Below are positions 1 through 64,000 of a stretch of 64,000 bases of DNA, piece after piece; position 1 is the stretch's first letter; each line of letters starts with the position of its first letter. Under the pieces are notes generated by a model. The model searched no databases and was not told the origin of the DNA. It saw only the letters and a program-made list of their open reading frames with translations. The position numbers and the translations under genes were made by a program. The stretch covers positions 26,233 through 90,232 of the forward strand of contig JBEKOM010000007.1 in the NCBI GenBank assembly GCA_049521795.1, in the 5' to 3' direction. This DNA comes from Candidatus Bathyarchaeia archaeon. Its GTDB lineage: Archaea > Thermoproteota > Bathyarchaeia > Bathyarchaeales > Bathycorpusculaceae.

Positions 1-405
1 CCGCTCGTCTCCGCCCACGTAGACGGCGAAGGCCCTGTTAGTGATCTGCATGCACTCGAGGTCGACGAGCTCGTCGACGTACTTGACTATGTCAGAGTAC
101 TCGTCAAGTATGAGTATGACGCTTCTCCAGTCTCCGTTCTTCTTTATGTCCTTAGGGTCGTTGACGACGCGCAAGTCACGCTTCACCAGGCCCGGCAGGT
201 CTTCAACGGTCTCATCCGGCCTGCCGACCATGGGGTTCTGAAGGTAAATTCGCGCCCTTACAGGCGTCGTGTAAATTATGCTCCTCAAGCCGTAGTTGCG
301 CTGGCCCTGCCAAGCGTCCAAAGCAGAATGGGACCCAAGGTTCAGCCCAACGGGCTCCCTGTACCTTCTAACTATCTCCTGCATCTCCTCTCTCTTTATG
401 ACCAT
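1..405 (-). CDS. purP: PurP-family formate-phosphoribosylaminoimidazolecarboxamide ligase (ATP-grasp), 5' part; truncated by the window edge
   Basis: Not in the ORF track. Manual translation from the ATG at 405 gives MVIKREEMQEIVRRYREPVGLNLGSHSALDAWQG...; GSHSAL is the PurP N-terminal signature. Confidence 0.75.
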   Translation of the reverse strand, partial: MVIKREEMQEIVRRYREPVGLNLGSHSALDAWQGQRNYGLRSIIYTTPVRARIYLQNPMVGRPDETVEDLPGLVKRDLRVVNDPKDIKKNGDWRSVILILDEYSDIVKYVDELVDLECMQITNRAFAVYVGGDER

Positions 406-558
406 GAATTTCACCGTTACAGGTAGCAAGTTAGCTGTCAATCACATTTTAAATCTTTTCACAAAAGACTGCAAAACCGTTGAAGGGCATGAAAGAACCG
501 CAAAGTCCGCGTTAAACAGGTTTTTTCTAGAGATTTCTTCTATCTTATTCTTACATAC

Positions 559-792
559 GTGGTTATAAGAGATGAAAACGGCTTAATCATTTGCGGAGAA
601 GGGAGAATGGCCGAGTCTTGCGGCTGGGTTTTCGTTGACAACGTGCCCCTGCTGTACGACAAGACAAGAGTTGCGAGGCAGCTTCAGGTCGAAACCTGGC
701 TAGAGCTTTCGCGGCTCGTGAAAGAGTTGAAGATGCTGGACCTAGAACACAACAAGTTGGGGGCACAGTCAACAGCAGGCTACATCGCCTAG
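559..792 (+). CDS. small hypothetical protein
   Basis: 77 aa ORF between divergent/convergent genes; the real start may be MAESC at 608. Confidence 0.5.
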   Translation: MVIRDENGLIICGEGRMAESCGWVFVDNVPLLYDKTRVARQLQVETWLELSRLVKELKMLDLEHNKLGAQSTAGYIA

Positions 793-1535
793 AGGCCGCA
801 GGACTCTAACACTTTCTCGAAATTCTCTCGGTCCACGTCCTTCTTGTAGTCTCTAAGCGCGCTGATCACGGTCTTCCTGTTTCTATCGCCGAGTCTCTCA
901 GCCACTTCATGCGAGAGCTCGCAGATGAACAAGAACTGGCAGATCGAGGTGACGTTGGACCGCCTTCGGTTCACGCTGGCCGACTCAAAATCAACAATGA
1001 ACGCGCTGTCCTCCGCAGTCACGATCACGTGTTTCGGCGCATGGCTCAGTTCACCATGGTCCAAACCGGCCATGTCCAGCCTCCAACACTGTTCCAACAC
1101 GTCGCGCAGAACCCTCCTTATCCGTGTCCTGCCAACCTTCTCTTCAAGCCAGTTTGGAAGCAATTCACCCTCAACGAACTGCATCACGAGAAAGTCCTTG
1201 GTGACCCCCAAGAGTCTGGGCCCTACGCCCACCACGTTTGCCTCCGTGAGCAGTTCGCCTTCCCGTCGCATACTCGCTCTGTCAGCGTCCGTCCTCCTAA
1301 TTTTCAGCGCCACCTTCTCACCGTCTTTGTGCGCAATGGTTACTAAGCCAACACAGCCCTTGCCCAGCACGTGCACGTTGAGAACCTGCTTCTTCCCCGT
1401 GAACTCTAGGGCGACTATTCCCAGTTTTCTCAGCTCAACCAGACGCTTCCTCAGCTCCGCCTTGGCTACCAAGGGATAGCACACTATCGACGCGTAGGGT
1501 TCTTCGATCAGCCTCTCGGTAGTTACTACTACCAT
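789..1535 (-). CDS. RIO/Bud32-like atypical Ser/Thr protein kinase
   Basis: GKGCVG glycine loop, VALK lysine, DHGELS catalytic loop and VDFE metal motif. Start shortened to MVVVT. Confidence 0.85.
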   Translation of the reverse strand: MVVVTTERLIEEPYASIVCYPLVAKAELRKRLVELRKLGIVALEFTGKKQVLNVHVLGKGCVGLVTIAHKDGEKVALKIRRTDADRASMRREGELLTEANVVGVGPRLLGVTKDFLVMQFVEGELLPNWLEEKVGRTRIRRVLRDVLEQCWRLDMAGLDHGELSHAPKHVIVTAEDSAFIVDFESASVNRRRSNVTSICQFLFICELSHEVAERLGDRNRKTVISALRDYKKDVDRENFEKVLESCGL

Positions 1536-1636
1536 CGCTATCCGTGCCTTTTTCCTTTTCAGCTTCGATTTCGCTTCTCCCAAGTGCGATTTAAGTCTTG
1601 TTTGGTTGCGCGCACGCAAGAAAAGAAAAGAGGGAA

Positions 1637-1939
1637 CTATTTTTTAAGTTCGACAACTAAGAGGTCTAAATCGGTTTTCCCTGTGTTCTCAGCTTCGTGA
1701 GATTGAGCCTTAAGGAAAATTGCCTGACCAGTCTTCAAGTCTAATACATCTGTTTTTCCTGAAGATGTCAGCTTTGCCTTGCCACCTTTGAGAACATATA
1801 CCACATGGTCTGGATGGTTATGCATTATCGCCTTGTCGCCTGGCTTAAACAGGGCTTCAAGTACACGCACACGGTCGTTTTCCATTATGAACTTGTAGAC
1901 GTTTTTGGCCACTTTAATTGGGTCTTGCGCTTTTTCCGT
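1637..1939 (-). CDS. cupin-domain protein
   Basis: ENDRVRVLE...MHNHP...HEAEN cupin motifs. Start uncertain: ACG at 1939 after GGAGGTG, or ATG at 1888. Confidence 0.8.
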   Translation of the reverse strand, partial: TEKAQDPIKVAKNVYKFIMENDRVRVLEALFKPGDKAIMHNHPDHVVYVLKGGKAKLTSSGKTDVLDLKTGQAIFLKAQSHEAENTGKTDLDLLVVELKK

Positions 1940-2058
1940 TATTCCACCTCCAGTTTCCTCATTCCTTCTTACACTCTTTGCTTGCATACTTAAAAATATG
2001 TGACTGTAAGGGCGCGCTTCACCCCGAACCAAACGTTCTAGAAAGCCGTGCTGATTAT

Positions 2059-2697
2059 CTAGCCGTCGAGCTGTGGAATTCGCCGAGCCAGTTCGACCCA
2101 GTTTTCAGCAACGATCTTTCTTATTAGCGGTTTGAGACCAGCAAAAACCTGTGGCGGCATAAGAGTCATCCAACCCTTTGTAATTACAACCCTGTCATCA
2201 AGGCTAAGCAAGGGGAACAGCCACTCAACTAGAGTTGGGAATCTTTCAGGCGGCACTTTTTTTGACATGAGGCCAACAATGGAGGCCTGTTCGCTCTCTG
2301 TTGTTCGTTCTCTCAGGATCGGATACAGATGAGCGTCTTCTTTGTCCAAATGAATTCTCAGATGCGAAGCTAGGACTGCTGTCGCCCTCGCTGTTGTCAG
2401 AGGATCAGGTGCTCTTCGCATTGCTTCCAGCCCACTAACCATGGTGTCAAGCTCACGGTGATCCATGAAGTAAGCCTCCGCCACAAGAGGGGTTACATTG
2501 TCAACAGCGGGAAAAACCGCCGCCTCCTCGCCCCTAGCGTGATAGTCCAAAATCTCGCCCATAATATGAAGTCGATCCAAAACGGCAGTTAGATCCCCGC
2601 CACTACGTGCTATTTTGAAGACTGAATCATCAATCTGGAAAATATCACGACGAAACGCATTATGAATAGAGCGCACTATGTCAATCGGTCCAGACAA
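2059..2697 (-). CDS. hemerythrin/HHE cation-binding domain protein
   Basis: H...HxxxE...H...HxxxE pattern (IHNAFRRD, YHARGEE, DHREL, HLDKED). Confidence 0.85.
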   Translation of the reverse strand: MSGPIDIVRSIHNAFRRDIFQIDDSVFKIARSGGDLTAVLDRLHIMGEILDYHARGEEAAVFPAVDNVTPLVAEAYFMDHRELDTMVSGLEAMRRAPDPLTTARATAVLASHLRIHLDKEDAHLYPILRERTTESEQASIVGLMSKKVPPERFPTLVEWLFPLLSLDDRVVITKGWMTLMPPQVFAGLKPLIRKIVAENWVELARRIPQLDG

Positions 2698-2790
2698 AGA
2701 TTCACACCCACATTTGAAAAGTCACGTCGAGTATAAAGATATGTTGCTGTAGTTCCACAGTCAGAAAAATCGAATTTTTCTTAGTCTCAG

Positions 2791-2890
2791 GTTTGGGGTA
2801 AAGTTTTATCCAACCAACCAACCATTACGGACGACGACGGACGACGACGGGCCAACGACGGACGACGGAAACGATAAACGCACGACGGAG
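2791..2890 (+). repeat. dispersed palindromic site GGGTAAAGTTTTATCC with CAAC and GACG low-complexity arm (copy a)
   Basis: Near-identical cores at 4846, 26181, 39106(rc), 39306, 40124(rc), 41057(rc), 44904 and 46622. Confidence 0.85.
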
Positions 2891-3190
2891 GATGGAAGGG
2901 AGGATGGAACAAAAGTGCTTTTCAACGTTAAGAAATGTATATCTTAAGCTCTTCTTAAGACGTACATTTCACAAACAGGGATGGACGGTGCTCTTACTTC
3001 ATGTGCGAAAGTGTAAGAGAATTGAGTAAAAGGCTTTATGCCACTTGCCAATGAACTTCTGCCGATAGGAATGTGTCGCGCGCGCTTGAAGTCTATCTGG
3101 GATATGACCAAGAAGCACAAGATCAAGCAATGGAGATCAGTGAATGATTTCGCGCGCTAAAATTGCTGAAGCATCTTGCGCGCGCTAAAA

Positions 3191-3307
3191 GTCTACGGAG
3201 AGCAAATAGAGCATTTGAATCCAGAAGAGCTTGCCAATCTAGTCAAGATCTGCGGTTTTCTTATGCAGACCAAAGTCTACCTATTCTGGAAGACCTGCGA
3301 TAGGTAG
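3191..3307 (+). pseudogene. 3' remnant of a proviral ABC-ATPase/GNAT gene
   Basis: Translates VYGEQIEHLNPEELANLVKICGFLMQTKVYLFWKTCDR*; KICGFLMQTKVYLFW is identical to the C-terminus of 50187..51650. Starts right after a GCGCGCGC run. Confidence 0.9.
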
Positions 3308-3348
3308 TTTCCCGACCTCAGATACAACGTGTGCGGTCGCTCTTTGCT

Positions 3349-3522
3349 CTAGTCTATCTCGCCAGACCCCTCACATCTTGGGCAGGTAACTTCTCCAGAA
3401 CCGCCACAACGACTGCATTGCTTTGTGTGGTCACTAAGCAAATCGACCTTCTCACCATATCCGCTGCAGCTCTTGCAGCTGACAGTCCCTTTGCCATCAC
3501 AGCGAGGGCATGTTCTGACCAT
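3349..3522 (-). CDS. 57 aa DnaJ-type zinc-finger protein (4x CxxCxGxG)
   Basis: Manual translation MVRTCPRCDGKGTVSCKSCSGYG...QCSRCGGSGEVTCPRCEGSGEID*; below the ORF-track cutoff. Confidence 0.85.
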   Translation of the reverse strand: MVRTCPRCDGKGTVSCKSCSGYGEKVDLLSDHTKQCSRCGGSGEVTCPRCEGSGEID

Positions 3523-3669
3523 TATCGTTCACCATGTCTACATTGGCATGCAGTATAACTGCATTTATGATTTTCTATATTCCCAAGTATTGAGCTAGAC
3601 ACGTGGAAGAGCAGACATCAACGACCGATAGCGTGCGCGTTAACTTGACCAACTCTCTTTTCGGTAGCG

Positions 3670-4722
3670 CTAGCTGGTCAGTTCCTTGATTTTCTTGAAA
3701 ATGTCTTGAGCATAAATCTTTGTTCCGCAATGATCACATCCAGTTTCATTTCCTTCACTTGGCATATTGACGGGTCCATTACAATGAGGACACCTCAGCG
3801 TTGTCAATACCATTCCTCCTTTCTCCATCAACGATCTAAGTGAAGAGAAATCCAGCACAATCGACTTTTTCTCCTTCTGTAGGATAATCTTGTCTCTAAA
3901 GTCCTTCTTAATAGATGACCCACCATCATATGTGTACTTCACATTGTCCGCATAGACATACACATTATCGGATCCGTTGATGGCAAAATCCTGAATGGAT
4001 TGCAGCGCAAATTCCCTCTCTGGCTTGATAGATTTGACTTCGGATAACTGGAGAGCAAAATCCAGCGCATTTGGCATTGATCCATCCTTCTTCGCAAAAA
4101 ACTCTCTTTTCAAAACAGCAAGCCTCTGATTGGTGAGAACATATATGCATTCGCCAGAATAGAATAGATCGCCCTCGCCCTCATTTGCGGTCTTCACTAT
4201 GTATTCTCCAGCTTTCAAGGCCACTTGGTCTCTCCATGGTGGAGGTGGCGGTCTAATGATCGTGCCGGGCGCACGCGGAGCAAGTCCATTCTCTTGTTTG
4301 TAGGCAGTTTCGAGGCTTTCGGCCAGCCTCTCTTCTGAAAAATCAGCAAAGGAAAGGCGTATTTCGTCAAACTTGCTGGTCTCACTATGAGGCCAGATCC
4401 GTATGAAGTCAGCGTGAATGTCCAATGGGATAATACTCGTTTCTCCAGGACCTAAGTCTGCTGTCCAAGAATTTTCCTTGTTCTTCCAGAACCGCAGATC
4501 TTCCCTCTTGTAGTTAAACTCGTAAATCTTGAGTTTGTAGCCAACTCCTTTGCAGAATTCGTTACAGACTTTCTTGATGGTTCGACTGTATTGTCTGATC
4601 GCTTGGTTTTTCTTCTCGATCTCTTGTACCACTTTCTCTTCTTTTTCTCTTTCAAGCCTCTGCGCGTCTTCTTTGAGATTTCTGAGGCGGTCCCGAAAGC
4701 TCATTTCTTTCACTTCCATCAT
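3670..4722 (-). CDS. hypothetical protein: N-terminal coiled coil, PH-like middle, C-terminal zinc ribbon
   Basis: 350 aa ORF; YVLTNQRL (PH-like), CPHC...CDHC and a PPPPP linker. Confidence 0.7.
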   Translation of the reverse strand: MMEVKEMSFRDRLRNLKEDAQRLEREKEEKVVQEIEKKNQAIRQYSRTIKKVCNEFCKGVGYKLKIYEFNYKREDLRFWKNKENSWTADLGPGETSIIPLDIHADFIRIWPHSETSKFDEIRLSFADFSEERLAESLETAYKQENGLAPRAPGTIIRPPPPPWRDQVALKAGEYIVKTANEGEGDLFYSGECIYVLTNQRLAVLKREFFAKKDGSMPNALDFALQLSEVKSIKPEREFALQSIQDFAINGSDNVYVYADNVKYTYDGGSSIKKDFRDKIILQKEKKSIVLDFSSLRSLMEKGGMVLTTLRCPHCNGPVNMPSEGNETGCDHCGTKIYAQDIFKKIKELTS

Positions 4723-4800
4723 TCACGATATTCGACTGACGACTTATTTATTGTTAATGGAGGAGTTCAAAGCGCAGCGCGCGGTGCGCGCGCGATACCT

Positions 4801-4861
4801 GTCCACCAACCGTCCGTCGTGGTCGTCGTCGTCCGTCGTTGGTTGGGGTAAAGTTTTATCC
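4801..4861 (+). repeat. dispersed palindromic site (copy b), GTC arm on the left side
   Basis: CGTCCGTCGTTGGTTGGGGTAAAGTTTTATCC; the arm is the reverse complement of the right arm of copy a. Confidence 0.85.
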
Positions 4862-4894
4862 TTACTCAGTGCACTTGTCGGGTAGGGATTTCAA

Positions 4895-5590
4895 GTGACC
4901 ATGGAGATTTTTCCGTTTTCTCTTGGGTTTAATGATTGTTACGTTGTCCAGGATCAAGGCGTCATAATGATTGATGCTGGTGTGCCTGGTAAAAAAACTG
5001 ATTTCGTAAGAGCGATGAAGAATATTCGAATGGAACCCCAAGACATCAAGCTAATTGTTATTACGCATGGGCACCCAGACCACATGGGTTCTGCCAAGGA
5101 CATAAAAGAAATCACGGGAGCTAGAATCGCTATGCATCAACTGGACAAGGTGTGCCTCGAAACTGGAACATGGAATACCACGGGACACAGGCTCAAGGGC
5201 ACAGGTTTTTGGAGCTCGATAGCTGCAGGAATATCCAATTCATTTGTCGACCTGCGCCATTCCAAAGTTGCCGCTTGCGACGTAGAAGTCACCATTGATG
5301 ACACAGGTGCGGACTTGGCAAATTATGGAATTCATGGGCAAGTGGTCTACACTCCTGGACACGCCGTAGGGTCACTTAGTGTGCTCTTGGATTCAGGAGA
5401 GGCTTTTGTCGGAGATCTTGCGATGAACAAGCTTCCGTTGAGACACAATCCAGGGCTACCGGTCTTAGCCGACGACATGGAGAAGGTAAGGGAAAGCTGG
5501 AGAAAATTGTTGAAACTCGGTGTTACAACGGTCTACCCTGGACATGGAAAACCCTTCTCAGTGGAAGTCATAGAAAAGGTTTTGAAGTAG
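4895..5590 (+). CDS. MBL-fold metallo-hydrolase
   Basis: THGHPDH, TPGH, GD and PGHG motifs. Confidence 0.92.
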   Translation: MTMEIFPFSLGFNDCYVVQDQGVIMIDAGVPGKKTDFVRAMKNIRMEPQDIKLIVITHGHPDHMGSAKDIKEITGARIAMHQLDKVCLETGTWNTTGHRLKGTGFWSSIAAGISNSFVDLRHSKVAACDVEVTIDDTGADLANYGIHGQVVYTPGHAVGSLSVLLDSGEAFVGDLAMNKLPLRHNPGLPVLADDMEKVRESWRKLLKLGVTTVYPGHGKPFSVEVIEKVLK

Positions 5591-5787
5591 CGCGCGCTTC
5601 GAGGGGTCGTGTGGAATCCAAATCGTATGAAGAATGTTGATGTGCTCTCCGTTTTTGGTCCTGGAAACCCGCTGCCGTTCTTAGGCTCAATATTTCGGGT
5701 CAGTTCTGGCAATTCATAACGTTTTAGTGGCTCTGGCTCAGAAGTGAGTGCAGCGTTCGACGCGTTTGACGAGAGAACCGTGATGGC

Positions 5788-5988
5788 ATGTTAAAAGTCA
5801 AAGTTAGCGGGAATTTCTTGAAGAAGCTTGTGAAGATCAGTTGCATAGTTCAGCTTGCAAACGCGTTCATGGACTATTTTCTGTGGGTGACTGTTGGCTA
5901 CCACGTTCCCTCTTGGACGCTTGCCACTTTAGTCGTCGGGTACAGTGTTCTGTTGTTGTCGTATGATAGACTGATATCCGAGGCTTAG
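5788..5988 (+). CDS. small membrane protein
   Basis: 66 aa with two hydrophobic segments. Confidence 0.45.
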   Translation: MLKVKVSGNFLKKLVKISCIVQLANAFMDYFLWVTVGYHVPSWTLATLVVGYSVLLLSYDRLISEA

Positions 5989-6124
5989 CCTGCGGAGTTT
6001 CCGTCCGATTCTACTGACATGAAACCGCTCCAACTAGCATCTTTTACTAGTGGGCACGTTGCGGTCAGCTTGCCTTTCGTGCATCAAAACTGTTCTTAGG
6101 TGTTCGCGTTGCTGGAGAAGTTCC

Positions 6125-6244
6125 TCACTTAGCTTTAACAACTTCTTTGCTACAGATGGAGCACAAATCGCAGTCCAGTATTTGAATGAGTTCGCAGGGC
6201 TCTAATTCGCGTCCACACCTATCGCAGAAGATCTTTCTAACCAT
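6125..6244 (-). CDS. 39 aa zinc-finger microprotein
   Basis: MVRKIFCDRCGRELEPCELIQILDCDLCSICSKEVVKAK*; CxxCG...DLCxxC. Confidence 0.6.
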   Translation of the reverse strand: MVRKIFCDRCGRELEPCELIQILDCDLCSICSKEVVKAK

Positions 6245-6672
6245 GCATGTCATCAACCCAAACCGTCTGACAGGGACACTGAACAATCTTGGACGCCACG
6301 TTAAAAAGGCATATTCCCAAGCCGCAACATCTGAGTCAACATGGCCTCGTCATGTCTGAGTCAAATAGAAGATTGTTCCATAAGCTATAAGTGATCAAAA
6401 CTGTACTAAGGAATGTAAATGAGGGAAATGGTCTGTCACTTCGATGGGAGAAAGGAGAGAAGGGAGCAGAAATTAATTCTTCCATTTCCCTCATTCACTT
6501 CCGCTACTTCATGCATATCTTGCTTTTAAATTTTTTGTCTGTTTTTTGAATTCTATTCTCAAAAAAATGACAAGAAAGTGCTTTTAGCTCATGGTTTGCC
6601 CGGTTTCTTGTTTGAATTTCTCCTTTTCCATGAAAAATGCGTGTAGGCCATGCTTAAGACGGCCACGTAATC

Positions 6673-7230
6673 CTAACTGAATTCTCGTAGTATCTGCTCA
6701 ACTGTCATTGTCTTCGCGTTGTAGATTTCTTTCAAGTATTTGAGTCCTTGTTCATGGTCTTCCTGGGTGAAGGCTTCGACTCCGTCTTCTGCGACTGTGA
6801 TCTTGTATCCTCTGAAGAAAGCGTCCGCAGCTGTGTGTCTGACACATATGTTCGTGTGCAAGCCTGTGAGGATCACGGTCTTGACTCCTTCTCCGTGGTA
6901 CAAGCCTCTCAGCAGCATGTCTAAGCCAGTTTCGTGGAAGCCGCTGTACGTTCTCTTTTCGACGACATAATCCTTCTTGGTGGGTCTCAGCGCCGGAATC
7001 ACTTCTGCTCCAGCAGTGCCCTTTATAGCGTGTTTTCCCCACTTCGCAACGACCTCCTCATCTAGGGGAAGATGCGCATCGTTGCTATAGATAATTGGCA
7101 CTCCGTGTTTGCGGGCGGCCACGATAAGTCTTCTCAGGTCTGGAATTATGTGCAACGCTCTCTCGCACTTTAAGTCTCCAGTGACGAAGTCGTTGAGCAT
7201 GTCAAGAACTATTACGGTTTTTCTGTCCAA
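6673..7230 (-). CDS. isochorismatase/nicotinamidase-family cysteine hydrolase
   Basis: Catalytic D-K-C triad in LDMLNDF, EKRTYSGF and TNICVRHT. Confidence 0.92.
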   Translation of the reverse strand: MDRKTVIVLDMLNDFVTGDLKCERALHIIPDLRRLIVAARKHGVPIIYSNDAHLPLDEEVVAKWGKHAIKGTAGAEVIPALRPTKKDYVVEKRTYSGFHETGLDMLLRGLYHGEGVKTVILTGLHTNICVRHTAADAFFRGYKITVAEDGVEAFTQEDHEQGLKYLKEIYNAKTMTVEQILREFS

Positions 7231-7290
7231 TAGAATCGTGCTCCTGAAACCATCTGAATGAAAAGGGACGAAAAATAGTTTATGGTAGAC

Positions 7291-8364
7291 TCATCTTGCA
7301 GTCTCCAAACTGTAGAACCCATCAGTGAACTTCTCCGACACGCGTTGCTTCACAAGCACGCTGTCTTCGATTCGGACGCCTCCGAAACCTGGAATGTATA
7401 TGCCCGGTTCGTCCGTTACTACGTTTCCCACGGCTAGCCTGTCCTTGCTGATCGGAGACAACCCTGGGCCTTCGTGAACCTCCAACCCTACTCCGTGACC
7501 CAATCCATGGTTGAAATACTCACCGTAACCTGCATCCTCTATTATCTTGCGGGCCGCTTGATCTACGTCTTTTCCTCGTGCTTTGGCCCTTATTGCCCGA
7601 TAAGCCTCTTCTTCGGCTGCCTTCACGACCTCGTAGAGTTTCTCCTGCTTGTCTGATGGTTCGCCAGCGACGAAGGTCCTTGTCATGTCAGAACAGTAAT
7701 ACTCGTAAATTGCCCCGATGTCAACGACTACCAGATCGCCCTTGCGGATTTTTCTCTCAGCGCAGCCACCGTGAGGGTATGCAGAGCGAATGCCCGAGGC
7801 CACGATCGTGTCAAACGCTGTTCCGTAGCCTCCTTTCTTCCGCATTGCGTACTCGATTTCGGCTGCGACCTCGACCTCAGTCACGTCAGGCTTTATTGTT
7901 TCGTAAGCGGCTTTCATGCCTGCGACGGTTATTTCCCCAGCCTTTCGCATGCGGCTGAGTTCCTCGTTGTCCTTTACCTTACGCAGTCCGCGGACGAGGT
8001 CTCCTTGAGCTTTCAGTCTTGCGTGTCCACGAATGGCTTTTGCTAGGAGACGGTGGAGTTCGTAGCTGAGCGCGTCTGACGCGAGTTTCTTGACTTTCAA
8101 CGCCTTGAGACCTGGGCCGATTTTCTCACCGAGTTTTTGGCCTCGTTTGAGGAGCTCAACCTCGAACCCTTTCGCTTCTGCCTTTGTCTGCTCGTAGTTG
8201 ACGCCGTACACGTAGATCGTGTTTTCCCCTTTCTTCGGAATCACAAGGCACATTGCGCCGGGGGTTCCAGTTAAATACAGCAGATTAGACTCGTCTGCCA
8301 CAAGAAATGCATCAAAATCTTTCTTTTCAAAGGCTAGTTCTTTAAGAGCATCGATCCTCTTCAA
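7291..8364 (-). CDS. Xaa-Pro peptidase (M24 family)
   Basis: [28 protein letters not shown] and RIED metal ligands. Confidence 0.95.
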
Positions 8365-8427
8365 TGGTGCTCACCGCTATGAAAGAATCTCTTACTACAG
8401 GTTCTTGGCTAAAATGCTTTGCTCTTC

Positions 8428-8718
8428 TCAGCCGCCGCTGACCACCGGCATCAAGATAACGTGATCCCCGTTTTTGAGTTTAGTTTCAACGCCCTTTAGC
8501 TGGTTAAGGAGGAACCCGTTCACAGTGGCCATGAAGTTTGATTTCACGTCTGCGCCGCCAGATTCGTAGACAGCTTTCTTGAAGGGCTCCCCGTATTTTC
8601 CAGACAGCAACCCAAGCAGGTCGGCGATTGACGAGTCGTTTCTCATCTCAATTTCCTCTTGCCTCTTGTCGCCAGTCAGGTTCTTGATGTGTCCGAGGTA
8701 TTCAACCTTGACTTTCAA
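8428..8718 (-). CDS. MoaD/ThiS/SAMP ubiquitin-like protein
   Basis: Beta-grasp pattern ending PVVSGG; TTG start at 8718. Confidence 0.9.
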   Translation of the reverse strand: MKVKVEYLGHIKNLTGDKRQEEIEMRNDSSIADLLGLLSGKYGEPFKKAVYESGGADVKSNFMATVNGFLLNQLKGVETKLKNGDHVILMPVVSGG

Positions 8719-9054
8719 CGCTGGACACCGATCTCTTCTATGCAATCCTAGAGTCAATATCGTTATATATTCGTTTCAGTCGTCGCCTCGCAGAGAGGTC
8801 GTGCGCAAAAGACCGCATTCAAAGACAAGCGACGGCCCCCTCCATCTTCCCAAGCCAAGTTGAACTTCTGACTTGAGAGCCTTCACCATAGGTGGGTAGA
8901 TGAAATGGGAGGGAAACCGCCGAACACAGATATACGAGGAACATCTCAAGATACTTACCGTTAGCTGGGGTTCTTCTTTCGTCCATCAGGAACGTTCATT
9001 TAAACAATTCTTTTATGTTTGCCGAATAGTCTAGTTTCTAGGTGCCTTCGATTG

Positions 9055-10734
9055 ATGTTCAACAAGAAGAAACTGAATGACATTCAAAAACAGATGGAAA
9101 ACTGGGAGAAGAAAACCGTCGTGAAGAGTTTCGACAGGCTTCCAGAAAGAGGCGAGTTGTCAACAGACTCAGGAATCCCTGTCAATAGACTCTACACTCC
9201 AATTGACGTGGCAGAATTCGATTACATGAAACAGCAAGGTTTTCCAGGACAGTATCCGCTTACGCGTGGTGTCTACCCAACGATGTACCGAGCCCGCTTT
9301 TGGACCATGCGGCAGTATGCGGGTTTTGGTACGGCTGAACATACAAACAAGCGTTTCAGGTACTTGCTGGAACACGGACAAACTGGGTTGAGCGTTGCTT
9401 TCGACTTTCCCACGCAGGTTGGATACGACTGTGACCATCCCATGGCGCTCGGCGAGGTCGGAAAGGTCGGAGTCAGCGTGAGCACGCTGAGAGACATGGA
9501 GGTCCTCTTTAACCGAATCCCGCTTGACAAGGTAACAACGTCGATGACGATCAACGCCCCTGCAAATGTACTGCTTGCAATGTATGCCGCCGTAGGGGTC
9601 GAACAGGGTGTTAAACAATCGCTGCTTGGCGGTACAGTTCAGAACGATGTTCTGAAGGAATACGTGGCCCGAGGCATGTACATATTTCCGCCGAAACCTT
9701 CGATGCGAATGATTACGGACATCTTCGTTTACTGTAGCCAGAACATGCCGCAGTGGAACACCATAAGCGTGAGCGGCTATCACATACGCGAAGCCGGCTC
9801 CACTGCTGTTCAGGAAGTTGCTTTCACGTTGGCAAACGCCATTGCCTATGTACAGGCAGCCATTGACCGAGGCTTGGACGTGGACAAGTTTGCTGGAAGG
9901 TTGTCCTTCTTCTTCGCGGCCCACAGCAACTTCTTCGAAGAAGTTGCCAAGTTCAGGGCAGCACGCCGGCTGTGGGCGAAGATCATGCGAGAACGATTCA
10001 AAGCCAAGAATCTCAACTCGTGGATGCTTCGTTTCCACACTCAGACATCTGGAGTTTCACTCACGGCTCAGCAACCGTACAACAACGTTGTGCGCGTGGC
10101 GTTGCAGGCTTTGTCAGCAGTTCTGGGAGGAACTCAGTCTCTGCACACCAACTCGTTCGATGAAGCTTATGCTTTGCCCAGTGAGCATGCTGTGACGGTT
10201 GCCTTGAGGACCCAGCAGATAATCGCCTATGAGAGCGGAGTCGTAGATACTGTTGACCCCTTGGCTGGTTCGTATTACATTGAGTACATGACGAATGAAA
10301 TCGAAGAGAGGGCACGAAAGTACATTGACAGAATTGACAGTATGGGCGGCGCGGTCGCTGCGATTGAGAAGGGTTTCATGCAGCGTGAGATCACCGAGAG
10401 CGCTTATCGCTTCCAGAAGGAAGTCGAGGCCAAGAAGAGAATTGTTGTCGGCGTGAATGACTTCATCGGCGAAGAACAGGTTCCGATCAAGACCTTGCAG
10501 GTGGATCCGATTGTAGAAAAGACTCTTGTCGAACGGTTAAAGGAGATAAAAAACAAGAGAAACCAGTCGAAGGTTAGCGGGGCCCTAGACAGGTTGCGCG
10601 TTGCGGCTGAACGCGAAAACGAGAGTCTGATGCCCTTCATGCTTGAGGCCGTCAAGGAATATGCAACTTTAGGCGAAATATGCGACGCGCTACGCGAAGT
10701 TTTCGGTGAGTATAAACCGCCTTCCATCTTTTAG
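9055..10734 (+). CDS. methylmalonyl-CoA mutase, large (substrate-binding) subunit
   Basis: [36 protein letters not shown] and QSLHTNS; no B12-binding domain (split archaeal type). Confidence 0.96.
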
Positions 10735-11285
10735 CCGACCAAGAGAAGCGGCTCTCCCTCGCTCACTGAGGAGCCATCAGAAACGTAGATTTCTTTCACC
10801 GCGCCGGCCTTGGACGCGGTTATTTCGTTTTCCATTTTCATGGCTTCGATGACACAGAGCACTTGGCCCGCCTTGACTTCGTCGCCCTTCTTCACGTTAA
10901 CCTTAACTATCTTGCCCGTCATCGGCGCGGTTATGCCGCCTTCAACAGCCTGTCTGTTTGCAGCTGCTCTCTTTGTCGGCGTTGCCACAACCGGCTCAAA
11001 CGCAGTTAGAGAAGCTTTTCTCGCAGGCACTTTGACCTCGGCTTTGAACGTTGCTTCCTCAACTCTCACCGAGAACTCTTTCCCGCGATCTATTCTGGGC
11101 AATTCGACGTGGTAGTTCTTGTTATCTACTTTCAGAGTGAACGGTTTTTCGAAGTCCGGTGCGCTGGTCACGAATTCGACGCTGCGAGTCTTGCCGTCCA
11201 CTCTGATACTGAAAGAGCTTTGGCCAGTTCTTGTCACCTCGACCTTTTTGGGCTTGTCGTCAATGAAAACTTCGAGCTCTGGCAT
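10731..11285 (-). CDS. biotin carboxyl carrier protein
   Basis: EAMKMEN biotinylation motif. Confidence 0.95.
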
Positions 11286-11287
11286 CC

Positions 11288-12832
11288 TTATACACCGTGC
11301 TCTGCTTGGTTTTGGCGAGCAGCTAACACCCAGTATGAGTGCGTGTTTTTGGCTCTCTGCACCGTGAGTGCTTTTGTTCCTGACGAGCTTTGCAGATGGT
11401 TTGCAGCCGCCACTGAAAGAGCAGCTACTTCCTCGAGTTCTGCTAGCCTTTCTGGTTGTATTCCAGGCTTGGCTTCTTCTCGTCTTGTTTTTCTTTTCTT
11501 GAAGAATTCTAGAGCGGTTTGTGGGAACAGCACGTAGGTTAGCTTGTCTTCTTCAGATTCAATGAAGGGCATAACGTCTTCCGGGATCTTGCCAAGGGCT
11601 GGCTCAAGTAGGTCGGCAGGACGGCATGTGATGGTTTTTTCATCGCGGATAATTCTCTTCTTTATCTTCTCGTCGATAGGCACTGGAGGCTTGCCGTACA
11701 AGCCTTTCACATAATCTTTTATCTCTTTAGGGACGATGCTGTATCTCTTGCCCGAGATAACGTTCAAGACGGCTTGTATCCCAACGAGTTGACTGGTCGG
11801 CGTGACGAGAGGCGGATAACCCAGCTCCTTTCTGACTTTCGGCACTTCTGCGAGCACCTCATTCAACCTGTCTGATGCTTTCTGTTCTCGCAGCTGTTCA
11901 AGCAGGTTTGAGAACATTCCACCCGGAATTTGGTGCACGATTATCGATGCGTCAACTCTTTCAGCCTTTGGGTCTATCAGTTTCAACGGGTCGTAGTACT
12001 TCTCGCGCAGTTCACGGAAGTACTGTGCTATATCGTTAAGCAGCTGGCTGTCCAGGCCCGTGTCGTAAGGCGTCCCTTTCAGGGCAGCGACGACTGATTC
12101 CACAGGCGGTTGTGATGTGCCCCACGCCAACGGGGAGAACGCCGTGTCCAAGATGTCCACGCCTGCTTGGCAAGCGTGAAAGTAGGTCATCATGACCATG
12201 CCGCTTGTGCTGTGACTGTGCAGGTGTATCGGTAGGCCCACTTCTTTTTTCAGGGCAGAAATGAGTTCGAAGGCCTGTTGGGGAGCGAGCATTCCGGCCA
12301 TGTCCTTGATGCATATCGAATCGCAGTCTAATTCGAGAAGTTTCTTGGCAACCTCTACAAAGTATTCAACCGTGTGGAACGGGCTGATAGTGTAGCTGAT
12401 GGTGCCCTGAGCGTGTCCGCCCACTTTTTTGACCGTCTTGATGGCGACTTCCATGTTTCTTACGTCGTTTAACGCATCGAACACACGGAAAATGTCTATG
12501 CCGTTCTCAGCTGCTTTCTCCACGAATTTTATGACAACATCATCGGGATAGTTCCGGTAGCCAACAATGTTTTGTCCCCGAAGAAGCATTTGAAGCGGTG
12601 TCCTCTTGACGTGACGTTTCAGCTGACGGATACGCTCCCACGGGTCCTCAGAAAGGTACCGGATGCTGACGTCGAAAGTGGCTCCGCCCCACGCTTCAAG
12701 CGAGAAAAAGCCAACCTGGTCCATTTTCTCAGCTATAGGCAGCATCGTGTCCGTTCGCATTCTCGTTGCGATCAGGCTTTGATGCGCATCCCGGAAGGTC
12801 GTATCAGTGATTTTCACTGGTTTCGGAACCAA
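11288..12832 (-). CDS. pyruvate/oxaloacetate carboxyltransferase (OadA/PycB/transcarboxylase 5S-like)
   Basis: RDAHQSL, WGGATFD, IKDMAG, HLHSH, PGGM and PPLVTPTSQ. Confidence 0.93.
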   Translation of the reverse strand: MVPKPVKITDTTFRDAHQSLIATRMRTDTMLPIAEKMDQVGFFSLEAWGGATFDVSIRYLSEDPWERIRQLKRHVKRTPLQMLLRGQNIVGYRNYPDDVVIKFVEKAAENGIDIFRVFDALNDVRNMEVAIKTVKKVGGHAQGTISYTISPFHTVEYFVEVAKKLLELDCDSICIKDMAGMLAPQQAFELISALKKEVGLPIHLHSHSTSGMVMMTYFHACQAGVDILDTAFSPLAWGTSQPPVESVVAALKGTPYDTGLDSQLLNDIAQYFRELREKYYDPLKLIDPKAERVDASIIVHQIPGGMFSNLLEQLREQKASDRLNEVLAEVPKVRKELGYPPLVTPTSQLVGIQAVLNVISGKRYSIVPKEIKDYVKGLYGKPPVPIDEKIKKRIIRDEKTITCRPADLLEPALGKIPEDVMPFIESEEDKLTYVLFPQTALEFFKKRKTRREEAKPGIQPERLAELEEVAALSVAAANHLQSSSGTKALTVQRAKNTHSYWVLAARQNQAEHGV

Positions 12833-12896
12833 CGCTGGCTACCTCTGCAGTCTGCTAGGACTAGGAATGTGAAAAGTGAGTTGAAGGTGTATTAAT

Positions 12897-14465
12897 CTAT
12901 AATGGTAAGTTTGAATGCTTTCGTGATGGTCTGGCTTCGCGTTTGGTAGCCAGACTTTCGAGGGCACTGATGAGTTTGGGTCGGGTTTCTGCCGGTTCGA
13001 TCACTTCGTCTATGTAGCCTTTTTGTGCAGCTATGTATGGGCTTGCGAATTTTTGGCGGTATTCGCTAACGAGTTCCCTGTGCTTCTGCTTCGGGTCCTT
13101 TGCTTCGGCTATTTCTTTTCTGAAGATGATGTTTATGGCACCTTGTGGTCCCATGACGGCTATTTCTGCTGTTGGCCAAGCGTAGTTTATGTCTGCGCCG
13201 CTGTGTTTAGAACCCATAACGTCGTAGGCTCCGCCGTAGTCTTTTCTCAGGATGACCGTGACTTTTGGCACGGTTGCTTCGCAGTAGGCGTAGAGCAATT
13301 TTGAGCCGTGTTTAATTATTCCGCCGTGTTCTTGTTCTATTCCCGGCAGGAATCCGGGCACGTCTACGAAGGTTACTATAGGGATGTTGAAGGCATCGCA
13401 GAACCGTACAAATCTTCCCGCTTTCATTGAACTGTTTATGTCCAGTGCGCCTGAGTAGTGAGCAGGCTGGTTAGCGACGATTCCCACTGTTCTGCCGTTT
13501 AAACGCGCAAAGCCTATCACTATGTTCTGCGCCCAGAGGGATTGAATCTCGAAGAACTCGTCGCTGTCCACGACACGGTGGATGACTTCTTTAACGTCGT
13601 ATGGCTTGTCCGAGTCGTCAGGTAGGATTCTGGCCAAGGTTTCATCCGTGCGGTTCGGGTCGTCGCCTGTTTCAATAATAGGCGGGTCTTCCAAGTAGTT
13701 GCTGGGCAAGTAGCTCAAGAGTTTCTTGACGATCTGTACGCAATGCTGCTCGTCTCTTGCGATGAAGTGTGTCACTCCGCTGGTCTGGCTGTGAACCATC
13801 GCTCCGCCCAATTCTTCGAATGTCACTTCCTGTCCCAGAACGGTTTTAACAACGTCCGGACCCGTGATGAACATGTGACTTGTCTTGTCAACCATTATTA
13901 TGAAGTCCGTAAGCGCCGGGGAATACACGGCTCCTCCTGCACATGGCCCCATCACAGCGGAAATCTGCGGTATCACGCCTGAGCTTGTGACGTTTCGGAA
14001 GAAGATGTCTCCATATCCGGCGAGGCTTGCTACGCCTTCCTGTATGCGAGCGCCGCCGCTGTCGTTCAAGCCTATGACGGGTGCGCCTGTTTTTATGGCT
14101 AAATCCATCAGCTTGCAGACCTTCTTTGCGAACATCTCGCCTAATGAGCCTCCGAAGACCGTGAAGTCCTGAGAAAAAACGTAGACCAATCGACCATCAA
14201 TCGTGCCGTAGCCGGTTACAACACCGTCTCCGAGGAACTTCTTTTCTCCCAAGCCGAATTCTGTGCTTTGGTGAACGACAAACCTGTCGATTTCATTGAA
14301 GCTTCCAGGGTCTAACAGTAGGTCAATGCGTTCTCTGGCCGCCAATTTGCCCTTAGCATGCTGTTCTTCGATCCGTTTTTGTCCACCGCCAAGCTCGGCC
14401 TGCTTCTCGAGTTCTTTCAGGTGCTTGATCTTCTCTTCGACTGTAGGTTCCTTCGTCGGGCTCAT
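12897..14465 (-). CDS. methylmalonyl-/propionyl-CoA carboxyltransferase (12S/beta subunit)
   Basis: [24 protein letters not shown] and DVPGF. Confidence 0.95.
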
Positions 14466-14550
14466 TCAATCCCCCCCGTATTCTTGACTATAGTGTTGTG
14501 CATGTATTTAGAACGAACGGGAGTTTCATAGAACATCCACGTGGAAAGAA

Positions 14551-14955
14551 CTACGGTTTCTCAACAAGCTCAAGAAGAACGCCGCGAGTGCTTTTCGGAT
14601 GGACGAAAGCGATCTTTGCTCCTTCTGCACCAGACCTCGGCTTCTCATCAATCAGTGTTAACCCCTTCTTCTTGAAATCTTCAAGCACAGCCTCGATGTT
14701 TTTGACCCTCAAAGCTAAATGTTGTATGCCCTCGCCTCGTGTTTCAAGGAACTTTGCAACCGGGCTGTCGCTGCCAAGAGGCTCCAACAGTTCTACGCGA
14801 CTTTCCTTTCCAGCTGAAAAGAAGGCAACTCTTACCTTCCGCTCTTCCAACTTGTGGACTCCTTCAAGCCGAAGACCTAGAATGTCACGGTAGACACAGA
14901 TTGCTTCATCCAGGTCTTTCACGGCGATCCCGATGTGGTCGATAGCTTCGATCAA
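14551..14955 (-). CDS. mce: methylmalonyl-CoA epimerase
   Basis: IDHIGIAV, ELLEP, GEGIQH and FVHPKSTRGVLLEL; gene context agrees. Confidence 0.93.
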   Translation of the reverse strand: MIEAIDHIGIAVKDLDEAICVYRDILGLRLEGVHKLEERKVRVAFFSAGKESRVELLEPLGSDSPVAKFLETRGEGIQHLALRVKNIEAVLEDFKKKGLTLIDEKPRSGAEGAKIAFVHPKSTRGVLLELVEKP

Positions 14956-15053
14956 CGTGTATTCCTCTTCAATGACACCTTAGGCAAGTCAGCCACGTTA
15001 TAAAAAAGTTTCCAGTCTATCTTTCAAGTGCTCTCACGGAACTGTTTCGAAGA

Positions 15054-18000
15054 TCATCTTTCTCCTTTGATCCAGCCCTTGATCCCCAACTCTTTGACTG
15101 TTATGCTAATCGGTTCCGGCTGGTGCGATTTGTATGTGCCGTTTTCGTCCAGATACAGTACAGTAGGTTTCAAAAAGAATTCTCCCTGAGCCTTTGACTT
15201 AATAGTGAGCCTCACCTCTTCCGTCTTCAACGGGTCAAGCCTCTTTCCCTTCATGTTGAGATAACTGTCTTCTACGCGGTAGATTTCAGGTTTTTCTGCA
15301 AGCTCAAAACCTGTGGGAATGACCTCCGTGATCTTAATGAGCTGGGCAGAGCTTTTTCCCGCGTTGACAAGCTCTATCTCAAGATCCAGGTTTTCCCCGA
15401 CTTTCAGTTGCTTCTGGCGTATAACGAGGTTTGCCTGTACATTCGCGTTTTCAAATTTCTCCAGGCCTACCGCGTTTTCTTGGTTTGGTGTGGGCGTTGT
15501 GAAGGCGGAGGTTGTTGAAACAATCGACGGCGCGTGCAGTACCTCGCTGAGAGACAGGGCTAGTTCTCGTTCCTCCTTCACCCTCTCCAGTAGCCTTAGC
15601 ACCTGTTCCCTTTTTTCCGGATGCTCCGCCTTCATAAACGAGCCTGCTGAGGTCTGCAGCACCTTTTCGGCCATCATGTAAAGTCTTGCTTTTTTCTCAG
15701 GATCGCTTTCTCCCTTAGCATTGTCCATGTGCATGTAGGCATCAAGGAGCAGTTCGGTTGCCTTGGCATACTCTGATGCGTTCTGGAAGCCAGCTCTTAC
15801 GTAGTGTTTGGCGGCGCTTTCCAGTTGCTGAATGGCGATCTTGTACAATTCCGCGTTTCCTGTGTCAGCGAATCTTGTTCCGGCTTCAAGCGCTCTGCAG
15901 AAGCGACTATGTCCCAAAGCTAACATTTTCGCCTTCTCGTTAGGACTGAACTCTTTGGCTTCCTCAAAGAGCTGGGACGCTTCTAGGTACAGGTCAGGGG
16001 ATCCCTCAGCTTCTGCGCCAGTCATTTTTGCCCAAGCCTGAGAAAGAATCGTGATGAGTCTGAATTCCTTCTTTTCTTGTTCTGACTCTGTCGCCTTGGT
16101 TATTTTCTGAAGAGTCTCCGCCGCTGAACAGTATTTTTCTGAGCTGGCGTGGTGATCGCCTTCCTATCAAGGATTTTTGCCTCTTCGATGGCGATTCTCG
16201 CCAAGCAGTATTCGCGCCTTGAGTCCGTTGCATTGACCATTTGGGTGGCCATCTGCTTCTCGTCTGGGTCTTCAATCTTGGCAAGTCCATCCTGGATAGA
16301 CTTCTTAGTTTCTTCAAAAAGTCTGGCTGCCTGTTCAAAGGCTTGGAGGGCTTCTTCGCTCTGGTCTTTTCTGCTAAACTCCTCCGCGTGCTCAACTTGG
16401 GCCCAGGCGAAGTAGTTTGGAGCTAGGTAACTCCATTGTTTCAACGATTTGTGCATGTTGGCGGCGTTCTGAAAGTGCTCCTCTGCTAAGCCACACTCTT
16501 GTCTTTCGTGATGATGTCTTGCCTTCTCGATTTGACTCCAAGCCTGCATGTAACACGCATGATCCTGATAAAAGCCCTTGAGCTGAGGAATGTTTTCTGC
16601 GGCGGTCACGTAGTTGTCTGAGGCTGAGCCGAAGTATTGAGCCGCATTTGAATGTTCGCCCAGCGCATCATAAGCTTGGGCGATCTTCCAGTGGCATTCA
16701 GCCATGCGGCTTCTAAGATTGAGCTTTCGAAATGATTCAGTCGCTTCTCTAAAGACTTCTATGGCCTTTTTCAAACACTCTCGGTTTTGAGTAAGGGCAT
16801 ATAGGCGGTTCAACACATTTCCATATTCAGATTGCGAATACCCAAGAACAGCAAATAGCGATGTTAAACCTGGACGTTTGCCTTCAAAGAATGTCAATTC
16901 TTTAGCAAGAAGTTTCAAGGAATTCTCTCTGGATAACGCGACTTCCTGGAGCAGGTTCTTCCTGGTCTCGGGGTCATCTGATATCTCGGCAAGATCAGAT
17001 TTTATCTTAGCCAAACTTTCCTGCGTTATACCACGGTTCCAGTAGAGAAGGGGCGTAAGCTGCTCAGTCATCGCAACAGATTCTTTCTTGTGTTGCAGAG
17101 CCTGTTCGAGAAGCTTCTTTTTCTCGTCGCAGTTGGTTTCTGTTTTGGCTAAAACAGAAATAATCGCGCCGACCATGCTATGTGCATACATAATTGCTTC
17201 TGGATACCCAGAATTCTCAGCCTTCTTCAGCATTTCCGGTGCGGCTTTCATGGCTTTTTCAATCAGATCACGCTTTTTCTTCACGTCTACTTCCATACCA
17301 GCCAGCCACATGCTGGAATCAGCAGGAGACGCTTCGATCCAAGCAAGGTCTGCGCGTGGACTTATGAACGCGATTTGAGAGAACTGTTCTCTGGCGTCTT
17401 GAATATACTCTATGACTGCTTTTGCGAGCTGAGCTATCTCGTCCTTGTCTTCAAGGCCGTTTGTCTTCCAAACAGTGTGATAGGTGAGCCAGTCCAATGC
17501 ACATCCGATGAAGAATCTGTCTTTGGTTTTCTTAGCAGACTCCAATCCTTTCTTGCAGTTCGACAGGGCTTCGTCCGAACCTTCCAAGCCGAATATGGGT
17601 TGACCTCCAAACACTGGGAATAACGATTCAAGGGTGGCTGTCTCTTCGGAAAGCTCTTTAGCCTTGGCCCAGTAGTCCAGACCTTTTTGATAGGACTGTT
17701 CTCGCTCATGTCCGTCTTGGCAGTAGTAGCCGAACACTCCTAGACAGACAACCGTTTTTGCACAGGCTTTTGCGAGTTCGGGTACGTCCTCGGAATCGGA
17801 AAGGAACTTTACTGCCTTCTCTCCACACTCCACCGTTTCCTTCATGATCCTTACGCGCGCTTGAAAATCCGACTCAAGTGTGAATTCAAAAATGGGGCCA
17901 CTTGACAGCTGATTGTACGTCTTTCCATAATCCCAAGAGGCTTCAGCAGCTTCAAAAGCTTCTAGAGCAGCTTTTGTCATCCTCCAACAATCATCGAGTA

Positions 18001-18367
18001 GTTTTTTCTTCTCAGAAGCTTCTGTTGCAAGCCAGTCGCCCATGAGGGCCACCATGGCTTCGCATCGAAGCATCCTTGGCGCTTTTTCTACATTATTTGA
18101 ACTGTCATAGAATTCCTTGGCCCTGTTATGGTTCGCGATTGCCTCGCGGATTCTTTCCTTAAACTCATTGACGCTCTCAGCCTGCATGGCAGCTTTATAG
18201 GAAGCGTGACCCATTCGCTCGTAAGTGTCGCCGATGCTGAAGGTGTCTTGTTTAGAAAACAAGCCCGACGCTTTCTTGTAAGATTCAGCTGCTCCCAGCC
18301 AGTCGTACTCTTTTTCCTGTTCCTTTGCTTGAACCAGAACTGCCTCAGCGCTTGACGCGTCTAACAT
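15054..18367 (-). pseudogene. large alpha-helical (TPR-like) repeat protein with C-terminal Ig-like domain, interrupted by one frameshift near 16161
   Basis: The 755 aa ORF reads ...ILDRK, then continues in another frame as GDHHASSEKYCSAAETLQKITKATESEQEKKEFRLITILSQAWAKMTGAEAEG into the 323 aa ORF. Confidence 0.75.
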
Positions 18368-18501
18368 GCCAGTGGACCACTACAAGAGTATTAACTGGTC
18401 TCTGAAATAACTTTTCATGAAACGTCAGCCAACCTAAACGAGGACAGTCATCAGGCCTAAAGCGCTGATTGGCTTCTTGTTCATGGCTTTTGGTTCTTTG
18501 T

Positions 18502-18514
18502 AAACTTTATATGC
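18502..18514 (+). promoter_or_regulatory. probable BRE/TATA box for nrdJ
   Basis: AAACTTTATATGC about 30 bp upstream of the ATG at 18545. Confidence 0.5.
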
Positions 18515-18544
18515 AAAGCAGGGGCAAATTTGAGTTGATGGGAC

Positions 18545-20635
18545 ATGACTATCAAGAAGATCGTTAAGCGAGACGGCAGAGTAGTTGATTTTGATTCCAA
18601 CAGGATTAGAGACGCTATTTACAAGGCTTTCATTGCCGTTGAGTTGGGGGACGGTAAGAAAGCTGAGAGCATATCGCGCGATGTAGTTAGGCTTCTGGAG
18701 GAAAGATTCGACGGAAGAACTCCTTCCGTTGAGGATGCGCAGGACCTCGTGATAGAGGTTCTGAAGAAAGAAGGTTTTGAAAGAGTTGCGCACGAATATG
18801 AAGTGTACAGGCAGAAGAAGCTCGAAATAAGGAAAATGACAGAGAAGCTGGGCATTGAAGCGCCCAAGCTGACTGTCAACGCTATGGAAGTTTTGAGGCA
18901 GAGGTACCTTCTGAGAGACGAGACTGAAAGACTCACTGAAACTCCTGCTCAGTTGTTCAAGAGAGTTGCAGGAGCGGTGGCGAAACCTGACGGAAAATAT
19001 GGCGGAAGCACCGTTCAAAGTGAACAATCATTTTTTGAGATGATGGCGAAGCTCGAGTTTCTTCCGAACACGCCGACGCTGTTCAACGCTGGAACAGAGC
19101 TTGGTCAACTGTCTGCGTGCTTCGTCCTTCCCGTTGAAGACTCGCTGGAGGGCATTTTCAACGCTGCAAAAGACATGGCGATCATCGAGAAGAGCGGCGG
19201 TGGAGTCGGCTTCGATTTCTCGAGGCTCAGACCTAAGGGAGACCTGGTCATGTCAACCAAGGGCGTAGCATCGGGCCCTGTTAGTTTCATGCGGATTTTT
19301 GACACTGGCACAGAGGTGATAAAGGCCGGTGGAAAGCGAAGAGGGGCGATGATGGCGATCCTGAGGGTTGACCATCCGGACATCCTTGAATTCATAACGT
19401 CAAAGCAGCAGCCTGGTTTCTTGTCCAACTTCAACATCTCAGTCGCCGCTACGGACGCCTTCATGAAGGCCGTGGAGGAAAACGGGGAATACTGGTTAGT
19501 TAACCCGAGAAGCAGAGAAAGAACGAGGAAACTCAACGCCAGAGACGTTTGGACTCAGATGGCAAGGTCCGCTTGGGCCAGCGGAGACCCAGGCGTGGTC
19601 TTCATAGACGAGATCAACAGATACAACCCCACGCCCCAAGTTGGCATGATGGAGTCAACCAACCCCTGCGGGGAGCAGCCGCTGCTTCCTTACGAGTCCT
19701 GCAACTTGGGCTCAATCAACCTTTCACACATTGTTGAGGATGGAAAAATAAACTTTGAGAAACTGAGGGAAACCGTGCGAAACGGGGTTCATTTCCTCGA
19801 CAACGTGGTGGACGGGAACAGGTATCCTTTGAAAGAGACTGAGAAGATAACGAGGGCAAACAGGAAGATAGGCTTAGGCGTGATGGGTTTTGCAGACATG
19901 CTGATAAAACTCGGAGTTCCCTACGATTCTGAAGAGGCCCTGAGCGTCGGCGAGAAGACAATGAAGTTCATCCAAGAGGAGGGACATAAGAAGTCCAATG
20001 AGCTGGGTGAGGAAAGAGGGTCATTTCCGAACTTTGAGGGAAGCATCTGGAAGGACAAGTACTCGGCCATGAGGAACGCAACGGTAACGACCGTGGCGCC
20101 GACGGGCACCATAAGCATAATCGCCGGCTGCAGCTCAGGCATCGAGCCGATTTTCGCGATCTCCTTCATACGCAACGTGCTGAGCGGGACCAGGCTCTTC
20201 GAAACGAACCCGCTGTTTGAGATGATGTCTAAGGAAAGAGGCTTCTACAGCGCCAAGCTTCTGGAAGAAATAGCGAAAACGGGCTCTGTTCAGAAGATCG
20301 AAGGAGTCCCGGAAGACATCAAGAGGCTTTTCGTAACAGCCCTGGACATCAAACCGGAATGGCACGTGAGAATGCAGGCCGCGTTTCAAAGGTACACGGA
20401 TAACGCCGTGTCAAAGACCGTTAATCTGCCGACGGATGCAACGGTTGAAGATGTCAGGAAAATATATGATTTGGCCTGGAAGCTGAAGTGCAAGGGAGTA
20501 ACCGTGTTCAGGTACGGAAGCAAACCCGAGCAGGTGCTGTACATCGGCGAAATAAAAACCGAGAAGGGAAAATTCGTCGCCCTAGAACCGGAGTACGCCG
20601 GAGGCTGCCCAACCAAAAACTGCCCATTCCCCTAA
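18545..20635 (+). CDS. nrdJ: adenosylcobalamin-dependent (class II) ribonucleotide reductase with ATP cone
   Basis: IVKRDG ATP cone, PNTPTL, SACFV, NPCGEQ, APTGTIS and SKTVN. Confidence 0.95.
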   Translation: MTIKKIVKRDGRVVDFDSNRIRDAIYKAFIAVELGDGKKAESISRDVVRLLEERFDGRTPSVEDAQDLVIEVLKKEGFERVAHEYEVYRQKKLEIRKMTEKLGIEAPKLTVNAMEVLRQRYLLRDETERLTETPAQLFKRVAGAVAKPDGKYGGSTVQSEQSFFEMMAKLEFLPNTPTLFNAGTELGQLSACFVLPVEDSLEGIFNAAKDMAIIEKSGGGVGFDFSRLRPKGDLVMSTKGVASGPVSFMRIFDTGTEVIKAGGKRRGAMMAILRVDHPDILEFITSKQQPGFLSNFNISVAATDAFMKAVEENGEYWLVNPRSRERTRKLNARDVWTQMARSAWASGDPGVVFIDEINRYNPTPQVGMMESTNPCGEQPLLPYESCNLGSINLSHIVEDGKINFEKLRETVRNGVHFLDNVVDGNRYPLKETEKITRANRKIGLGVMGFADMLIKLGVPYDSEEALSVGEKTMKFIQEEGHKKSNELGEERGSFPNFEGSIWKDKYSAMRNATVTTVAPTGTISIIAGCSSGIEPIFAISFIRNVLSGTRLFETNPLFEMMSKERGFYSAKLLEEIAKTGSVQKIEGVPEDIKRLFVTALDIKPEWHVRMQAAFQRYTDNAVSKTVNLPTDATVEDVRKIYDLAWKLKCKGVTVFRYGSKPEQVLYIGEIKTEKGKFVALEPEYAGGCPTKNCPFP

Positions 20636-20689
20636 GCGCGACAACGGTCAGCGTTCAGGCCGCGCGTCAGGTTTCACCGACAAAATTAA

Positions 20690-21565
20690 ATGCTCGGGTG
20701 TTCCATAATTGTCCTAGGGGTTTGCTTGAGAAAGGTTTTTGCGGCTGCGTTAATGCTTGCTCTATCGGCAAGCGTTCTTCTAATAGGTGGAACCGCGGCA
20801 AAGTACTACATGAACAATCGCACGACAGGGCAGATCGATTATCACGGTACGGAGGCTAGTGGGGTCACAACCGCTACAAATGGAAACCAACCAAACCACC
20901 CCTCTCAAGCTACATCGGCGCCGCCTAAGACTGGTCTAAATCACACCAGAGTGATCGTCTACCCCAAAGGCAACCAAAGTGAAACAGTATCCACGAACAT
21001 TTCAGTTGTACCGAACAATTTTGTCGTGTCTGTAAACCAGACGTTCAGCGTGGACGTGTGGATAAACCACGTGACGGACATGGCGGGATGGGAAATCAAC
21101 CTCTTGTGGAACAACAGTGTGCTCAAATGCGTATGGGCCCAGATAAACACTCCGCCTGAATGGGGAGGAGTAGCGTTTGATTTTTTCAACAAAACCGAAG
21201 CAGACGCGAATAAGATAGACCCAAATTCCGTGTACACCGCTTGGCTGTTTGGCTCAGGAATAGATAACAATTTCAGCGCCACATACGGACAATACTGGAA
21301 AGCTGAAACTTATGGGCCGTACGGGAGTGGCTACGACAACACTTTCAACGGATCATATGCCATCGTAACGCTTACCTTCAAGGCATTGCGAGCGGGATCA
21401 ACATCCATGGACCTTTTGGAGGCCGAAAATCTGGAAATATCGTGCGTTTACGTGAACCAAATCTGCAATGGATATGCAGAGCTAATAACGCACGTTGACT
21501 ATGGCGGCTTCGTCGAAGTGCAAGATATGATGCCTTCTGAAGCTGCATCAGGTCCCCTTCAATAG
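20690..21565 (+). CDS. secreted cohesin-domain protein
   Basis: N-terminal TM/signal; TFSVDVWINHVTDMAGWEINLLWN...IVTLTFKA cohesin-like pattern. Confidence 0.7.
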   Translation: MLGCSIIVLGVCLRKVFAAALMLALSASVLLIGGTAAKYYMNNRTTGQIDYHGTEASGVTTATNGNQPNHPSQATSAPPKTGLNHTRVIVYPKGNQSETVSTNISVVPNNFVVSVNQTFSVDVWINHVTDMAGWEINLLWNNSVLKCVWAQINTPPEWGGVAFDFFNKTEADANKIDPNSVYTAWLFGSGIDNNFSATYGQYWKAETYGPYGSGYDNTFNGSYAIVTLTFKALRAGSTSMDLLEAENLEISCVYVNQICNGYAELITHVDYGGFVEVQDMMPSEAASGPLQ

Positions 21566-21805
21566 ACTCGATACTGCGCGTGCGCTCAAAGTCGAAAACG
21601 CTGGAAGCCCGTATGTGCGCAGCCCCAAGCGATCAACAGATCGGTTCTCCGACGCGTGACATCCACGATGGAACCGTTGACTCGACTAGCGCGCGCGACC
21701 CGTAAGACAACACAACACGCGGAAAGAGCGGAGCGGCATGGAATGATACGTTTGACAAGTACCAAGACATTACAGTCTAAGCTATGACAGGCTAGAGTTC
21801 AAATT

Positions 21806-21825
21806 TTTTGTACAGGCGTACAAAA
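21806..21825. promoter_or_regulatory. inverted repeat, possible operator
   Basis: TTTTGTAC-AGGC-GTACAAAA upstream of the wHTH gene at 21887. Confidence 0.4.
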
Positions 21826-21886
21826 GCGTAGAATTAAGTTTCTCGCTGACCATCTAATCTTTCAGCTGTGAGAGGGAAGGGAGACC

Positions 21887-22219
21887 GTGGAGACTCGGCT
21901 CAGGAAACGTGAAAGGGACAGAATAGCCATAGTTGCGGAGATTCTGGAGATGGCGCGTGGCGGAGTCTTGAAGAGCAACATTATGTGGAGAGCAGGGCTC
22001 AGTTATGATATGCTGAACGGGTACCTCGGGCTCATGATGAACGCCAGGTTGATGGATAAAGTGCTGATGAAGAACAAGGTCGTGTTCAAGCCTACGGAGA
22101 GAGGCATCAAGTTCTTGTACCACTGCCGTGAAATCATGGAGCTGCTGGAAACTGAAGATGATGAACACGAACCGTGCAGAAGGATTCAGCTTCTACCAAC
22201 TAGTCTATCATATCACTAA
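21887..22219 (+). CDS. winged helix-turn-helix transcriptional regulator
   Basis: RDRIAIVAEILE...KSNIMWRAGLSY...TERG pattern of archaeal wHTH proteins. Confidence 0.85.
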   Translation: METRLRKRERDRIAIVAEILEMARGGVLKSNIMWRAGLSYDMLNGYLGLMMNARLMDKVLMKNKVVFKPTERGIKFLYHCREIMELLETEDDEHEPCRRIQLLPTSLSYH

Positions 22220-22368
22220 TCTGACTATCACGACTTAACGCATCGTTCAATCAACTCTAGAAGCCAGACCGCCTGCTGTTTTTCGTCACCGTTTCCGTGG
22301 GTTCCTCATGAAAGCTCGCGTAGCGACGATCCAAAGGAGTGCAACCAAAAGCGAATATGAAAGCCGCA

Positions 22369-22785
22369 TTATTCCTTTGTGTTTCTCAGGTTGTACTTCA
22401 TTTTGACTCCGGCTTTTTCAAAGAGTTTTCCAACGGGGCAGTTTCGCACGGTAAGTTCGTGTGCCCTTCGGAGTCTGTCCTTCGGCATGTCGGTTTCGAC
22501 AAGAACATCCACGGTGGCTTCGGTTATCGTTCCCGCGGCTTCGGACTTCACGGCTTCCACGTTGATTTCCATGTTCTTGAGTGAGAACCTCATCTTCTTC
22601 GCCGTCAGGACGAAGATCGTCGCGTAGCAGCCTGCATAACTCATCAGACAGAGGTCCAGCGCTGAGGGGCCCATGTCAGTTCCATCCGGCGGAGGCTGGT
22701 CCAGGCATAGTGCGTGTGTCTTCTGGTCGTCAACGTCGATTCTGTAGTTCTCAACCAGCTTTGCTTTTGCACGAAGTTTTGTCAT
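22369..22785 (-). CDS. OsmC-family protein
   Basis: DQP..GTDMGPS...AGC...CPV. Confidence 0.9.
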   Translation of the reverse strand: MTKLRAKAKLVENYRIDVDDQKTHALCLDQPPPDGTDMGPSALDLCLMSYAGCYATIFVLTAKKMRFSLKNMEINVEAVKSEAAGTITEATVDVLVETDMPKDRLRRAHELTVRNCPVGKLFEKAGVKMKYNLRNTKE

Positions 22786-22980
22786 AGCACTTCGCCTTCA
22801 ACACAAGTGTGTAACTGAAAATGTGGAAGTTAAAGCTTCTTGCAGAAGGATCATTCCTTTTAGTCAACGGCTATACGTTAATATTCTGGAAGGCGGGAAC
22901 ATTAGAAGGTGAAGAATCATCTACGTCGTGTTGATTCTGAAGGAACAAGTGTTCAACCGCAGTGCGGATGGTGTGGCTGA

Positions 22981-23625
22981 ATGAGTCTGATACCTGATGA
23001 GCACAGGGAACAGATAAAGAATGAGCTTGCCGAGAACCTTGTGAACCCTGTGAGACTGATAATGTTCACTGAACAGTTTGAATGCCAAATGTGCGTGCAG
23101 ACCAAGCAGCTTGTGACGGAGATCGCCGCGTTGAACGATAAGATTCAAGTTGAGGTTCGTGACTTCGTCGCGGACGCTGAGTTGGCCAAGCAGTTCGGCG
23201 TGGACAAGATCCCGGCTGTCGTTCTTGTGGGACAGAAGGATTACGGCGTGAGGCTCTACGGGCTCCCGTACGGCTACGAGTTTCAAACTCTGATGTCAGC
23301 TTTAACCATCGTTTCCCAGGGCAGAACAGACCTGTTGGAAGAGACGAAGACGAAGCTTCAAGCGGTCAGAACGCCGGTTCACATTCAAGTCTTCGTGACG
23401 CTCACGTGTCCACACTGTCCAGCCGCGGCAAGCATGGCTCACAAGTTTGCCATCGAGAACGAGCTCATAAAAGCGGACGTGATCGATGCAGGCGAGTTTC
23501 CGCAGTTGGCCTCGAAGTACGGGGTTATGGGCGTTCCGAAGATAGTGATAAACGAGCAGATAGAATTCGTCGGAGCCGTGCCGGAGAACGTTTTCTTAGA
23601 CCACGTCTTGCTCGCTGCCCGCTAG
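22981..23625 (+). CDS. glutaredoxin-like protein disulfide oxidoreductase (PDO)
   Basis: Two thioredoxin units (CQMC, CPHC), PYGYEF and GVPK. Confidence 0.92.
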   Translation: MSLIPDEHREQIKNELAENLVNPVRLIMFTEQFECQMCVQTKQLVTEIAALNDKIQVEVRDFVADAELAKQFGVDKIPAVVLVGQKDYGVRLYGLPYGYEFQTLMSALTIVSQGRTDLLEETKTKLQAVRTPVHIQVFVTLTCPHCPAAASMAHKFAIENELIKADVIDAGEFPQLASKYGVMGVPKIVINEQIEFVGAVPENVFLDHVLLAAR

Positions 23626-23665
23626 ACCGTTTGTGCGGTGAAAGGCTTCGGAGGAGACTAGAGGC

Positions 23666-25834
23666 ATGAAAGAAAAGGAAGTGGTTCTTCAAATCCTCGG
23701 AATGCACTGCACGGCCTGCGCAACGGGCATCGAATCAGGCCTCAAGAGACTTGACGGCGTGATAGAGGCTGGGGTGAACTTCGCGACTAAGGAAGCCGTG
23801 GTGAAGTATGACGAGGACAAGGTAACTCTGGACAAGATCAAAGCAGCGGTCAAGAGAGGCGGGTACGAAGCGGTTGAACGGGTTGAGGACGTCAGCGAGA
23901 AGCGCAGAGAAGAAGTCCGGGAAAGAATGCTGCTCTTCTTCATCGGCCTGGCCCTCACGGTTCCGATCGTCATCATCACTTACTTCACGGCGTTTTCTCA
24001 GAAGAACATCGTGCTTCTGGCGTTGGCCACGCCTGTTCAGTTCATAGTTGGCTGGCACTTCTACAGAGGGGCTTACAGCTCGGTCAGAAACCGTTTCGCA
24101 GACATGAACGTGCTCGTGGCCTTGAGCTCCTCGGTCGCGTACGTCTACTCGGCCTACGTCACGTTCTTTGAGCCCGGCGAAATGGGCTTTTTTGAAGCTG
24201 CAGCCATCGTCGTGACAACGATAACGTTAGGCATGCTTCTTGAAGACATGGCTGTTGAGAGAACGGGCGACGCGATAAAGAAGCTCATGTCAATTCAGCC
24301 GAAAACGGCCACGGTCGTCCGAGACGGAGAGGAGAAGGAAGTCTCGGTCGATGACGTTCAGGTCGGTGACACCGTCGTAGCCAAGCCTGGAAACAGAATT
24401 CCAGTCGATGGAACAGTCGTTGACGGCCACACGTACCTTGACGAGTCGATGGTAACGGGCGAATCGGTTCCTGTTGAGAAGAACGTCGGGGACACGGTCT
24501 TCAGCGGCACGATCAACAAGACGGGCACAGTGAAGTTTCAAGCAGAAAAAGTCGGCTTGGAGACGACTCTGGCTCAAATAGTGCGCTTAGCCCGTGAAGT
24601 GCAGGCAAGTAAGGCTCCGATTCAGAGGATCGCAGACAAGGTTGTCAACGTCTTCGTCCCCGTTGTCGTTGCAATATCGATTCTGACTTTCACCGTGTGG
24701 TTCTTCGTCTTCAAAGATCAGGCCTTGGCCCTGACCACGACGGTTGCTGTCTTGGCCATATCGTGCCCATGCGCGTTAGGCATAGCAACGCCCGCTGCGA
24801 TAATGATAGGCGTCGGCAAGGGAGCGGAGAACGGCGTCCTCATCAAGAACACTGCGGTTCTCGAGGTCGTGAAGAACCTTGACACGGTGGTTTTTGACAA
24901 GACAGGCACATTGACTAGAGGCAAGCTGGACGTGACAGACGTCGCAGCAGAGGACAAGAAGGGTCTTCTCATGGTTGCCGCGGTGGCTGAAAAATGGTCT
25001 GAACACCCCATAGGCCAGGCAATCGTCAAGAAAGCTGAGAGCGAAGGAATCAGCCTTTCCGAACCAGAAGCGTTTGAAGCATTGCCAGGCTTCGGCGTCA
25101 CCGCACAAGTCAAAGGCAAAAAAGTGCTGATCGGAAATCGCGCCTTGATGAGAAACAACAACGTTTCAGTCACGCGGTTAGAAAGCGAAATCGAAAAGCT
25201 CGAAGGCGAAGGCAAAACCGTCCTCATAGTCGCGGTCGAAGGAGCAGCCGCAGGCGCATTAGCCGTGTCTGACACGGTGAAAGAACATTCAAAGGAAGCG
25301 ATAAACACTCTGCAAGAGATGGGCTTGAAGGTTGCCATGCTCAGCGGCGACACGAAGAGAACCTCAGCAGCGATTGCCAAGCAGTTAGGCGTCGACACCG
25401 TCATCGCGGAAGTCGTGCCAGCCGAGAAGGTTGAGGAGATCAAGAAGCTTCAGGCCAAGGGACGCTTCGTCGCCATGGTCGGCGACGGAATAAACGATGC
25501 CCCCGCCATCACACAGGCAAACGTAGGCATAGCCATCGGCAGCGGAACCGACATCGCCATCGATTCAGGAGACATCGTCCTAATCAAGGATGACCCACGC
25601 GACGTTGCCACGAGCATAGAGCTGAGCAGAAAAACGCTGGCCAAGATAAGGCAGAACCTGTTCTGGGCCTTCTTCTACAACGTCATAATGATCCCCCTCG
25701 CCGCCGGCGTCCTGCACCCTTCACTCGGCGTTCTGATCCCGCCCGAAGCCGCTGCAACTTCGATGATACTCAGCGACATCACCGTCGTCGGAAACTCGAT
25801 GCTGCTGAGAAGGTTCAAACCTCAGAAAAAGTGA
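23666..25834 (+). CDS. copA: copper-translocating P1B-type ATPase
   Basis: GMHCTAC metal-binding domain, TGES, CPC, DKTGT, HP, GDGINDAP and YN. Confidence 0.95.
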   Translation: MKEKEVVLQILGMHCTACATGIESGLKRLDGVIEAGVNFATKEAVVKYDEDKVTLDKIKAAVKRGGYEAVERVEDVSEKRREEVRERMLLFFIGLALTVPIVIITYFTAFSQKNIVLLALATPVQFIVGWHFYRGAYSSVRNRFADMNVLVALSSSVAYVYSAYVTFFEPGEMGFFEAAAIVVTTITLGMLLEDMAVERTGDAIKKLMSIQPKTATVVRDGEEKEVSVDDVQVGDTVVAKPGNRIPVDGTVVDGHTYLDESMVTGESVPVEKNVGDTVFSGTINKTGTVKFQAEKVGLETTLAQIVRLAREVQASKAPIQRIADKVVNVFVPVVVAISILTFTVWFFVFKDQALALTTTVAVLAISCPCALGIATPAAIMIGVGKGAENGVLIKNTAVLEVVKNLDTVVFDKTGTLTRGKLDVTDVAAEDKKGLLMVAAVAEKWSEHPIGQAIVKKAESEGISLSEPEAFEALPGFGVTAQVKGKKVLIGNRALMRNNNVSVTRLESEIEKLEGEGKTVLIVAVEGAAAGALAVSDTVKEHSKEAINTLQEMGLKVAMLSGDTKRTSAAIAKQLGVDTVIAEVVPAEKVEEIKKLQAKGRFVAMVGDGINDAPAITQANVGIAIGSGTDIAIDSGDIVLIKDDPRDVATSIELSRKTLAKIRQNLFWAFFYNVIMIPLAAGVLHPSLGVLIPPEAAATSMILSDITVVGNSMLLRRFKPQKK

Positions 25835-25898
25835 GACGCCCGCACGCGTTAAACACGTTAAAAATAAAAGAATAGCAAACAGTCAGAAGCTTCAGACT

Positions 25899-26048
25899 CT
25901 ACTGTCCAGCAGCGTATCTTGAGGGGTTCTTGTCGAACGCTATATTGCAAGCCAGAGCACAGAAGTAGTAGGTCTTGCCCCTGTGCTGCGACTTAAACTT
26001 CGCAGTCTTCTCGTCCACCATCATCCCACAAACAGGATCCTTAACCAT
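25899..26048 (-). CDS. YHS/TRASH domain protein (49 aa)
   Basis: MVKDPVCGMMVD...YYFCALACNIAFDKNPSRY; SD GGAGGTGA upstream; next to copA. Confidence 0.9.
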   Translation of the reverse strand: MVKDPVCGMMVDEKTAKFKSQHRGKTYYFCALACNIAFDKNPSRYAAGQ

Positions 26049-26160
26049 GCACCGCTCACCTCCTCGACTCTCATCTAAGGTCTGAAGTATTTAGGCATGT
26101 CCGCCGCGCGTGCTATGAGTGTATATGAGTTGAGTGTAAGAATGTTAAAGCGGGACCGTT

Positions 26161-26268
26161 TGGGTCTTGGGGTTTTGGGTGGTAAAGTTCTATCCAACCC
26201 ACCAACAACGGACGACGACGGACTACGACGACCACGAACCACGACGACGACCACGACGGACGACGGTT
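26161..26268 (+). repeat. dispersed palindromic site (copy c) with GACG arm
   Basis: GGGGTTTTGGGTGGTAAAGTTCTATCCAACCCACCAACAACGGACGACGACGG... Confidence 0.85.
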
Positions 26269-26380
26269 AATGGGCAAGTATCCATATTCTTCCAATGGAC
26301 GGCTAGGAAACCTATAGCCGCTTCAGGATACATCTGGATATTACTGGAACAGGATAAGGATAGGATAGCGAGTTGATGCC

Positions 26381-26473
26381 ACGAGGGGTCAGAAGAACAC
26401 AAAGACTTACCCCTCATAATGAACCCAAGACTATACTACGAGGGGTAAAAAACATTCGAAAACTTACCCCTCA
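26381..26473. repeat. two tandem ~36 bp hairpin repeats GAGGGGT..N..TTACCCCTC
   Basis: Copies at 26381-26416 and 26438-26473, 57 bp period. Confidence 0.7.
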
Positions 26474-27333
26474 ACAATGCGCGCGCGAAAGCTGAAGTTG
26501 ATTCATAGTAATTAGTGTGAGTAAACAAGGTTCTTATGAGGCGAGCCGTCAAATGTGAAGCATGCGGACCAATATTGTATATTCTTTCGTTATGGCACAG
26601 AATGTGAGCCTAAAAGCAAAATTGCAGAAACGAGACAGAAGCAAGTCGGTACTTGGACAAAGTTTCCGAGTTGTCCCTTTCAAGCTTTTGAAGGGTGTGT
26701 GCGATTTGGTTTGGGATACGTATTTGCTGGAGATATCCATATTCGAAATGAAGGTGCCATTAACGACGCTCAAGTGTCTATCTCGTAAGTACATTACTCG
26801 CAAGCATAATGGATATGCTTTGATTAGCAACGTTGAAGAGAGGATGCTCAGAGTGGCGTCAGTGAAGAAGATTTCAAATTATGTTTGTTTGTTGTTATCA
26901 TATTTGTTTCAGGGCTTGAAAGAGGTCTGGGGTGCCTTGGTTGGTTCGTATGATCAGTATGGAATTGAAAAATCGCCTGATCAATCGATCGATCGATTTT
27001 TGTCACCGGACGAAGCTCCAGGTTAAGTCGTCGTTTGCCTTGAAAACTTGGGCAAGTTCGATCAATCTGACGAGTACGGTTTTTTCAAGTCCTGAAAAGA
27101 TTTTTTCCAATTGCTGAAGGCTTCAGTTAAGGTCTGAATTAATTTTTTCAACTCGCTATTCCCTAGTTCAACTCTTGCAAGCCCATTTTTAAGTTCTAAT
27201 CGATCTCTTGCACTTTTACCTGACTCTCTCTTCTCTCCAGAAATGTCGTGACAGCATCTCCCTTTTCTAGTTCTTCAACAAAGCGCGCGCTGAAGGCAAA
27301 AAACGGGCGCTAACCAGAATTGTTCTTTATTGA

Positions 27334-27708
27334 TTATTTCTTCGGTTCGGTCTTTGCTGGTTCTTTTTCTTCAACTGTCTTTAAAGCCCCTTTTAATTCG
27401 ACTTTAATCTCCCTCAGCAGGTTGACGCCTAAGGATCCGATTTTTCCACCAGCCCACATGATGAAAACCATGAGTACGAACCAAACAAGCATGCCGGCAG
27501 CCTTGTTCATGTCTTGGCCTGAAATCACCCGCGAACCGTTTGCGGAAATGTCTTGAAAACTGAACAGTTTCGGAGGAGCGTTCATGCCTGTGAAAACAAA
27601 TATCATCTCAAAGACCGCGAAGAAAATCACAGCGACACCTACGGCCAACAAAACGTAGGCCACAGTCCTTCTGTTTTTCCAGTTCAACTTCACACGGTTC
27701 AGCCTCAC
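27334..27708 (-). CDS. membrane protein, hypothetical
   Basis: Two clear TM helices. Confidence 0.75.
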   Translation of the reverse strand: MRLNRVKLNWKNRRTVAYVLLAVGVAVIFFAVFEMIFVFTGMNAPPKLFSFQDISANGSRVISGQDMNKAAGMLVWFVLMVFIMWAGGKIGSLGVNLLREIKVELKGALKTVEEKEPAKTEPKK

Positions 27709-27792
27709 AAACCACTACCAAGTCATTTACTATAAAAGTCTGCATGCAAAAACCTTAACACGCGCGTGCACGCAGCGCGTGCGCTCTGCGTC

Positions 27793-28398
27793 CTAATTGT
27801 GCTCAGCTCGAAGTTCAACAAACATGGAATATGCAAACAGACCCAGATAAAACAGGCTTGGAAGCACAAGAAGGGTTGGAAGAACATATTCTTGGCCTCG
27901 ACCAACCGCGAGCAAAGGTCCGAGAACCGCACCTAGCGGGATTATTAGAGCCCAGTTCTTGTTATGCGGTTCCAAAAGAGTCTGCAAATCGCCCAGCTTG
28001 TACATGATCGGCAAGGTTGAAAAGAGAAGGATAAGCTCCGCAATGACGTTAGTTAGGCTAGTTACGTTGATGTTTAGAGCTCCGAACCAGCTCTGGGACA
28101 AAGGCCAGAACAGCTTGACTCCTCCGGTGAAAAAATCGCCTATGAGAATGTGAGAGAGCAAAGCCGCGTAATACGGGACTGCTTGCTTGCGATAAACAAT
28201 AAAGAACGGAATCATCAGCACGGTTATGGTGATGAGTGAGTGCGTGGGTCCCCGATGCATGAGGAAGCGCAGTAGCAGATCAACGTCTGGAAGAACCGAA
28301 GCCGCAAAGAGAAGCGGCATGTTCGCTTTGACTTTAGCAAGCTTTGAAGAACCCTTTCCCGTTATGTATCCCAAAGCAAAGTGGCCGATTGCGAACGT
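27793..28398 (-). CDS. membrane-bound metal-dependent hydrolase (YdjM/LexA-binding-like)
   Basis: GH (upstream extension), LPDVD, HRGPTHS and SHILIGD; start proposed at ACG 28398. Confidence 0.85.
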   Translation of the reverse strand, partial: TFAIGHFALGYITGKGSSKLAKVKANMPLLFAASVLPDVDLLLRFLMHRGPTHSLITITVLMIPFFIVYRKQAVPYYAALLSHILIGDFFTGGVKLFWPLSQSWFGALNINVTSLTNVIAELILLFSTLPIMYKLGDLQTLLEPHNKNWALIIPLGAVLGPLLAVGRGQEYVLPTLLVLPSLFYLGLFAYSMFVELRAEHN

Positions 28399-28499
28399 TT
28401 AAGGAACCTCTTGAACACGTCGCAGATGCGAAAGGAACTTATTAAAGCCAACTCCGCCATTATCCATCCATTTGCTCTCTTGAGTGGATATTCATACGA

Positions 28500-28541
28500 C
28501 TTGTGACCCTAAAACGTTAGCATCTGGTGCGAGTCTGTGCT
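28500..28541 (+). repeat. ~45-60 bp dispersed repeat CTTGTGACCCyAAAACGTTAG... (copy 1)
   Basis: Other copies at 31322-31372 and 46659-46711. Confidence 0.85.
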
Positions 28542-28588
28542 AGCGCGCGCTCTTAAACATTGAACAGAAAAAAAAAGAGGGATAGAAT

Positions 28589-30226
28589 TTACCAGCGTTT
28601 CTTGAACAGGCGTCGGGATGCAGCAATTGCAGATGCAGCGGCGAAGAGTCCTAGAGCAATCCATGGAGCCATCAGCTGAAGCGTGCCTATCGGACTGAGA
28701 GCCTGCATCGTAATCGGTGCCCATTCTCCGCCGACCGCAGGGGTAGTGTAGTGAGCCGTCGCGGTGTGCGGTGACATGTGCACGGTTATCGAGTTTACGC
28801 CAATACCCTGCGATGTGCCGTCAACGTCCCAGTACAAGAAGTTCCCAAACGTCCGAGTGGAAGGACTTTCCAAAGTAGGCGGCGCCGTGAGTGGCACAGC
28901 CGAACCTCCGTCGTACCAGCCCGCACCAGGAATCGTAGGGGTCAAACCCGATGGACTCGTCAGCACCGTCAAATAGTACTGGGTCGTCCAGACTGCAGTT
29001 GCGGTTTTGGGTCCGCTCATGATGATGCCAGCGCTCGTCAAACCTGTTCCTGAAGCGTCACCGCTCCAGCTGGTGAATACGTATCGGATTCCTGTACCGC
29101 CAGAGATCGGACCTCCGGATGAAAGTGTTGCGTAAGCTGTAGAACCACTGGGATACCATCCTCCGCCGCCCGGCGTGTCGTAAGGCGACGTAACGGTCAA
29201 GAGGTACTGCGTCTGCCAGGTTGCTGTCTCTGTTATCGGGTTGCTCATAGTCACTGTGGAAGACGATGCTGAACCCGTGTATCCGCCAGTGTCGCTGCTT
29301 GTCCATCCTGTGAACACGTATTGGATTCCCGTTCCTCCAGAAACCGTTGTCGGGCTGACACTGAAGGGCACTCCGGTGGTGCCATCATTATACCAGCCTG
29401 CGCCTAAAGCTGTGCCGTACGCGCTATTTACAGTCAGTTGGTACTGCGTCTGCCAGTTCGCTGTCTCTGTTATGTTGTTGTTCATTATTACCGAATTAGT
29501 CGATAACGGACCAGTGTATCCTCCCGTGTCACTGCTTGACCATCCGGTGAAGATGTACTGGACGCCCGTTCCACCGCTCACTGTAGTCGGAGTTATGCCG
29601 AAGGTTGCTGAGGACCCAGCGGGATACGAGCCCTGACCACTAGCTGTACCGTGGCCTCCGTTGTTAACAGTTAGCTGAGCTGGCACGACGACTGCGATGA
29701 AAGTGGTCTGATACGTCTCTTTCCAGACGACTACGGCCAATAACTGGCCTGGGGCTGGCTCGAAACCGCCGCCGTAAGCAGTTGCGTCGTTTACCATGGC
29801 TTTACCAGCCGCGGACGAGGGCATAGCATGCCCATCAATATAGTACCATATCGCGTCTTGAACGTCTGTCCAAAGGCCCTGTGGGTGGTTTATTATGTAG
29901 TTTACTCTGTTCCAGTCACCTGGGTACACAGTTTGGGCATAACTGGAGTATAACGTGACGCCGTCGAGGGTTTCGCCGCTACTTATGAAGTGACTTTCAT
30001 CGTTGCACCACCCGGTGTAAGCTTCGTTGGTGACGTCGTAGCCTAGAGGCACGTAGGAGAGCGTTATAGTCCAATAGCTGTTAGATCCAGGGTAATCGAA
30101 CTTCGCGCTCACTGTCCCTGGCGGCAGGTTTATGGAAGGACCTGCTGCTCTTGCAAAGCGAGTGATTGACAGGATGAACATCAGTGTGAGCAACGCGATC
30201 AGTGTGTTTCTTGCGTGGTTTTTCAT
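28589..30226 (-). CDS. cell-surface protein: putative thioester domain, InlB-B/Flg_new-like repeats and C-terminal TM anchor
   Basis: Signal peptide; GWC...VQDAIW; ~77 aa repeats (YxFTGW...TAxWQTQYxLTV); TM segment plus basic tail. Confidence 0.8.
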   Translation of the reverse strand: MKNHARNTLIALLTLMFILSITRFARAAGPSINLPPGTVSAKFDYPGSNSYWTITLSYVPLGYDVTNEAYTGWCNDESHFISSGETLDGVTLYSSYAQTVYPGDWNRVNYIINHPQGLWTDVQDAIWYYIDGHAMPSSAAGKAMVNDATAYGGGFEPAPGQLLAVVVWKETYQTTFIAVVVPAQLTVNNGGHGTASGQGSYPAGSSATFGITPTTVSGGTGVQYIFTGWSSSDTGGYTGPLSTNSVIMNNNITETANWQTQYQLTVNSAYGTALGAGWYNDGTTGVPFSVSPTTVSGGTGIQYVFTGWTSSDTGGYTGSASSSTVTMSNPITETATWQTQYLLTVTSPYDTPGGGGWYPSGSTAYATLSSGGPISGGTGIRYVFTSWSGDASGTGLTSAGIIMSGPKTATAVWTTQYYLTVLTSPSGLTPTIPGAGWYDGGSAVPLTAPPTLESPSTRTFGNFLYWDVDGTSQGIGVNSITVHMSPHTATAHYTTPAVGGEWAPITMQALSPIGTLQLMAPWIALGLFAAASAIAASRRLFKKRW

Positions 30227-30396
30227 ATTCTCTCTTTCTCCCTTCTCCTTCACTTTTCGCTAATCAATTACCTATTGATATAGCTATTAAATTTTATGGA
30301 ACGCTCTTCTATTTGTCGTGAGCGGAAGCGAACAACACCGCAGATGTATCACACGCAAACTTCGGCCAGTCAACTGATGTTTCACCCGCGCGCTAC

Positions 30397-30512
30397 AAGG
30401 TCTCGCTTGGGATCTAGTCTTGCTCGCACAAGCCTACGGCTCCAGACTAGGAAACGCAAATTGGAATCCAAATGCGGATATTGACGGCAACAACGTCGTA
30501 GACCTATCAGAA
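30397..30512 (+). pseudogene. dockerin-like repeat fragment
   Basis: KVSL/DLVLLAQAYGSRLGNANWNPNADIDGNNVVDLS, with no start, a 1-nt frameshift and CG runs on both sides. Confidence 0.8.
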
Positions 30513-30537
30513 CGCGCGCATCAAATATAGGTGAATG

Positions 30538-31239
30538 TCAGATGCACTTCACTTCACCTATTGGCTTTCCTTCCAGCTTCACAATTCCATTATCAACTTT
30601 TATGTGAAACATTAGAGAATCCCAAAGCAGCCCAATCATGCTTAACTTTGTTCCATCGTGAAGTTGATAAGACCCACTTGGGTCTACTTCAAACTTGATT
30701 TTTCCATACTCTGACCAACCTAAATCGCTGGAGTATACCGACTTCTTTGGGAACCAGTAAGTCTTCCATCCACTACTGCTGGTGTATTCCGAGTATTCGA
30801 TCGGGAGGATCTCAGGAGGGGCTGCAAGAGAGGATTCGATGTTTCTTTTGGCATAACAGGGCATCACGAACCATTCTTCACAGGTGTGATAGAGTAGTCC
30901 CACGTTGAGACTGGATAACAGAGTGTCAATGTTAAACAGTGGAAAAGGTGAAAACGAACAGAGATGAACATGGTTGAAATCAATCTTGGAGATTTCTCTT
31001 GCACATCCTTCTCTCAGTATGAAACCCACGTCTTCCAAAACCTTCGGAACCACCTTGTTCTCAACCTTCAGGGATAACAGCTTCTCATGTTTCAGTAAGA
31101 AGATCTCCTGAGCAAATCCTGGGTCGGAAAACTGTCTCTCGTCTAACTGCTGGAGTCTGCTCAACACATATTCCATCAGTGCCTGCTCACCTGGGCGTAT
31201 GTGTCTCTTCTCAATCGAGAACTCCAAGCTCATCATCAC
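30538..31239 (-). CDS. hypothetical protein
   Basis: 233 aa ORF with no recognised motif. Confidence 0.65.
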   Translation of the reverse strand: MMMSLEFSIEKRHIRPGEQALMEYVLSRLQQLDERQFSDPGFAQEIFLLKHEKLLSLKVENKVVPKVLEDVGFILREGCAREISKIDFNHVHLCSFSPFPLFNIDTLLSSLNVGLLYHTCEEWFVMPCYAKRNIESSLAAPPEILPIEYSEYTSSSGWKTYWFPKKSVYSSDLGWSEYGKIKFEVDPSGSYQLHDGTKLSMIGLLWDSLMFHIKVDNGIVKLEGKPIGEVKCI

Positions 31240-31321
31240 TCAAGTCGTACGCGTCAAATCACAAGGTGTGTTGTGTTCATGCTCTGATTATTATGACTTG
31301 TGCGCGCTAGATACTCATGTG

Positions 31322-31372
31322 GCTTGTGACCCCAAAACGTTAGCGTCTCAGTGCAAGTCTACGCTTCAGGAA
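31322..31372 (+). repeat. dispersed repeat, copy 2
   Basis: GCTTGTGACCCCAAAACGTTAGCGTCTCAGTGCAAGTCTACGCTTCAGGAA. Confidence 0.85.
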
Positions 31373-31468
31373 AACTTTCACCTGCATCAGTTTTCAAAGT
31401 CCTCCCTTTCTGGTGACGCGCGCGCTAAGCCTGCGCGCTACGACCAATTGAATTTCGAGTGGTAGTTC

Positions 31469-31903
31469 TCATGGTTTTGGTTTTAGCAGTCTTGAGTTAA
31501 TGATTTTGTTTGCTGTGTTGTGGAGTTTTTGATCTGCAGTGTACAGTGTGCCGTTCAGTTTCTGCGTTGCTGCCACGTAGAGTGAGTCGTAGATTGTTAT
31601 GTTTTGGGTTAAGGCTATTTCTGTTGTTGCCTCTTTGAGTTCACGCGTTGTAAGAATGCCAAGTCCGTCGTATATTTTGGTGAGGTCGTCTATCGTGGGG
31701 TTTGTTTCTTCTGGTCTTAGGTCTTTGTGTATGTTTGTATGTTTCCATATGGCGTTTAGGCCTCCGGCTAAGGCAATGTCTACTGTGTAGAGGGTGTAGC
31801 CTTTTTTCAGTAGGTTGGTGATGGTTGCTCTGGCTCGTTTAGAGCCGGGTTCGTTCATGACGAGTTTTATGATTATGTTGGAGTCGAGGATCAGCTTCGG
31901 CGT
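31469..31903 (-). CDS. VapC-like PIN-domain toxin
   Basis: LILDSN, IYDSLY and LYTAD; overlaps the antitoxin stop; start proposed at ACG 31903. Confidence 0.85.
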   Translation of the reverse strand, partial: TPKLILDSNIIIKLVMNEPGSKRARATITNLLKKGYTLYTVDIALAGGLNAIWKHTNIHKDLRPEETNPTIDDLTKIYDGLGILTTRELKEATTEIALTQNITIYDSLYVAATQKLNGTLYTADQKLHNTANKIINSRLLKPKP

Positions 31904-32112
31904 TCTCTGTCCTCCCTGATGAGGATTGTTGAGTCTGTTTTTGTTTCCCTCTTTTGTGTTCTTGATTCTATTTCTTGAAGTGTTTTTATCAGTTCCATTT
32001 GCCTGACTCTTTCTTCGAGAAAATTCCTGATTTCTTGGCTCCATTCTGCTGGGTTTTTTTCCATTTTTTCTTTGAGTTCACGCGTTAAGCGTATTGTGAA
32101 CGTTGTGGACAT
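31891..32112 (-). CDS. VapB-like RHH antitoxin
   Basis: MSTTFTIRLTRELKEKM...WSQEIR...IREDRE. Confidence 0.85.
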   Translation of the reverse strand: MSTTFTIRLTRELKEKMEKNPAEWSQEIRNFLEERVRQMELIKTLQEIESRTQKRETKTDSTILIREDRERRS

Positions 32113-32215
32113 GGGTGTTTTCACTGTTTCTTATTGTTTGTACTGCAAACTTAAAAACATTATTGTCCTACAAACTTGTAAGACTGAGATCTGAGCAGCG
32201 CACGCTAGTTTCTTC

Positions 32216-32509
32216 TCATATAGAGACAACTTCTTTTAAGACTGATTCTTTAATCTCTGCTCTTAAGGCCCTTTTTGGAACAACATCCACCTTCTGTTTC
32301 AATCTTCTCTCTAAAAACAGGGAAAGCCCCACTAGGTCAAAAAGGTCTGCTCCCTCTTCAAAATCAACAAGAATATCAATATCGCTTCTTCTCTTCCTCT
32401 CTCCTCTGACGGTGGAGCCGAAAATCCCTATTTCTTTTACTTTAAACCTCCCTCTGATTTCTCCTTTGTGTTCCATTAATGCCTCTTTCAGTTCTTCAAT
32501 TGTTTTCAT
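32216..32509 (-). CDS. minimal nucleotidyltransferase (MNT antitoxin-like), no adjacent HEPN gene
   Basis: IFGS...SDIDILVD...VDVV. Confidence 0.9.
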   Translation of the reverse strand: MKTIEELKEALMEHKGEIRGRFKVKEIGIFGSTVRGERKRRSDIDILVDFEEGADLFDLVGLSLFLERRLKQKVDVVPKRALRAEIKESVLKEVVSI

Positions 32510-32730
32510 ATTTTTCCCATAAGATTAAATGCCTTGACCTTTTTAAGGATGCTTTAGCGCGCGCGTAGAACGATAGAAGCAGGGGATCGGAAGTTTTTGG
32601 AAAGTGTGGCTGGCAAAGTTCGCCGTTTCCCAAGTTGAAGACTGAAGAATGGATAGTTAATGGGGGTTGGGTTATTGCATCGCAGAAGGGGCTTGTCAGA
32701 GAGCGCTATTCTGTTTAGAAATCGTGCTGC

Positions 32731-33072
32731 TCATTGGGGTTTTATGCATATTTCGTCGTTTTGGAGCCACAGTCTTACTTTTCTTCCTTGCTTGATGCCT
32801 AGTGTTTTTTCGATTTCTTTTGGTATGTACACAGCTAGGTTGTTTCCGCTTTTTGTGATTGTTCTAGTTAGGTAGTTGGCTTCTCCGAAGAGTCCTAGGC
32901 TTTCGGCTTGTTCCTGTACTCTTTTTGCTTCTTCCAGTGGGATGAGCTCGTTGAGGCAGTTGGGGCATCTGTATCCTCTTGTTGGGAGTTGTCCTTTTGG
33001 GAAATGGGTGTAGAGGATGTCTGGTTTCATGTCTACGTTGCAGCGGTGGCATTTGGGGTTTGGATTTTCCAT
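32731..33072 (-). CDS. YgiT-type zinc ribbon + AbrB/MazE DNA-binding protein (antitoxin-like)
   Basis: CHRC...CPNC plus RTITKSGNNLAVYIPK. Confidence 0.85.
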   Translation of the reverse strand: MENPNPKCHRCNVDMKPDILYTHFPKGQLPTRGYRCPNCLNELIPLEEAKRVQEQAESLGLFGEANYLTRTITKSGNNLAVYIPKEIEKTLGIKQGRKVRLWLQNDEICIKPQ

Positions 33073-33083
33073 TTTTTCACCTT

Positions 33084-33323
33084 TTAGTCGATTTTCCTTC
33101 TAGTGGCCGACACGCCGCGGACTTCTATGTAGTCGTCATGTTCGGTTATATAGGCGATTATGGTTCTATTTGCTATCCATTTTCTGTACTGGTCTCCTTC
33201 AAATCGGTCTGGGTTTTGAAGAGTTTCTTCCAAGTGTTCTATCTTTATTGGTGGGATTTCGCTGTTCATTCCGTCGAAAGCGTGTCTGTTTACCATGACT
33301 GGTTTCCCCTTCAATCTAAACAA
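33084..33323 (-). CDS. DUF4258/RelE-like small toxin candidate
   Basis: RHAFDGM...LQNPD... pattern, directly upstream of the zinc-ribbon antitoxin. Confidence 0.6.
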   Translation of the reverse strand: MFRLKGKPVMVNRHAFDGMNSEIPPIKIEHLEETLQNPDRFEGDQYRKWIANRTIIAYITEHDDYIEVRGVSATRRKID

Positions 33324-33675
33324 TGGAGTTCGCCATTTATAAGTATATCGTACTTACTTGTACTTATGATTTGCTCCCAGCTGCTTGTGAGCGCGCGCGC
33401 ACGCTGGGAGCAGAGCGATCATGCGGAGCAATGCGTGAATTGTTACGTGTTTGAGGCGTCTCGTTTTTCGCGCGAGTTGGGAGAGCTGTGTGGAGACGAT
33501 CTTGAGGCCTGCGCGGGTTCAATAGGCTTGTGAATTTGGAACCAGCAGCTTTGCATGTTCTGGCTCTTGAGTGAATTTGCTGTCGGGTCGTGCATGGTGT
33601 TTGGGAAGTTCTGCCAGTTGGATGATTTGCTTTTTGTTAGAGTCTGTCTGATGCGGGATTCGTTCCGGAGCCTGC

Positions 33676-34242
33676 TCACTTGAATATCTTCTCCACTTGC
33701 TCTCCGATTCGCTGGGAGAGTCTGTCGATTGCCTTGAGTCCCGCCTCAGTAATGTGTGGAATCAGTTCGATCTTTTCCATTTGCCAGTGCGTCTTGGCCA
33801 GTCTCGCGAGATCCAATGTGTTCTGATCGCAATTGCCACTGAGCACGGCGTCGCAGAGCATCAAAGAAGAATTAACTTCAGCCGTCCTTTTCATCAACGC
33901 GGCTGTGGTTGGCTTTTGCTCAACAGCCTGAGCCTGTTTTGCCTGATCTCTTCTGAAAGTTCCCGGAAGTCGCTCTTTAGACTCTGTTTCTTTTCTTGCG
34001 ACGATTATTCTGCATCTCCTCTTTCCCTTCTCTGTTATCCTGTAGAAGTGTTTACGTCCTGTTTTTTCGACTGAAACGAGACCCTGTTGCGCGCATCTCC
34101 GAAGATTCTTCCATAGAGCATCTGCGTTTGGTTTCAGGCCAAAATCTTTCTGCAGCATGATCGCGATCCGGCTAAGGTCCGTCCATGCGCCATTGTCGAG
34201 GATAGCCAAAATATGCATTTTTTCAGTCTTTTCCTTTTCCAT
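33676..34242 (-). CDS. winged HTH DNA-binding protein
   Basis: LWKNLRRCAQQGLV...FYRITEKG wing motif. Confidence 0.75.
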   Translation of the reverse strand: MEKEKTEKMHILAILDNGAWTDLSRIAIMLQKDFGLKPNADALWKNLRRCAQQGLVSVEKTGRKHFYRITEKGKRRCRIIVARKETESKERLPGTFRRDQAKQAQAVEQKPTTAALMKRTAEVNSSLMLCDAVLSGNCDQNTLDLARLAKTHWQMEKIELIPHITEAGLKAIDRLSQRIGEQVEKIFK

Positions 34243-34266
34243 TTTTGTCAGCCCTGTATTCTCTTG

Positions 34267-34365
34267 TTAAGGCTTACGAGCCTTAAAAGGTGGACATCTA
34301 GATGTCCACTTTGTTCCTTGCTTTCCCATGCCAAGAGCGATGAAGCCTCTCTACCTGGTAGAGAG
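34267..34365. promoter_or_regulatory. cluster of three palindromes upstream of the wHTH gene
   Basis: TTAAGGCT-TACG-AGCCTTAA, perfect GTGGACATCTAGATGTCCAC and CTCTCTACC-T-GGTAGAGAG. Confidence 0.55.
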
Positions 34366-34563
34366 ACTTGTCCAGTGAGCTGTTGACAAGAGCCTTGCAG
34401 GGCGACCGCCTTCTGGTTCGCTATTCGTCGCTGCCAACCAATAAGAACGAACTCGTCTGGTTGCAAAGGATTTAAACAACACGACCCAGCACAGTGACCC
34501 ATTCACCCAAGGTGACGGACTGCGTCAAAATCCAGACTCAAGAAGCTCCTTGCAAAGGTTCGC

Positions 34564-35154
34564 ATGTTTCTCAAAGGTTTCTATGAAGCGCTCTACGGCC
34601 TGGTCCTGCACACCTTCAAAAACATCAACCGCAGAATCAAATCTAGATTTCCCCTTTACCGCATGCACGAGGAAACGACAGAGCATGTTCAACACGCCCT
34701 CCAAGTGTTCGTATGGCTAATCCTGCCTCTCGGCCTCGTTTACCTGTTTGGAAGCCAATTTCTCTTCCACCAAAACCTTTGGGGCTCAATGCTCTGGGGA
34801 ACAGCCGTCTACTTCTACAGCAACTTCCTCCCCGATCTTCCTGCAATCAACAGAAAACAGAAACGCCACCCAGAAGCCCCCGATCTTCCATGGTACAAAA
34901 AATATGCTCTGTTGCTCTTTGCACCACTTTTTGTGTGGCTGCTTTTTTCCGATGTGCGACTAGACTGGAGAACCGAAGAAACATACCACAACTTCACATC
35001 CCTAGCTGTTTACGGAATGTTCCTCTTCGCTGTCAGCCTCCTCGCTTTTGCCAGCATACCCTTGACAATTCCAAGCCTGCTCGAAGCTCTTTTTCTATTG
35101 TTCAGCGGCCTAACAGGCTTTTTGACCCATCTGAAGGTTGACAAAATCTGGTGA
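34564..35154 (+). CDS. membrane protein, putative metal-dependent hydrolase
   Basis: Multiple TM segments; H...LPDL...YHN...THLKVD motif spacing. Confidence 0.7.
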   Translation: MFLKGFYEALYGLVLHTFKNINRRIKSRFPLYRMHEETTEHVQHALQVFVWLILPLGLVYLFGSQFLFHQNLWGSMLWGTAVYFYSNFLPDLPAINRKQKRHPEAPDLPWYKKYALLLFAPLFVWLLFSDVRLDWRTEETYHNFTSLAVYGMFLFAVSLLAFASIPLTIPSLLEALFLLFSGLTGFLTHLKVDKIW

Positions 35155-35225
35155 CAACGCCTCTGAAAAACAGGAACAAATCCTTAAAGCCGAAATGCAC
35201 ACTTTAGTTAGAGCCGTGCCCTCGT

Positions 35226-36467
35226 TTGTTTGACCCCGTCACACTAGCGCTCATAATCGCCGGAGCCATCATCATAATAGGCTTTCTCAGCAACTACCTG
35301 CTCGAACGCAAGGGTCTACCAGACATGCTTTTCCTCATCGTCCTAGGCATACTGGTCGGACCTGCAACAGGATTGGTAGACGCAAGCACAATCATGGGCT
35401 TTGCCCCCTACTTGGCTGTTCTGGCCCTGGTCTTCATACTGTTTGACGGCGGAATGGCAATGAACATCTACCACGTCTTCTCCGAAACCCTCAGAGCAGC
35501 CGTCCTGGCCACAGCAGGCTTCACACTAAGCACAATCGCTTCAAGCCTGCTCATCTACTTCCTGCTAATTCCAAGTTTCCCGTTTCTTTACGCCTTGTTG
35601 TTCGGAACAATTGTCGGAGGCAGCAGTAGCATAATCGTCATGTCCTTGGTATCAAGAATCAAACTCAGCGAAAAGGGCTCAACACTCCTACGCCTAGAAT
35701 CAGCCCTCAACGACATATTATGCATCGTGCTGTCCCTCGTCATAATCGAAATAATAACACTTGGCGGAGCCGTCGACATACCGACGATCGCTAGGTCACT
35801 GGCAAGCCGTTTCAGCATAGGCGCCATGCTGGGAATAGTCATCGGCGTCGGTTGGCTCGCCATACTCAAAAGAATAGTCAAAGCGTCCTACTCCTACATG
35901 CTGACGCTTGGGATTGCACTCCTCGCATACGCGCTGTCTGAAACCCTGGGAGGAAGCGGACCATTGTGTTCACTGCTCTTCGGCATGATGCTGGGAAACG
36001 AGAAAGCAATCTACGGAATCCTCAGAATGAAAAAACCACGGGACCAAGTCGTTGACCCTGGATTGAAACGGTTCGAATCCGAAATAGCCTTCCTGCTCAG
36101 AGCATTCTTCTTCGTTTACATAGGTCTCATCGTCACACTGCCCAGAGTCGCCACAGTTGTGGTTGGAGCAGCACTTGCTCTGTTCCTGCTTCTGATTAGA
36201 TACGGCGTCGTCAACCTTGCAACCGTCAAGAGCAAGCTGACCGAAGAACGAGGAATAATGAGTGTGCTGCTTACAAGAGGCTTAGCATCAGCCGTACTGG
36301 CGACACTGACCCTGCAATACGCTGACCCCGTGAAATATCCGGGCGTTGGAGCCCTCTTCCAGCAGTTGTACCCGCTCTACATCAGCATGACCGTCGTCGT
36401 GATACTGGCAACGGCGCTGATCGCAACTGTGGGAATTCCAGTCCTTCAATGGAGAACAAAGCAATAG
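35226..36467 (+). CDS. cation:proton antiporter (CPA1/NhaP type)
   Basis: About 12 TM segments; ILFDGG, ESALND, FFF.YIG and RGLA. Confidence 0.92.
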   Translation: MFDPVTLALIIAGAIIIIGFLSNYLLERKGLPDMLFLIVLGILVGPATGLVDASTIMGFAPYLAVLALVFILFDGGMAMNIYHVFSETLRAAVLATAGFTLSTIASSLLIYFLLIPSFPFLYALLFGTIVGGSSSIIVMSLVSRIKLSEKGSTLLRLESALNDILCIVLSLVIIEIITLGGAVDIPTIARSLASRFSIGAMLGIVIGVGWLAILKRIVKASYSYMLTLGIALLAYALSETLGGSGPLCSLLFGMMLGNEKAIYGILRMKKPRDQVVDPGLKRFESEIAFLLRAFFFVYIGLIVTLPRVATVVVGAALALFLLLIRYGVVNLATVKSKLTEERGIMSVLLTRGLASAVLATLTLQYADPVKYPGVGALFQQLYPLYISMTVVVILATALIATVGIPVLQWRTKQ

Positions 36468-36497
36468 CTCGGCGCGCGCTAGGATATTCTGAAACAA

Positions 36498-37010
36498 ATG
36501 TTAAATTCTCCAAGTTTCATACGTATGGAAATGTCCGACATGATGTTGCAAATGGATTCCAGTCAAGAAGAGACGTTCCGTCTGTTGACGCATTATTTTG
36601 CCGTTAGGCGCGAAGAAATATTGGGTTCCAACCCACCTTCATACGTCAAAGCAATAGTTCCAAGGGTCCTGTCGCCCCTCTCAGAAGGCAAGGCCGAAGC
36701 GACTATAACAAGAAGGGATGGTGGGAGTTATGTTAACATCAATTTTGACTTCAGAAAGGGATATGTCGAAACTTTTGTTTTGGCAATCGCCATATTTGTC
36801 GCCCCGATCCTTTCTCTCGTTACATATTTCACATCAAGCGATTATTACGTGTTATTTGTTGATCTCCTAGTCGTCCTAGCGGGCGTTGCTGGCGCTATGG
36901 CGCTTGAAGGTTACAATGTCCACATCACAAAAAAAAGGCTCATAGATGAATTGCGGCTTATCAACGAATTCATCAAGTTTGCCCAACCACAACCCCCGCC
37001 GCCTGACTAG
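36498..37010 (+). CDS. membrane protein, hypothetical
   Basis: Two C-terminal TM helices; CG runs on both sides. Confidence 0.65.
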   Translation: MLNSPSFIRMEMSDMMLQMDSSQEETFRLLTHYFAVRREEILGSNPPSYVKAIVPRVLSPLSEGKAEATITRRDGGSYVNINFDFRKGYVETFVLAIAIFVAPILSLVTYFTSSDYYVLFVDLLVVLAGVAGAMALEGYNVHITKKRLIDELRLINEFIKFAQPQPPPPD

Positions 37011-37038
37011 CGCGCGCGGCGCGCGGGATCTCGCTAGT

Positions 37039-37548
37039 CTACCTTTTTCTCTTGATGTAAATACCTAGTCCCAAGAGCATTGCTGCCAGCGGTCCCACGG
37101 TGCCTACCACTGGAAAGTCGGGTATTACGAAGAACGATGTTGCTTTGGTTGATATCACGAAGTCTACCTCTTCTTTTGTCTTGCCATCTGGGCTTTGGAA
37201 CAGTGCTTGTACTCCCCAGTCTCCGACTGCGGAGACGGAGTGGGTCGAGCTGAAAGTGTTCACTGGGTTGCCTTTGTACAGCGCGCCTGCAACGGGTGTG
37301 CTGTCGACTTCAGGGCCGAATGCTATGCCTTGGTTGGGGTATTTCCATATGAAGGTTACTTGATACACATCCATGTCTGTTGTATATGCAGTGACGACCA
37401 CGTTGGAGCCTGGTGGAACATTGATTCCATGAAAGTTGCTGTCGACTGCGTAACCGGACGCTAGGCTTGGGTAAGCTGCATAGGCTACTGTTAGTGCGCT
37501 AAGCATCAGAACACCTGCTATGATGAGTATTGCAGTTATTTTCTTCAT
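37039..37548 (-). CDS. secreted protein with PEF-CTERM-like sorting signal
   Basis: MKKITAIL signal peptide; C-terminal IPDF-TM-KRKR. Confidence 0.8.
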   Translation of the reverse strand: MKKITAILIIAGVLMLSALTVAYAAYPSLASGYAVDSNFHGINVPPGSNVVVTAYTTDMDVYQVTFIWKYPNQGIAFGPEVDSTPVAGALYKGNPVNTFSSTHSVSAVGDWGVQALFQSPDGKTKEEVDFVISTKATSFFVIPDFPVVGTVGPLAAMLLGLGIYIKRKR

Positions 37549-37974
37549 CCCTATCTCCTTTAGATTAGAGTGGAGTCTCAACTTTATAATCCTATATAGA
37601 GGATAGTTCTAGCATGCACGCTCAAACGCAAGAAAGTCTGAACAGGCGCATACTGTTGAAAGTGCTCGGCGCACCTCAAATGCGCCAAACATTTCTTATT
37701 TGTAAATGGTTTATATTCTGCCTAATTCTGATAGGGCGCGCTATTCATCGCGCGCGCGTGTAGGGCGCGCGCTAGCCTACGCTGGGTATCGAGCAGCTTC
37801 CGCCTGAAGTTGGCGGCTGAATGGTTGCCGATACTATGATACGACTGTTTGGTTAATTGACGTGCGTGATTATGCATTCACCAGCGCGCATGTGTGTTCC
37901 TAGATTCCCTTTGTGGCTGCGGAAGATTCGGGCCACGTCCTCTAACGATGTCCCACGGCGTGGGGAACGTGTAA

Positions 37975-38901
37975 TCACGGTGAAAAAAAGAATTCTTTTG
38001 TCATAACGCGCGCGCTTTGTTTGGGGTTGATTGAATGGTAACCCCAGAACATACTGAGGTATTGAAGATAGGCTAGAATCGAATTTGAAAGACTTCGTTT
38101 CTGAGGCTTGAATCCTTTGGGTTTCATGTTCAAAGAGTACATTTCTCCAAGCAAACGGTTTGCTCTCCCATACCGCCTGAACCTTTTCACGAATCCAACG
38201 AGTCCGTCATCGAAATTGTGAAACACGGAAGACTTAGCTGCAAAACTTAGATCTCCAATTTCTAGTAGCCTGAAGCTGAGGTCAATATCCTCGCCTGCGG
38301 CGATTTTTATCATTTCATTGAAACCTTCGATTTTCTCAAGTGCCTTTTTCCATACAAGAGCATTCGCCGTTACAAGGTATTCTGGAGATGGAGCACCTGT
38401 GTCGTCATTCATGGAGGGCGTGAGTATGCCTTGGTTTTCATAGTATCTTGAAATGAAATCCCGGCCGTAGGAGAGAACAGTTGCCGCGTACCCAACTGAA
38501 CCGTTGCTTGCCTCAACGTAACCCTTCAGCCACTTTGGTGCAGGCATACAATCGCTATCGGTGAAAAGGATCCATTCACCCTTTGCACTACGCCACCCCA
38601 CATTCCTCGCGGCTGCCGGCCCAATGTTATCCGAGGCTAAGACTCTGATGTCAATTGCCTGAGTCAGCCAGTTTCGATGTAGGTGAACGGAAGACCCCTG
38701 ATCACAGACTATCAGAATCTCCAAAGGCAAAGAATCAGATTCTTGCGTTTTAAAGAAGGACGCAAAGAACCGGTCAATACCTCGCTGATTGTCTTTTACG
38801 GGTATGACTATGGAAATCTTGTTGGTTGCTTTGATCCCAGGCGCAATCAACCGCATCTTTTTCTTAGGTCTATATCCAAGCCGCCAAGAAACGTGACACA
38901 T
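37975..38901 (-). CDS. glycosyltransferase family 2
   Basis: ISIVIPV, GPAAARN, FTDSD and GEDIDL. Confidence 0.9.
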   Translation of the reverse strand: MCHVSWRLGYRPKKKMRLIAPGIKATNKISIVIPVKDNQRGIDRFFASFFKTQESDSLPLEILIVCDQGSSVHLHRNWLTQAIDIRVLASDNIGPAAARNVGWRSAKGEWILFTDSDCMPAPKWLKGYVEASNGSVGYAATVLSYGRDFISRYYENQGILTPSMNDDTGAPSPEYLVTANALVWKKALEKIEGFNEMIKIAAGEDIDLSFRLLEIGDLSFAAKSSVFHNFDDGLVGFVKRFRRYGRANRLLGEMYSLNMKPKGFKPQKRSLSNSILAYLQYLSMFWGYHSINPKQSARVMTKEFFFSP

Positions 38902-39047
38902 TGCGCATCATAACCTGTCTTAACATGCGCGGCTTATATTCGGATGTGAAAACAGAGTGTTCATCCTGACTCTGCGCACTCGCCCGGTCTAATATCCGCC
39001 TGCAGTCAGATAGTCAACTGTGACGGTGGGTCGTTAGAGCGCGCGCG

Positions 39048-39333
39048 CTAAGTAAGTATAGTAGAGTAAGTCAGAGAGTCGCAGTCGTAGAAGGTTTGGG
39101 TTTGGGGATAAGACTTTACTCCAAAACCCCAAAATGCGCCCAGTAATATCGAACTATCTGATTTTCCCTGTTTTGATAAGAAGAGCATAGTCGAGTGTGC
39201 TTCGCGCGCGCGACAAAAACCCGAAAAGGTAAGCGGCATATTCGCCACCGGCGGTGCCATGAAAGGCTAGTGGCCAGTTGTGCGCGTGACGGTGTTGGTT
39301 GGTTGGGGCAAAGTTCTACCCAAGCGCGCGCGC
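39048..39333. repeat. two palindromic sites (copy d reverse, copy e forward) among CG runs
   Basis: GGATAAGACTTTACTCCAAAACCCC at 39105 and GGTTGGGGCAAAGTTCTACCC at 39301. Confidence 0.7.
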
Positions 39334-39437
39334 TAGCTCTGTTGTTTGCTCAATACCTGAGAAACGAAAAACAAACATGGATTCCCAGAATTGTCAATTT
39401 GAATTAATCTATTTACGCGCGCCCTTCTCTTTGCGTA

Positions 39438-39665
39438 TCAGAACCAACTACGCTTTTTCTTAGCGTGAAGCGATGAATGGTCTCTTCTACTCATAACAGT
39501 CAAATTGCTCTTTCTGAAATTGCTCTTGTTCCCATCTATGTGGTGGACAACTCTTCCCTTTCCTATCCGACCCCCAATCATATTCGATGCTACACTCCTA
39601 TGCACTAATTTCCTGCTATCGCGCCATCTTGGGTAGCCTTTCTTGTCTTTGTATGTGTTCCCCAT
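39438..39665 (-). CDS. small stand-alone HNH endonuclease
   Basis: VHR...VVHHIDGNKSN...SNL...H. Confidence 0.85.
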   Translation of the reverse strand: MGNTYKDKKGYPRWRDSRKLVHRSVASNMIGGRIGKGRVVHHIDGNKSNFRKSNLTVMSRRDHSSLHAKKKRSWF

Positions 39666-40203
39666 AGTCACACCCAAGGACACTACGTGTTGTCCTTACT
39701 TAAGTAGCGCGCGCAGTTAGGGACTGGAATGTTTGATGACGTCATCTCTGTCAACTTCTAACTGTTCATCCCTTGCTCTAAAGACAGTTTCATTCATTAT
39801 TACTACAACCCATCCTAGCATCCTACGGCAGACGTTAATGTGTCCCATTGGTATCGAAGAACAATTTCGAGGAAAAACGTAATATGATTTATGAATCTGG
39901 AAAATTTATTAGAAGTTAAGACTAGACTGTCACGTGCGCGTCAAATAGCGCGCGCTGTGACGGCTGATTTCGGGATATATCTCCACTTTATTTGTTTGCA
40001 GGCGAGAGCCTCTATGTGGACATCTGGTACTGTTATCATTTAGGCACGCCGTATTCACACCTACCAAAAACCACCGTACAGCTTCACGGCTAGCTCGGAA
40101 GCTCCAGCGTCGTTAATTTTCTTGATAAAACTCTGCCCAAAACCACCTTGTGTTTACACAAGTCATAAAACTGAAGCATAGGGTACGAATACAATGATGC
40201 AAA

Positions 40204-40957
40204 TTGGAAGATGTTCAGAGACTTGAACAGTACTGGCATAGACTACTCTTTAACTTTCCTCAAACTAAGGATGTGAAAGGAGCAGTCATTTCATATTACC
40301 CTGCGCTTCCCATTCCTCAATTCAATTCTGCTGCAGACATCAACGTCAACGAGGATGAAGCCGAAGACCTGCTGAACAGAGTAACGGAACACTTTCAATC
40401 ATTAGGCTCTAGTTTTGTTCGTTTTCGAATTACCCCGTCCAAAAACGTTCGGGTCTTTTCTTGAGAGTCATGGATTTGAGAAGAAAGAAGAGGAGTCAAT
40501 AATGGTGTTCAAAGGAGGGCAGTTGGAAGATAAACTGAACCGTGAGGTGGAAGTGAGGGAAATATCTGAAAGTGAAGTAGATGTCGGTAACAGGCTTGCG
40601 TTCACAGTGTTCGAATTTCCAATTGAGTTGAAAAAAGAGTTTGATAAATTCGCACTTGATTGGATGCAAAAAGGAGGAAAATACTTTGTGGGCTATGTTG
40701 ATGGAAAACCTGTCGGAACCAGCTTCTTATTTTCCTTGATGAAAACTGGAGGAATATTCACCGTAGGAACCTTGAGTGGATACAGGAACAGGGGCATCGG
40801 AACAACCTTGACCGTTGACGCCATAATGGAATCCATCAAAGAAGGAAACGACCTCCACACATTGCAGACAGAAAAGGGAGGAAATGCGGAAGTGCTCTAC
40901 AAAAAGGTCGGGTTTGAAGTTGACCACATCGCTTCATTGTACGTCAAGAAACTCTGA
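40204..40957 (+). pseudogene. GNAT acetyltransferase split by a frameshift near 40437
   Basis: The N-terminal ORF ends RITP and the other frame resumes RPKTFGSFLE...YRNRGIG...LYKKVGF. Confidence 0.75.
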
Positions 40958-41082
40958 TGTTGAAGACAATGTAGATGGAGATGGAGTTTAACCGCTATCA
41001 GCATCCCAATCTCAGGCTGTTTCTGTCACCCTTACAGCGTCATCGTTAACACACAAGATAAAACTTTACGCGCGCGCGAGCA

Positions 41083-41228
41083 TGCAACAAGCGAATGGAG
41101 GAACAACGAGCCTCGCAGACCTGAACGGCAACCCAATAGGCTCAGCCAACACAGAGACAACAGCAATGACATTACTACCTTACAATAATGAAGTTATTTC
41201 TAGGATGCAAAATCTAACTGAACTTTAG
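41083..41228 (+). pseudogene. probable C-terminal gene fragment
   Basis: MQQANGGTTSLADLNGNPIGSANTETTAMTLLPYNNEVISRMQNLTEL*, bracketed by CG runs at 41069 and 41237. Confidence 0.45.
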
Positions 41229-41260
41229 AGATTTAAGCGCGCGCGCTAAGTTCTCACATA

Positions 41261-41686
41261 GTGGTCAAAATGAATGAACCAGAACGAGACGTGAAATCGA
41301 TCTGTGAGCTTGAGTACAAAGCAAGGGAGGCTGCCAAGGCAAAGGATCTCGATCGATATGTCTCCTTCTATGCCGACGACGCTGTCTTGCTCTGGCCTGG
41401 AACACCGATGATCATTGGCCGTGCTGCGATCCGTAAGTTCATGCGAGTCTTTTTCTCAATGCCCGAATTCTCGCTCAGCTTTGAAACCGCCCGTGTAGAG
41501 GTGTCTCCATCCGGCGATTTCGCGTACACATGTGGTATAAACAAGGTGACTCTAGTGGACCTGAATGGCAAAAGAATGAAAGACAGTGGTAAGTATCTGA
41601 CCGTCTACAGGAAGCAGTCTGATGGTACATGGAAGGTCGTGGCGGACATGGGTAACTCCGATCTGCCAGCACTAGTTCCGGCGTAG
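41261..41686 (+). CDS. NTF2-like/SnoaL (DUF4440) protein
   Basis: YADDA...GRAAI...SGDFAY...GKYLTVYRKQSDGTWKV. Confidence 0.9.
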   Translation: MVKMNEPERDVKSICELEYKAREAAKAKDLDRYVSFYADDAVLLWPGTPMIIGRAAIRKFMRVFFSMPEFSLSFETARVEVSPSGDFAYTCGINKVTLVDLNGKRMKDSGKYLTVYRKQSDGTWKVVADMGNSDLPALVPA

Positions 41687-41699
41687 AATCAAGCTCACG

Positions 41700-42020
41700 C
41701 TAAACAATCGTGTGTTCCTCGAGCATTACCCATGTGCCTTTCCTCGTAAATTCCGCCGAGTCTGCCATGACTTTCTTAAAAGCAGGAGAGGACATCATTT
41801 TCTGAACAACCGCCATATTTTCGAACCAGAGCTCCGCTATACCCTGGTACCCAGGCTCCTCGCCCTCGGCAGACATAACGATGCTGACCACGTATTTCTT
41901 GAGCATATCACCGAATTGCTGTTTCGCCAATGGAGCATGCTTGGTCAACCAAAAGTTGACGAACTCATTCTTACTCATGCCCTCCTTCGCATACACCTTC
42001 ATCACAATCTTAACCACCAT
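41700..42020 (-). CDS. EthD-family protein
   Basis: GMSKNEF..FW...HAPL...GIAELWF. Confidence 0.88.
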   Translation of the reverse strand: MVVKIVMKVYAKEGMSKNEFVNFWLTKHAPLAKQQFGDMLKKYVVSIVMSAEGEEPGYQGIAELWFENMAVVQKMMSSPAFKKVMADSAEFTRKGTWVMLEEHTIV

Positions 42021-42204
42021 CCAGTTTTCACCTCCTCTCCATTCCTGTACTCCTATAGCGACCTACCTCAACGCTTTAAGAAACGTTCAGCCCCTGAAAG
42101 TATGTAAGATCGATTGATGGCGCGCGCGAGTGATGAGAAGAAGCCCGACCACTGGCGAACACTTAGCCTACAGGTATGTTGTTGAATAACCCAATTTGCC
42201 ACAA

Positions 42205-42573
42205 TTACTTCGTCCATGCCGCCGCGTTCAAAATTGTTTTCAGAACACCTTCTGCATCATCACGTATCTTATAACGAATAGAAAGCTGACCTGCCTCAGT
42301 CAATGATGGGACTTTTTCAACAATCTTGGCTTTCAAAAGCACTCTTAGGTGTTTCTCGACAGTCGACCTATGTCGATCGAGCCTCCTTGCGATTTCGCCT
42401 GGGTTTGAAACTCCCTGCCCTATGCACTCCAGAATTCGGAGTCGAGATTTGTCAGCAAGAGCCTTCAGAAACCTTTCAGTTGTCTCGTATCCGCTCATCA
42501 TTGACGCCTTTTCTTGAAGATTCAGTGTATTGCCTCCCAGCAAATAAATTTGCCCGTTGGCAAACAAAATCAC
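42205..42573 (-). CDS. ArsR-family HTH regulator
   Basis: LKALADKSRLRIL...STVEKHLRVL; start uncertain. Confidence 0.88.
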   Translation of the reverse strand: MILFANGQIYLLGGNTLNLQEKASMMSGYETTERFLKALADKSRLRILECIGQGVSNPGEIARRLDRHRSTVEKHLRVLLKAKIVEKVPSLTEAGQLSIRYKIRDDAEGVLKTILNAAAWTK

Positions 42574-42635
42574 TCAATCCTCTGGAAACCATTATCTCAA
42601 ACGAGACAGCAATACAGACTAGAACGTGATAACTT

Positions 42636-43655
42636 GTGTATCATCCAACGGTAAAAGGCACATACTACGACATGGGTCATAGGTATGGAACAGTCCTTCA
42701 CGGACACGGTTTCAAAGTTTCAAGCCAATCGAAAGAAAAACTCGATTTCGGTAGAGAATCTGAACCAGAAGTCAAACGCGTCTTTCCCGAGATCCTAGAG
42801 GAAATCAGAGGATTTGCAGACGCTTGTAACGCACCGTACGAGCAGCTGACAGCTTTCATGTGCAGTATCGGCGCCTTCAAAGCCGAACCCAACTGCAGTG
42901 TATTCGCTTCCTTCACAGGCTCCGACGTTGTGTTCGGCCGAAACTACGATTTCCTGTACAGTTTCAAAAAATACTCCGAAAGCTACCTAACTTGCCCCGA
43001 AAATGGTTACAGCAGTCTTGGCCACACAGACGTTTTCATTGGACGGGAAGACGGCATAAACGAGAAAGGTCTGGCCATAGCCATGACTGGAGTGAGTTCT
43101 CCAGGAAACCATCCAGGCGTAAGCTTCTGCCTTGCCATCCGATGCGTTCTCGACAAATGTGCCAACGTCGACGAAGGAGTCAGAGTTCTCGAAAACGTTC
43201 AGCACGTTTCAACTTTCAACTACCTTCTTGCCGACAAACGAGGAAACATTGCCGTAGTCGAAGCATCGCCCGATAAAGTACGAGTACGAAGACCCAACAA
43301 GGGCGAAGATTTCATTGTTTGTACAAACCATTTTGTCCATCCAGAGATGCAGGACAAGGAAGACCCCAACGCGAGAAGCACAACTGAATGGGATTCACAG
43401 CCAAGATACGCAACGATTTCGCGTATTCTAAAAGAAAACAGTGGAAAAGTCAACGTTAGACTTGCTGAAAGAATCCTGTCAAACCACAGTGGCTACGTCT
43501 GTTCGCATCAACAGAAAATAAGGTTAGGCACGATCTGGTCAGTCATCGCAACTTTGAACGCGCCTCAGATCCTGAGAGCAGAAGGACATCCATGCAAAGC
43601 AAGCTACAGACGCGACCTCCGACTTAACAAAGTCATCCAAGAGCGAAGAATGTAA
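42636..43655 (+). CDS. C45-family Ntn hydrolase/acyltransferase
   Basis: CS nucleophile, GRNYD, GINEKGL and TNHF. Confidence 0.9.
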   Translation: MYHPTVKGTYYDMGHRYGTVLHGHGFKVSSQSKEKLDFGRESEPEVKRVFPEILEEIRGFADACNAPYEQLTAFMCSIGAFKAEPNCSVFASFTGSDVVFGRNYDFLYSFKKYSESYLTCPENGYSSLGHTDVFIGREDGINEKGLAIAMTGVSSPGNHPGVSFCLAIRCVLDKCANVDEGVRVLENVQHVSTFNYLLADKRGNIAVVEASPDKVRVRRPNKGEDFIVCTNHFVHPEMQDKEDPNARSTTEWDSQPRYATISRILKENSGKVNVRLAERILSNHSGYVCSHQQKIRLGTIWSVIATLNAPQILRAEGHPCKASYRRDLRLNKVIQERRM

Positions 43656-43760
43656 CAAGCGCGCTAATCCCACTTGACAAAAGTTCGCTACTCTATTTTT
43701 TGGAAATCTTGAACGACGAACCAAAACGCGCGTGCTATATGCGGGGTCCTTGTTCCCATG

Positions 43761-44135
43761 CTAGGTCCTTGAGACTTCGCTTGCGCCTGTGTCCTTTTGG
43801 ACCACGCAGAAGAGGTTGCCATCGGGATCCTCTAGCACACGGAAGTCATCATCAGGCTCATACGTCTGGGGATGGCGGGTCGCTCCGATTTTGAGCAATC
43901 TCTTCACCTCATCCTCTCTGTTGTCGGTATAGAGGTCGAGGTGCAACCTACTCCGACCTAAGCGCTTCTCCTGGTCTCGGTTCAAAGACACGTTCGGATT
44001 TCTTCCCTCAGGATCACGAAGAACGACCCAGCCCTCCTTCGCAGGCTCTCTGGGGACGTAGTGGAGCGCCGCCTGCCAGAATGCCGACATCTTGTCGAAC
44101 TCACTACAATCGATAACGATCGAGCCGATTTTCAT
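43761..44135 (-). CDS. VOC/glyoxalase-family protein
   Basis: IVIDC...FW...RLHLDL...DPDGNLFC. Confidence 0.9.
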   Translation of the reverse strand: MKIGSIVIDCSEFDKMSAFWQAALHYVPREPAKEGWVVLRDPEGRNPNVSLNRDQEKRLGRSRLHLDLYTDNREDEVKRLLKIGATRHPQTYEPDDDFRVLEDPDGNLFCVVQKDTGASEVSRT

Positions 44136-44533
44136 TTCCCATCCTCCACCTTGCCTCCATCAACTCACGCTAAAATATCTTGCGATTCGAGGTTCTGTCA
44201 ACTTCTCATGGGATAGCCATACACGTTAACTGTCGTAGGATAGATGTTAAGCCAAAGTAAGATTCTGTTTCCAAACCAAACCAAATTTCAACGACTTCAG
44301 CATGATTCTGGGAAAGCAGGTTGAGTCACGTGTATGCTAGATTCAGCGTACATAGGGAGTTCTCATGGTATGGAAAAGAAGGCTAGTACTAGAAATCAAG
44401 ACCATAATAGGGCAGGAGCATAGGTAGTATCGGAATCGAGTATACGCTCTTTCAAGGGCGCATTTCGTCACAAGTGATTTAAGCTAAGAACAAGATAACA
44501 GGATTTTTGCGTTTTGGTTTGTAGGGAGGTGAG

Positions 44534-44884
44534 TTGAATATGACAAACTTTGTTGTCTTAATGAGTAAAGGGCCTTTCCATGGAGAAGCAGAATGGCCGT
44601 TTAGATTTGTTGATTTAGCACTTGACAATGGCCACAAAGTCCAAGTTTTCCTCGCAGAAGATGCTACTTGGATTGCAAAAAAAGGCCAACAATATGACGT
44701 TTATCCAAACTTAGAAGAATACATCAAAAATGCGGTCAAAAAAGGTGCAGAAATCAAAGTATGTGAAACCTGCAGAAAAAGACGAAATTTGAGCGAGAAA
44801 GATTATCTCCCAGGACTAGTAAAGGGGACAATGACAGGATTCATAGAGGCAGCAGCAAAAGCAGACAAAGTGCTAACATTTTAG
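44534..44884 (+). CDS. DsrE-family protein
   Basis: VFLAEDA...VCETC...ADKVLTF; SD GGAGGTGA. Confidence 0.88.
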   Translation: MNMTNFVVLMSKGPFHGEAEWPFRFVDLALDNGHKVQVFLAEDATWIAKKGQQYDVYPNLEEYIKNAVKKGAEIKVCETCRKRRNLSEKDYLPGLVKGTMTGFIEAAAKADKVLTF

Positions 44885-44891
44885 TAGGAAA

Positions 44892-45000
44892 GTTTGGGTT
44901 TGGGGGTAAAGTTTTATCTTTTTCTCGCTCTCATTCTTACGCTTACTCTACTACTCTCTACCCTTCACTCTCTCACTCTCTCTACACACACGCACACACA
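44892..45000 (+). repeat. palindromic site (copy h) with CT/CA low-complexity arm
   Basis: GTTTGGGTTTGGGGGTAAAGTTTTATC followed by CATTCTTACGCTTACTCTACTA... Confidence 0.75.
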
Positions 45001-45071
45001 TAGAAAAAACAGAGTCTATGAGTTTACGGAAAAGTTATAGCTCAACCGAAAGTGACTGTGTTGGTTGGTGA

Positions 45072-45623
45072 GTGGAGTTGCTTGAAGGCAAGAATGTGAA
45101 TCTGCGAATCATGGAGAAAGAGGATTTGCCACTTTTTGCAGAATGGTATAACAATCCAGAATTCTTGGGCGAAGCTCTTTTCCCAATTCAGAGGTCTATG
45201 ACAGAATCAGAAAAAGCATTTTTGGAACCTAATCCCTACGAATCAAAGAGGTTCATTATAGAGAAGAAAGATGGAACCAAAATCGGCACCATATCCCATT
45301 TCAACATGTTAAGCACCGTTGGGAAAGTGCTGGAGATAGGCTACGCCTTGATGCCAAGCGAAAGAGGAAAGGGCTGCTGCACCGAAGCTATACAGCTAAT
45401 GGTGGGCTATCTGTTTATCAGCAAAGAAACCCCTCGCATTCAAGCCCTTACGCTTGTCAAGAATGTTGCTTCACAGAGAGTTTTGGAAAGGGTAGGCTTC
45501 AAAAAGGAGGGTGTAATGCGGAAATGCTTTTACATTCGAGGAGAATGGTCAGACTTCGTAATCTTCAGCATTCTTAGAGAAGAATGGAAAGAACCAAAGA
45601 TACTAACAAGAACCGAGAAGTAG
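45072..45623 (+). CDS. GNAT acetyltransferase (RimJ/RimL type)
   Basis: EIGY...ERGKG...NVASQRVLERVGF..EG. Confidence 0.92.
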   Translation: MELLEGKNVNLRIMEKEDLPLFAEWYNNPEFLGEALFPIQRSMTESEKAFLEPNPYESKRFIIEKKDGTKIGTISHFNMLSTVGKVLEIGYALMPSERGKGCCTEAIQLMVGYLFISKETPRIQALTLVKNVASQRVLERVGFKKEGVMRKCFYIRGEWSDFVIFSILREEWKEPKILTRTEK

Positions 45624-45796
45624 AAAGGTTCTGTCTGTCATTAACACAGTAAGCGGTATTTGAGCTTCTTTTCTATCTGACATTCTTTTCATGATGTAGT
45701 CTTTAATACTGATTCACCTAGTCTTGTCTTCTAGGTATCAATAATGGTTGAGATACAGACTGTTTCTGGCGCGCGTGATGAAGGGGGCAAGCAGAT

Positions 45797-46563
45797 TGGA
45801 CCTTAGAGGTAAAACGCTGATCGTAACAGGAGCTTCAAGAGGAATCGGCCGAGCTTTAGCCTTAGAACTGGCTCAAAACGGTGTCAACCTTGTCTTGAAC
45901 GCCCGAAGCGAAGCACCCCTCGAGGAAGTGGCTACTGTTGCCCGAGGGAAAGGTGTGAAGACATTGACAGTAGTGGGCGATGCTGCGCTAGCCAGCAAAG
46001 CTCGGGAGATGGTGAAAGCCGCGGTTGGCATCGGCGAATTCATCGGTTTCATTCACAACGCGGGAACCGCTCATCCAGGTCCATTCTTGTACGAACTACC
46101 TGAAGCCATGTTCAAGAATGTCTGGCGAACCAACGTGTTAGCTGGTTACCAGATCGCGCGCTTCTCCTACCCAGAGCTGCGCCGAAGAAAGAGTGGCCTA
46201 GCGGTATTCTTTGGGTCGGGAGCCGCGAAGATGAACGTAGAAGGCATGGGAGCCTACTGCCTATCCAAGGCAGCCGAAGAACACTTGGCGAGGCAACTCG
46301 CCGCTGAGGCTCCAGAAATCACTTGTTTCGTGTACCGACCTGGAGTTGTCGACACTGAGATGCAGAAGGGTGCCCGCGAAGCAAAAGGCAGCGGGGCTGA
46401 GGTGTTACACCGAGTCTTCGGAGAGTTGAAGGAGCGAGGAAGCCTCCTAACTCCCGAAAAAGCCGCGCGAGGATTAGTGCAGATACTACAAGGAGACCCG
46501 CGCCACTTTCACGGCAAGATAGCTAGCTACGGCGAGATAGCTACCTACAAGGAGGGATTGTGA
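45797..46563 (+). CDS. short-chain dehydrogenase/reductase
   Basis: TGASRGIG, HNAG, YCLSK and PGVVDT; start approximate. Confidence 0.92.
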
Positions 46564-46658
46564 AAGTAGCGTGTGAATGCCAAGGGCTTTCTGCTCGTGT
46601 GTGTTGATGTTTGGCGCGCGCGTAAAGTTTTGCCCCCAAACCCAAACGAGCGCGCGCT

Positions 46659-46711
46659 GCTTGTGACCCCAAAACGTTAGTGTCAGAGTGCGAGTCTGTG
46701 CTTCAGGAGAA
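46659..46711 (+). repeat. dispersed repeat, copy 3, at the provirus edge
   Basis: GCTTGTGACCCCAAAACGTTAGTGTCAGAGTGCGAGTCTGTGCTTCAGGAGAA. Confidence 0.85.
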
Positions 46712-46741
46712 GTCCACCCGTCGTTTTAAATGTAACATCAG

Positions 46742-46793
46742 TTGTAATGTTGTATTGTAATGTTGTATTGTAATGTTGTATTGTAATGTTGTG
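46742..46793 (+). repeat. four tandem 13-bp repeats TTGTAATGTTGTA
   Basis: Three exact copies and one with a last-base change, directly upstream of 46806. Confidence 0.9.
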
Positions 46794-46805
46794 TGGTGAC
46801 AAGCC

Positions 46806-47201
46806 TTGAAGAAGCAGACGGGATTTTGGGTCGATGCTCAGGTCTGGGAAGCTTATCGGGGTCTTTGCAGCCGTGAAAAGCTGCGGCCATCTGAGCCGAT
46901 AGAACAGTATCTTAGGGTTATCCTGCAGTACGGGTCAGCATTGACCGTTTTGAACATGATACGAGGCATGGCAAAGGCAGGGTCCGAAGGTATTGAAGCT
47001 TATGCTCGCGTGCTGCTCGACTGGTACAAGAACGAGAAACAATGGATCCATGTTACGGATGAGAGTGAGGCTCCGGTAGAACCGATGCTGTTGAACGCTT
47101 TGAAAAAGGTTGCGGACCCGCAGCTGCGCAAGGAGATCCAAGAGGCTCTTATGGTCAGGCCGCATGAACAGGCCAGCAAGAAGGACGAGAGTGAAAAATA
47201 A
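46806..47201 (+). CDS. putative ribbon-helix-helix DNA-binding protein
   Basis: N-terminal TGFWVDAQVWEAYRGLCSREKLRPSEPIEQYL fits the beta-alpha-alpha RHH pattern. Confidence 0.65.
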   Translation: MKKQTGFWVDAQVWEAYRGLCSREKLRPSEPIEQYLRVILQYGSALTVLNMIRGMAKAGSEGIEAYARVLLDWYKNEKQWIHVTDESEAPVEPMLLNALKKVADPQLRKEIQEALMVRPHEQASKKDESEK

Positions 47202-47409
47202 AGGACGAAACAGAGTTCCAGTGGCCAAGGAAGAGCCGCCTCTCAAGCCTGCAGCGGGTATCAGAGAAGTCAAGAAACGGTTTGTGGACCATGACGATAC
47301 AAAAGAACACGCGCGAGAAATCTTGAAGAAGACACATCAAGGCAGAAAAAATTTAAGAGCGATGGAAAGGCTGGAGCATGAACCGGTCTTTGCGTTGCGT
47401 CACGTTAAG

Positions 47410-48675
47410 TTAATTATGTGTGAACGACCGCGCGCGAGCTTCGTAGAACTGATCTAATGCTTCTTGTGTTAGGAACTCTTCTGGATTTAGTCCCCATGAA
47501 TTGATGATTTCTATTAGGTCGATCATTTTGCTGGCTTTGGTTCTTGGTTGTATGCTAAGGCCTGATGCTAGATAGACTGCGCGCAGAAAATCGACTCCTT
47601 TCATTTTGACATCGTGGTATATGCTTAAGGTGTGGCCCATCATGTACTCAATGTAGTCGCGTTCTACGCCTAAGGAAACCATCTGAGTTAGGAAGAATTT
47701 GCGGAGGCTGTGTGCCCTCAGGTCATATCTCCTGATTCTAGGGTTCTTAGTTAATAGACCAGCCTTCACGTAGAGCGCGTTCACGATATCTCCAATGCGC
47801 GGCGGAGTTAACGGTCTAATCTGGCGATAGTAGCTGATCAGAGGCGATTCATCGTGAAGGCATTCTGGCTGTCTCCGTTTTGTCCCGTTTCTTCGAGCGT
47901 CTAAGTAGGCTTTGAGATAATCTGAAGCTTCCTTGTTCAGAAAGGTGTCGTAATCATGACGCTTTCCTTTTGTTATCGCGGCTTCTACATGAACATGAAT
48001 GGAGGTTCTTCCCTTTTCCATGTCTTGCCTAACGTGGCGATATTTGAGCTGAACCAGGGTTCCGTTTCGAAAACCAGCGACCGCCATCAGGGCGACTATG
48101 ACCTTGCCGCGGGCATCAGCTACGCTTATGATCTTTTGGAGTTCTTCCGGCGTTGGTGCGCGTTCTTCGTAAATGCCCCACCGCGATCTTCGGTAGGGCA
48201 TTCTAAATTTGACACCGTTAAGCTGGAAGAAGAATTGGATGCACTTTACCATGCAGTACACCGTGGCTGGGGCCAAGCCATTTTCTTCTTGAAGATTATC
48301 GGCAAAGTCTGCAAGGAGGCGCCCCATTTGAATGACGGCCTTGGGTATCGGAACTTCATCCTTTCCTTTGCATCGATTCACAAGCTGGTCGGGCTCACTC
48401 TGCAGCCATGTGCAGAAACGATATACAGCGTAAACGTTATTGTAAAGCGTGCTTGTACTGCCTGTTCGGTGACGTAGCAGATGTTTCGTGAGCTCCATGG
48501 TGGTGGAGTTTTCGAAAGTGAATCGCGCCAACGAGGGCTGCCTTACGACGAACGTGTTTATGATGTATTGTTGCAGTTTTTCCTCGGCTACAGTTTCTGG
48601 CTCTGGAATATGAAGTGTCAAGGGTTGTTTCAGTGTGTAATTATTCGGGCTTCTTGTCACGGTCAGGGATTTCAT
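47410..48675 (-). CDS. tyrosine recombinase/integrase
   Basis: GFR, TKG, HSLRK and MMGH....YH: complete R-K-HxxR-H-Y set. Confidence 0.93.
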   Translation of the reverse strand: MKSLTVTRSPNNYTLKQPLTLHIPEPETVAEEKLQQYIINTFVVRQPSLARFTFENSTTMELTKHLLRHRTGSTSTLYNNVYAVYRFCTWLQSEPDQLVNRCKGKDEVPIPKAVIQMGRLLADFADNLQEENGLAPATVYCMVKCIQFFFQLNGVKFRMPYRRSRWGIYEERAPTPEELQKIISVADARGKVIVALMAVAGFRNGTLVQLKYRHVRQDMEKGRTSIHVHVEAAITKGKRHDYDTFLNKEASDYLKAYLDARRNGTKRRQPECLHDESPLISYYRQIRPLTPPRIGDIVNALYVKAGLLTKNPRIRRYDLRAHSLRKFFLTQMVSLGVERDYIEYMMGHTLSIYHDVKMKGVDFLRAVYLASGLSIQPRTKASKMIDLIEIINSWGLNPEEFLTQEALDQFYEARARSFTHN

Positions 48676-50027
48676 TTGTGTGCACCACTTGATTCTGGGG
48701 AAAAGCCGTTCGATTGATGATTCTGCAAAGGCTTTAACCAGAAGAGCAGATCTCTGTCAGTGGCCGGCTTCTTTTCGGTAGTTGAAGTAAGCTGCGCCAA
48801 TGCTTCATTGGTCAGGATTTTCTCAGGGTTCAGACCCCATGCTTGGACTATCTCTTTCAAAGCATCGATCTTGTTCATCTTGACTTTCGCTCGTATGCTT
48901 ATTCTGGAATTCAAGTAGACGCCGCGCAGGTATTCGACGCCTTTCATTCCAATATCATGGTAGCGATCTTTCGCGCGGCGACCCATCATGTAATCGATGC
49001 AATCGCGATCAACGTCAAGTGAGGCCATTTGGGTCCGGAAAAACTTCCTAAAGCTGTGAGTTCTCAATTCATATCTTCTCCGCAAAGAGTTATTTTCCAA
49101 TAAGCCAGCTTTGACATAGAGGTCGTGAATGACACTTTGGACGCTCCCAACAGTTACCGTCTTAACTTGTTTGCAAAGTTTGGCCCTGATCAAAGGTGAT
49201 TCGTCGTGTAGTTCTTCTCGTGGGATCTTTTGTGTGCCTCTTATTCTAGCCTCAATATAAGACCTGAGACAATCTGATGCCTCATCATTCAGAAAAGTGT
49301 CATAACTACGACGTTTGTTCTTTGTTAGTTCCGCCTCGACATGCACATGAATTGGGACGATGTCTCGTTCGATGTCGTGTTTTACATGTTGATATTGCAG
49401 TTTCAGGAGTGTACCCACACGCAGACCGCTGACAGCGAGTATTGTGATTATGACTCTATCACGAAGGTCTGCTAAGTCTAGGATTTTTTGGATTTCTTCC
49501 CGCGAGGGAGCTCGACCTTCGTATACATTCCAAGTGCTCAGGCCGTAGGCCATTCTAAGTCCTACGCAATTGACATTAAACAGGGCTATCACGCCTTTCA
49601 GGTAGCTCCTTATAGAGTTAGGTGAAAAGTTGTTTGCTTGCAAGAAATCTACGTACTCATCAAGAGCACGCGTCATTCTGGCAATTCCCTTTGGGTTTGT
49701 ATCTCCATTTCTTTTCTGGCATTTATTTAGAAGTTGATCAGGCTGGGCGCCAATCCATTTGCTGAAATGATAGACGCTTTCGGCGTATCCGTAAAGACTG
49801 TTCTGACTCCCAGTTCTGCTGAATAGTAGATATCTGGCAAGATTCCTTGTTGAGAAGTTTTCGAGAGTAAATGGTATTAGGCAGGATCTTTGGTTCAACG
49901 ACTCTAAGACATAGTCTAGAAGTTTCTTTTCTGCCGCATTTTGTTGCTCCGGGACTTTTATCGTCAGCGGTTTCTTCAGTATCTTGCCTCGAATGCTCTT
50001 TTCTATGACTAGAGTTTTGTATTTCAT
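48672..50027 (-). CDS. tyrosine recombinase/integrase (paralog)
   Basis: GLR, TKN, HSFRK and MMGR.....YH; start at MKYKTL after a GAGGT SD. Confidence 0.92.
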   Translation of the reverse strand: MKYKTLVIEKSIRGKILKKPLTIKVPEQQNAAEKKLLDYVLESLNQRSCLIPFTLENFSTRNLARYLLFSRTGSQNSLYGYAESVYHFSKWIGAQPDQLLNKCQKRNGDTNPKGIARMTRALDEYVDFLQANNFSPNSIRSYLKGVIALFNVNCVGLRMAYGLSTWNVYEGRAPSREEIQKILDLADLRDRVIITILAVSGLRVGTLLKLQYQHVKHDIERDIVPIHVHVEAELTKNKRRSYDTFLNDEASDCLRSYIEARIRGTQKIPREELHDESPLIRAKLCKQVKTVTVGSVQSVIHDLYVKAGLLENNSLRRRYELRTHSFRKFFRTQMASLDVDRDCIDYMMGRRAKDRYHDIGMKGVEYLRGVYLNSRISIRAKVKMNKIDALKEIVQAWGLNPEKILTNEALAQLTSTTEKKPATDRDLLFWLKPLQNHQSNGFSPESSGAHK

Positions 50028-50186
50028 CTTATCAAACCTCCTTTTCTCTAGGTTTTTGATCTTAAAACTTAAAAGGCAATCTTCTTTTGTCCAAATTCCC
50101 CCGTTCGTTTGAACGGTCGGTTGGCCTATGTGATCGTATAGGAGTAACATCACAGTCGAATCAAAGCAGCCACAGAACAGAGGAAC

Positions 50187-51650
50187 CTAACTGAACTCGA
50201 GCCTTTCTCTTTGCCAGAAAAGATAGACCTTCGTCTGCATCAGAAAACCGCAGATCTTGATCAGGCTTGCAAGTTTCTGGAGGCTCGCGTTTGCTATTTC
50301 CTTCTGATAAGCATCCTTGGTGCCAAAGGGAAGATCATTCGAAAAACTTTTCAGAAAACGTGGATGCCTCTGCTTGGCCAAGGCTTCTCTTATTTTCACT
50401 ATGCCTTCCTCATTGAGTGCTTGAAGCATTTTCGACACATAGTTTGTGCTGCCGAGCAGTTGACTGTTGAACCCGAGGCACTCGAGAAAATCCATGATCT
50501 TCTCAGCTTCTCTTGGCGGGTGCTGTTCCGCTATTCTCTTCATTCCAGTCTTTTCCGCAAACGGGTTGTACTTTGCCATGACAGCTGACATTTCAACGTA
50601 GTCTGTTCCAGCAAGGGCTAACGTCTCGCTTACAAGCTTAACGCCTAAGCCTACCGTTCTAAACTTGGGGTGAACAACGACCCTACTGATGACGCTGAGC
50701 TTCTCATTCAGCTCCCGCATGCTCATTCTCGGAAGTACAAGCCTTCGCCCAAAGCTTGCAGACGGCGGATAACAGTACACGATCACCCCGCAGAGCTCAT
50801 CGCCACGCTTCAAGCAGAAAATCTTGCGCGGCGCGCTTATTCTGTGACTTCTGTAATGAAAACTTGCCAAGGCCCGCCAATCTTCAGTGGAACCCTCTTC
50901 AACACGCATCTCCTTGACTAAACTGCACTCTTTGGCAGGCTCATTCGGGAAATATTTTATGGTGATCTCTTTGCCAAACCTTTTGTGAACGTGAACGCTG
51001 GGATGCAAGTCTTCAAACAGGTCCATGTGTGTTGTCGCTGCTAAAACTGCTTTGCCCTGTTGGCGTGCAAGCTTCTGAAGGTTGAAAGCAACGATCTTTG
51101 CAGTGTCACGATCTAATGTAGCTGCAAACTCGTCGAGGATCCACCACTGCTTGTCGCTTTCAACAAGCTTGGCCAGACGATACCTGTACTTCTGCCCGTC
51201 GCTGAGCTGGTCGTAGGATCGAAGAAAAAGGAAAGCGTCGCCCAGGCCCACCTTAGCCAGCAGCTCCAGACCCTCTTCAACCGTCTTGCCAACTGTCTCG
51301 ATCAGCGGTTTATCCAGAGGAACCTGGATATCTGCGACGTCGACTGCAATGTGTCCGAGGTCCTTCTTGATGGCGCGTAACAGGACGCTTTTTCCGCTGC
51401 CAGAGTCGCCGGTTATGTACACGATGTCTGCGGGGTTTATTTTCAACTCGGCATCCAAGACGGTGAACATGTGCTCCTCGTCAACGCCGAGTCCAAACGC
51501 CTCAGCGACAGCCGAGGTTCTAGGCGTCAAGGCTACCGCTGTGCTGTACGAAATGTTGAAGGAAAACATGTTCCGGGCCCGGTCGTAGGTCCTGCGGACC
51601 TTTCTGATGTGGAAGAACTCGTGTCTTCGCATGGTATTCACTAGCTCCAA
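50187..51650 (-). CDS. ABC-type ATPase fused to a GNAT-like acetyltransferase domain
   Basis: GDSGSGKS, LSDGQ, ILDE and TTH; then FHY and ISRVVVHPKFRTVGLG (acetyl-CoA motif A). Confidence 0.88.
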   Translation of the reverse strand: MELVNTMRRHEFFHIRKVRRTYDRARNMFSFNISYSTAVALTPRTSAVAEAFGLGVDEEHMFTVLDAELKINPADIVYITGDSGSGKSVLLRAIKKDLGHIAVDVADIQVPLDKPLIETVGKTVEEGLELLAKVGLGDAFLFLRSYDQLSDGQKYRYRLAKLVESDKQWWILDEFAATLDRDTAKIVAFNLQKLARQQGKAVLAATTHMDLFEDLHPSVHVHKRFGKEITIKYFPNEPAKECSLVKEMRVEEGSTEDWRALASFHYRSHRISAPRKIFCLKRGDELCGVIVYCYPPSASFGRRLVLPRMSMRELNEKLSVISRVVVHPKFRTVGLGVKLVSETLALAGTDYVEMSAVMAKYNPFAEKTGMKRIAEQHPPREAEKIMDFLECLGFNSQLLGSTNYVSKMLQALNEEGIVKIREALAKQRHPRFLKSFSNDLPFGTKDAYQKEIANASLQKLASLIKICGFLMQTKVYLFWQRERLEFS

Positions 51651-51678
51651 AGTTAAATGTTGAAGGAGAGATTGGACG

Positions 51679-51930
51679 CTAAGCTCTTTGTCCGATTAGA
51701 ACGCCTGTTACTGTACCGATTAGGCCGGTGATTGATGCGAAAACCTCACTGTTCCAGGTATGTAGAACAACGATTTGTGTAACCTCAACGCCTGACAAGA
51801 AGCCCGTCATGCCCAGCGCAAACTTGACAGTGTAAACAAGCTTCTCATTTGGCTCCTCGACAACGGCAAAATATCTGGGCCCCCTCTTACAACGCTTACG
51901 TGTGAGAGCCCTTTTCACCCAGTCAGGCAT
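51679..51930 (-). CDS. small viral membrane protein (holin-like candidate)
   Basis: 83 aa, two TM segments, located after the tail genes. Confidence 0.55.
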   Translation of the reverse strand: MPDWVKRALTRKRCKRGPRYFAVVEEPNEKLVYTVKFALGMTGFLSGVEVTQIVVLHTWNSEVFASITGLIGTVTGVLIGQRA

Positions 51931-52312
51931 GATGATTCACCACCCTTTGCTGTTGCTTCTTCTGGCCTAGAGGTCCACGTCCACCCGTTAGGAAGCTGTT
52001 GAGCATCTCCTCCGCCTCTTTTAGCCGCACATGATTCTTCACGAGAACCGTTACGCGTTCACTCCACTGGAGCGGTATTGCCGTATAGTCGAGGTCGTAC
52101 AATCCGTCTGCGTATCGATAATTGTTCTGGGCGAGAATGATGTGCTTCGCTTTTGCACCCAAGACAGCCAAGTATATGCCCCAGCTTTCGACGGGGACGT
52201 CAATGTTGCTGCCTGAACTGAGACTTTTGCCGGTGCTCGCGTCACACCATTCGACGAGGACCAAGTCGCCCAGGTTCAGCTGTTTGATTCCATCAACTAT
52301 TCTCTTTTTCAT
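51923..52312 (-). CDS. viral hypothetical protein
   Basis: Real start MKKRIV overlaps the upstream TGA (ATGA); LVLVEWCDAS motif. Confidence 0.7.
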   Translation of the reverse strand: MKKRIVDGIKQLNLGDLVLVEWCDASTGKSLSSGSNIDVPVESWGIYLAVLGAKAKHIILAQNNYRYADGLYDLDYTAIPLQWSERVTVLVKNHVRLKEAEEMLNSFLTGGRGPLGQKKQQQRVVNHHA

Positions 52313-53754
52313 AAAGCTAACACCATATTGTTTTCTGGATCTCTTGGAGAGAGATTTACAACGGGACCTCCAGAGTCTAGCAGTAGGGCTTGGGCCTTTG
52401 CGAGCTTGATCTCCCAGCTCGTCTTTGCTGAAAGCACGAAGGTTTTCGCGTACGTCTGGTATCCCGCCTTGATTATGGTCAGTGCATGCGGAGCGTAATC
52501 TGTAACAGTGCCCCCGTTGCTTCCGCCGTAGGTTGTACGAGTTATCGTTTGGGTGTCTATCGTTCCGTCTGCCTTGGTTGTGACCGAAAAGACTAGCGTT
52601 CCGTTCGTATCTTTGACTGTGACGGTTGCGCCTGGAATTGGATTGCCTGCCTTGTCGGCTACGAGCAGGTCGAAGGTGTACTGTCGATAAACAGTTCCGG
52701 TGGAATGGTCGCCTGCACAAGCATAACTATCGCTGTCCCAGTTTACTAAGTAAGCAGTTCCATTGAAATATGAAAGATATAGCGTGTTCGTACAGTACCT
52801 TGAGTAGATATTCGAGATCGTTCCCGTTGCGGCGTAAGGCCAAATTCCATAAGTGCAGCCGATCAGAAACACTCTATTAACCGTAATACCTGGCCACGTG
52901 CGGATTCCACGAAGAGCATTTGTCGCTACGAGTGTATCTATGTCTCCTCCGCTGTTTACTAGATTCAGGTCAGTGTTGCTGTCGAGAAGGCAGTTCCATA
53001 TTCTCGTTGCACGTATGAATATTGTTCCTCCTGCTGACCAGAACTCGCAACTGTAATAGTATTGAAGGGCGCTACCTGGGTCACCGATGCCGAAGTATCC
53101 ATAATGTGCCGCGTCTAATACTGCAAAGTTAATTCCATTATGTGTTGTCTTTTTGGCGACGTCAGCACACTGTCCAAAGGTGGTCGTAGCATTGTCCAAT
53201 GTGACAAGCCAGCTCTGACCGTTTGCGCTTATAGCCGTCGCTGAGAAAGTTATCTGCTTACCGTAGTCAGTGAAGTATGTTGCTGTACTGTTATTACCGA
53301 TCACGATTCCACAGTTAAACAAGAAGGAGTTTGTGCTTTGCTTCCAGATGATTCCCCATTGTGGCTGAGTCACGCTTATGCTGTATGTTCCTGTGCAATT
53401 GATTCCAGCAGCGTTGACTGAGGCATAATACAGCGTTGTCGCATAGCTGCCGTTCGCATTTACTGTGATGTTCTCAGTGTTTGCGTTTCCCCATGCGTCA
53501 AACCCGTTAATCGTGATAACCCCAGCAACAGAGAAGGCCGAAACGACAAAGGTTAGTTTCAATGCGAGTTTATCTGTGGGCTTTACTGGTGTTGTTAAAG
53601 ACATTCCAGCGCTGCCCGGTGTTGTCGCTAGGAGCGTGCGTGTTCCAGCTTTGTCTGCGTTCCAGAAATCAATGAAGCCAACAGGAGAGCCAGAAGTGCC
53701 TCCAGTAACTGTTATGATGTTGTTTGTAGCATCATAAGTGAAAGTGCCAACCAT
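52309..53754 (-). CDS. tail fibre/receptor-binding protein candidate (beta-helix-like plus carboxypeptidase-regulatory-like domain)
   Basis: G/T/N-rich beta protein; GNPIPGATVTV...KAGY; located after the tape measure gene. Confidence 0.65.
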   Translation of the reverse strand: MVGTFTYDATNNIITVTGGTSGSPVGFIDFWNADKAGTRTLLATTPGSAGMSLTTPVKPTDKLALKLTFVVSAFSVAGVITINGFDAWGNANTENITVNANGSYATTLYYASVNAAGINCTGTYSISVTQPQWGIIWKQSTNSFLFNCGIVIGNNSTATYFTDYGKQITFSATAISANGQSWLVTLDNATTTFGQCADVAKKTTHNGINFAVLDAAHYGYFGIGDPGSALQYYYSCEFWSAGGTIFIRATRIWNCLLDSNTDLNLVNSGGDIDTLVATNALRGIRTWPGITVNRVFLIGCTYGIWPYAATGTISNIYSRYCTNTLYLSYFNGTAYLVNWDSDSYACAGDHSTGTVYRQYTFDLLVADKAGNPIPGATVTVKDTNGTLVFSVTTKADGTIDTQTITRTTYGGSNGGTVTDYAPHALTIIKAGYQTYAKTFVLSAKTSWEIKLAKAQALLLDSGGPVVNLSPRDPENNMVLAL

Positions 53755-53758
53755 GTTA

Positions 53759-53980
53759 TCAGCTTCTCGTTATGCTGACTATGCTTCCGGCGCTGTAACC
53801 AAAGGTTAGCGTGAACAGAAGATTATTGTTCACGTCAGAAAATTGAATGGTATTAATGCTTCCGTCTGAGTTATAGCTGAACACGATCCTGTTCACTTTT
53901 GCCTGAGGCCAGCCCGGAGGAGAGCTGGTTATGGTGCTCAGAATCGCATTTTGTGTTGCTTCGCCACCCCATGTGCTCAT
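53759..53980 (-). CDS. small virion protein
   Basis: 73 aa, in operon. Confidence 0.6.
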   Translation of the reverse strand: MSTWGGEATQNAILSTITSSPPGWPQAKVNRIVFSYNSDGSINTIQFSDVNNNLLFTLTFGYSAGSIVSITRS

Positions 53981-53989
53981 CCTTCACAC

Positions 53990-54358
53990 CTATATCGTTT
54001 CATGAACTCGGACCGAGAAATGTCTGATGTTCTGCGTGCCCAACGGGTCAAGGCATACGTCTATGCCGTCAATCTTCACTGTCGCAGAAACATAGTACAA
54101 GTTTCCGAGGTCGATAACGAGCGATAAAGCTGACCCCGCTGAAGCGCTATTCCGTAACGAGTCCTCAGGACACCCGGGATAATTTACGCCTTGCTCAAAA
54201 CACTTGAGAACCCAGTTACGAACTAGGCCTGCGACGTACATTCTCAGTCCAGCAGTCCCAGCGCTCCAGCCCTGCCATTGCGTGCCTGGAATAAGCGAGA
54301 AGCCTTCAGTGATCTGGGTACAAGTGAGCGTCTTACCGCCGAGAGTTACGCCAGTCAT
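53990..54358 (-). CDS. tail tip/distal tail-like protein
   Basis: Beta-rich, in operon. Confidence 0.5.
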   Translation of the reverse strand: MTGVTLGGKTLTCTQITEGFSLIPGTQWQGWSAGTAGLRMYVAGLVRNWVLKCFEQGVNYPGCPEDSLRNSASAGSALSLVIDLGNLYYVSATVKIDGIDVCLDPLGTQNIRHFSVRVHETI

Positions 54359-54639
54359 GTTTCCAGCTCCGTGCCAATGTAAGGCGTGAAGTCAAAGTTC
54401 TGCGGAATTCCAGCCTGGTTCTTACGGACCTCATTGACTATCTCGACAAGAGCCTGCTGCGCATCTGTCAAAGTCACATTCCGTCCGAGAAGCGCCGAGA
54501 CTTGAACAAGCCGCTCGACAAGGCTCTGGTAACTTGGCTGAAAAATGTAGAGCGTGCCACTGCCCTTCGGGTTGTCGTACGTGACAGTGAGCATAATCTG
54601 GCCGCTTGCTGTCGCGACCTGAGTGATTTTTATTGTCAT
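54355..54639 (-). CDS. viral hypothetical protein
   Basis: ATGA overlaps on both sides. Confidence 0.6.
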   Translation of the reverse strand: MTIKITQVATASGQIMLTVTYDNPKGSGTLYIFQPSYQSLVERLVQVSALLGRNVTLTDAQQALVEIVNEVRKNQAGIPQNFDFTPYIGTELET

Positions 54640-55646
54640 CTCAGATCCACCGCTATTGCTTCTATGCAGCCGCCGAAGCCATTGACAAAGAGGTTGACTT
54701 GCGAAATGTCTGGCGTATCGATCATGTACGAGTAGTTTATGAGGCCAGTCGCGCTTGTGCTGTTGTAATAGTCTGCGGCTGTTCCGAATGAGATGCCTCT
54801 CTTCTGCCCGACACCGACAAACTTCGTCGGGTCATCAAAGAGCGGATTCAGAATGATGTCAACTGTGGAAAGCTGACTAAAGGTCAGATTTACTGGCGCA
54901 TGATTCACTGGGCTAAGAATCCATGGACACGCGACAACGCTAACATGAACAACTGTGCTCCCGTTCCGCAAACCGAATGTGACTGTGTGACTTGAGCCGA
55001 CAGAGTACGGCAAGAAGCATTTGCCGCTTACGCCGTCGCCGTTGCCAACGTCTGGAGAGTTTCTTTCTGCCCAATTGACCTGTGTACCGTCTATAGAGAC
55101 GCTTACGCCGTTCGTTAAGTTGTCACCGACGTTTTCTAGATTCGTGTGCGCTCCAGACGTGACAGCATAGACCTGAACAGCGTAGACAGCTTGGTTCAAC
55201 GGGCCTAATGGCGTGTTTCTATTCGCGACGGTCAGTGCGATTCCAGAACTGTATGCTGCCAAAGCGCTCCCTTGAGCGTCGTTGAATTGGACGTAACCGA
55301 CGCTCATAGAACTCATATTTGCAGAGTTGCTGACATAATGACCTTCTACGAGAACATCGTAAGTTCCAGCAGGAAGCCAAGCGACTGCTTCATAAGGTGT
55401 ACTACTAAAGCTTCCTGCAGTGCTTAGCGTCCACACGTAGTAACTGCCGACTTTAACCCTGCAGACAGCTCCTCCTGAGCCGTATGCAAGCGAGAATCGA
55501 AAGATCACTAAGCCTGCTTGAGGCAGCGTAATGTTGCCGTAGTCATGGATTGTTCCCATACCAGCTGGGAAGCTGTACTGTGTCGCGACGTTGATAAGCT
55601 GCAGTTCTTGCGCTATGAGCCGTTCCTGTTCGCTTATGGGCGCCAT
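54636..55646 (-). CDS. minor tail/baseplate protein candidate
   Basis: All-beta 336 aa protein directly downstream of the tape measure gene. Confidence 0.6.
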   Translation of the reverse strand: MAPISEQERLIAQELQLINVATQYSFPAGMGTIHDYGNITLPQAGLVIFRFSLAYGSGGAVCRVKVGSYYVWTLSTAGSFSSTPYEAVAWLPAGTYDVLVEGHYVSNSANMSSMSVGYVQFNDAQGSALAAYSSGIALTVANRNTPLGPLNQAVYAVQVYAVTSGAHTNLENVGDNLTNGVSVSIDGTQVNWAERNSPDVGNGDGVSGKCFLPYSVGSSHTVTFGLRNGSTVVHVSVVACPWILSPVNHAPVNLTFSQLSTVDIILNPLFDDPTKFVGVGQKRGISFGTAADYYNSTSATGLINYSYMIDTPDISQVNLFVNGFGGCIEAIAVDLR

Positions 55647-57997
55647 TAGTACGTCACGGCCCCTTGTCTGATTCTTTTCTGAGTTGTACTCGCGAAAGAT
55701 GTTGTCGGCTCGACAACGATGCTCTTCAGCTTGTCTAGCACTTGTCTTGTCGCCAAGTCCACTGTTGCCTTATCAGCGCTCCCGTCAATATGCACAAGCT
55801 CGCCGATGTGAAAGATGTTGGGCGCATTTCCGCTAGGACCAGGCAAAGCTTCAGGAACACCGAACCCGCCTCCTCCGACAATGCCTTCAGCTTGAAGAGT
55901 CTTGAACTGTGCTTGTATCTTGGCGACAGATTTCGCAGTCGTATCCTCCATCTGCGTGAGCATGTCAGTCCAGATGCTTCCGCCAACGATGTTATGCTGG
56001 AGCATTCTCAAAGTAGTGGTTGCGTCATTGGCGATATCATGGAAAGAACCTGTGATCTGCGTCGTTGGTGCGTCTGTTTGAGCAGCAACTTGATCAGCAG
56101 TCTCGCCTGCAAGCTTGATAGCGTCAAGAATAGTTGCCCCGGATGTGTCAAATGTCGCTGCAAGCTTGAACTCTTCCAGCGATTTTATGTACGGCGCGAC
56201 ATCTGCAGCACCGGCCGCGTAGGCTGCCCGCAGCTTTGCTAAGTCAGACTCGATGTTCGAGACAAGCGTATCATGCTTGCTTGTCGCACAATTCACGAAA
56301 GTTTGAATACTGTCTTGAGCTTGGCCGACGAGTCCCCTGCTAATCAAGTCGTTCGTGTCACTGACTACTTGTTCCATGCTGGCGGACGTATCAGTTTCGA
56401 GATTTACGAACTTCCCGGTTGCACAGTTTTGGAAGGTCTGAAGGTCAGCTTGAGCTTTTCCGATAAGCTGCTCTTCAATCGTCTGCGGAACAGCAGCCTG
56501 GGCAGCCTTGAAGGCATCAATAGTTTTCTCAGCGTCAGATAAGCTTAGACCGTACTTGTTCGCGAAGTCTTGAACGATTCCAAGCGCCTTGTTAAAATCT
56601 CCAGCGTTGAAAGCATCGTCAAAAGCCGCTTTGACAGCGCCGAGATTCGTGTCAACAGCAGCCTTCATCTCGTCGTATTCTGTCGTCAAGTTCTCTATAA
56701 ATGTCGCGTCGTCTTGCGCTGCTTTCTGTGCTGCTTCAACAGCAGCTTTCTGGCTTCCAAGAGATGTTGTAGTATCATCAAGTTGCTTCTTCATATCAGC
56801 TTCTTTCGCGTTGAGTTTCTCGATAGCACCTTGAACTTCTTTCGTGTTTCCTCCAACTGATTCAAGAATGATTTTCTGCGCTTCAAGTCCTGCTATATCT
56901 TTGTCAAGTTCGTCCTTGCTCTTCTTGTAAGAATCAGTCAGAGAAGCTATTTGATCGTCAAGAACTTTAACTTCATCACTAGCGTCTGCTGCTTTTGCCT
57001 GATACTCGCCTAATGTTGTCGTATTTCTCCATAAGACCTCATCAACACCCCACACTGATGCATTTGCCGCGTCTAGTTGAGTTTGAAAATCCTTGATGTT
57101 CTGCGATGCTGAAATGAGTTTGTCCCCTTCGTCTTGGACAGCAGCGGTTAATCCGTTAACTGAGTCTGTCGCTTGCTTGTTCCCTCCCGTGAAAAGGCCG
57201 ACGAAGCCGTTCCAAGCATTACCTATGTCATTCGCAACCGTGATGATGAAGTTCCCAGCTGCACGAAACGCGTTGACCACCGCATCCCAAGCGCCAGGAA
57301 TAAGAGCAAGAGCAGCGACGAGAGCGCCGATAGCAGTTATGACAAGAAAGATTGGGTTAACATCCATTACGGTATTCAGTGCTGCCTGTATACCTTCCCA
57401 AATCTCTGTCGATTTTGAAACAATCGTGATCATGGAGACGAGGCTGGGAATAACAGTCAGCGCAGCCATCGTCATGCTCATGCTGAGGTTTCTCTGAGAC
57501 ATATCTGCCCTTTCAACAGCGACGTTATATGCATCCTGGGCGATGCTGAGTTTGTCAGCAGCAGCTTGAGCTTGGGAGCTATCAGCACCGTACTTTTCAA
57601 CAGCGACATTGTATGAGTCTTGAGCCTTCTGCAAGGTTGCTAAGCCACGCTCTACCATTAAGTTCGCGCGGTCCACTGCGACTTGGCGATTCTCAACATT
57701 CATGAAGCTCATAGCTAGGGCAGCGCCGCCGAGCGCCAAGTTGTTCATACTCATTACAGTGTCGCTTGTGCTCATCTGAAGGTCTGCTTGACTATTCTGA
57801 AGCTGCTGCCCAGCATCGCTGACCTGACTATAGTCATAGACGATCTGGTTAGTCGCGTTATCAGTAGTCGTTACAAGGCCTTGTGTGTTCCCTTCAACAT
57901 CAGTAAAGGTCGTGGAAAGGTTAGAGCCAATGCTCTGAATAACGTCTGAAGCCTCATCGTAGGCTATCAGATGAATCTCAACATCTTCGCTGCTCAT
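55646..57997 (-). CDS. tape measure protein
   Basis: 783 aa Ala-rich helical protein; I.A.DEAS start, NP..LVI.AI.ALVA motif and HNIVGGSIW; follows the tail chaperone. Confidence 0.88.
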   Translation of the reverse strand: MSSEDVEIHLIAYDEASDVIQSIGSNLSTTFTDVEGNTQGLVTTTDNATNQIVYDYSQVSDAGQQLQNSQADLQMSTSDTVMSMNNLALGGAALAMSFMNVENRQVAVDRANLMVERGLATLQKAQDSYNVAVEKYGADSSQAQAAADKLSIAQDAYNVAVERADMSQRNLSMSMTMAALTVIPSLVSMITIVSKSTEIWEGIQAALNTVMDVNPIFLVITAIGALVAALALIPGAWDAVVNAFRAAGNFIITVANDIGNAWNGFVGLFTGGNKQATDSVNGLTAAVQDEGDKLISASQNIKDFQTQLDAANASVWGVDEVLWRNTTTLGEYQAKAADASDEVKVLDDQIASLTDSYKKSKDELDKDIAGLEAQKIILESVGGNTKEVQGAIEKLNAKEADMKKQLDDTTTSLGSQKAAVEAAQKAAQDDATFIENLTTEYDEMKAAVDTNLGAVKAAFDDAFNAGDFNKALGIVQDFANKYGLSLSDAEKTIDAFKAAQAAVPQTIEEQLIGKAQADLQTFQNCATGKFVNLETDTSASMEQVVSDTNDLISRGLVGQAQDSIQTFVNCATSKHDTLVSNIESDLAKLRAAYAAGAADVAPYIKSLEEFKLAATFDTSGATILDAIKLAGETADQVAAQTDAPTTQITGSFHDIANDATTTLRMLQHNIVGGSIWTDMLTQMEDTTAKSVAKIQAQFKTLQAEGIVGGGGFGVPEALPGPSGNAPNIFHIGELVHIDGSADKATVDLATRQVLDKLKSIVVEPTTSFASTTQKRIRQGAVTY

Positions 57998-58003
57998 CTA
58001 GCT

Positions 58004-58186
58004 CTAACCTTTCTGCTGGTTATAGTACCACTTTGCCCATTCTTTCAAAAATTGGATTTGGAAAGGAGTCAGCTCGCCGATCATTTGAAGTGTGTAACCG
58101 TACTCATGCGCGATGAATCCGATGGTCTGCGCTCTTCCGTCGTTTGCGACCCATTCTGCGACGGCTTCTGAGGGCGCTGAAAAAAA
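58004..58186 (-). CDS. -1 frameshift extension (gpGT-like)
   Basis: The -1 frame reads SAPSEAVAEWVANDGRAQTIGFIAHEYGYTLQMIGELTPFQIQFLKEWAKWYYNQQKG* and ends 6 bp before the tape measure ATG. Confidence 0.85.
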   Translation of the reverse strand, partial: FFSAPSEAVAEWVANDGRAQTIGFIAHEYGYTLQMIGELTPFQIQFLKEWAKWYYNQQKG

Positions 58187-58545
58187 CTTCCCTCAGTCTG
58201 AAGCTTCATCAGTAGCCGCACAACAACTTCATACGGCATCTTGCGAATGTCCTCGACTTTCAAGCCTTCATTCGCCGGGCTAAGCTGCTTAAAGAGTAGT
58301 TGGATGCTTCTGTCTCTGTTGTCTTTATGCTTCTCGATTATCTCGTTAAGCTCATCGTAGCTCAGCAGCACATAGCGAATCGTTCCCAAGTCCTCATCAA
58401 CGATTTCCCTGACTTCCTTAGCCTTCCGCACGATCTCTTTCGGGTCAAAGATTCTTACTCTTGCAAGCCTCTCAGCTTCTGAAGCATTAAGAGCTTCTTC
58501 CATCTCTGTGGCTTTTCCCCAGTCTATCTTCTCATTTTGACTCAT
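58081..58545 (-). CDS. tail assembly chaperone (gpG-like)
   Basis: Between tail tube and tape measure genes; T7 slippery site at 58180-58186. Confidence 0.85.
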   Translation of the reverse strand: MSQNEKIDWGKATEMEEALNASEAERLARVRIFDPKEIVRKAKEVREIVDEDLGTIRYVLLSYDELNEIIEKHKDNRDRSIQLLFKQLSPANEGLKVEDIRKMPYEVVVRLLMKLQTEGSFFQRPQKPSQNGSQTTEERRPSDSSRMSTVTHFK

Positions 58546-58573
58546 GCTTATTTATACCTCCATTATTGAAACT

Positions 58574-58609
58574 CTGGCGCCAAATGCGCCGGGAAAAGAA
58601 AAAAGAAAA
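58574..58609 (-). terminator. U-rich tract plus hairpin after the tail tube gene
   Basis: TTTTCTTTTTTCTTTT then CCGGCGC-ATTTG-GCGCCAG on the minus strand. Confidence 0.5.
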
Positions 58610-58619
58610 GGATGATTGC

Positions 58620-59021
58620 TTAGAAAGTGCTTACTATTCGGTCGTTTCCTTCGCCTGTTATCTTCTGGCCTACTATGCCTTTCTGGTCAACTTTGATGTT
58701 ATGAGCTATCAAGACGACGTTCTTTATGGTTATCTTTGGCAAGCCGACGCTTGTACCTGCTGGACCAATGACGAAGTCCACAACTTGGTTTCCGTACATA
58801 ACTTGGGCGAAGAAAGTGTCTATGTACATTCGGTCAACTGCGATTTTGAAGCTTTTGTTACCTGCTGCTAGAAGCGCTGGGTGGTCACTGTTAAGCTGGA
58901 ACTCTTTTATGAGGTCTGCTGTAACGTCTTCTGTGACTCCTTGAGCGTAGCCGATGGTTGTCGCCGTACCGCCAGAAACATACTGGACAACGGCATTACG
59001 ACCTATCAATGGAGTGCTCAT
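58620..59021 (-). CDS. major tail tube protein
   Basis: 133 aa beta-sandwich pattern; position upstream of the chaperone. Confidence 0.75.
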   Translation of the reverse strand: MSTPLIGRNAVVQYVSGGTATTIGYAQGVTEDVTADLIKEFQLNSDHPALLAAGNKSFKIAVDRMYIDTFFAQVMYGNQVVDFVIGPAGTSVGLPKITIKNVVLIAHNIKVDQKGIVGQKITGEGNDRIVSTF

Positions 59022-59539
59022 GCTTTTTTCACCTCTGTTAAGTCTTTTTTTATGAGATTCATAAGGAAGTTCGCGAGAACCATGTTCAGGAAATCTTCCC
59101 TATGAGCGTTAAAGTACTCCTCCGAAACGGCACCTCTCAAATCAAAATGCCACTGGGAAAAGACAAGCCACCTACATTCTTCAAAGCTTAATGTTTCAAG
59201 TCGGTGACCAAGTTCTTTTCTGACAAGCAGCATAGCAAGGCCGAGCCACTGTCTGTAGTAGCGATCGTCTTCGCTGAAGTAGACAAGCAGTTTCCGAGAG
59301 AGTTGCAAGAGCCGTTGAAAGTTCCTATCTTTCAAGCCATCCAGAGTTTGATATGGCATATCATCGAAGCGCCCAGCACGGACTTCTGTCTCATAGGCCT
59401 CGTCAAGCTGGTCAAACACTTTTTGAACTATCACTGTCTGCGGATAAGTAGGCTTCATTTCTGGCATTAAGTAGTTGAGAACACGAACACTGAAGTTAAC
59501 AAAGTTCTTTCTCCAATGCAGCTTCGCCCACTTATCCAA
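59018..59539 (-). CDS. viral hypothetical protein
   Basis: 173 aa helical protein, translationally coupled in the operon. Confidence 0.7.
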   Translation of the reverse strand: MDKWAKLHWRKNFVNFSVRVLNYLMPEMKPTYPQTVIVQKVFDQLDEAYETEVRAGRFDDMPYQTLDGLKDRNFQRLLQLSRKLLVYFSEDDRYYRQWLGLAMLLVRKELGHRLETLSFEECRWLVFSQWHFDLRGAVSEEYFNAHREDFLNMVLANFLMNLIKKDLTEVKKA

Positions 59540-59924
59540 GTACTATGCCACTCTCCTGGGCTGATTGTATGACGGCGTTAGCCAGCTCCTGCGGCAGCTC
59601 ACCTTGATGCTGCCCGATCGCACGGGTCATATATAGCCGCGCATGCATTCTGAACGTGCCCCACTCGACATATCCGGCGTAAGGAGCACGGGCATAAATC
59701 GTGAAAGCCCACCTTGCGAGGGCTTCAGCGCCGATTGTGCTGAGAAGAAAGCCAGTACGAACTGGGACCAGGATCCTAGCAGTGTCTAAGATTCTGTTCA
59801 CGACAGCTTCAATGGCTGCCATAATGTTTCTATCAAGCGCCCCTGGGAAGGCTGACTGCAGAGCAGCTGAGAGCTGGTCAGCATAAGCAACTGTGCACTC
59901 TATACGTGCGCTCACAGAAGCCAC
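59532..59924 (-). CDS. HK97 gp10-like tail completion protein
   Basis: VPVRTGFLLSTI, YAGYVEWGT and M.AR.YM..A motifs; GTG start approximate. Confidence 0.85.
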   Translation of the reverse strand: MASVSARIECTVAYADQLSAALQSAFPGALDRNIMAAIEAVVNRILDTARILVPVRTGFLLSTIGAEALARWAFTIYARAPYAGYVEWGTFRMHARLYMTRAIGQHQGELPQELANAVIQSAQESGIVLG

Positions 59925-59925
59925 C

Positions 59926-60366
59926 TTAACTTGAGACGTTAAAGCTCCTGCACTTGACTTGAATTGCGAGGCGAGCGAGGTCTGGACTTTCAGCTTTCGT
60001 ATGCTCTCGCATCGGGTAAACATCAACACATCCTGAGAATGAAAACTCGTTAGCGTGGATGATTCTGTAAACCTCTTTCCGCATGTTTTCCCTGGCGTCT
60101 AGCGCCTGCTGAACAGTACCAGAGCCGACTTTTACGACTATGTCAATTACGACATCTTCAACCATCTGCCAGACTTCACGGGCCAATGCTTCGGACGCAA
60201 CTGGGCCGCCAGGGTTATAGCAGGCTATAGCGTAAGAACTAGCCAGCTTCTGAAAGTCCATCGTCTGAAACCGCGTCGTTGCCCAATAAATCTGGCCAGA
60301 AGTCGGAGATGAGAGGCCCCACTTTGCCTGAAGCATCGTACTTACGATTTGAGCCGTGTCTGTCAC
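59926..60366 (-). CDS. tail terminator candidate
   Basis: 146 aa alpha/beta protein in the neck region. Confidence 0.55.
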   Translation of the reverse strand: MTDTAQIVSTMLQAKWGLSSPTSGQIYWATTRFQTMDFQKLASSYAIACYNPGGPVASEALAREVWQMVEDVVIDIVVKVGSGTVQQALDARENMRKEVYRIIHANEFSFSGCVDVYPMREHTKAESPDLARLAIQVKCRSFNVSS

Positions 60367-60569
60367 GGTAAGTTCACGACCTCAACTGTATCGCCGTTGT
60401 CAATATGCTGCTGATACTGGGCTGAAGTTAGTAGCTGGCGATAGCCGTTAACTTTCGCAACGATATAGTTTCCCGTGTAAAGCGTCTGCCCAGAAGGCTG
60501 GGATGGAACGCTGTAATCAACAGCTGTTCCGGCGCTTGATGCAAGAGTCGGCCCCATATCGCTGCTCAT
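60363..60569 (-). CDS. small viral protein
   Basis: 68 aa with overlapping start/stop codons. Confidence 0.6.
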   Translation of the reverse strand: MSSDMGPTLASSAGTAVDYSVPSQPSGQTLYTGNYIVAKVNGYRQLLTSAQYQQHIDNGDTVEVVNLP

Positions 60570-61027
60570 GGACTTGCCAAGCCTCCGCGATAAGTCGGCA
60601 CTTGGCTGCCCAGCGACGCATCACCCGTTTTCACAGGCGTGCTGATCTGTGTCATCATCTTCACAAGGTCTGCTTTGAGTTGGTCCATCGTCCGCAGAAG
60701 TGATGCTGCGTAAGGCATGTGCCTGATGACGCGCATGTCTCCAAGGAAATAGTCGAAAGCGCCGGTGAGCACACCGTTGCTTGAGACTACGAGAATGCGA
60801 AGGCAGGCGACGTTGAGCGCTGCGAGCTTTGCTGTTGGGTAAAGCGGGTCGCTAGTCGCCAAGTCTCTGCCTAAGATTCCGTTTATGTAACTGTTCGCAT
60901 AGTCTGTGTGCGCCTGCATCGTTGCGTCTAAGATTGTGAGACCGTACACTGTGTAGGTGTGCACACCGTCAAACGTCGCGTTAAGCTGCGCCTGAACGTC
61001 GCTTATTTGAATATATGTTACTGTCAT
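60566..61027 (-). CDS. head-tail connector/adaptor
   Basis: Y...SDV...ANSYIN..L helical pattern typical of gp6/gp15/Mu gp36-type adaptors. Confidence 0.7.
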   Translation of the reverse strand: MTVTYIQISDVQAQLNATFDGVHTYTVYGLTILDATMQAHTDYANSYINGILGRDLATSDPLYPTAKLAALNVACLRILVVSSNGVLTGAFDYFLGDMRVIRHMPYAASLLRTMDQLKADLVKMMTQISTPVKTGDASLGSQVPTYRGGLASP

Positions 61028-61111
61028 GTTTTCACCTTATCTACTCTGAAACGCAAATCAAAAAAGGGAAAGGCTTTTTTGCCTTACTCTCCTGCTTCGT
61101 TGGTCCTCGGT

Positions 61112-61630
61112 CTATTTTTGAGCTACTGCAAGGGCGTTATCAAGCCACTTCTCAGCATCAGTGACTGAAGCGAACCCCATTATCACGATTCCCTTTGTAA
61201 TAGGGTTGAAGACAGTGTATCCATAAGAAGTGGTCTGGCTTGCGGCTGTTCCAATTTGATAGCCCTTATACGATTCTACTGACGTGAATACTGGCTGCGC
61301 CGACGATGAAGATGGCGTTGAGGTCGTTGTTGTCGTTGTTGTTGATGTGTTTGTGGAGCTTATCGCTGTTTTCAAGCCACGAATCCAGTCGAGAGCTATA
61401 GCTATGACTGCGGTTGTCTCGCTGTTGAGGTTTGCGCCACCTGCAAGAATGACGAAAACGGTTTCCCATAGGCCAAACGTCACAAGAAACTGGCTGCCTG
61501 AGTAGGGAAGAATTTTCTTAGCCTCAAAGCAGTTGTATATGTAGCCGCCCAAGTTTCGGATGACTGCGAGAATGGCCGCGACGAAAATGGGGTTTTGCAA
61601 TATAGGTGAATTAAGTAGATTTTCAAACAT
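61112..61630 (-). CDS. viral membrane protein with Thr/Ser linker
   Basis: About three N-terminal TM segments, a poly-Thr/Ser linker and its own GGAGGTGA SD. Confidence 0.7.
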   Translation of the reverse strand: MFENLLNSPILQNPIFVAAILAVIRNLGGYIYNCFEAKKILPYSGSQFLVTFGLWETVFVILAGGANLNSETTAVIAIALDWIRGLKTAISSTNTSTTTTTTTSTPSSSSAQPVFTSVESYKGYQIGTAASQTTSYGYTVFNPITKGIVIMGFASVTDAEKWLDNALAVAQK

Positions 61631-61708
61631 TACTATTCACCTCCACTGAGGTTTATTTTGTTGCCACGCAATGTTCCGCCTATCCCGCTTGTGGACAGGC
61701 TTTAGAAC

Positions 61709-61733
61709 AAAAATGGAAAGAAAAAGAGGGAAA
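61709..61733 (-). terminator. U-rich archaeal terminator after the major capsid gene
   Basis: TTTCCCTCTTTTTCTTTCCATTTTT on the minus strand. Confidence 0.5.
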
Positions 61734-61747
61734 CTAGATTACTGAGT

Positions 61748-62641
61748 TTATATCGTTGCTAATCCAGTGAGCTGGGCGATGCATTCTCCGTTCAGCACGA
61801 CAGGCGCGTATCTTGTGGTGAGTTCAACGTCAACGCTGTCAAACTCTTTCTTGGGGTCCAAGTCCGTCATCAGCGGTCTTTTGATCACGAAGAATCCGAG
61901 CGGCGCGTAGCTTGAACTCAAGTTCTGCCCTGTGCTTATGACGTAGGCTGTTCCTGCTGAGACGACGTTGCTGACGTACAGGTTTAGGCCGTAGACGGTG
62001 CCGATGGCTCCGGTTTGCACTACAGGTTCGCCGTACTGGCTGGCAAGCGTGAACTGGGGCAAGTACTTGAGATCGCGAGCCTGAATCGGGTTGCATAGAA
62101 GAGAGTCAGCGATGAAGTTCTTACTCGCTATTGCAGCCTCTGCCTTCAAGATGTCTTTGGTGCCTATTCCGCCTGTGATGGTGAACTCTGTGCCCGTGGC
62201 GCCCAAGCTTATCCCTGTTCCTGCTGAAGTCCATGCGGCGGCGGCAGCGATAGCATTCATGCAATCAAGGTCTATCTGGTAGGCGACACGTCTTGCCAGA
62301 CGCCTCAGCTGCTGTTCAATCACTGGAATATACAAGTCTTCAATGTTCTCTCTGCTTATGCGCTCTCTCGCGCCTTTCTTGTACGGTGTAACTGTCACCG
62401 TGCTAAGCGGCGTGAAATCCATCATGATCTCGGAGCCCTCCGCGATCTCCGTAATGCCTATGCTTCTTGAACCGCTTTCTTTCACAAAGGTTGCTGTTCT
62501 CCCCACAACTATGGGAAACTCTGGCAAGAGCCTCTTGACGACAAGTGCAGGCATAGTCAATTCGATGATCTTCTTATGTAAAGTCGGATACTGGACGGCG
62601 CCAGTATCTATCCATGAAAGTGCGTCTCTTATGAAAGACAT
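61748..62641 (-). CDS. major capsid protein, HK97 fold
   Basis: EIAEGSEI...KKGARERISRENIED...QID...NP...GTVYGLNLYVS...RYAPVV pattern. Confidence 0.9.
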   Translation of the reverse strand: MSFIRDALSWIDTGAVQYPTLHKKIIELTMPALVVKRLLPEFPIVVGRTATFVKESGSRSIGITEIAEGSEIMMDFTPLSTVTVTPYKKGARERISRENIEDLYIPVIEQQLRRLARRVAYQIDLDCMNAIAAAAAWTSAGTGISLGATGTEFTITGGIGTKDILKAEAAIASKNFIADSLLCNPIQARDLKYLPQFTLASQYGEPVVQTGAIGTVYGLNLYVSNVVSAGTAYVISTGQNLSSSYAPLGFFVIKRPLMTDLDPKKEFDSVDVELTTRYAPVVLNGECIAQLTGLATI

Positions 62642-62653
62642 TCAAACCACCCT

Positions 62654-63040
62654 TTACCAGAGGTCGCAGATCGCTGTGCCAGCGCTGTTGCCGCCTTGAA
62701 CACAGACGCCGAGGATCGTCGCGTTCTTGCTGCTGTTGTCCTGAATCGCTGTTCCGCCTGAAGCTGCTGAGCCGAACTGGTCGCCTGCGGATAGGCTCGA
62801 GTATGGGACTATTCTGCATCTTCCTCTTGCGACGATACTGATCTTTTGACCGTTGTACGCTTTGGTTAATGTTACGCCTGCGATCTTCGTGCTGTTCTGA
62901 GTTGTGCATTTCTTAACAGTGTTGTCTGCTGTGATCTCGACAAACACGCCAACCGCCAGGAGATCTTCGCCTGCGATGTACGTGTTGATGAAACGATCTG
63001 CTATCAGCGGTGTTGTTCCTTCTAATGGCCATGTTGACAA
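62654..63040 (-). CDS. capsid cement/decoration protein (DUF2190-like)
   Basis: AGEDL..G.FV...IAGV...G..LSAGD pattern, directly upstream of the major capsid gene. Confidence 0.75.
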   Translation of the reverse strand: MSTWPLEGTTPLIADRFINTYIAGEDLLAVGVFVEITADNTVKKCTTQNSTKIAGVTLTKAYNGQKISIVARGRCRIVPYSSLSAGDQFGSAASGGTAIQDNSSKNATILGVCVQGGNSAGTAICDLW

Positions 63041-63052
63041 AATTGTTCACCT

Positions 63053-64000
63053 TTACTTCATTCCCTTGAGCTTTGAGTTAGCCTTCATGATATCCTTGAA
63101 CCACTCGTAGCTTCCCAGAACATCCTTATTGGCCTCGTCAACTGCGACGATTCCGTGACCGCTTGCACGCTTCGCCTCAGGAGCAGTTTTCGTTCCAGCG
63201 TCCTCATCACCCTCTTCAGCCTCTTCTGCGCCTTCTTCAGCATTGATGCCTTCGTCATTGAGTTTCTTGCTGAGCTCGCTGATCTTCTTGCTGAGGCTTC
63301 TCTTTGTTGCTCGCTTTGAGAGTTCGCTTTCGAGTTCTGCGACTTTTTTGTTGAGGGCATCCACCTCGGCTTCTGATGCTGAAGGCGACTGTCTGATCTT
63401 GTTTTCTAGCTGAGTCAACTGATTCATAAGGTCTTCATATTCAACCTGCTTCGGTGCCGTTTCCCCTGGTGCTACGTTTACTACGCCTTGTGCTTGATGT
63501 GGAGAAGCCGCTTGCTGAGCATTCTCAGACAAGAGCTTCACCTCCTTCGTTTCATTCTGTTTGTTTTCAGGTTCTTGCAGCTCTCGCTTAGAACCCACAT
63601 CTTCGTTACTTTTCAGTAACTGTGAACAATGAGCGCATGGAAACTCGATCTTCTGTGATTCATTCATCGCTGCTGCGAAGCCAACGGGCTTGAACTCGGT
63701 CTTCTGATAAGCTGGGCTCGCCACGATGCTAAGTTCTCTGACCTTCGGCTTGTGGACGATTTCCCAAGCGCCTGGGCAGAGGTGCACGAGCATCCCCTCC
63801 TTCCGTGTGGGCCGCTTACACTTGCTACATTCTACATCATCACTATCAACTTGAACGCTGACGTGTGTCAAGTAACCCCGAAGAACCTTCTCAATTATCG
63901 GTAGATCGCCGATCTCCGCTCTGAACCAAGCAGTATTCCCGATCCTCTTGCCTTCAGGAACTCTACCGATAACAGCCAAGGCACTTTCTGCATGATCAAT
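63053..64000 (-). CDS. prohead protease-scaffold protein (5' end outside the window)
   Basis: The frame is open from 64000 (IDHAESALAVIGRV); HVSVQ Ser, ELSIVASPAY and a C-terminal coiled coil. Confidence 0.85.
   Translation of the reverse strand: MDHAESALAVIGRVPEGKRIGNTAWFRAEIGDLPIIEKVLRGYLTHVSVQVDSDDVECSKCKRPTRKEGMLVHLCPGAWEIVHKPKVRELSIVASPAYQKTEFKPVGFAAAMNESQKIEFPCAHCSQLLKSNEDVGSKRELQEPENKQNETKEVKLLSENAQQAASPHQAQGVVNVAPGETAPKQVEYEDLMNQLTQLENKIRQSPSASEAEVDALNKKVAELESELSKRATKRSLSKKISELSKKLNDEGINAEEGAEEAEEGDEDAGTKTAPEAKRASGHGIVAVDEANKDVLGSYEWFKDIMKANSKLKGMK

Follow-up and report, generated by a model that had tools for sequence, protein, structure and literature searches.

The window, the whole 64-kb stretch of DNA analysed here, belongs to the 2.44-Mb genome of a peat archaeon of the Bathyarchaeia (G000). 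It contains 58 runs, defined as maximal alternating CG stretches of at least 6 bases (given below without strand), 27 of which reach at least 8 bases. Based on the run list, counts, flanks and gene map, 53 of the 58 fall in a run-rich zone at 1608..47436, where they follow the consensus (T)A-GCGCGCGC-T(A) and mainly separate single accessory genes. Just 3 runs (17854, 18675 and 20661) are found at 6.0-20.6 kb and just 2, both six-mers, at 50-64 kb, as expected from the original prediction that runs are scarce in the core block (6.7-20.6 kb) and the viral structural operon. All 30 positions named in that prediction carry a maximal run of 6-10 bases; its estimate of about 40 runs was too low, with 51 found within 1608-46657.

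GCGCGCGC occurs 30 times in the window compared to 1.2, 1.3, 2.5 and 9.6 expected from Markov orders 1-4, and CGCGCGCG 21 times compared to 1.0-8.7. The predicted enrichment extends to the whole genome: with 417 copies compared to 34.5, 30.2, 36.0 and 92.1 expected (orders 1-4), GCGCGCGC ranks first by count among all 8-mers. Runs are nearly absent from core DNA and cluster in variable islands, which agrees with the anticipated difference between core and accessory DNA.

The unit has a definite form, the palindrome A-GCGCGCGC-T. Genome-wide, maximal runs of 6 to 13 bases number 543, 198, 219, 107, 56, 3, 3 and 1, respectively; the lengths peak at 8 and end after 10. The 8-base runs start with G and end with C in 191 of 219 cases. 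Position -1 is A in 220 of the 389 runs of at least 8 bases, and position +1 is T in 242. Conservation spans only 10-12 bases and does not extend further outwards. Such a defined unit with a hard stop is what shifted-register pairing of two 6-base dinucleotide-repeat ends would give. It is unlike the product of free tailing or slippage, which argues against the untemplated CG addition that had been proposed.

Based on our own crude gene caller, according to which intergenic DNA makes up 15.4% of the genome, 313 of these 389 runs (80%) are intergenic, 66 are coding and 10 are located at contig edges. A total of 32 lie within -3 to +6 bases of a stop codon and 3 equally near a start codon. For example, the first G of the run at 5590..5597 is the final base of the TAG stop of a metallo-beta-lactamase-fold ORF (4895-5590), and the first of two abutting runs at 37010..37025 is overlapped by the TAG stop of the ORF at 36498-37010. 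Three runs of 6, 10 and 8 bases are packed into the 37 bases of 37736..37772, with spacers of 7 and 6 bases.

The runs are not an assembly artefact, a possibility that the original prediction had raised, because Logan contigs from four public peat data sets, produced by four studies, span them unchanged (for example at 37308-37802, 39098-39526 and 40968-41695). One of these data sets has 2-base length variants at two 10-base runs, 39324..39333, which is 2 bases shorter in its contigs, and 41069..41078.

We used a complete sister genome (G001) as the reference for breakpoint comparison. As predicted, runs coincide with breaks in synteny: among 157 runs of the peat archaeon, 116 lie in DNA that cannot be aligned between the two genomes, 32 at alignment ends and 9 within aligned DNA, of which 4 are kept. 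At most 2 of the 157 are clean gains inside otherwise aligned DNA. Repeat end-points coincide with runs in 206 of 2303 cases compared to 45 in shifted controls, and indel boundaries in 20 of 198 compared to 4.5 expected. A paralogue-based test of gene fragments ending at runs gave 17 of 599 compared to 11.6 in controls (control maximum 17), which is not significant. Three cases of sequences cut by runs were seen, other than those first described but of the same kind.

Of 42 empty indel sites, 7 bear a run. There it stands where the sister genome keeps 129-881 bp, and in 4 of the 7 sites a truncated ORF is left adjoining it. In none of the five large deletion events does the DNA-keeping allele have a run, GCGC or a consistent TA at either breakpoint. 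A source elsewhere for the extra bases beside junction runs was looked for and none was found. The alignments thus support the view that runs act like joints and not like terminators or conserved signals, because repeat and orthologue homology ends at them and they replace 129-881 bp. This part of the original prediction stands on the breakpoint excess, whereas its untemplated CG addition is not borne out.

An 18.1-kb stretch of the window, at 28551-46658, is absent from the sister genome. Homology to that genome stops at 28550, the last base of a GCGCGCGC run (28543..28550), and resumes at 46659, after a second such run (46650..46657); the sister genome has a single run, CGCGCGC, where the window has run, 18 kb and run. 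Three runs interrupt a 45-70 bp repeat, each at a different point. The first copy (28483..28547, + strand) is cut on its 3′ side by the run at 28543-28550, as judged by alignment, the second (31308..31374, +) on its 5′ side by the run at 31302-31307, and the third (46659..46711, +) on its 5′ side, further in, by the run at 46650-46657. The 18-kb insert also duplicates 45 bp of target.

Other runs likewise mark the ends of homology. Matches to three other loci of the genome (on contigs C10, C11 and C4) stop at 26486, within the run at 26479..26487. A module of about 235 bp (37773-38006) is bounded by the run at 37765..37772, where a loose contig end begins at 37772, and, from module comparison, by the run at 38007..38015; the same module is found on contig C3 and in genome G002, flanked there by one-mismatch runs or GCGCGC. 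A short repeat (39049-39106) present at several loci across the genus begins right after the 10-base run at 39039..39048, with a loose contig end at 39049.

The same hexamer brackets a family of mobile elements: an insertion sequence of IS1182/IS5-like type, about 1.1 kb long, and non-autonomous MITEs of about 200 bp. Every copy that we read is bracketed by traces of GCGCGC, usually as TA-GCGCGC...GCGCGC-TA, and older copies retain degenerate remnants. In 15 MITE copies from the peat archaeon and a sample from its sister genome, the bracket is GCGCGC or a one- or two-mismatch remnant, with TA outside most intact ends. A 1078-bp copy in the sister genome reads gTA-GCGCGC...GCGCGC-TAt and encodes a frameshifted DDE transposase. 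An intact copy with the same ends is found in G245; its best NCBIfam match is IS1182 and its second IS5. The transposase has DUF772 and DDE_Tnp_1 domains, and its NCBIfam IS1182 score of 147.6 is below the family cut-off of 270. Seven near-identical copies in G120 have exactly 6 bases of GCGCGC on both sides and TA at 11 of 14 outer flanks. Copies in G115 and G151, at about 50% protein identity, keep the CG bracket with different inner repeats, and those in G245 and G151 lack TA on one side. In the peat archaeon we found a 113-residue transposase fragment on contig C13 and no intact gene. The terminal inverted repeat GCGCGCATGTGTGTTCC of the family has its sole exact copy in the window at 37884..37900 (+ strand), plus one match with 2 mismatches, compared to 0.54 expected by chance.

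Most likely, the palindrome marks places where DNA has been cut and rejoined, because it borders variable genes, lies at deletion joints and has the sequence that brackets a jumping-gene family. The original prediction of joints holds to this extent. Its proposal of an undescribed process is doubtful: the hexamer and TA flanks bracket most of the IS1182/IS5-like copies and MITEs that we read, which points to transposon biology. Our leading, still tentative, explanation is that runs are short palindromic joints, either scars or landing pads, left or used by this IS and MITE family.

A well-preserved copy has the form TA-GCGCGC-element-GCGCGC-TA. GCGCGC reads the same on both strands, so that the two ends of any inserted copy form direct as well as inverted repeats. 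The copy might then be lost by transposase excision or by plain pairing between its two end hexamers, which would leave 6 bases when in register and 8 or 10 when out of register. The locus would then read TA-GCGCGC(GC)(GC)-TA, a clean solo run, and nothing else of the element would remain. As such elements prefer palindromic targets, new insertions would be drawn to old scars, and runs would accumulate where insertion is tolerated, namely in the intergenic DNA of variable islands. Runs could come to lie at deletion joints, and to border single-gene cassettes, through insertion into broken DNA, deletions next to a copy and the movement of host DNA between two copies. Because the DNA-keeping alleles at the five large deletions have neither a run, GCGC nor a consistent TA, at least two steps would be needed there, insertion with deletion and then loss. 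More than 95% of the runs are solo and the inner repeat of the element adjoins 1 of the 58 window runs, so we infer, rather than see, their descent from lost copies.

Short palindromes formed from two transposon tips, with TA on both sides, are known as footprints of Tc1/mariner and other cut-and-paste elements, and such scars outlast the element. The TA-flanked palindrome described here resembles them. It differs in that no DDE_3 or mariner transposase was found on searching the peat archaeon, that excision would have to be assumed, and that the runs accompany large rearrangements rather than simple small insertions. IS1272 of Staphylococcus, a member of the IS1182 family, targets inverted repeats, which it replaces or duplicates (PMC5678879). 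Our family, whose best NCBIfam match is IS1182, resembles it in its DDE transposase with DUF772 and DDE_Tnp_1, in its terminal inverted repeats and in an insertion linked to a palindrome that is afterwards replaced or duplicated at either end. It differs in that its palindrome is one fixed sequence, (CG)3-5 with TA flanks, and not any stem-loop, and in its score (147.6), which is below the 270 cut-off; solo palindromes in the hundreds per genome are not described for IS1272. Movements of IS5/IS1182 and other insertion sequences accompany large deletions and proceed without target duplication (bioRxiv 10.1101/2024.06.02.596822).

At one three-way site, a MITE in the peat archaeon corresponds to TCA-GCGCGCGC-CA in G002 and to TCC-GCGGGCG-TCA in the sister genome. 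The simplest reading is that the MITE entered an older run rather than leaving one. The bracket itself is either the tip of the element, flanked by a duplicated TA, or a target present in duplicate.

Element and motif do not fully go together, whichever of the two is taken as the starting point. Of 301 Bathyarchaeia genomes, 52 contain the end pattern GCGCGCNNGSKTGTYSC (its reversed control gave 5 matches in all), namely 7 of the 16 genomes with at least 28 AGCGCGCGCT compared to 45 of the 285 others. Element ends are not seen in nine of the 16 motif-rich genomes (G099, which has 131 copies of the motif, and G090, G110, G161, G259, G108, G224, G226 and G117), and others have many ends with little or no motif excess (16 ends each in G204 and G276, 9 in G186 and 7 in G168). 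These mismatches weigh little either way, because metagenome-assembled genomes often miss repeats and related genomes are not independent.

A different, rather unlikely reading, that of the original prediction, is that an unknown end-joining or DNA-capture process puts the CG palindrome at joints, and that the IS and MITE family merely prefers ready-made palindromes; REP sequences are preferred targets of IS1397. It draws on the run-bearing empty indel sites with their run-free counterpart alleles and four truncated ORFs, on the 18.1-kb stretch bounded by runs with its duplicated 45-bp target, on the seemingly older run at the three-way site, on the motif-rich genomes without element ends, and on the extra bases with no source found. 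Free tailing, however, does not give a sharp 8-base unit with lengths ending after 10 and with flanks fixed as A/T. The reading also leaves unexplained why the filler equals a transposon bracket even where solo runs are close to nil, as in G168 with 7 ends and 1 motif copy. No enzyme for such a process was found. The peat archaeon has a complete bacterial-type Ku-LigD operon (LigD primase-polymerase, Ku, and a ligase fused to a phosphoesterase) that could seal breaks. The known Ku-LigD junctions, however, gain one or a few bases and no fixed palindrome, and Ku is present in 89 of the 301 genomes but in only 4 of the 16 that are richest in the motif. No RVT_1 was found among 41 relatives, and Prim-Pol and PolX were not found on searching the peat archaeon. 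The primase-polymerases and ligases suggested as helpers thus gain no support: neither Ku/LigD, C5 methylase, reverse transcriptase, PrimPol nor PolX tracks the motif.

That the runs are instead a functional intergenic signal under selection, such as a site bound by a protein, a supercoil sink or insulator that is prone to Z-DNA and separates accessory genes, or a stop-bearing spacer, is improbable. Their intergenic position, their frequency near stop codons, their defined length and the TAG that the palindrome carries on both strands, as read directly from the sequence, would suit such a role. On the other hand, only 4 of 9 aligned runs are kept, all four kinds of intergenic DNA contain runs about in proportion to their length, and core DNA, where regulation is needed too, is nearly run-free. 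Runs have neither a T-run nor a hairpin, terminator-like sites number 17 compared to 20.3 in shuffles with 1 of the 17 overlapping a run, and runs replace deleted DNA.

We give even less credit to an integron-like system in which a site-specific recombinase would use the palindrome to insert and excise cassettes of one gene each. A tandem pair of tyrosine recombinase genes (47410..50153, - strand), a possible source of such an enzyme, lies just past the run-rich zone and adjoins an array, and regular gene-run-gene-run arrays occur at 26-47 kb of the window and on contig C13, a glycosylation island. The single run of the sister genome opposite run, 18 kb and run would also fit. As in integrons, including archaeal ones, a palindromic site separates single accessory genes in arrays and the archaeal distribution is patchy (PMC9668308). 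The attC sites of integrons, however, exceed ours in length and are recognised in folded, single-stranded form, and their cassettes mostly share one orientation and lie beside an IntI (PMC9668308). None of these features applies here: the site of 10-12 bases has no conserved flank and the cassettes lie on both strands. The recombinases are absent from the sister genome at this locus, none of 32 clean indels between the two genomes has runs at both insert ends and one at the empty site, and the 45-bp target duplication is unlike site-specific exchange.

Least probable of all is cut-and-ligate shuffling by a GCGCGC-specific enzyme like BssHII (G^CGCGC). Its CGCG overhangs, if ligated directly, annealed with a 2-base shift or completely filled in, would give the 6-, 8- and 10-base classes, the stop after 10 and the G...C ends, and recombination in vivo by restriction enzyme and ligase was reportedly described by Chang and Cohen in 1977. 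Against this, intact alleles have no GCGCGC at the breakpoints, sites of a resident system are usually avoided rather than enriched, the A/T flank preference is left unexplained, and C5 methyltransferases, the one methylase class compared, show no association with the motif, being present in 43 of the 301 genomes and in 3 of the 16 that are rich in it.

Returning to the runs as joints of a transposon family, two other repeats invite comparison. HIP1, the highly iterated octameric palindrome GCGATCGC of cyanobacteria, is also a single 8-base palindrome, present in great excess in some lineages but not in related ones, and it has been reported at deletion end-points. It occurs in genes too and spreads by substitution, whereas the runs are 80% intergenic, in variable DNA, and poorly conserved, with no C5 methylase link found. 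REP and BIME elements are palindromes outside genes, specific to certain lineages and present in hundreds of copies that frequently follow stop codons; they serve as targets of particular IS elements and lie at the borders of variable segments. REPs are imperfect folding palindromes of 20-40 bases, whereas the unit here is a perfect palindrome of 8-12 bases for which a stable hairpin is impossible. The runs share with them the extragenic position, the hundreds of copies and the frequent location past stop codons.

The window contains 58 maximal alternating CG runs of at least six bases, 51 of them in 1608-46657; 27 are at least eight bases long. Every run coordinate listed in the original prediction, which took the runs in this stretch for scars of an undescribed DNA capture, end-joining or cassette-shuffling process, is correct. 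The enrichment of CG runs over Markov expectation is confirmed at both scales. GCGCGCGC is found 30 times in the window compared to 1.2-9.6 expected (Markov orders 1-4) and 417 times in the assembly as a whole (G000; 2.44 Mb, 69 contigs, 48.5% G+C, the window belonging to contig C7) compared to 30-92 expected, where it is the top-ranked of all 8-mers.

The 389 G000 runs of at least eight bases are preceded by A in 220 cases and followed by T in 242, the outer dinucleotide being most often TA on either side. No conservation was found on either side of these 389 copies farther than two bases from the run. The length spectrum is non-geometric, with 8840, 2083, 543, 198, 219, 107, 56, 3, 3 and 1 maximal runs of 4 to 13 bases, respectively, and 191 of the 219 eight-base runs begin with G and end with C. 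Based on the flanks and the length spectrum, we define the unit as a palindrome, (T)A-GCGCGCGC-T(A); it also has a 10-base form, beyond which the lengths break off sharply.

The runs hold up in independent data: the window's CG runs are present in Logan contigs from four independent peat sequencing runs (four studies), and those of 36400-42200 are spanned identically. In one of these sets, two CG runs show 2-base length variants. We therefore rule out an assembly or chimera artefact, which is also countered by the enrichment of the motif in separately assembled relatives, including one single-contig genome. Within the genus, each of the ten other genomes has 7-114 copies of AGCGCGCGCT, compared to 0-9 in 30 genomes from other genera of the family and order; a reversed control motif occurs 0-4 times in these genomes. 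Across the class (301 Bathyarchaeia genomes, each at least 80% complete), 16 genomes from families f1, f26, f35 and f36 are motif-rich (at least 28 copies), with further enrichment in families f27 and f29.

The runs are clumped into islands in G000. According to our own crude gene caller, on which the split between intergenic and coding DNA depends, 313 of the 389 runs of at least eight bases are intergenic, though 15.4% of the genome is. All four types of intergenic region carry runs, about in proportion to their length, and 32 runs lie within -3 to +6 of a stop codon compared to three equally near a start codon. For example, the 43.5-kb contig C13, which has the highest run density in G000 (17 eight-mer hits per 10 kb), is a glycosylation and surface-sugar island throughout, in which genes and runs alternate. 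It encodes GT2, GT4, two UDP-GlcNAc 2-epimerases (one truncated), DegT aminotransferases and an exosortase, and carries an IS transposase fragment at 17148-17483.

Intrinsic terminators consist of a GC-rich hairpin with a T run downstream or, in archaea, of an oligo-T tract. The runs have T enriched at +1 only, with no T tract beyond it, and terminator-like hairpins are not in excess (17 compared to 20.3 in shuffles), one of the 17 overlapping a run. We thus reject the runs as intrinsic terminators, in agreement with the original prediction.

Homology ends at runs more often than expected, so that the proposed association with synteny breakpoints stands. Within G000, 206 of 2303 repeat end-points fall at runs compared to 45 in shifted controls. 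We also compared G000 with 746,764 bases of G001, a complete sister genome of the same genus in a single contig; 57% of this sample is alignable, and identity in shared DNA is 88-93%. A run is found at 20 of 198 boundaries of gaps of at least 100 bases, compared to 4.5 expected from the density within gaps. The sample holds 157 runs of at least eight bases: 116 in non-aligning DNA, 32 at alignment ends and nine inside alignments, four of these nine being conserved. This amounts to around one such run per 2.7 kb of strain-specific sequence.

Whether empty sites lack runs had been proposed as a check: 7 of 42 carry a run of at least eight bases (around 0.05 expected from aligned DNA) in place of 129-881 bp kept by the other genome. 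The allele that keeps the DNA has no run at either breakpoint in all seven cases. Four of the seven are deletions, since one breakpoint lies inside an open reading frame of which a remnant survives next to the run, and the full state is kept by another sister genome (G002) in the three cases tested.

On a larger scale, the 18.1 kb at 28551-46658 of the window are absent from G001, with a run at each breakpoint. Three runs each truncate a 45-70 bp repeat in the window at a different point, and the remnant of a P-type ATPase gene in G001 has a run within it. Of six inversions separating G000 from G001, two break at runs, a number too small to use. Gene fragments detected through paralogues (tblastn, G000) do not end at runs significantly more often than controls (17 of 599 compared to 11.6), and no repeat family was found whose copies all have a run at each end. 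No transposase family is among the multi-copy protein families adjoining runs, and neither G000 nor the sampled G001 yielded an ectopic template for the additional bases of junction runs.

The palindrome also brackets a family of mobile elements. Small segments lying at differing loci in G000 and G001 are MITEs of around 200 bp with the ends TA/GCGCGC-ATGCTTGTTCCTAAATT...AATTCAGGAACACGCTA-GCGCGC/TA. A 1078-bp copy in G001 has MITE-type ends and a frameshifted DDE transposase gene, and an intact copy is found in a further genome, G245. The G245 transposase matches best IS1182 (147.6 bits, cut-off 270) and then IS5_4 (83.3 bits, cut-off 140) in NCBIfam, and Pfam returns DUF772 (7.7e-11), DDE_Tnp_1 (5.2e-15) and DDE_Tnp_1_6 (3.3e-5) for the element transposase. 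Several copies have terminal inverted repeats around one transposase gene, as in an insertion sequence.

Seven fresh copies of around 1.1 kb in G120 have identical ends, TA/GCGCGC...GCGCGC/TA, the run being exactly six bases, with TA at 11 of 14 outer flanks; one side lacks TA in the G245 and G151 copies. Copies in G115 and G151 (around 50% protein identity) retain the CG bracket with different inner repeats. A second MITE family of around 183 bp (C2:171675-171857 and at least 11 other G000 loci) ends in GCGCGC-TGGSTTGTCCC, matching the inner repeats of the G120 copies. The first family has around 40 copies in G002 compared to around 12 in G000. Overall, the element end pattern is found in 52 of 301 genomes (five control hits in total); within the window, 37884 is the only exact match to an element end. 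A different IS of around 1.5 kb in G001, with ends GGTACTGTTAAGTT, 7-9 bp target duplications and no CG runs, lies at A:7252-8764, 116194-117634 and 251983-253520 of the sampled pieces and is absent at the same G000 sites.

One orthologous site carries a MITE in G000, a perfect solo GCGCGCGC (a run with no element beside it) in G002 and a one-mismatch run in G001; no untouched outgroup allele was found for it. No clean empty site was found for the element. Where G001 has the MITE at 123075, G002 shows TTGG microhomology at a 301-bp deletion and lacks a run, so the site does not reveal the target. For the intact G245 copy, five genomes of its genus gave no orthologue of the empty site.

Judging from the sequences, the palindrome and TA flanks shared by solo runs and the element bracket are unlikely to match by chance. 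The solo runs would be either remains of lost copies or sites that the element seeks, or both. As the end hexamers are palindromic, they are also direct repeats, so that clean loss of a copy is possible; such a loss would leave 6, 8 or 10 bases depending on register, matching the length spectrum. Members of the IS1182 family are reported to target, replace or duplicate inverted repeats (PMC5678879), and IS movements accompany large deletions without target duplication (bioRxiv 10.1101/2024.06.02.596822). Movement accompanied by deletion could put a copy at the deletion joint, where its scar would later remain. Since register loss fits the spectrum, both precedents exist and no unknown enzyme is required, we tentatively favour the solo runs as scars of this IS/MITE family.

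We nonetheless put the scar or landing-pad reading at a little short of an even chance, for several reasons. Nearly all runs are solo, element ends occur in 7 of 16 motif-rich genomes compared to 45 of 285 others, certain element-rich genomes show no motif excess, and small, clean run gains are rarely seen. Moreover, the three-way site is more simply an insertion into an older run, and GCGCGC could be either the element's tip or its duplicated target. The best surviving alternative, somewhat unlikely in our judgement, is an independent joint-forming process that makes the runs, with the element merely exploiting them.

It is improbable, though worth stating, that the joints are the working part of a new kind of gene-cassette system. 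A transposon family with self-complementary tips would leave a universal joint of 8-10 bases at each former site, and such joints would be direct and inverted repeats simultaneously. Either microhomology repair or the transposase, working on solo joints, might then excise, invert, delete or move any stretch between two joints. If so, Bathyarchaeia would shuffle single genes of their surface-sugar and other accessory islands, internally and among one another, in an integron-like manner, yet without attC or integrase.

The probability left by the scar or landing-pad reading and the independent joint-forming process is divided between restriction-ligation, an integron-like system and a signal under selection. 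Integron attC sites span around 50-150 bases, carry conserved R and L boxes and show single-strand folding, and cassettes lie mostly in one orientation beside an IntI integrase. In contrast, the 389 runs have no conserved sequence beyond two flanking bases, and the genes between the window runs lie on both strands, so we reject an integron cassette array on both counts.

Other parts of the system resemble known things, namely palindrome-targeting IS elements, transposon footprints, HIP1 and REP. HIP1 is an octameric palindrome in genome-wide excess, within genes too, and is tied to a cognate methyltransferase. The present motif is likewise an 8-base palindrome over-represented genome-wide, but 80% of its copies are intergenic and clustered in islands, and a C5 methyltransferase (43 of 301 genomes, 3 of 16 motif-rich) is not associated with it. 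REP/BIME units are imperfect, foldable palindromes of 20-40 bases in genomes with a RAYT transposase, while the unit here, at 8-12 bases, falls outside that class. Full-text literature searches turned up no account of this motif in archaea.

We also considered enzymes that might act at the runs. G000, an archaeon, has a complete end-joining operon of bacterial type (C5:41155-44957, locus L145) in the order LigD primase-polymerase, Ku, ligase fused to a 3'-phosphoesterase and a DUF72 gene. Ku together with the LigD primase-polymerase is near genus-specific among 41 relatives, but the association is gone at the class level, where Ku is found in 89 of 301 genomes, mainly of few families and mostly motif-poor. 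With Ku in just 4 of 16 motif-rich genomes, Ku/LigD filler is rejected as the motif source. The suggested co-occurrence of primase-polymerases and ligases is thus not borne out, and Prim-Pol, like PolX palm and DDE_3, was not found in G000. RVT_1 is found in none of 41 relatives, and the TnpB zinc ribbon gives just a weak sub-threshold match in G000. Mariner was not found in G000, though this blank says little as the model matched no control genome either.

Within the window, a 75-residue HNH_3 endonuclease gene lies between two runs on the minus strand at 39438-39665. Other peat sequencing runs show a word depth of 40-270 over 39310-39697, compared to around 5 for neighbouring DNA, suggesting that relatives of this gene are abundant in those samples. 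We dropped it as a driver because it is single-copy in G000 and found in just one of 40 relatives. Two overlapping tandem tyrosine recombinase genes (421 and 493 residues) at 47410-50153 match Phage_integrase weakly, and the second also fits an archaeal phage integrase model; at this locus G001 has 9.4 kb of other DNA instead.

Bathyarchaeia are among the commonest uncultured archaea in sediments and peat, and to our knowledge little is known of their genome variation. A large part of the joints in their variable DNA can be put down to a single 8-base palindrome, which recurs across several families and is a simple marker in MAGs for accessory cassettes, the borders of islands and the breakpoints of rearrangements. 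One transposon family may drive changes in gene content. If the solo runs are scars, transposon footprints would shape a prokaryotic genome at a eukaryote-like scale; if not, the source of fixed palindromic filler at joints is a testable question.

Finally, the window has no Rfam families and no tRNA (ARAGORN), and an archaeal 16S gene was not found in the G000 assembly. A minus-strand gene block at 50204-64000, first read as a viral structural operon, is duplicated on contig C6 (72-90% identity). Its 50204-53991 portion is common to G001. Contigs C3 and C16 both open with a sequence identical to the final 119 bases of the window. In G001, 11 C in a row stand right after a CG run at the counterpart of window 28550/46659 (locus L001, near 17000-17030, reverse strand). 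The methylmalonyl-CoA mutase and carboxylase genes at 8938-13026 of the window have two G001 matches around 6 kb apart (loci L001/L002, local 31086-37070 of the joined piece), indicating that the core block is tandemly duplicated in G001.

Follow-up and report, generated by a model that had tools for sequence, protein, structure and literature searches.

A 16-bp near-palindromic core at the junctions of accessory gene units in Bathyarchaeia

Introduction

Which role is played by a short, nearly palindromic sequence that recurs in the accessory DNA of a Bathyarchaeia genome next to interchangeable neighbours? Bathyarchaeia are abundant and uncultured, and to our knowledge almost nothing is known of their gene exchange. 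The question was raised by a contiguous stretch of 64,000 nucleotides (the window) from a genome of 2.44 Mb (G000), for which the original prediction had listed about nine copies of a 16-letter core and had read them as candidate recombination sites of an integron-like or dif-module-like system.

This paper describes the conservation, genomic setting, and neighbours of the core, which is a real and apparently undescribed junction element, at which homology breaks and which forms no hairpin.

Results

Conservation of the core and composition of its arms

The core, GGGTAAAGTTTTATCC, is matched nine times in the window at up to three mismatches (Table 1), versus a mean of 0.41 and a maximum of 4 in 100 shuffles of the window, and its degenerate form GGRYARAGTTYTRYCC is matched seven times where 0.09 matches are expected. 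All nine predicted copies were present, four of them displaced by 1-2 nt (corrected starts 26180, 40123, 41056, and 46620). The whole of G000 contains 15 exact copies, and 26, 43, and 70 copies at up to one, two, and three mismatches, respectively. The proposed scan with a position weight matrix (score cut-off of at least 16) returned 62 sites in G000 versus 1 in the block-shuffled genome, and the family was also found in relatives: the core is present in 10 of the 10 same-genus genomes searched, in each of which a control pattern had no match, and exact copies occur in other genera of the family as well. Many Bathyarchaeia MAGs carry it; among the 80 loci listed, 46 are titled Bathyarchaeia and hold 99 unique sites. 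A further 34 sites, single hits each in listed loci titled as other taxa, lack the arm composition skew described below and are read as chance matches. The core family is real and conserved across a class.

Alignment of 72 sites assigned 1.3-2.0 bits to each of the 16 core positions and at most 0.66 bit to any position outside them. The predicted asymmetry of the centre is real (G8 in 72 and T9 in 71 of the 72 sites). The core is kept as a duplex sequence of ~26 bits. Its sequence specificity extends over only ~4-5 bp to either side of the AT-rich centre, whereas the arms of known tyrosine-recombinase sites measure 9-13 bp.

Every copy is preceded on the 5' side by an arm rich in G and T and followed on the 3' side by one rich in C and A. 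In the Bathyarchaeia loci, positions -10 to -1 consist of 45% G, 43% T, and 4% C, and positions +17 to +26 of 48% A, 33% C, and 7% G; these arms are specific to the element, and in the 72-site alignment they are compositional, not sequence-specific. Arm modules were found in differing combinations, as had been claimed: copies a and c have the ACGGACGACG module on the right and copy b has it, inverted, on the left; a CCAAACCCAAAC module lies to the right of the copies at 39106 (minus strand) and 46620, and a CT-rich CTTACTCTACTA module to the right of those at 44904 and 39106. No hairpin or single-strand fold was detected in DNA folds of the nine window copies (z = -1.04 to +2.63), arm complementarity within one site amounted to 3.49/12 versus 4.06/12 with arms of random sites, and an Rfam search of the window gave no match.

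Table 1. Positions of core copies and associated features in the window, and of colinear-block ends elsewhere
Feature	Position	Strand	Remarks
Core copy a	2796..2811	+	exact GGGTAAAGTTTTATCC; right arm AACCAACCAACC, then ACGGACGACG simple repeat
Core copy b	4846..4861	+	exact; inverted CGTCCGTCG..GGTTGGTTG module as left arm
Core copy c	26180..26195	+	2 mismatches; downstream of Cu-ATPase gene, within island absent from G001
Core copy	39106..39121	-	2 mismatches; arms TTTTGGGGTTTTG and CCAAACCCAAACC
Core copy	39306..39321	+	3 mismatches; GC run starts 2 nt beyond
Core copy	40123..40138	-	3 mismatches
Core copy	41056..41071	-	2 mismatches; 5' end fused to GC run (..CGCGCGC-GCGTAAAG..)
Core copy	44904..44919	+	1 mismatch
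Core copy	46620..46635	+	3 mismatches; GC runs at 46614 and 46650
Accessory patch 1	1498..6084		holds copies a and b; no block colinear with G001
23-kb island absent from G001	23729..46659		holds copies c to i and most GC runs
Unit 98% identical to G002:C21	42120..43663	+	other context; both ends exactly at GCGCGC(GC) runs
TATA/BRE-like GGAAAAGTTATAGC	45029..45042	+	30 nt upstream of GNAT start 45072
Two tandem tyrosine recombinase genes, generic	47410..50150	-	421 and 492 aa
Colinear-block end versus core	C3:62986		offset 0 nt
Colinear-block end versus core	C11:89038		offset -1
Colinear-block end versus core	C1:552254		offset -3
Colinear-block end versus core	C3:166124		offset -9; flanks 9 kb apart in G001
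Colinear-block end versus core	C1:552663		offset +11
Colinear-block end versus core	C5:8440		offset -20

Homology breaks and unit exchange at the core

Colinearity was assessed against G001, a complete genome of the same genus that is 91% identical. In agreement with the predicted location in accessory patches, none of the nine window copies has a colinear counterpart in G001 (window 1498-6084 and 23729-46659). The genes of the first patch have homologues scattered at other places in relatives, and the island carries genes for GNATs, SnoaL/DUF4440, EthD, C45 acyltransferase-like, glyoxalase, DsrE, and SDR proteins; GC runs number 26 in the window as a whole. The copy that had been placed at a provirus edge, 46620, forms the right edge of the island, with G001 homology resuming at 46660, and lies ~0.8 kb from the tyrosine recombinase genes, beyond which follows a head-tailed provirus, in which major head protein and tape measure were matched. 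Throughout G000, 0 of 41 intergenic sites fell inside a G001-colinear block versus 34.2% of 4000 random intergenic positions, and 29 of the 41 had homology to G001 on neither side. The core is confined to accessory DNA, where 98 of the 121 proteins flanking 71 sites are singletons and the cargo types are integron-like (GNAT, glyoxalase, SnoaL, EthD, and SDR).

Comparison of 154 sites yielded 31 homologous pairs, of which 9 share the left flank only, 11 the right flank only, and 11 a flank in non-trivial inverted form; no pair shares both flanks. In 11 of the 31 pairs, flanks are joined to one or the other end of the asymmetric core (for example C5:8440 versus G001:864006). The block ends listed in Table 1 derive from HSPs, the ends of which are accurate to a few nt only. 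One G000 unit, C1:552666-553278, recurs in another species (G002:C21) at 92% identity, the homology running from core position 4 to core position 13 or 14, with both junctions within cores. G001 retains (89%) a unit consisting of core, 409 bp, and core, which has other neighbours there at either end. The youngest between-species exchanges (at least 96% identity) have (GC)n runs at their ends instead of cores, and this second motif is a 10-bp (GC)n palindrome of the AGCGCGCGCT type. In peat metagenomes the core is 20-50x deeper than the adjoining DNA and its flanks are diverse; contigs at copy 44904 had depths of 1372, 1183, and 492 versus ~25 beside it (run X1), with loose ends that were diverse on both sides.

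These data support the core sites as breakpoints of a gene-cassette mosaic. The proposed comparison across genomes did reveal flank changes at the core, and to that extent the reading as a recombination site held, while membership of the integron or dif families did not. The core coincides exactly with the points at which accessory units were exchanged between genomes, and so is likely to mark the shuffling of genes or to direct it. Classical directional site-specific recombination fits poorly: reciprocal directional recombination would preserve polarity, which is not kept in 11 of the 31 pairs, the sites have no linked recombinase, and the youngest exchanges end at (GC)n. Neighbouring cores in G000 and G001 are mostly co-oriented (16 same, 6 opposite), a tendency that other species did not repeat (26 same, 21 opposite).

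The same data bear on whether the core is a selfish miniature element, a palindromic insertion of MITE- or REP/BIME-like type that has become dispersed in intergenic regions. REP/BIME elements are dispersed intergenic palindromic units combined with a few other short motifs into mosaics, and the core likewise is a dispersed intergenic palindromic unit with many nearly identical copies, in mosaic with a small set of other short modules and in random orientation to genes. Unlike REP/BIME-RAYT elements, it is always found at junctions of unrelated DNA and not in conserved spacers, has no hairpin (z -1.0 to +2.6; arms 3.49 versus 4.06 of 12), and has no Y1 transposase: PF01797 (Y1/RAYT transposase) was not found in G000, which is 98.75% complete, whereas six control genomes gave matches. 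A MITE was rejected on the lack of empty and filled orthologous sites (0/41 sites in colinear blocks, 0/31 pairs sharing both flanks), and the 16 conserved bp show no TIR-plus-TSD structure. A selfish insertion is very unlikely.

Recombinases and known cassette systems

In favour of a known cassette system, either an integron with divergent attC or Xer/dif modules under XerA, G000 does encode tyrosine recombinases, and archaeal integrons have been described (Ghaly et al. 2022, Sci Adv). The best NCBIfam match of the two window recombinases, NF040815, scored 62 and 53 bits versus a cut-off of 220, and for these two proteins no integron-integrase model was matched at E<=0.01; the scan covered this pair, and G000 has 8 other tyrosine recombinase matches. 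Nor did the window yield a match at XerA level. A tyrosine recombinase lies beside only 2 of ~10 core clusters in G000, only 1 of 9 recombinases in G001 is within 1 kb of a core, and no recombinase gene was consistently near cores. The window pair more likely goes with the neighbouring provirus or an integrated element than with the core motif.

Like integron arrays, the core sites lie ~0.4-1 kb apart and bracket single small genes, with diverse adaptive-type cargo (GNAT, glyoxalase, SnoaL, and others) in units exchanged between species. In contrast to attC, the core is conserved as a duplex instead of a folded single strand and has no R''/R' motif; attC-like R''..R' pairs 40-125 nt apart numbered 0 in window 23728-47300 versus a mean of 3.43 in 100 shuffles. 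There is neither an IntI match for the two window recombinases nor an attI adjoining an integrase. Integron cassettes are mostly promoterless, co-oriented, and expressed from Pc, whereas the present units have their own putative promoters and occur in either orientation, with no fixed polarity of site to unit. An integron was rejected on these grounds.

Archaeal dif is a single 11-6-11 site per chromosome (Cortez et al. 2010), with 11-bp sequence-specific arms and a 6-bp spacer, whereas the core is present in ~50 copies, with 62 sites counted in G000, its specific part is limited to 16 bp, and its outer arms are varied simple repeats that are not conserved; dif was likewise rejected. The core resembles the pdif modules of Acinetobacter plasmids, as there are many quasi-palindromic copies with an asymmetric centre flanking reshuffled accessory modules, but its sites are chromosomal and in an archaeon. 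As with Xer/dif modules, any enzyme would act in trans, unlinked to the sites; core-flanked units are exchanged between genomes, and Xer action is a candidate only. The original prediction had noted that the core fits neither attC nor dif exactly, and a known cassette system appears extremely improbable.

Relation to genes and promoters

A rival explanation is that the core is regulatory punctuation, i.e., a BRE/TATA-like promoter or the operator of an accessory-gene regulator or silencer, that serves recombination passively as short homology; it would then act in the manner of the PeSL of T4-type phages or of mycobacteriophage stoperators. Core positions 2-15 match 11/14 of the BRE/TATA consensus RNWAAWTTTAWATR in the plus orientation and 9/14 in reverse, this consensus being that of Sulfolobales (bioRxiv 10.64898/2026.06.17.732947) and the alignment to the core our own. 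The core also resembles the units' own putative promoter GAAAAGTTATAGC, G000 encodes three TBP paralogues, and the conserved asymmetry is expected for TBP/TFB. At some sites a gene in the orientation of the core begins 28-76 nt beyond it, as for the metallo-beta-lactamase-fold gene with its ATG at 4901, 39 nt downstream of copy b, a G002 homologue of which is also preceded by a core. The core may have a transcriptional role.

Against this reading stands the lack of any rule of orientation or distance relative to genes, as judged from gene calls by a crude codon-usage ORF caller: at 26 of 46 sites the gene that follows runs in the direction of the core, and cores occur at similar frequencies per kb of convergent (0.138), divergent (0.108), and tandem (0.084) spacer. 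The fixed distance of an ordinary operator, which the original prediction had named as its refutation, was not observed. Moreover, the same flank occurs at either core end, and TATA-like boxes separate the core from the start codon in 3 of 3 units inspected, including the GGAAAAGTTATAGC sequence between core and GNAT gene, a putative promoter of that unit. No housekeeping gene was found to use the core, and the usual TATA of G000 (TTTAAATA or TTATATA at -40 to -55) differs from it.

A precedent for shuffling at repeated regulatory cassettes is offered by the PeSL of T4-type phages (Arbiol et al. 2010), promoter-like repeats between small non-essential genes of hyperplastic regions, at which indels and replacements have their end points. 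PeSLs are longer promoter-plus-terminator stem-loops that are co-oriented with genes and recombine by homology, whereas the core has only 16 conserved bp, which would be short for homologous exchange, a random orientation, and no stem-loop. A PeSL-type cassette was rejected because no stable stem-loop exists at the core copies, and the promoter or operator reading as a whole is possible, albeit doubtful.

Discussion

The explanation preferred here, which we regard as evenly balanced between right and wrong, is that the core is a duplex recognition site for a trans-acting protein that directs breakage and rejoining of units in a cassette mosaic. The core and its two short simple-repeat arms form the junction element of this mosaic, and the accessory islands of the peat Bathyarchaeia lineage are assembled from units of ~0.3-1.5 kb, most with one gene and at least some with their own putative TATA-type promoter. 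Two short palindromic kinds of separator, the core and the AGCGCGCGCT-type (GC)n run, delimit the units, which have been reassorted between loci and species with breakpoints at or within these motifs. Breakage and rejoining would be independent of orientation, so that units become joined to either core end. The acting protein, which may be host- or element-encoded, its identity, and the chemistry of the reaction are what we infer.

A more specific version, in which the islands consist of DNA units joined end to end via half-site ends by a dedicated, orientation-free joining or resolving enzyme, is rather improbable. Every unit end would carry a short G-strand simple repeat such as (GGTTT)n, (GGTT)n, (GA)n, (GT)n, or (GC)n, running 5'->3' towards an 8-bp terminal half-site, GG(G/A)TAAA(G/A), from which it would follow that each 16-mer is a head-to-head junction of two ends; the AGCGCGCGCT palindrome would serve this system as another type of junction. 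Such cassette capture would be unlike integrons, Xer modules, and transposons, with a geometry closer to telomere-fusion junctions.

Single-gene, adaptive-type units are reassorted between species of Bathyarchaeia at two motifs, a 16-bp site and a 10-bp palindrome, and these motifs provide a testable handle on archaeal gene shuffling that is neither integron nor known transposon. Should the core turn out to be a promoter or operator, it would still be a rare case of regulatory punctuation shaping the mosaicism of an archaeal genome; if a dedicated enzyme acts on it, this would constitute a new recombination system and possibly a tool.

Results

Small units and two kinds of breakpoint

The accessory DNA of the window is a mosaic of small, mostly single-gene units, and its breakpoints carry conserved punctuation of two types: a 16-letter near-palindrome (the core) and runs of alternating G and C (GC runs). 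The window (C7:26233-90232) belongs to an archaeal genome (G000; 2.44 Mb, 69 contigs, 48.6% GC) that encodes three TBP paralogues; its median pI of about 8 indicates that it is not a halophile, and no match to McrA or AmoA was found in it. DNA runs containing this stretch come from metagenomes of peat, wetland, and sediment, and public records with multiple core copies bear the title Candidatus Bathyarchaeia or Bathyarchaeota. Window genes adjoining cores encode GNATs, SnoaL/DUF4440, EthD, C45 acyltransferase-like, glyoxalase, DsrE, and SDR proteins.

The complete genome of the same genus (G001; 2,346,764 bp) aligns with G000 over 1.59 Mb, with a median identity of 91% in blocks larger than 1 kb. 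Of the Cu-ATPase gene, G001 retains only the first 100 nt or so (G001:2087420-2087520), which places the left edge of the larger accessory patch (the island) inside the 5' part of that gene. The provirus is common to G001 at 77-86% identity, and the two integrases beside it are absent from G001.

Coordinates of features in the window and elsewhere in G000
Feature	Location	Remarks
Accessory patches, two	window 1.5-6.1 kb and 23.7-46.7 kb	
Housekeeping region, conserved	window ~6-23.7 kb	methylmalonyl-CoA mutase, carboxyl transferase, ribonucleotide reductase
Cu-ATPase gene	window 23666-25834	
Direct repeat of ~53 bp, left copy	window 31322-31374	
Sole island segment 98% identical to another species	window 42120-43663	both ends exactly at GC runs
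Direct repeat of ~53 bp, right copy	window 46659-46711	
Tyrosine recombinase genes, two	window 47.4-50.15 kb (47410-50150)	
Head-tailed provirus	window 50187-64000	
Tape measure gene	window 55646-57997	
Major head protein gene	window 61748-62641	
Repeat of ~140-180 bp	C1:551120-551303	L005:1-140
38-codon ORF, inside 409-bp unit	C1:552270-552662, minus strand	two CxxC pairs, own TATA box
Unit with tRNA-like T-arm	C2:9501-9730; C3:187885-188110	downstream of two cores

Sequence of the core and its arms

The original prediction counted about nine cores in the window, and this number stands well above chance (9 copies compared with 0.41 expected, and 7 compared with 0.09 for the degenerate form). 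Genome-wide, G000 holds 15 exact copies and 70 with at most three mismatches, and scanning with an iterated PWM retrieved 62 sites at a score of >=16, compared with a single site in the shuffled genome. Conservation is strong at each of the 16 positions among 72 sites, and the centre (AAAGTTTT) is indeed asymmetric, with G8 in all 72 sites and T9 in 71; G3 and T14 are found in 69 and 70 of the 72, respectively.

The flanks keep their composition and not their sequence: on the top strand, C is nearly absent from the 10 nt upstream of the core and G from the approximately 10 nt downstream. The arms, short simple-repeat stretches directly on either side, are drawn from a small set (GGTTT, GGTT, GA/A-rich, GT, GC, and the complements of these) and combined freely, and the arm modules named earlier were found on either side of the core, as claimed. 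At 99 unique sites in 46 loci of other Bathyarchaeia, the upstream arm consists of 45% G, 43% T, and 4% C, and the downstream arm of 48% A, 33% C, and 7% G. This skew was not seen at 34 core matches in loci whose titles name other taxa; we read these matches as chance occurrences of a 16-mer.

Cores as junctions

None of the 41 intergenic cores of G000 lies inside a block colinear with G001, compared with 34.2% of 4000 random intergenic positions; the cores mark breakpoints. Within 250 nt, 29 of these cores lack G001 homology on either side, 10 have it on one side, and two have it on both sides, mapping to different places. Where G001 homology is present it stops at the core, at offsets of 0, -1, -3, -9, +11, and -20 nt at six sites. 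The flanks of the core at C3:166124 are 9.3 kb apart in G001, and the G001-specific insert at the counterpart of this site has a core at one edge and a degenerate GC run at the other.

Whole units have moved as well. One unit, 409 bp with a core at each end, is 89% identical between G000 and G001, and its neighbours differ on both sides. The ORF inside it encodes a product that is zinc-ribbon-like as judged from its sequence; in such islands, ordinary gene calling overlooks ORFs as small as this one (38 codons). The adjacent unit, consisting of a GNAT-type gene between two cores, is 92% identical on another contig of a second species of the genus (G002), where homology starts at position 4 of one core and stops at position 13 or 14 of the other, and each core has had its outer letters replaced. 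Since this homology is bounded within both cores, two junctions fall inside cores.

Exchange of flanks at the core, as had been predicted, was also apparent in a set of 154 sites (G000, G001, and other species), at which homology abutting the core is always one-sided: nine pairs share only the left flank, 11 only the right, and 14 an inverted flank (three of these trivially, through overlapping cores 25-29 nt apart), and no pair shares both. In peat metagenome contigs, the core at window position 44904 reaches depths of 1372, 1183, and 492, compared with about 25 alongside in run X1, and agreement among the loose ends is poor to its left and right (0.53-0.66), which indicates that this core sits in many contexts; only depth and loose ends were used here, as the sides of the read joints at the core are short (20-29 nt, at 90% likeness). 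The proteins flanking cores are diverse, with 98 singletons among 121; no recurring family, such as a recombinase, was found beside cores, and the largest comprises three of the 121.

GC runs as a second junction motif

The motif GCGCGCGC has 30 matches in the window compared with 1.17 expected, all within 3078-46657 and none in the provirus; the same interval holds 26 GC runs. The genome contains 361 GC runs, of which 87% are intergenic. The palindrome AGCGCGCGCT occurs in 92 copies in G000, in 7-114 copies in ten other genomes of the genus, and at most once in each other genus searched, with 0-4 copies of the control TCGCGCGCGA; (GC)n palindromes of this type are specific to this genus.

A GC run is found no more than 2 nt from the ends of G000/G001 HSPs in 11 of 16 cases at an identity of >=96%, in 35 of 104 at 93-96%, in 106 of 491 at 88-93%, and in 32 of 234 at 80-88%, compared with 1.9% of random intergenic positions. 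Part of this enrichment could be an artefact, as GC runs often follow stop codons and are then the last alignable letters. The neighbours of the high-identity segments are mostly non-syntenic, and because of this we argue that GC runs terminating recently exchanged segments are true junctions. Evidence that GC runs are physically coupled to cores was unconvincing, with (GC)3 within 6 nt of 4 of 71 cores compared with 2.7% of random intergenic positions.

Other repeats were encountered as well. The ~53-bp direct repeat (beginning GCTTGTGACCCCAAAACGTTAG) flanks a 15.3-kb segment, and each copy is preceded by a GC run; its right copy lies exactly where G001 homology resumes, beside the two recombinase genes, and the repeat is a candidate for an att duplication produced by tandem integration. 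The unit with a tRNA-like T-arm (GGTTCGAATCC) also contains GC runs and could represent a relic att site left by an integrative element. The ~140-180-bp repeat looks MITE-like and unrelated to the core; G002 has at least 20 copies of it and G001 several, at 81-91% identity.

Discussion

How the breaks are made is inferred: a protein would direct breakage and joining at the core, a reading that we favour while giving it about an even chance. It is suggested by approximately 26 bits kept across genera amid otherwise unalignable DNA, by an element that is duplex and unfolded, by junctions that fall inside the core, and by the fact that the core is never found in conserved spacers. Folding as a hairpin or cruciform was rejected, as nine copies with 14-nt flanks are not more stable than shuffled sequences (z from -1.04 to +2.63), and complementarity between the arms of a site is 3.49 of 12 compared with 4.06 of 12 with arms of random other sites.

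The core would function like known cassette-boundary systems, yet it appears to fall short of what defines each of them. An integron-type attC, considered in the original prediction, does not fit, with no R''..R' pairs in window 23728-47300 compared with 3.4 expected and an empty Rfam scan over the window, in which tRNA scanning also found nothing. The neighbouring recombinases, proposed as partners, reach only 62 and 53 bits compared with the cut-off of 220 of the XerA/integron-integrase model; the two are generic. A Y1/RAYT transposase was not found in G000. Classical directional site-specific recombination is contradicted by 11 of 31 pairs in which the same flank joins one end of the asymmetric core or the other, including a real gene (C5:8440 and G001:864006), and likewise by the lack of a recombinase travelling with the sites, the shortness of the specific part of the site, and the failure of co-orientation of neighbouring cores in an independent set. 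This co-orientation, 16:6 within 3 kb in G000 and G001 (p=0.05), was 26:21 in 46 loci of other species. In titles and abstracts of literature on archaeal integrons, Bathyarchaeia mobile elements, palindromes, and recombination sites, no description of the motif was found.

The main alternative, which we consider less likely, is that the core is a regulatory element, BRE/TATA-like or an operator, that would only mark boundaries or passively seed exchange. The core matches 11 of 14 positions of the Sulfolobales BRE/TATA consensus, and the PeSLs of T4-type phages (Arbiol 2010) would be the model for such an element. Each of three closely inspected units has a separate TATA-like box between core and start codon (TTATATTT upstream of the zinc-ribbon ORF and GAAAAGTTATAGC upstream of two GNAT-type genes). 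No orientation or distance rule of cores relative to genes emerged from our own crude gene calls, which placed 46 of 64 sites (PWM >=14) between genes: the downstream gene is co-directional with the core at 26 and the upstream gene divergent at 23 of the 46, and core densities per kb are similar in convergent (0.138), divergent (0.108), and tandem (0.084) spacers.

Over the first 700 kb of G001, cores lie mainly on the plus strand (11:2), and beyond that point mainly on the minus strand (7:23). Neither GC skew nor gene-strand bias showed replichores in G001 or matched this pattern, and the clusters are not independent; replication-linked polarity is not supported. Exact 16-mer matches in viral contigs (30) are at about chance by our own estimate, a few multi-match contigs excepted; in one viral contig (L194) three cores lie just past the tail module, at the provirus end. 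Core pairs 22-43 nt apart, inverted and direct, occur in three loci of other Bathyarchaeia (L207, L228, and L250) and in L159 of genome G018.

The core is present in all ten genomes of the genus that were searched, with 20-38 copies (at most one mismatch) in the more complete ones, and its reversed control pattern was found in none of the same-genus genomes. Other genera of the family carry 1-8 copies, exact 16-mers among them, and their arms follow the same grammar. As core and arm grammar are kept in other genera, the element is old and constrained, and it is expanded in this genus.

Follow-up and report, generated by a model that had tools for sequence, protein, structure and literature searches.

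Decayed and cryptic prophages leave short, non-functional fragments of integrase and other genes in the spacers of their hosts after deletion. In e14, which is integrated in icd, and in tRNA-targeting islands, 3' gene ends are displaced, while in SSV-type elements the integrase is partitioned. Foreign-derived pieces between short repeats are also found in CRISPR arrays. According to the available part of one report, alternating GC patterns (i.e., GC6 and GC8) are generally suppressed in prokaryotes, and work on Z-DNA-linked genome instability is cited there (PMC4060949). In the literature on GCGCGC, archaea and intergenic DNA, the titles and abstracts found beyond that report were not about archaeal GC tracts.

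The DNA analyzed here (the window, 64,000 nt in length) comes from a Bathyarchaeia genome whose assembly comprises 2.44 Mb in 69 contigs with 48.6% G+C. Positions 1-47 kb of the window are host DNA, which encodes methylmalonyl-CoA mutase, carboxylases, ribonucleotide reductase and a P-type ATPase. From ~47.4 kb onward, the rest of the contig is a minus-strand tailed provirus with genes for a capsid protein, a tape measure protein, an ABC-ATPase/GNAT protein and two tandem integrases. We noticed that the segment 3077-3307, which is found 47 kb from the provirus in the 630 nt that separate a hemerythrin gene (2059-2721) from a small zinc-finger gene (3349-3528), consists of two 5'-truncated gene tails, both on the plus strand (referred to as relics 1 and 2). 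The locus is probably non-functional debris, in which two 5'-truncated tails of mobile-element genes lie in a strain-specific host spacer and were cut at GC tracts.

The locus contains three alternating-GC runs, at 3077-3085, 3151-3157 and 3178-3185, as the initial annotation had proposed. Their lengths of 9, 7 and 8 nt are within the threshold used for alternating-GC tracts (≥6-8 nt). Run 1 (CGCGCGCGC) overlaps the first two codons of relic 1 (R, A) and marks its 5' limit; it is followed by 62 nt of unique sequence ending in TGA, then by TTT and then by run 2 (CGCGCGC). Run 2 starts 4 nt past the stop of relic 1 and, together with TAAAA, occupies 3151-3162. A 15-nt piece (TTGCTGAAGCATCTT, 3163-3177) lies between the relics, and run 3 (GCGCGCGC), which together with TAAAA occupies 3178-3190, abuts the 5' limit of relic 2. 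The repeated GCGCGCTAAAA reported by the initial annotation indeed occurs exactly twice at the locus (3152-3162 and 3180-3190) and has 8 copies genome-wide, both strands included. When the segments between the CG runs were searched for relatives, two of the three, or ~177 of 231 nt, proved to be derived from mobile elements, while the 15-nt piece matched nothing in the same genome or in 40 relatives. Thus, what had been described as a micro-array of fragments is a pair of relics and not a series. The sequence at 2969-3078 likewise had no match in the same genome or the 40 relatives.

Each relic starts within ~3 nt of a CG run. The start of relic 1 lies inside run 1, where CGC-GCG provides the codons of the first two residues, and that of relic 2 is 3 nt past run 3. 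Both starts are also covered by a direct repeat that is identical at 16 of 18 nt (3078-3095 vs. 3178-3195), which reads GCGCGCGCT-NN-AAGTCTA. The pattern GCGCGCT-NNN-AGTCTA is found at these two relic starts and nowhere else in the genome. The 18-nt repeat encodes RAL-x-VY in the own frame of each relic, a coincidence suggesting that the second junction may have been copied from, or recombined with, the first. Run 2 is probably the native 3' flank of the integrase-like gene and not a deletion seal, as intact homologues possess TAGCGCGGCGCTAG or TAACGCGGGG, a similar CG-rich palindrome, directly after their stop codons. This would leave two of the three runs as candidate junctions.

Relic 1 (3079-3147, plus strand; RALEVYLGYDQEAQDQAMEISE*) comprises the last 22 codons and the TGA of a 209-aa tyrosine-recombinase-like gene. 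Its identity to the C-terminus of the 209-aa protein is 82.6% over 23 positions (tblastx against loci L054 and L055). Relic 1 shares 18 of 22 residues (19 of 23 with the stop counted) with the 209-aa proteins of two relatives, G005 and G012, and its stop is at the same place as in these intact homologues. In a DNA search of 40 relatives, window 3082-3145 matched the same two genomes at 78-80%. Conversely, tblastn of the 209-aa protein against the genome under study recovered residues 188-209 only (E = 2.5e-5 to 4.3e-5), and the rest of the short integrase gene, including its N-terminal part, was absent from that genome. Among 61 genomes, relic 1 matched aa 187-209 of the family (E = 1.7e-4). 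The 209-aa homologues scored 18.1 and 22.3 bits (E = 2.4e-3 and 1.2e-4) against the Pfam profile Phage_integrase (PF00589), below its gathering score of 27.1 bits, though the match spans positions 9-165 of 172; the proteins are therefore named tyrosine-recombinase-like here. Relic 1 includes a Tyr-containing C-terminal motif, which we take to be the catalytic one.

In the 61 genomes, the integrase-like family is represented by two close full-length copies, a further two that are distant, and three tail-only orphans. The integrase-tail orphan of G043 starts within 1-2 codons of the start of relic 1, and GCGCGCG directly precedes it. The ~65-nt fragment recognized by the initial annotation is open in the frame quoted there (LKSIWDMTKKHKIKQWRSVNDF), but that frame, considered as the coding frame of the first piece, is without any relative, and the frame with homologues is 3079-3147. 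The peptide IGRSSLAS, a possible minus-strand integrase relic, was not significant (E = 1.7).

Relic 2 (3188-3295, plus strand) corresponds to the last 36 conserved codons of the ABC-ATPase/GNAT gene of the resident provirus family. Past the homology, its frame includes 3 further, unrelated codons before the stop at 3305-3307. The match to the C-terminus of the proviral protein 47 kb away, on which the initial annotation had relied, was reproduced: within the window, the open frame 3170-3307 (45 codons) was identical to the ABC-ATPase/GNAT C-terminus at 20 of 34 positions (tblastn, E = 1.4e-11), and the 15-residue KICGFLMQTKVYLFW was exact between the two. At the DNA level, relic 2 and the resident gene are 81% identical over 70 nt. 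A profile built from 20 C-termini of the family aligned 3188-3295 to its positions 60-95 of 98 with 46.7 bits and found no homology upstream of relic 2 or in the other frames. With the full protein as tblastn query, aa 447-480 alone were recovered at the relic locus, where the ATPase and GNAT domains are missing.

The resident ABC-ATPase/GNAT gene (50187-51650, minus strand) is full length, encodes 487 aa with Pfam matches to ABC_tran and GNAT as well as PHROGs matches, and stands in a tailed-provirus context; its NCBIfam and PADLOC matches are to generic ABC-ATPases only. A second full copy (contig C6, 12121-13572) is 91.5% identical to the copy in the window. The genome thus contains four copies, i.e., two full genes and two relics (3188-3295 and C1:5654-6035), and beyond them a six-frame profile search of the genome returned nothing better than E = 15. 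The different codons and flanks mentioned in the initial annotation are borne out, as the 45-nt core of relic 2 shows 5 differences from the resident copy in the alignment, all of them synonymous, and homology among all four genomic copies ends directly after TTCTGG. Given that the five differences are all synonymous, relic 2 and the resident copy diverged as working genes. Judged from this divergence, relic 2 stems from a different virus lineage than the resident provirus and did not arise by decay of a duplicate.

The other relic belongs to a second decayed element at C1:5182-6035, in which a minus-strand integrase C-terminal fragment, preceded by an in-frame stop, adjoins a frameshifted ATPase/GNAT tail (aa 355-481) in a back-to-back arrangement. 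Judged by sequence similarity, the resident gene is a member of the family annotated in phage records as an "ABC-type ATPase fused to a predicted acetyltransferase". In enterobacterial phage-plasmid records this is the "MK0520 protein", with which the resident gene shares 38-39% identity across 73% of its length. The phage records with such matches are from Escherichia, Klebsiella and Stenotrophomonas. The matches span residues 23-388 only, and the C-terminal tail kept in relic 2 is outside that range. Acetyltransferase, ABC and GNAT are not mentioned in the available parts of two reports on Bathyarchaeia proviruses and integrases (PMC11705971, PMC10848311).

Comparison with a complete congeneric genome (G001) shows that host synteny extends to window position 1497 and resumes, inverted, at 6066. 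The 4.6 kb between these positions, in which the relics are included, is missing from the corresponding position of G001 and lies at one end of a large inversion; the relics are thus located at a rearrangement junction, in DNA specific to the strain. A related provirus is found in G001, 1.5 kb past the position that matches window 1497. We also looked for collinearity of the flanking DNA with an intact provirus, which the initial annotation had named as grounds against capture of viral DNA; no such collinearity was found, a result that does not favor capture. The genes to the right of the relics, which encode the zinc-finger protein (59 aa) and a 350-aa protein, were beside no ATPase gene or orphan in the fetched loci, and the 350-aa protein is confined to this genome except for its C-terminal domain. 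No intact parent element was present at this locus in any genome searched, so that the deletion is one we infer rather than see.

Several other features were observed. Aligned to positions 2035001-2135000 of G001 contig C1, the host DNA and provirus block of the window is inverted as a whole, and in G001 the methylmalonyl-CoA mutase region is duplicated in tandem, with two matches to the window from 8938 onward. To the left, the relics are bounded by a dispersed repeat element (2776-2968, with CCAACC and GGACGACG motifs) that lies upstream of the hemerythrin gene and is not part of them. This repeat, with its GGGGTAAAGTTTTATCC, CCAACCAACC and GGACGACG motifs, is also found at 4811-4861 (inverted) and at C3:185803-185971, where it is directly followed by GCGCGCGCGCGCTAAAA. 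It precedes both the hemerythrin and the metallo-beta-lactamase gene with the same relative orientation, and its first 30 nt are 90-100% identical in many relatives. In one peat run, contig depth over it was ~1500. Mapping skips such as that from 2811 to 4838 were considered as deletion variants, but they are read as other copies of the CCAACC repeat, because their shorter side is 20-25 nt and inside the dispersed repeat.

At the other end of the window, Int1 and Int2 (47410-50153, minus strand) are tandem tyrosine recombinases that end the provirus, are 44% identical and overlap by 4 nt. Their position in G001 is taken by an unrelated 9.4-kb island (C1:2076915-2086311) with GC runs on both sides, whose largest ORFs are of 864 and 405 aa. 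Near the provirus end, a 13-nt unit (TTGTAATGTTGTA) is present in ~4 tandem copies at 46742-46793, with a 33-nt match on C16. The last 119 nt of the contig (63882-64000) are identical to C3:1-119 and C16:1-119, an assembly fork inside the provirus that suggests two provirus variants or copies in the sample.

The GC runs at the locus belong to a genome-wide population. There are 587 alternating-GC runs of ≥7 nt in the genome, of which 410 (70%, compared to 16% expected) are intergenic, i.e., outside crude ORF calls, for a density of ~1 run per kb of intergenic DNA (410 runs in ~396 kb). CGCGCGC is found 87 times in the window, compared to 8.4 times expected. The consensus of the run flanks is A/TA...T/TA, which gives forms such as the 12-mer TAGCGCGCGCTA. 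This 12-mer has 17 copies in the genome and 19 in G001 and is present in 8 of 10 congeners and 19 of 61 genomes, while a reversed control 12-mer was absent from 60 of the 61. Alternating-GC tracts are restricted to certain lineages. The runs are nearer to stops than to starts (median distances of 107 vs. 180 nt), and 84 of 426 have a run-to-stop distance of ≤20 nt.

GC runs are also associated with breakpoints elsewhere in the genome. From 149 paralogue-detectable relics, 179 truncation points were obtained, and 8 of them were within 5 nt of a GC run, compared to a mean of 3.9 under a null drawn from the same intergenic regions (P = 0.036). The association is polar: 7 of 94 5'-truncation points were that close to a run but only 1 of 85 3'-truncation points. 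Several of these relic-plus-tract cases continue to a natural stop, like the relics at the locus. Around the window, 4 of 30 homology-block ends in G001 coordinates were within 10 nt of a run (intergenic null, 1.25; P = 0.036), and in an independent 400 kb of G001 the number was 12 of 118 (intergenic null, 4.1; P = 0.001), with 11 in the coordinates of the genome under study and 21 in either genome. No enrichment was detected in the coordinates of that genome for the first 100 kb compared with G001 (1 of 32 block ends within 10 nt). As a worked case, both ends of the 9.4-kb island that replaces the integrases in G001 fall at GC runs. The two junctions in G001 of a 23-kb segment of the window (23728-46779) are likewise marked by GC runs, and one junction is located 62 nt inside the frame of the P-type ATPase.

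The 23-kb segment itself, which carries genes for a Na/H exchanger, a glycosyltransferase, GNATs, PIN and other proteins, contains GC runs at high density and is missing from the corresponding position in G001. A 1.1-kb single-gene segment (20664-21773), flanked by GC runs in the window, is absent from G001 too; its ORF (20690-21565) has no Pfam match.

Counts on the other side were also obtained. None of 16 simple indels relative to G001 had runs on both sides, and simple run-to-run deletion is therefore unfit as a general rule. In 7 cases, GC runs lay inside aligned blocks. It should be noted that block ends and GC tracts both favor gene 3' ends; since a run lies ≤20 nt from the stop codon in only ~84 of 2348 genes, however, this shared bias predicts ~4 coincidences and not 12. 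The breakpoint enrichments are about threefold, with P from 0.001 to 0.04 and with gene masks that are crude ORF calls. The association between GC tracts and breakpoints is real but partial.

The partial nature of the association bears on the first alternative, according to which the relics are real but the GC tracts incidental. The tracts would then be post-stop punctuation, perhaps a protein-binding or termination palindrome, and the deletions would have arisen by unrelated processes. The density of runs in intergenic DNA, the resemblance of run 2 to the native 3' flank of the integrase gene and the lack of simple indels with runs at both ends are all consistent with such a reading. So are the ATPase tails of relatives: an exact GC run of ≥7 nt lies within 3 nt of the 5' end in 1 of 18 orphans (L034; in L033, a 6-nt run is 45 nt away), the other 17 being without an exact run at the edge, so that most orphan truncations occur away from GC runs, in a sample in which several of the orphan-bearing genomes are without the 12-mer TAGCGCGCGCTA. 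Three separate counts, however, exceed their intergenic-only nulls, two independent integrase-tail orphans start within 1-2 codons of each other, each at a GC run, and the 18-nt junction repeat is confined genome-wide to the two junctions of the locus. We therefore regard incidental tracts as unlikely, while giving this alternative more weight than any of those that follow.

The ATPase tails of relatives are among the grounds for a second alternative, in which the tails are arms of attachment sites, generated by SSV-type partition of an integrase or by displacement of 3' gene ends as in e14/icd and tRNA genes, at a hot spot that was used repeatedly. Tail-only orphans are common: with the ABC-ATPase/GNAT protein as query against 61 genomes, at least 27 among the ~150 rows listed start at residue 390 or later, alongside many full genes. 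The 20 orphan loci that were fetched yielded 18 orphans, 15 of which end at profile positions 92-96. Integrase C-terminal fragments lie close to the orphan in 4 of these 20 loci and are present at C1:5182-6035 as well, the integrase-tail boundary is alike in two genomes, and homology among the ATPase copies always ends at the end of the gene.

Features expected of attachment arms were, however, sought with negative results. A whole-genome profile search revealed no direct-orientation partner, the other copies being the inverted resident gene and those on C6 and C1; the N-terminal part of the short integrase, which SSV-type partition would leave, is absent from the genome; and no convincing direct repeat was present on the two sides of Int1-Int2 or shared by the provirus end (near 47.4 kb) and C3 or C16. 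G001 contains the provirus in full but is free of orphans. Among the ATPase orphans, the 5' ends range widely (profile positions 25-72), and synonymous sites vary freely among the full genes, so that the ATPase tail has no conserved DNA core. No tRNA (ARAGORN, by which multi-intron tRNAs could be missed) and no Rfam match at the gathering threshold was found in the window, and for 46000-47600 a search at Rfam E-values up to 1 gave one chance-level match only. In none of 19 loci of relatives did the 1.5 kb on either side of the ATPase gene contain Int1/Int2-like integrases. Attachment arms are thus improbable. Since the sequence past the stop differs in every copy, the ATPase/GNAT gene seems to be at a module boundary; such a position in the provirus, together with the harmlessness of promoterless tails, might account for the C-terminal bias of the orphans.

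A third alternative is that the locus is kept for a host function, encoding a small protein in the 45-codon frame 3170-3307 or acting as a small RNA. The 36 conserved codons without a stop are consistent with this, as are contigs from peat metagenomes (three runs from three studies), which cover 2911-4931, 3044-4181 and 2982-3316 with 0 differences, though these may represent one population or include the source sample. In-frame stops are nevertheless present in 8 of the 18 ATPase-tail orphans in relatives, the sole in-frame start candidate is a TTG inside a GC run, and across 40 relatives nothing is conserved but the gene-derived pieces. A functional locus is very unlikely.

Spacer-like capture of viral DNA pieces between repeats, in the manner of an immune-memory array, had been offered by the initial annotation and would suit two mobile-element pieces parted by short similar repeats, but it can be set aside as extremely unlikely for want of any repeat-spacer architecture, given that the repeats are 7-13 nt long and irregularly spaced (65 and 15 nt) with only two pieces that have relatives, the "repeat" is a motif with 587 copies genome-wide, the pieces are exact gene 3' ends running to natural stops and not random protospacers, an exact 22-mer scan found no CRISPR-like array in the assembly (from which such arrays may be missing, as they often fail to assemble), and relic 2, with its 81% match to the resident provirus, is too diverged to guide targeting.

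We therefore return to debris cut at GC tracts as the preferred reading. Building on the homologies, truncations, tract positions and enrichments described above, the following deletion mechanism and order of events can be proposed. The relics, which come from a short tyrosine-recombinase-like gene and from the ABC-ATPase/acetyltransferase gene found in a family of tailed archaeal proviruses, would be all that is left of one or two integrated elements after deletion. Tracts of the TA(GC)nTA type would act as points of breakage or rejoining, by recombination of one short GC run with an identical one or because of non-B-DNA fragility, and the deletions would tend to run from a tract into the neighboring gene. 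The tails would persist because they are harmless without a promoter and a start codon. The eroded older provirus suggested by the initial annotation is upheld insofar as the locus is a trace of older mobile DNA with deletions that end at CG runs, given that both tails are truncated at the 5' end and that CG runs are enriched at truncation points and block ends; it is not upheld in that relic 1 belongs to an integrase family and not to the resident provirus family, and in that run 2 is probably a native flank and not a seal.

A more far-reaching proposal is that the TA(GC)nTA tracts are working sites of a lineage-specific breakage or recombination process, either a nuclease or recombinase that recognizes the palindrome or structure-driven fragility, by which genes are cut in a polar manner to leave promoterless 3' tails. 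We hold this to be doubtful. If it were correct, such a process would drive turnover of gene content and erosion of proviruses; the supposed micro-array would represent two events stacked at a hot spot, and the 18-nt junction repeat would be their footprint.

By themselves, the relics are ordinary genome debris, and the interest of the locus lies in its GC-tract junctions. The relics nevertheless show that the chromosome once carried one or more further integrated elements, one of which was a second lineage of the resident provirus family. The GC tracts, which according to the available part of PMC4060949 are avoided in prokaryotes generally, are abundant in the intergenic DNA of this genus, mostly a short way past stop codons. 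If they are sites of breakage or rejoining, they would constitute a simple determinant of gene loss, provirus decay and rearrangement in a group of abundant uncultured soil and peat archaea.

Among the known systems, CRISPR arrays resemble the locus in that foreign-derived pieces lie between short repeats, but the locus differs in repeat length, regularity, copy number and type of piece: by the definition used, an array has at least three near-identical repeats of ~23 nt or more with regular spacers, whereas the repeats here are shorter and irregular. With e14/icd, tRNA islands and SSV-type elements, the locus shares orphan 3' tails near integrase genes, and tail-only orphans are frequent in relatives; it differs from them in that the direct-repeat partner and the other gene half were searched for here and not found. 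The remnants of decayed prophages are similar to it in containing fragments of integrase and element genes, here in a strain-variable region at a rearrangement junction. The difference from such remnants is that the locus keeps 69 and 108 nt of two gene families with exact 3' ends and with starts at GC tracts. In the latter respect, the locus resembles Z-DNA-prone GC tracts acting as fragile sites, as its tracts, which by composition are candidates for Z-DNA formation, are (GC)n runs of 7-13 nt situated at truncation points and homology breakpoints.
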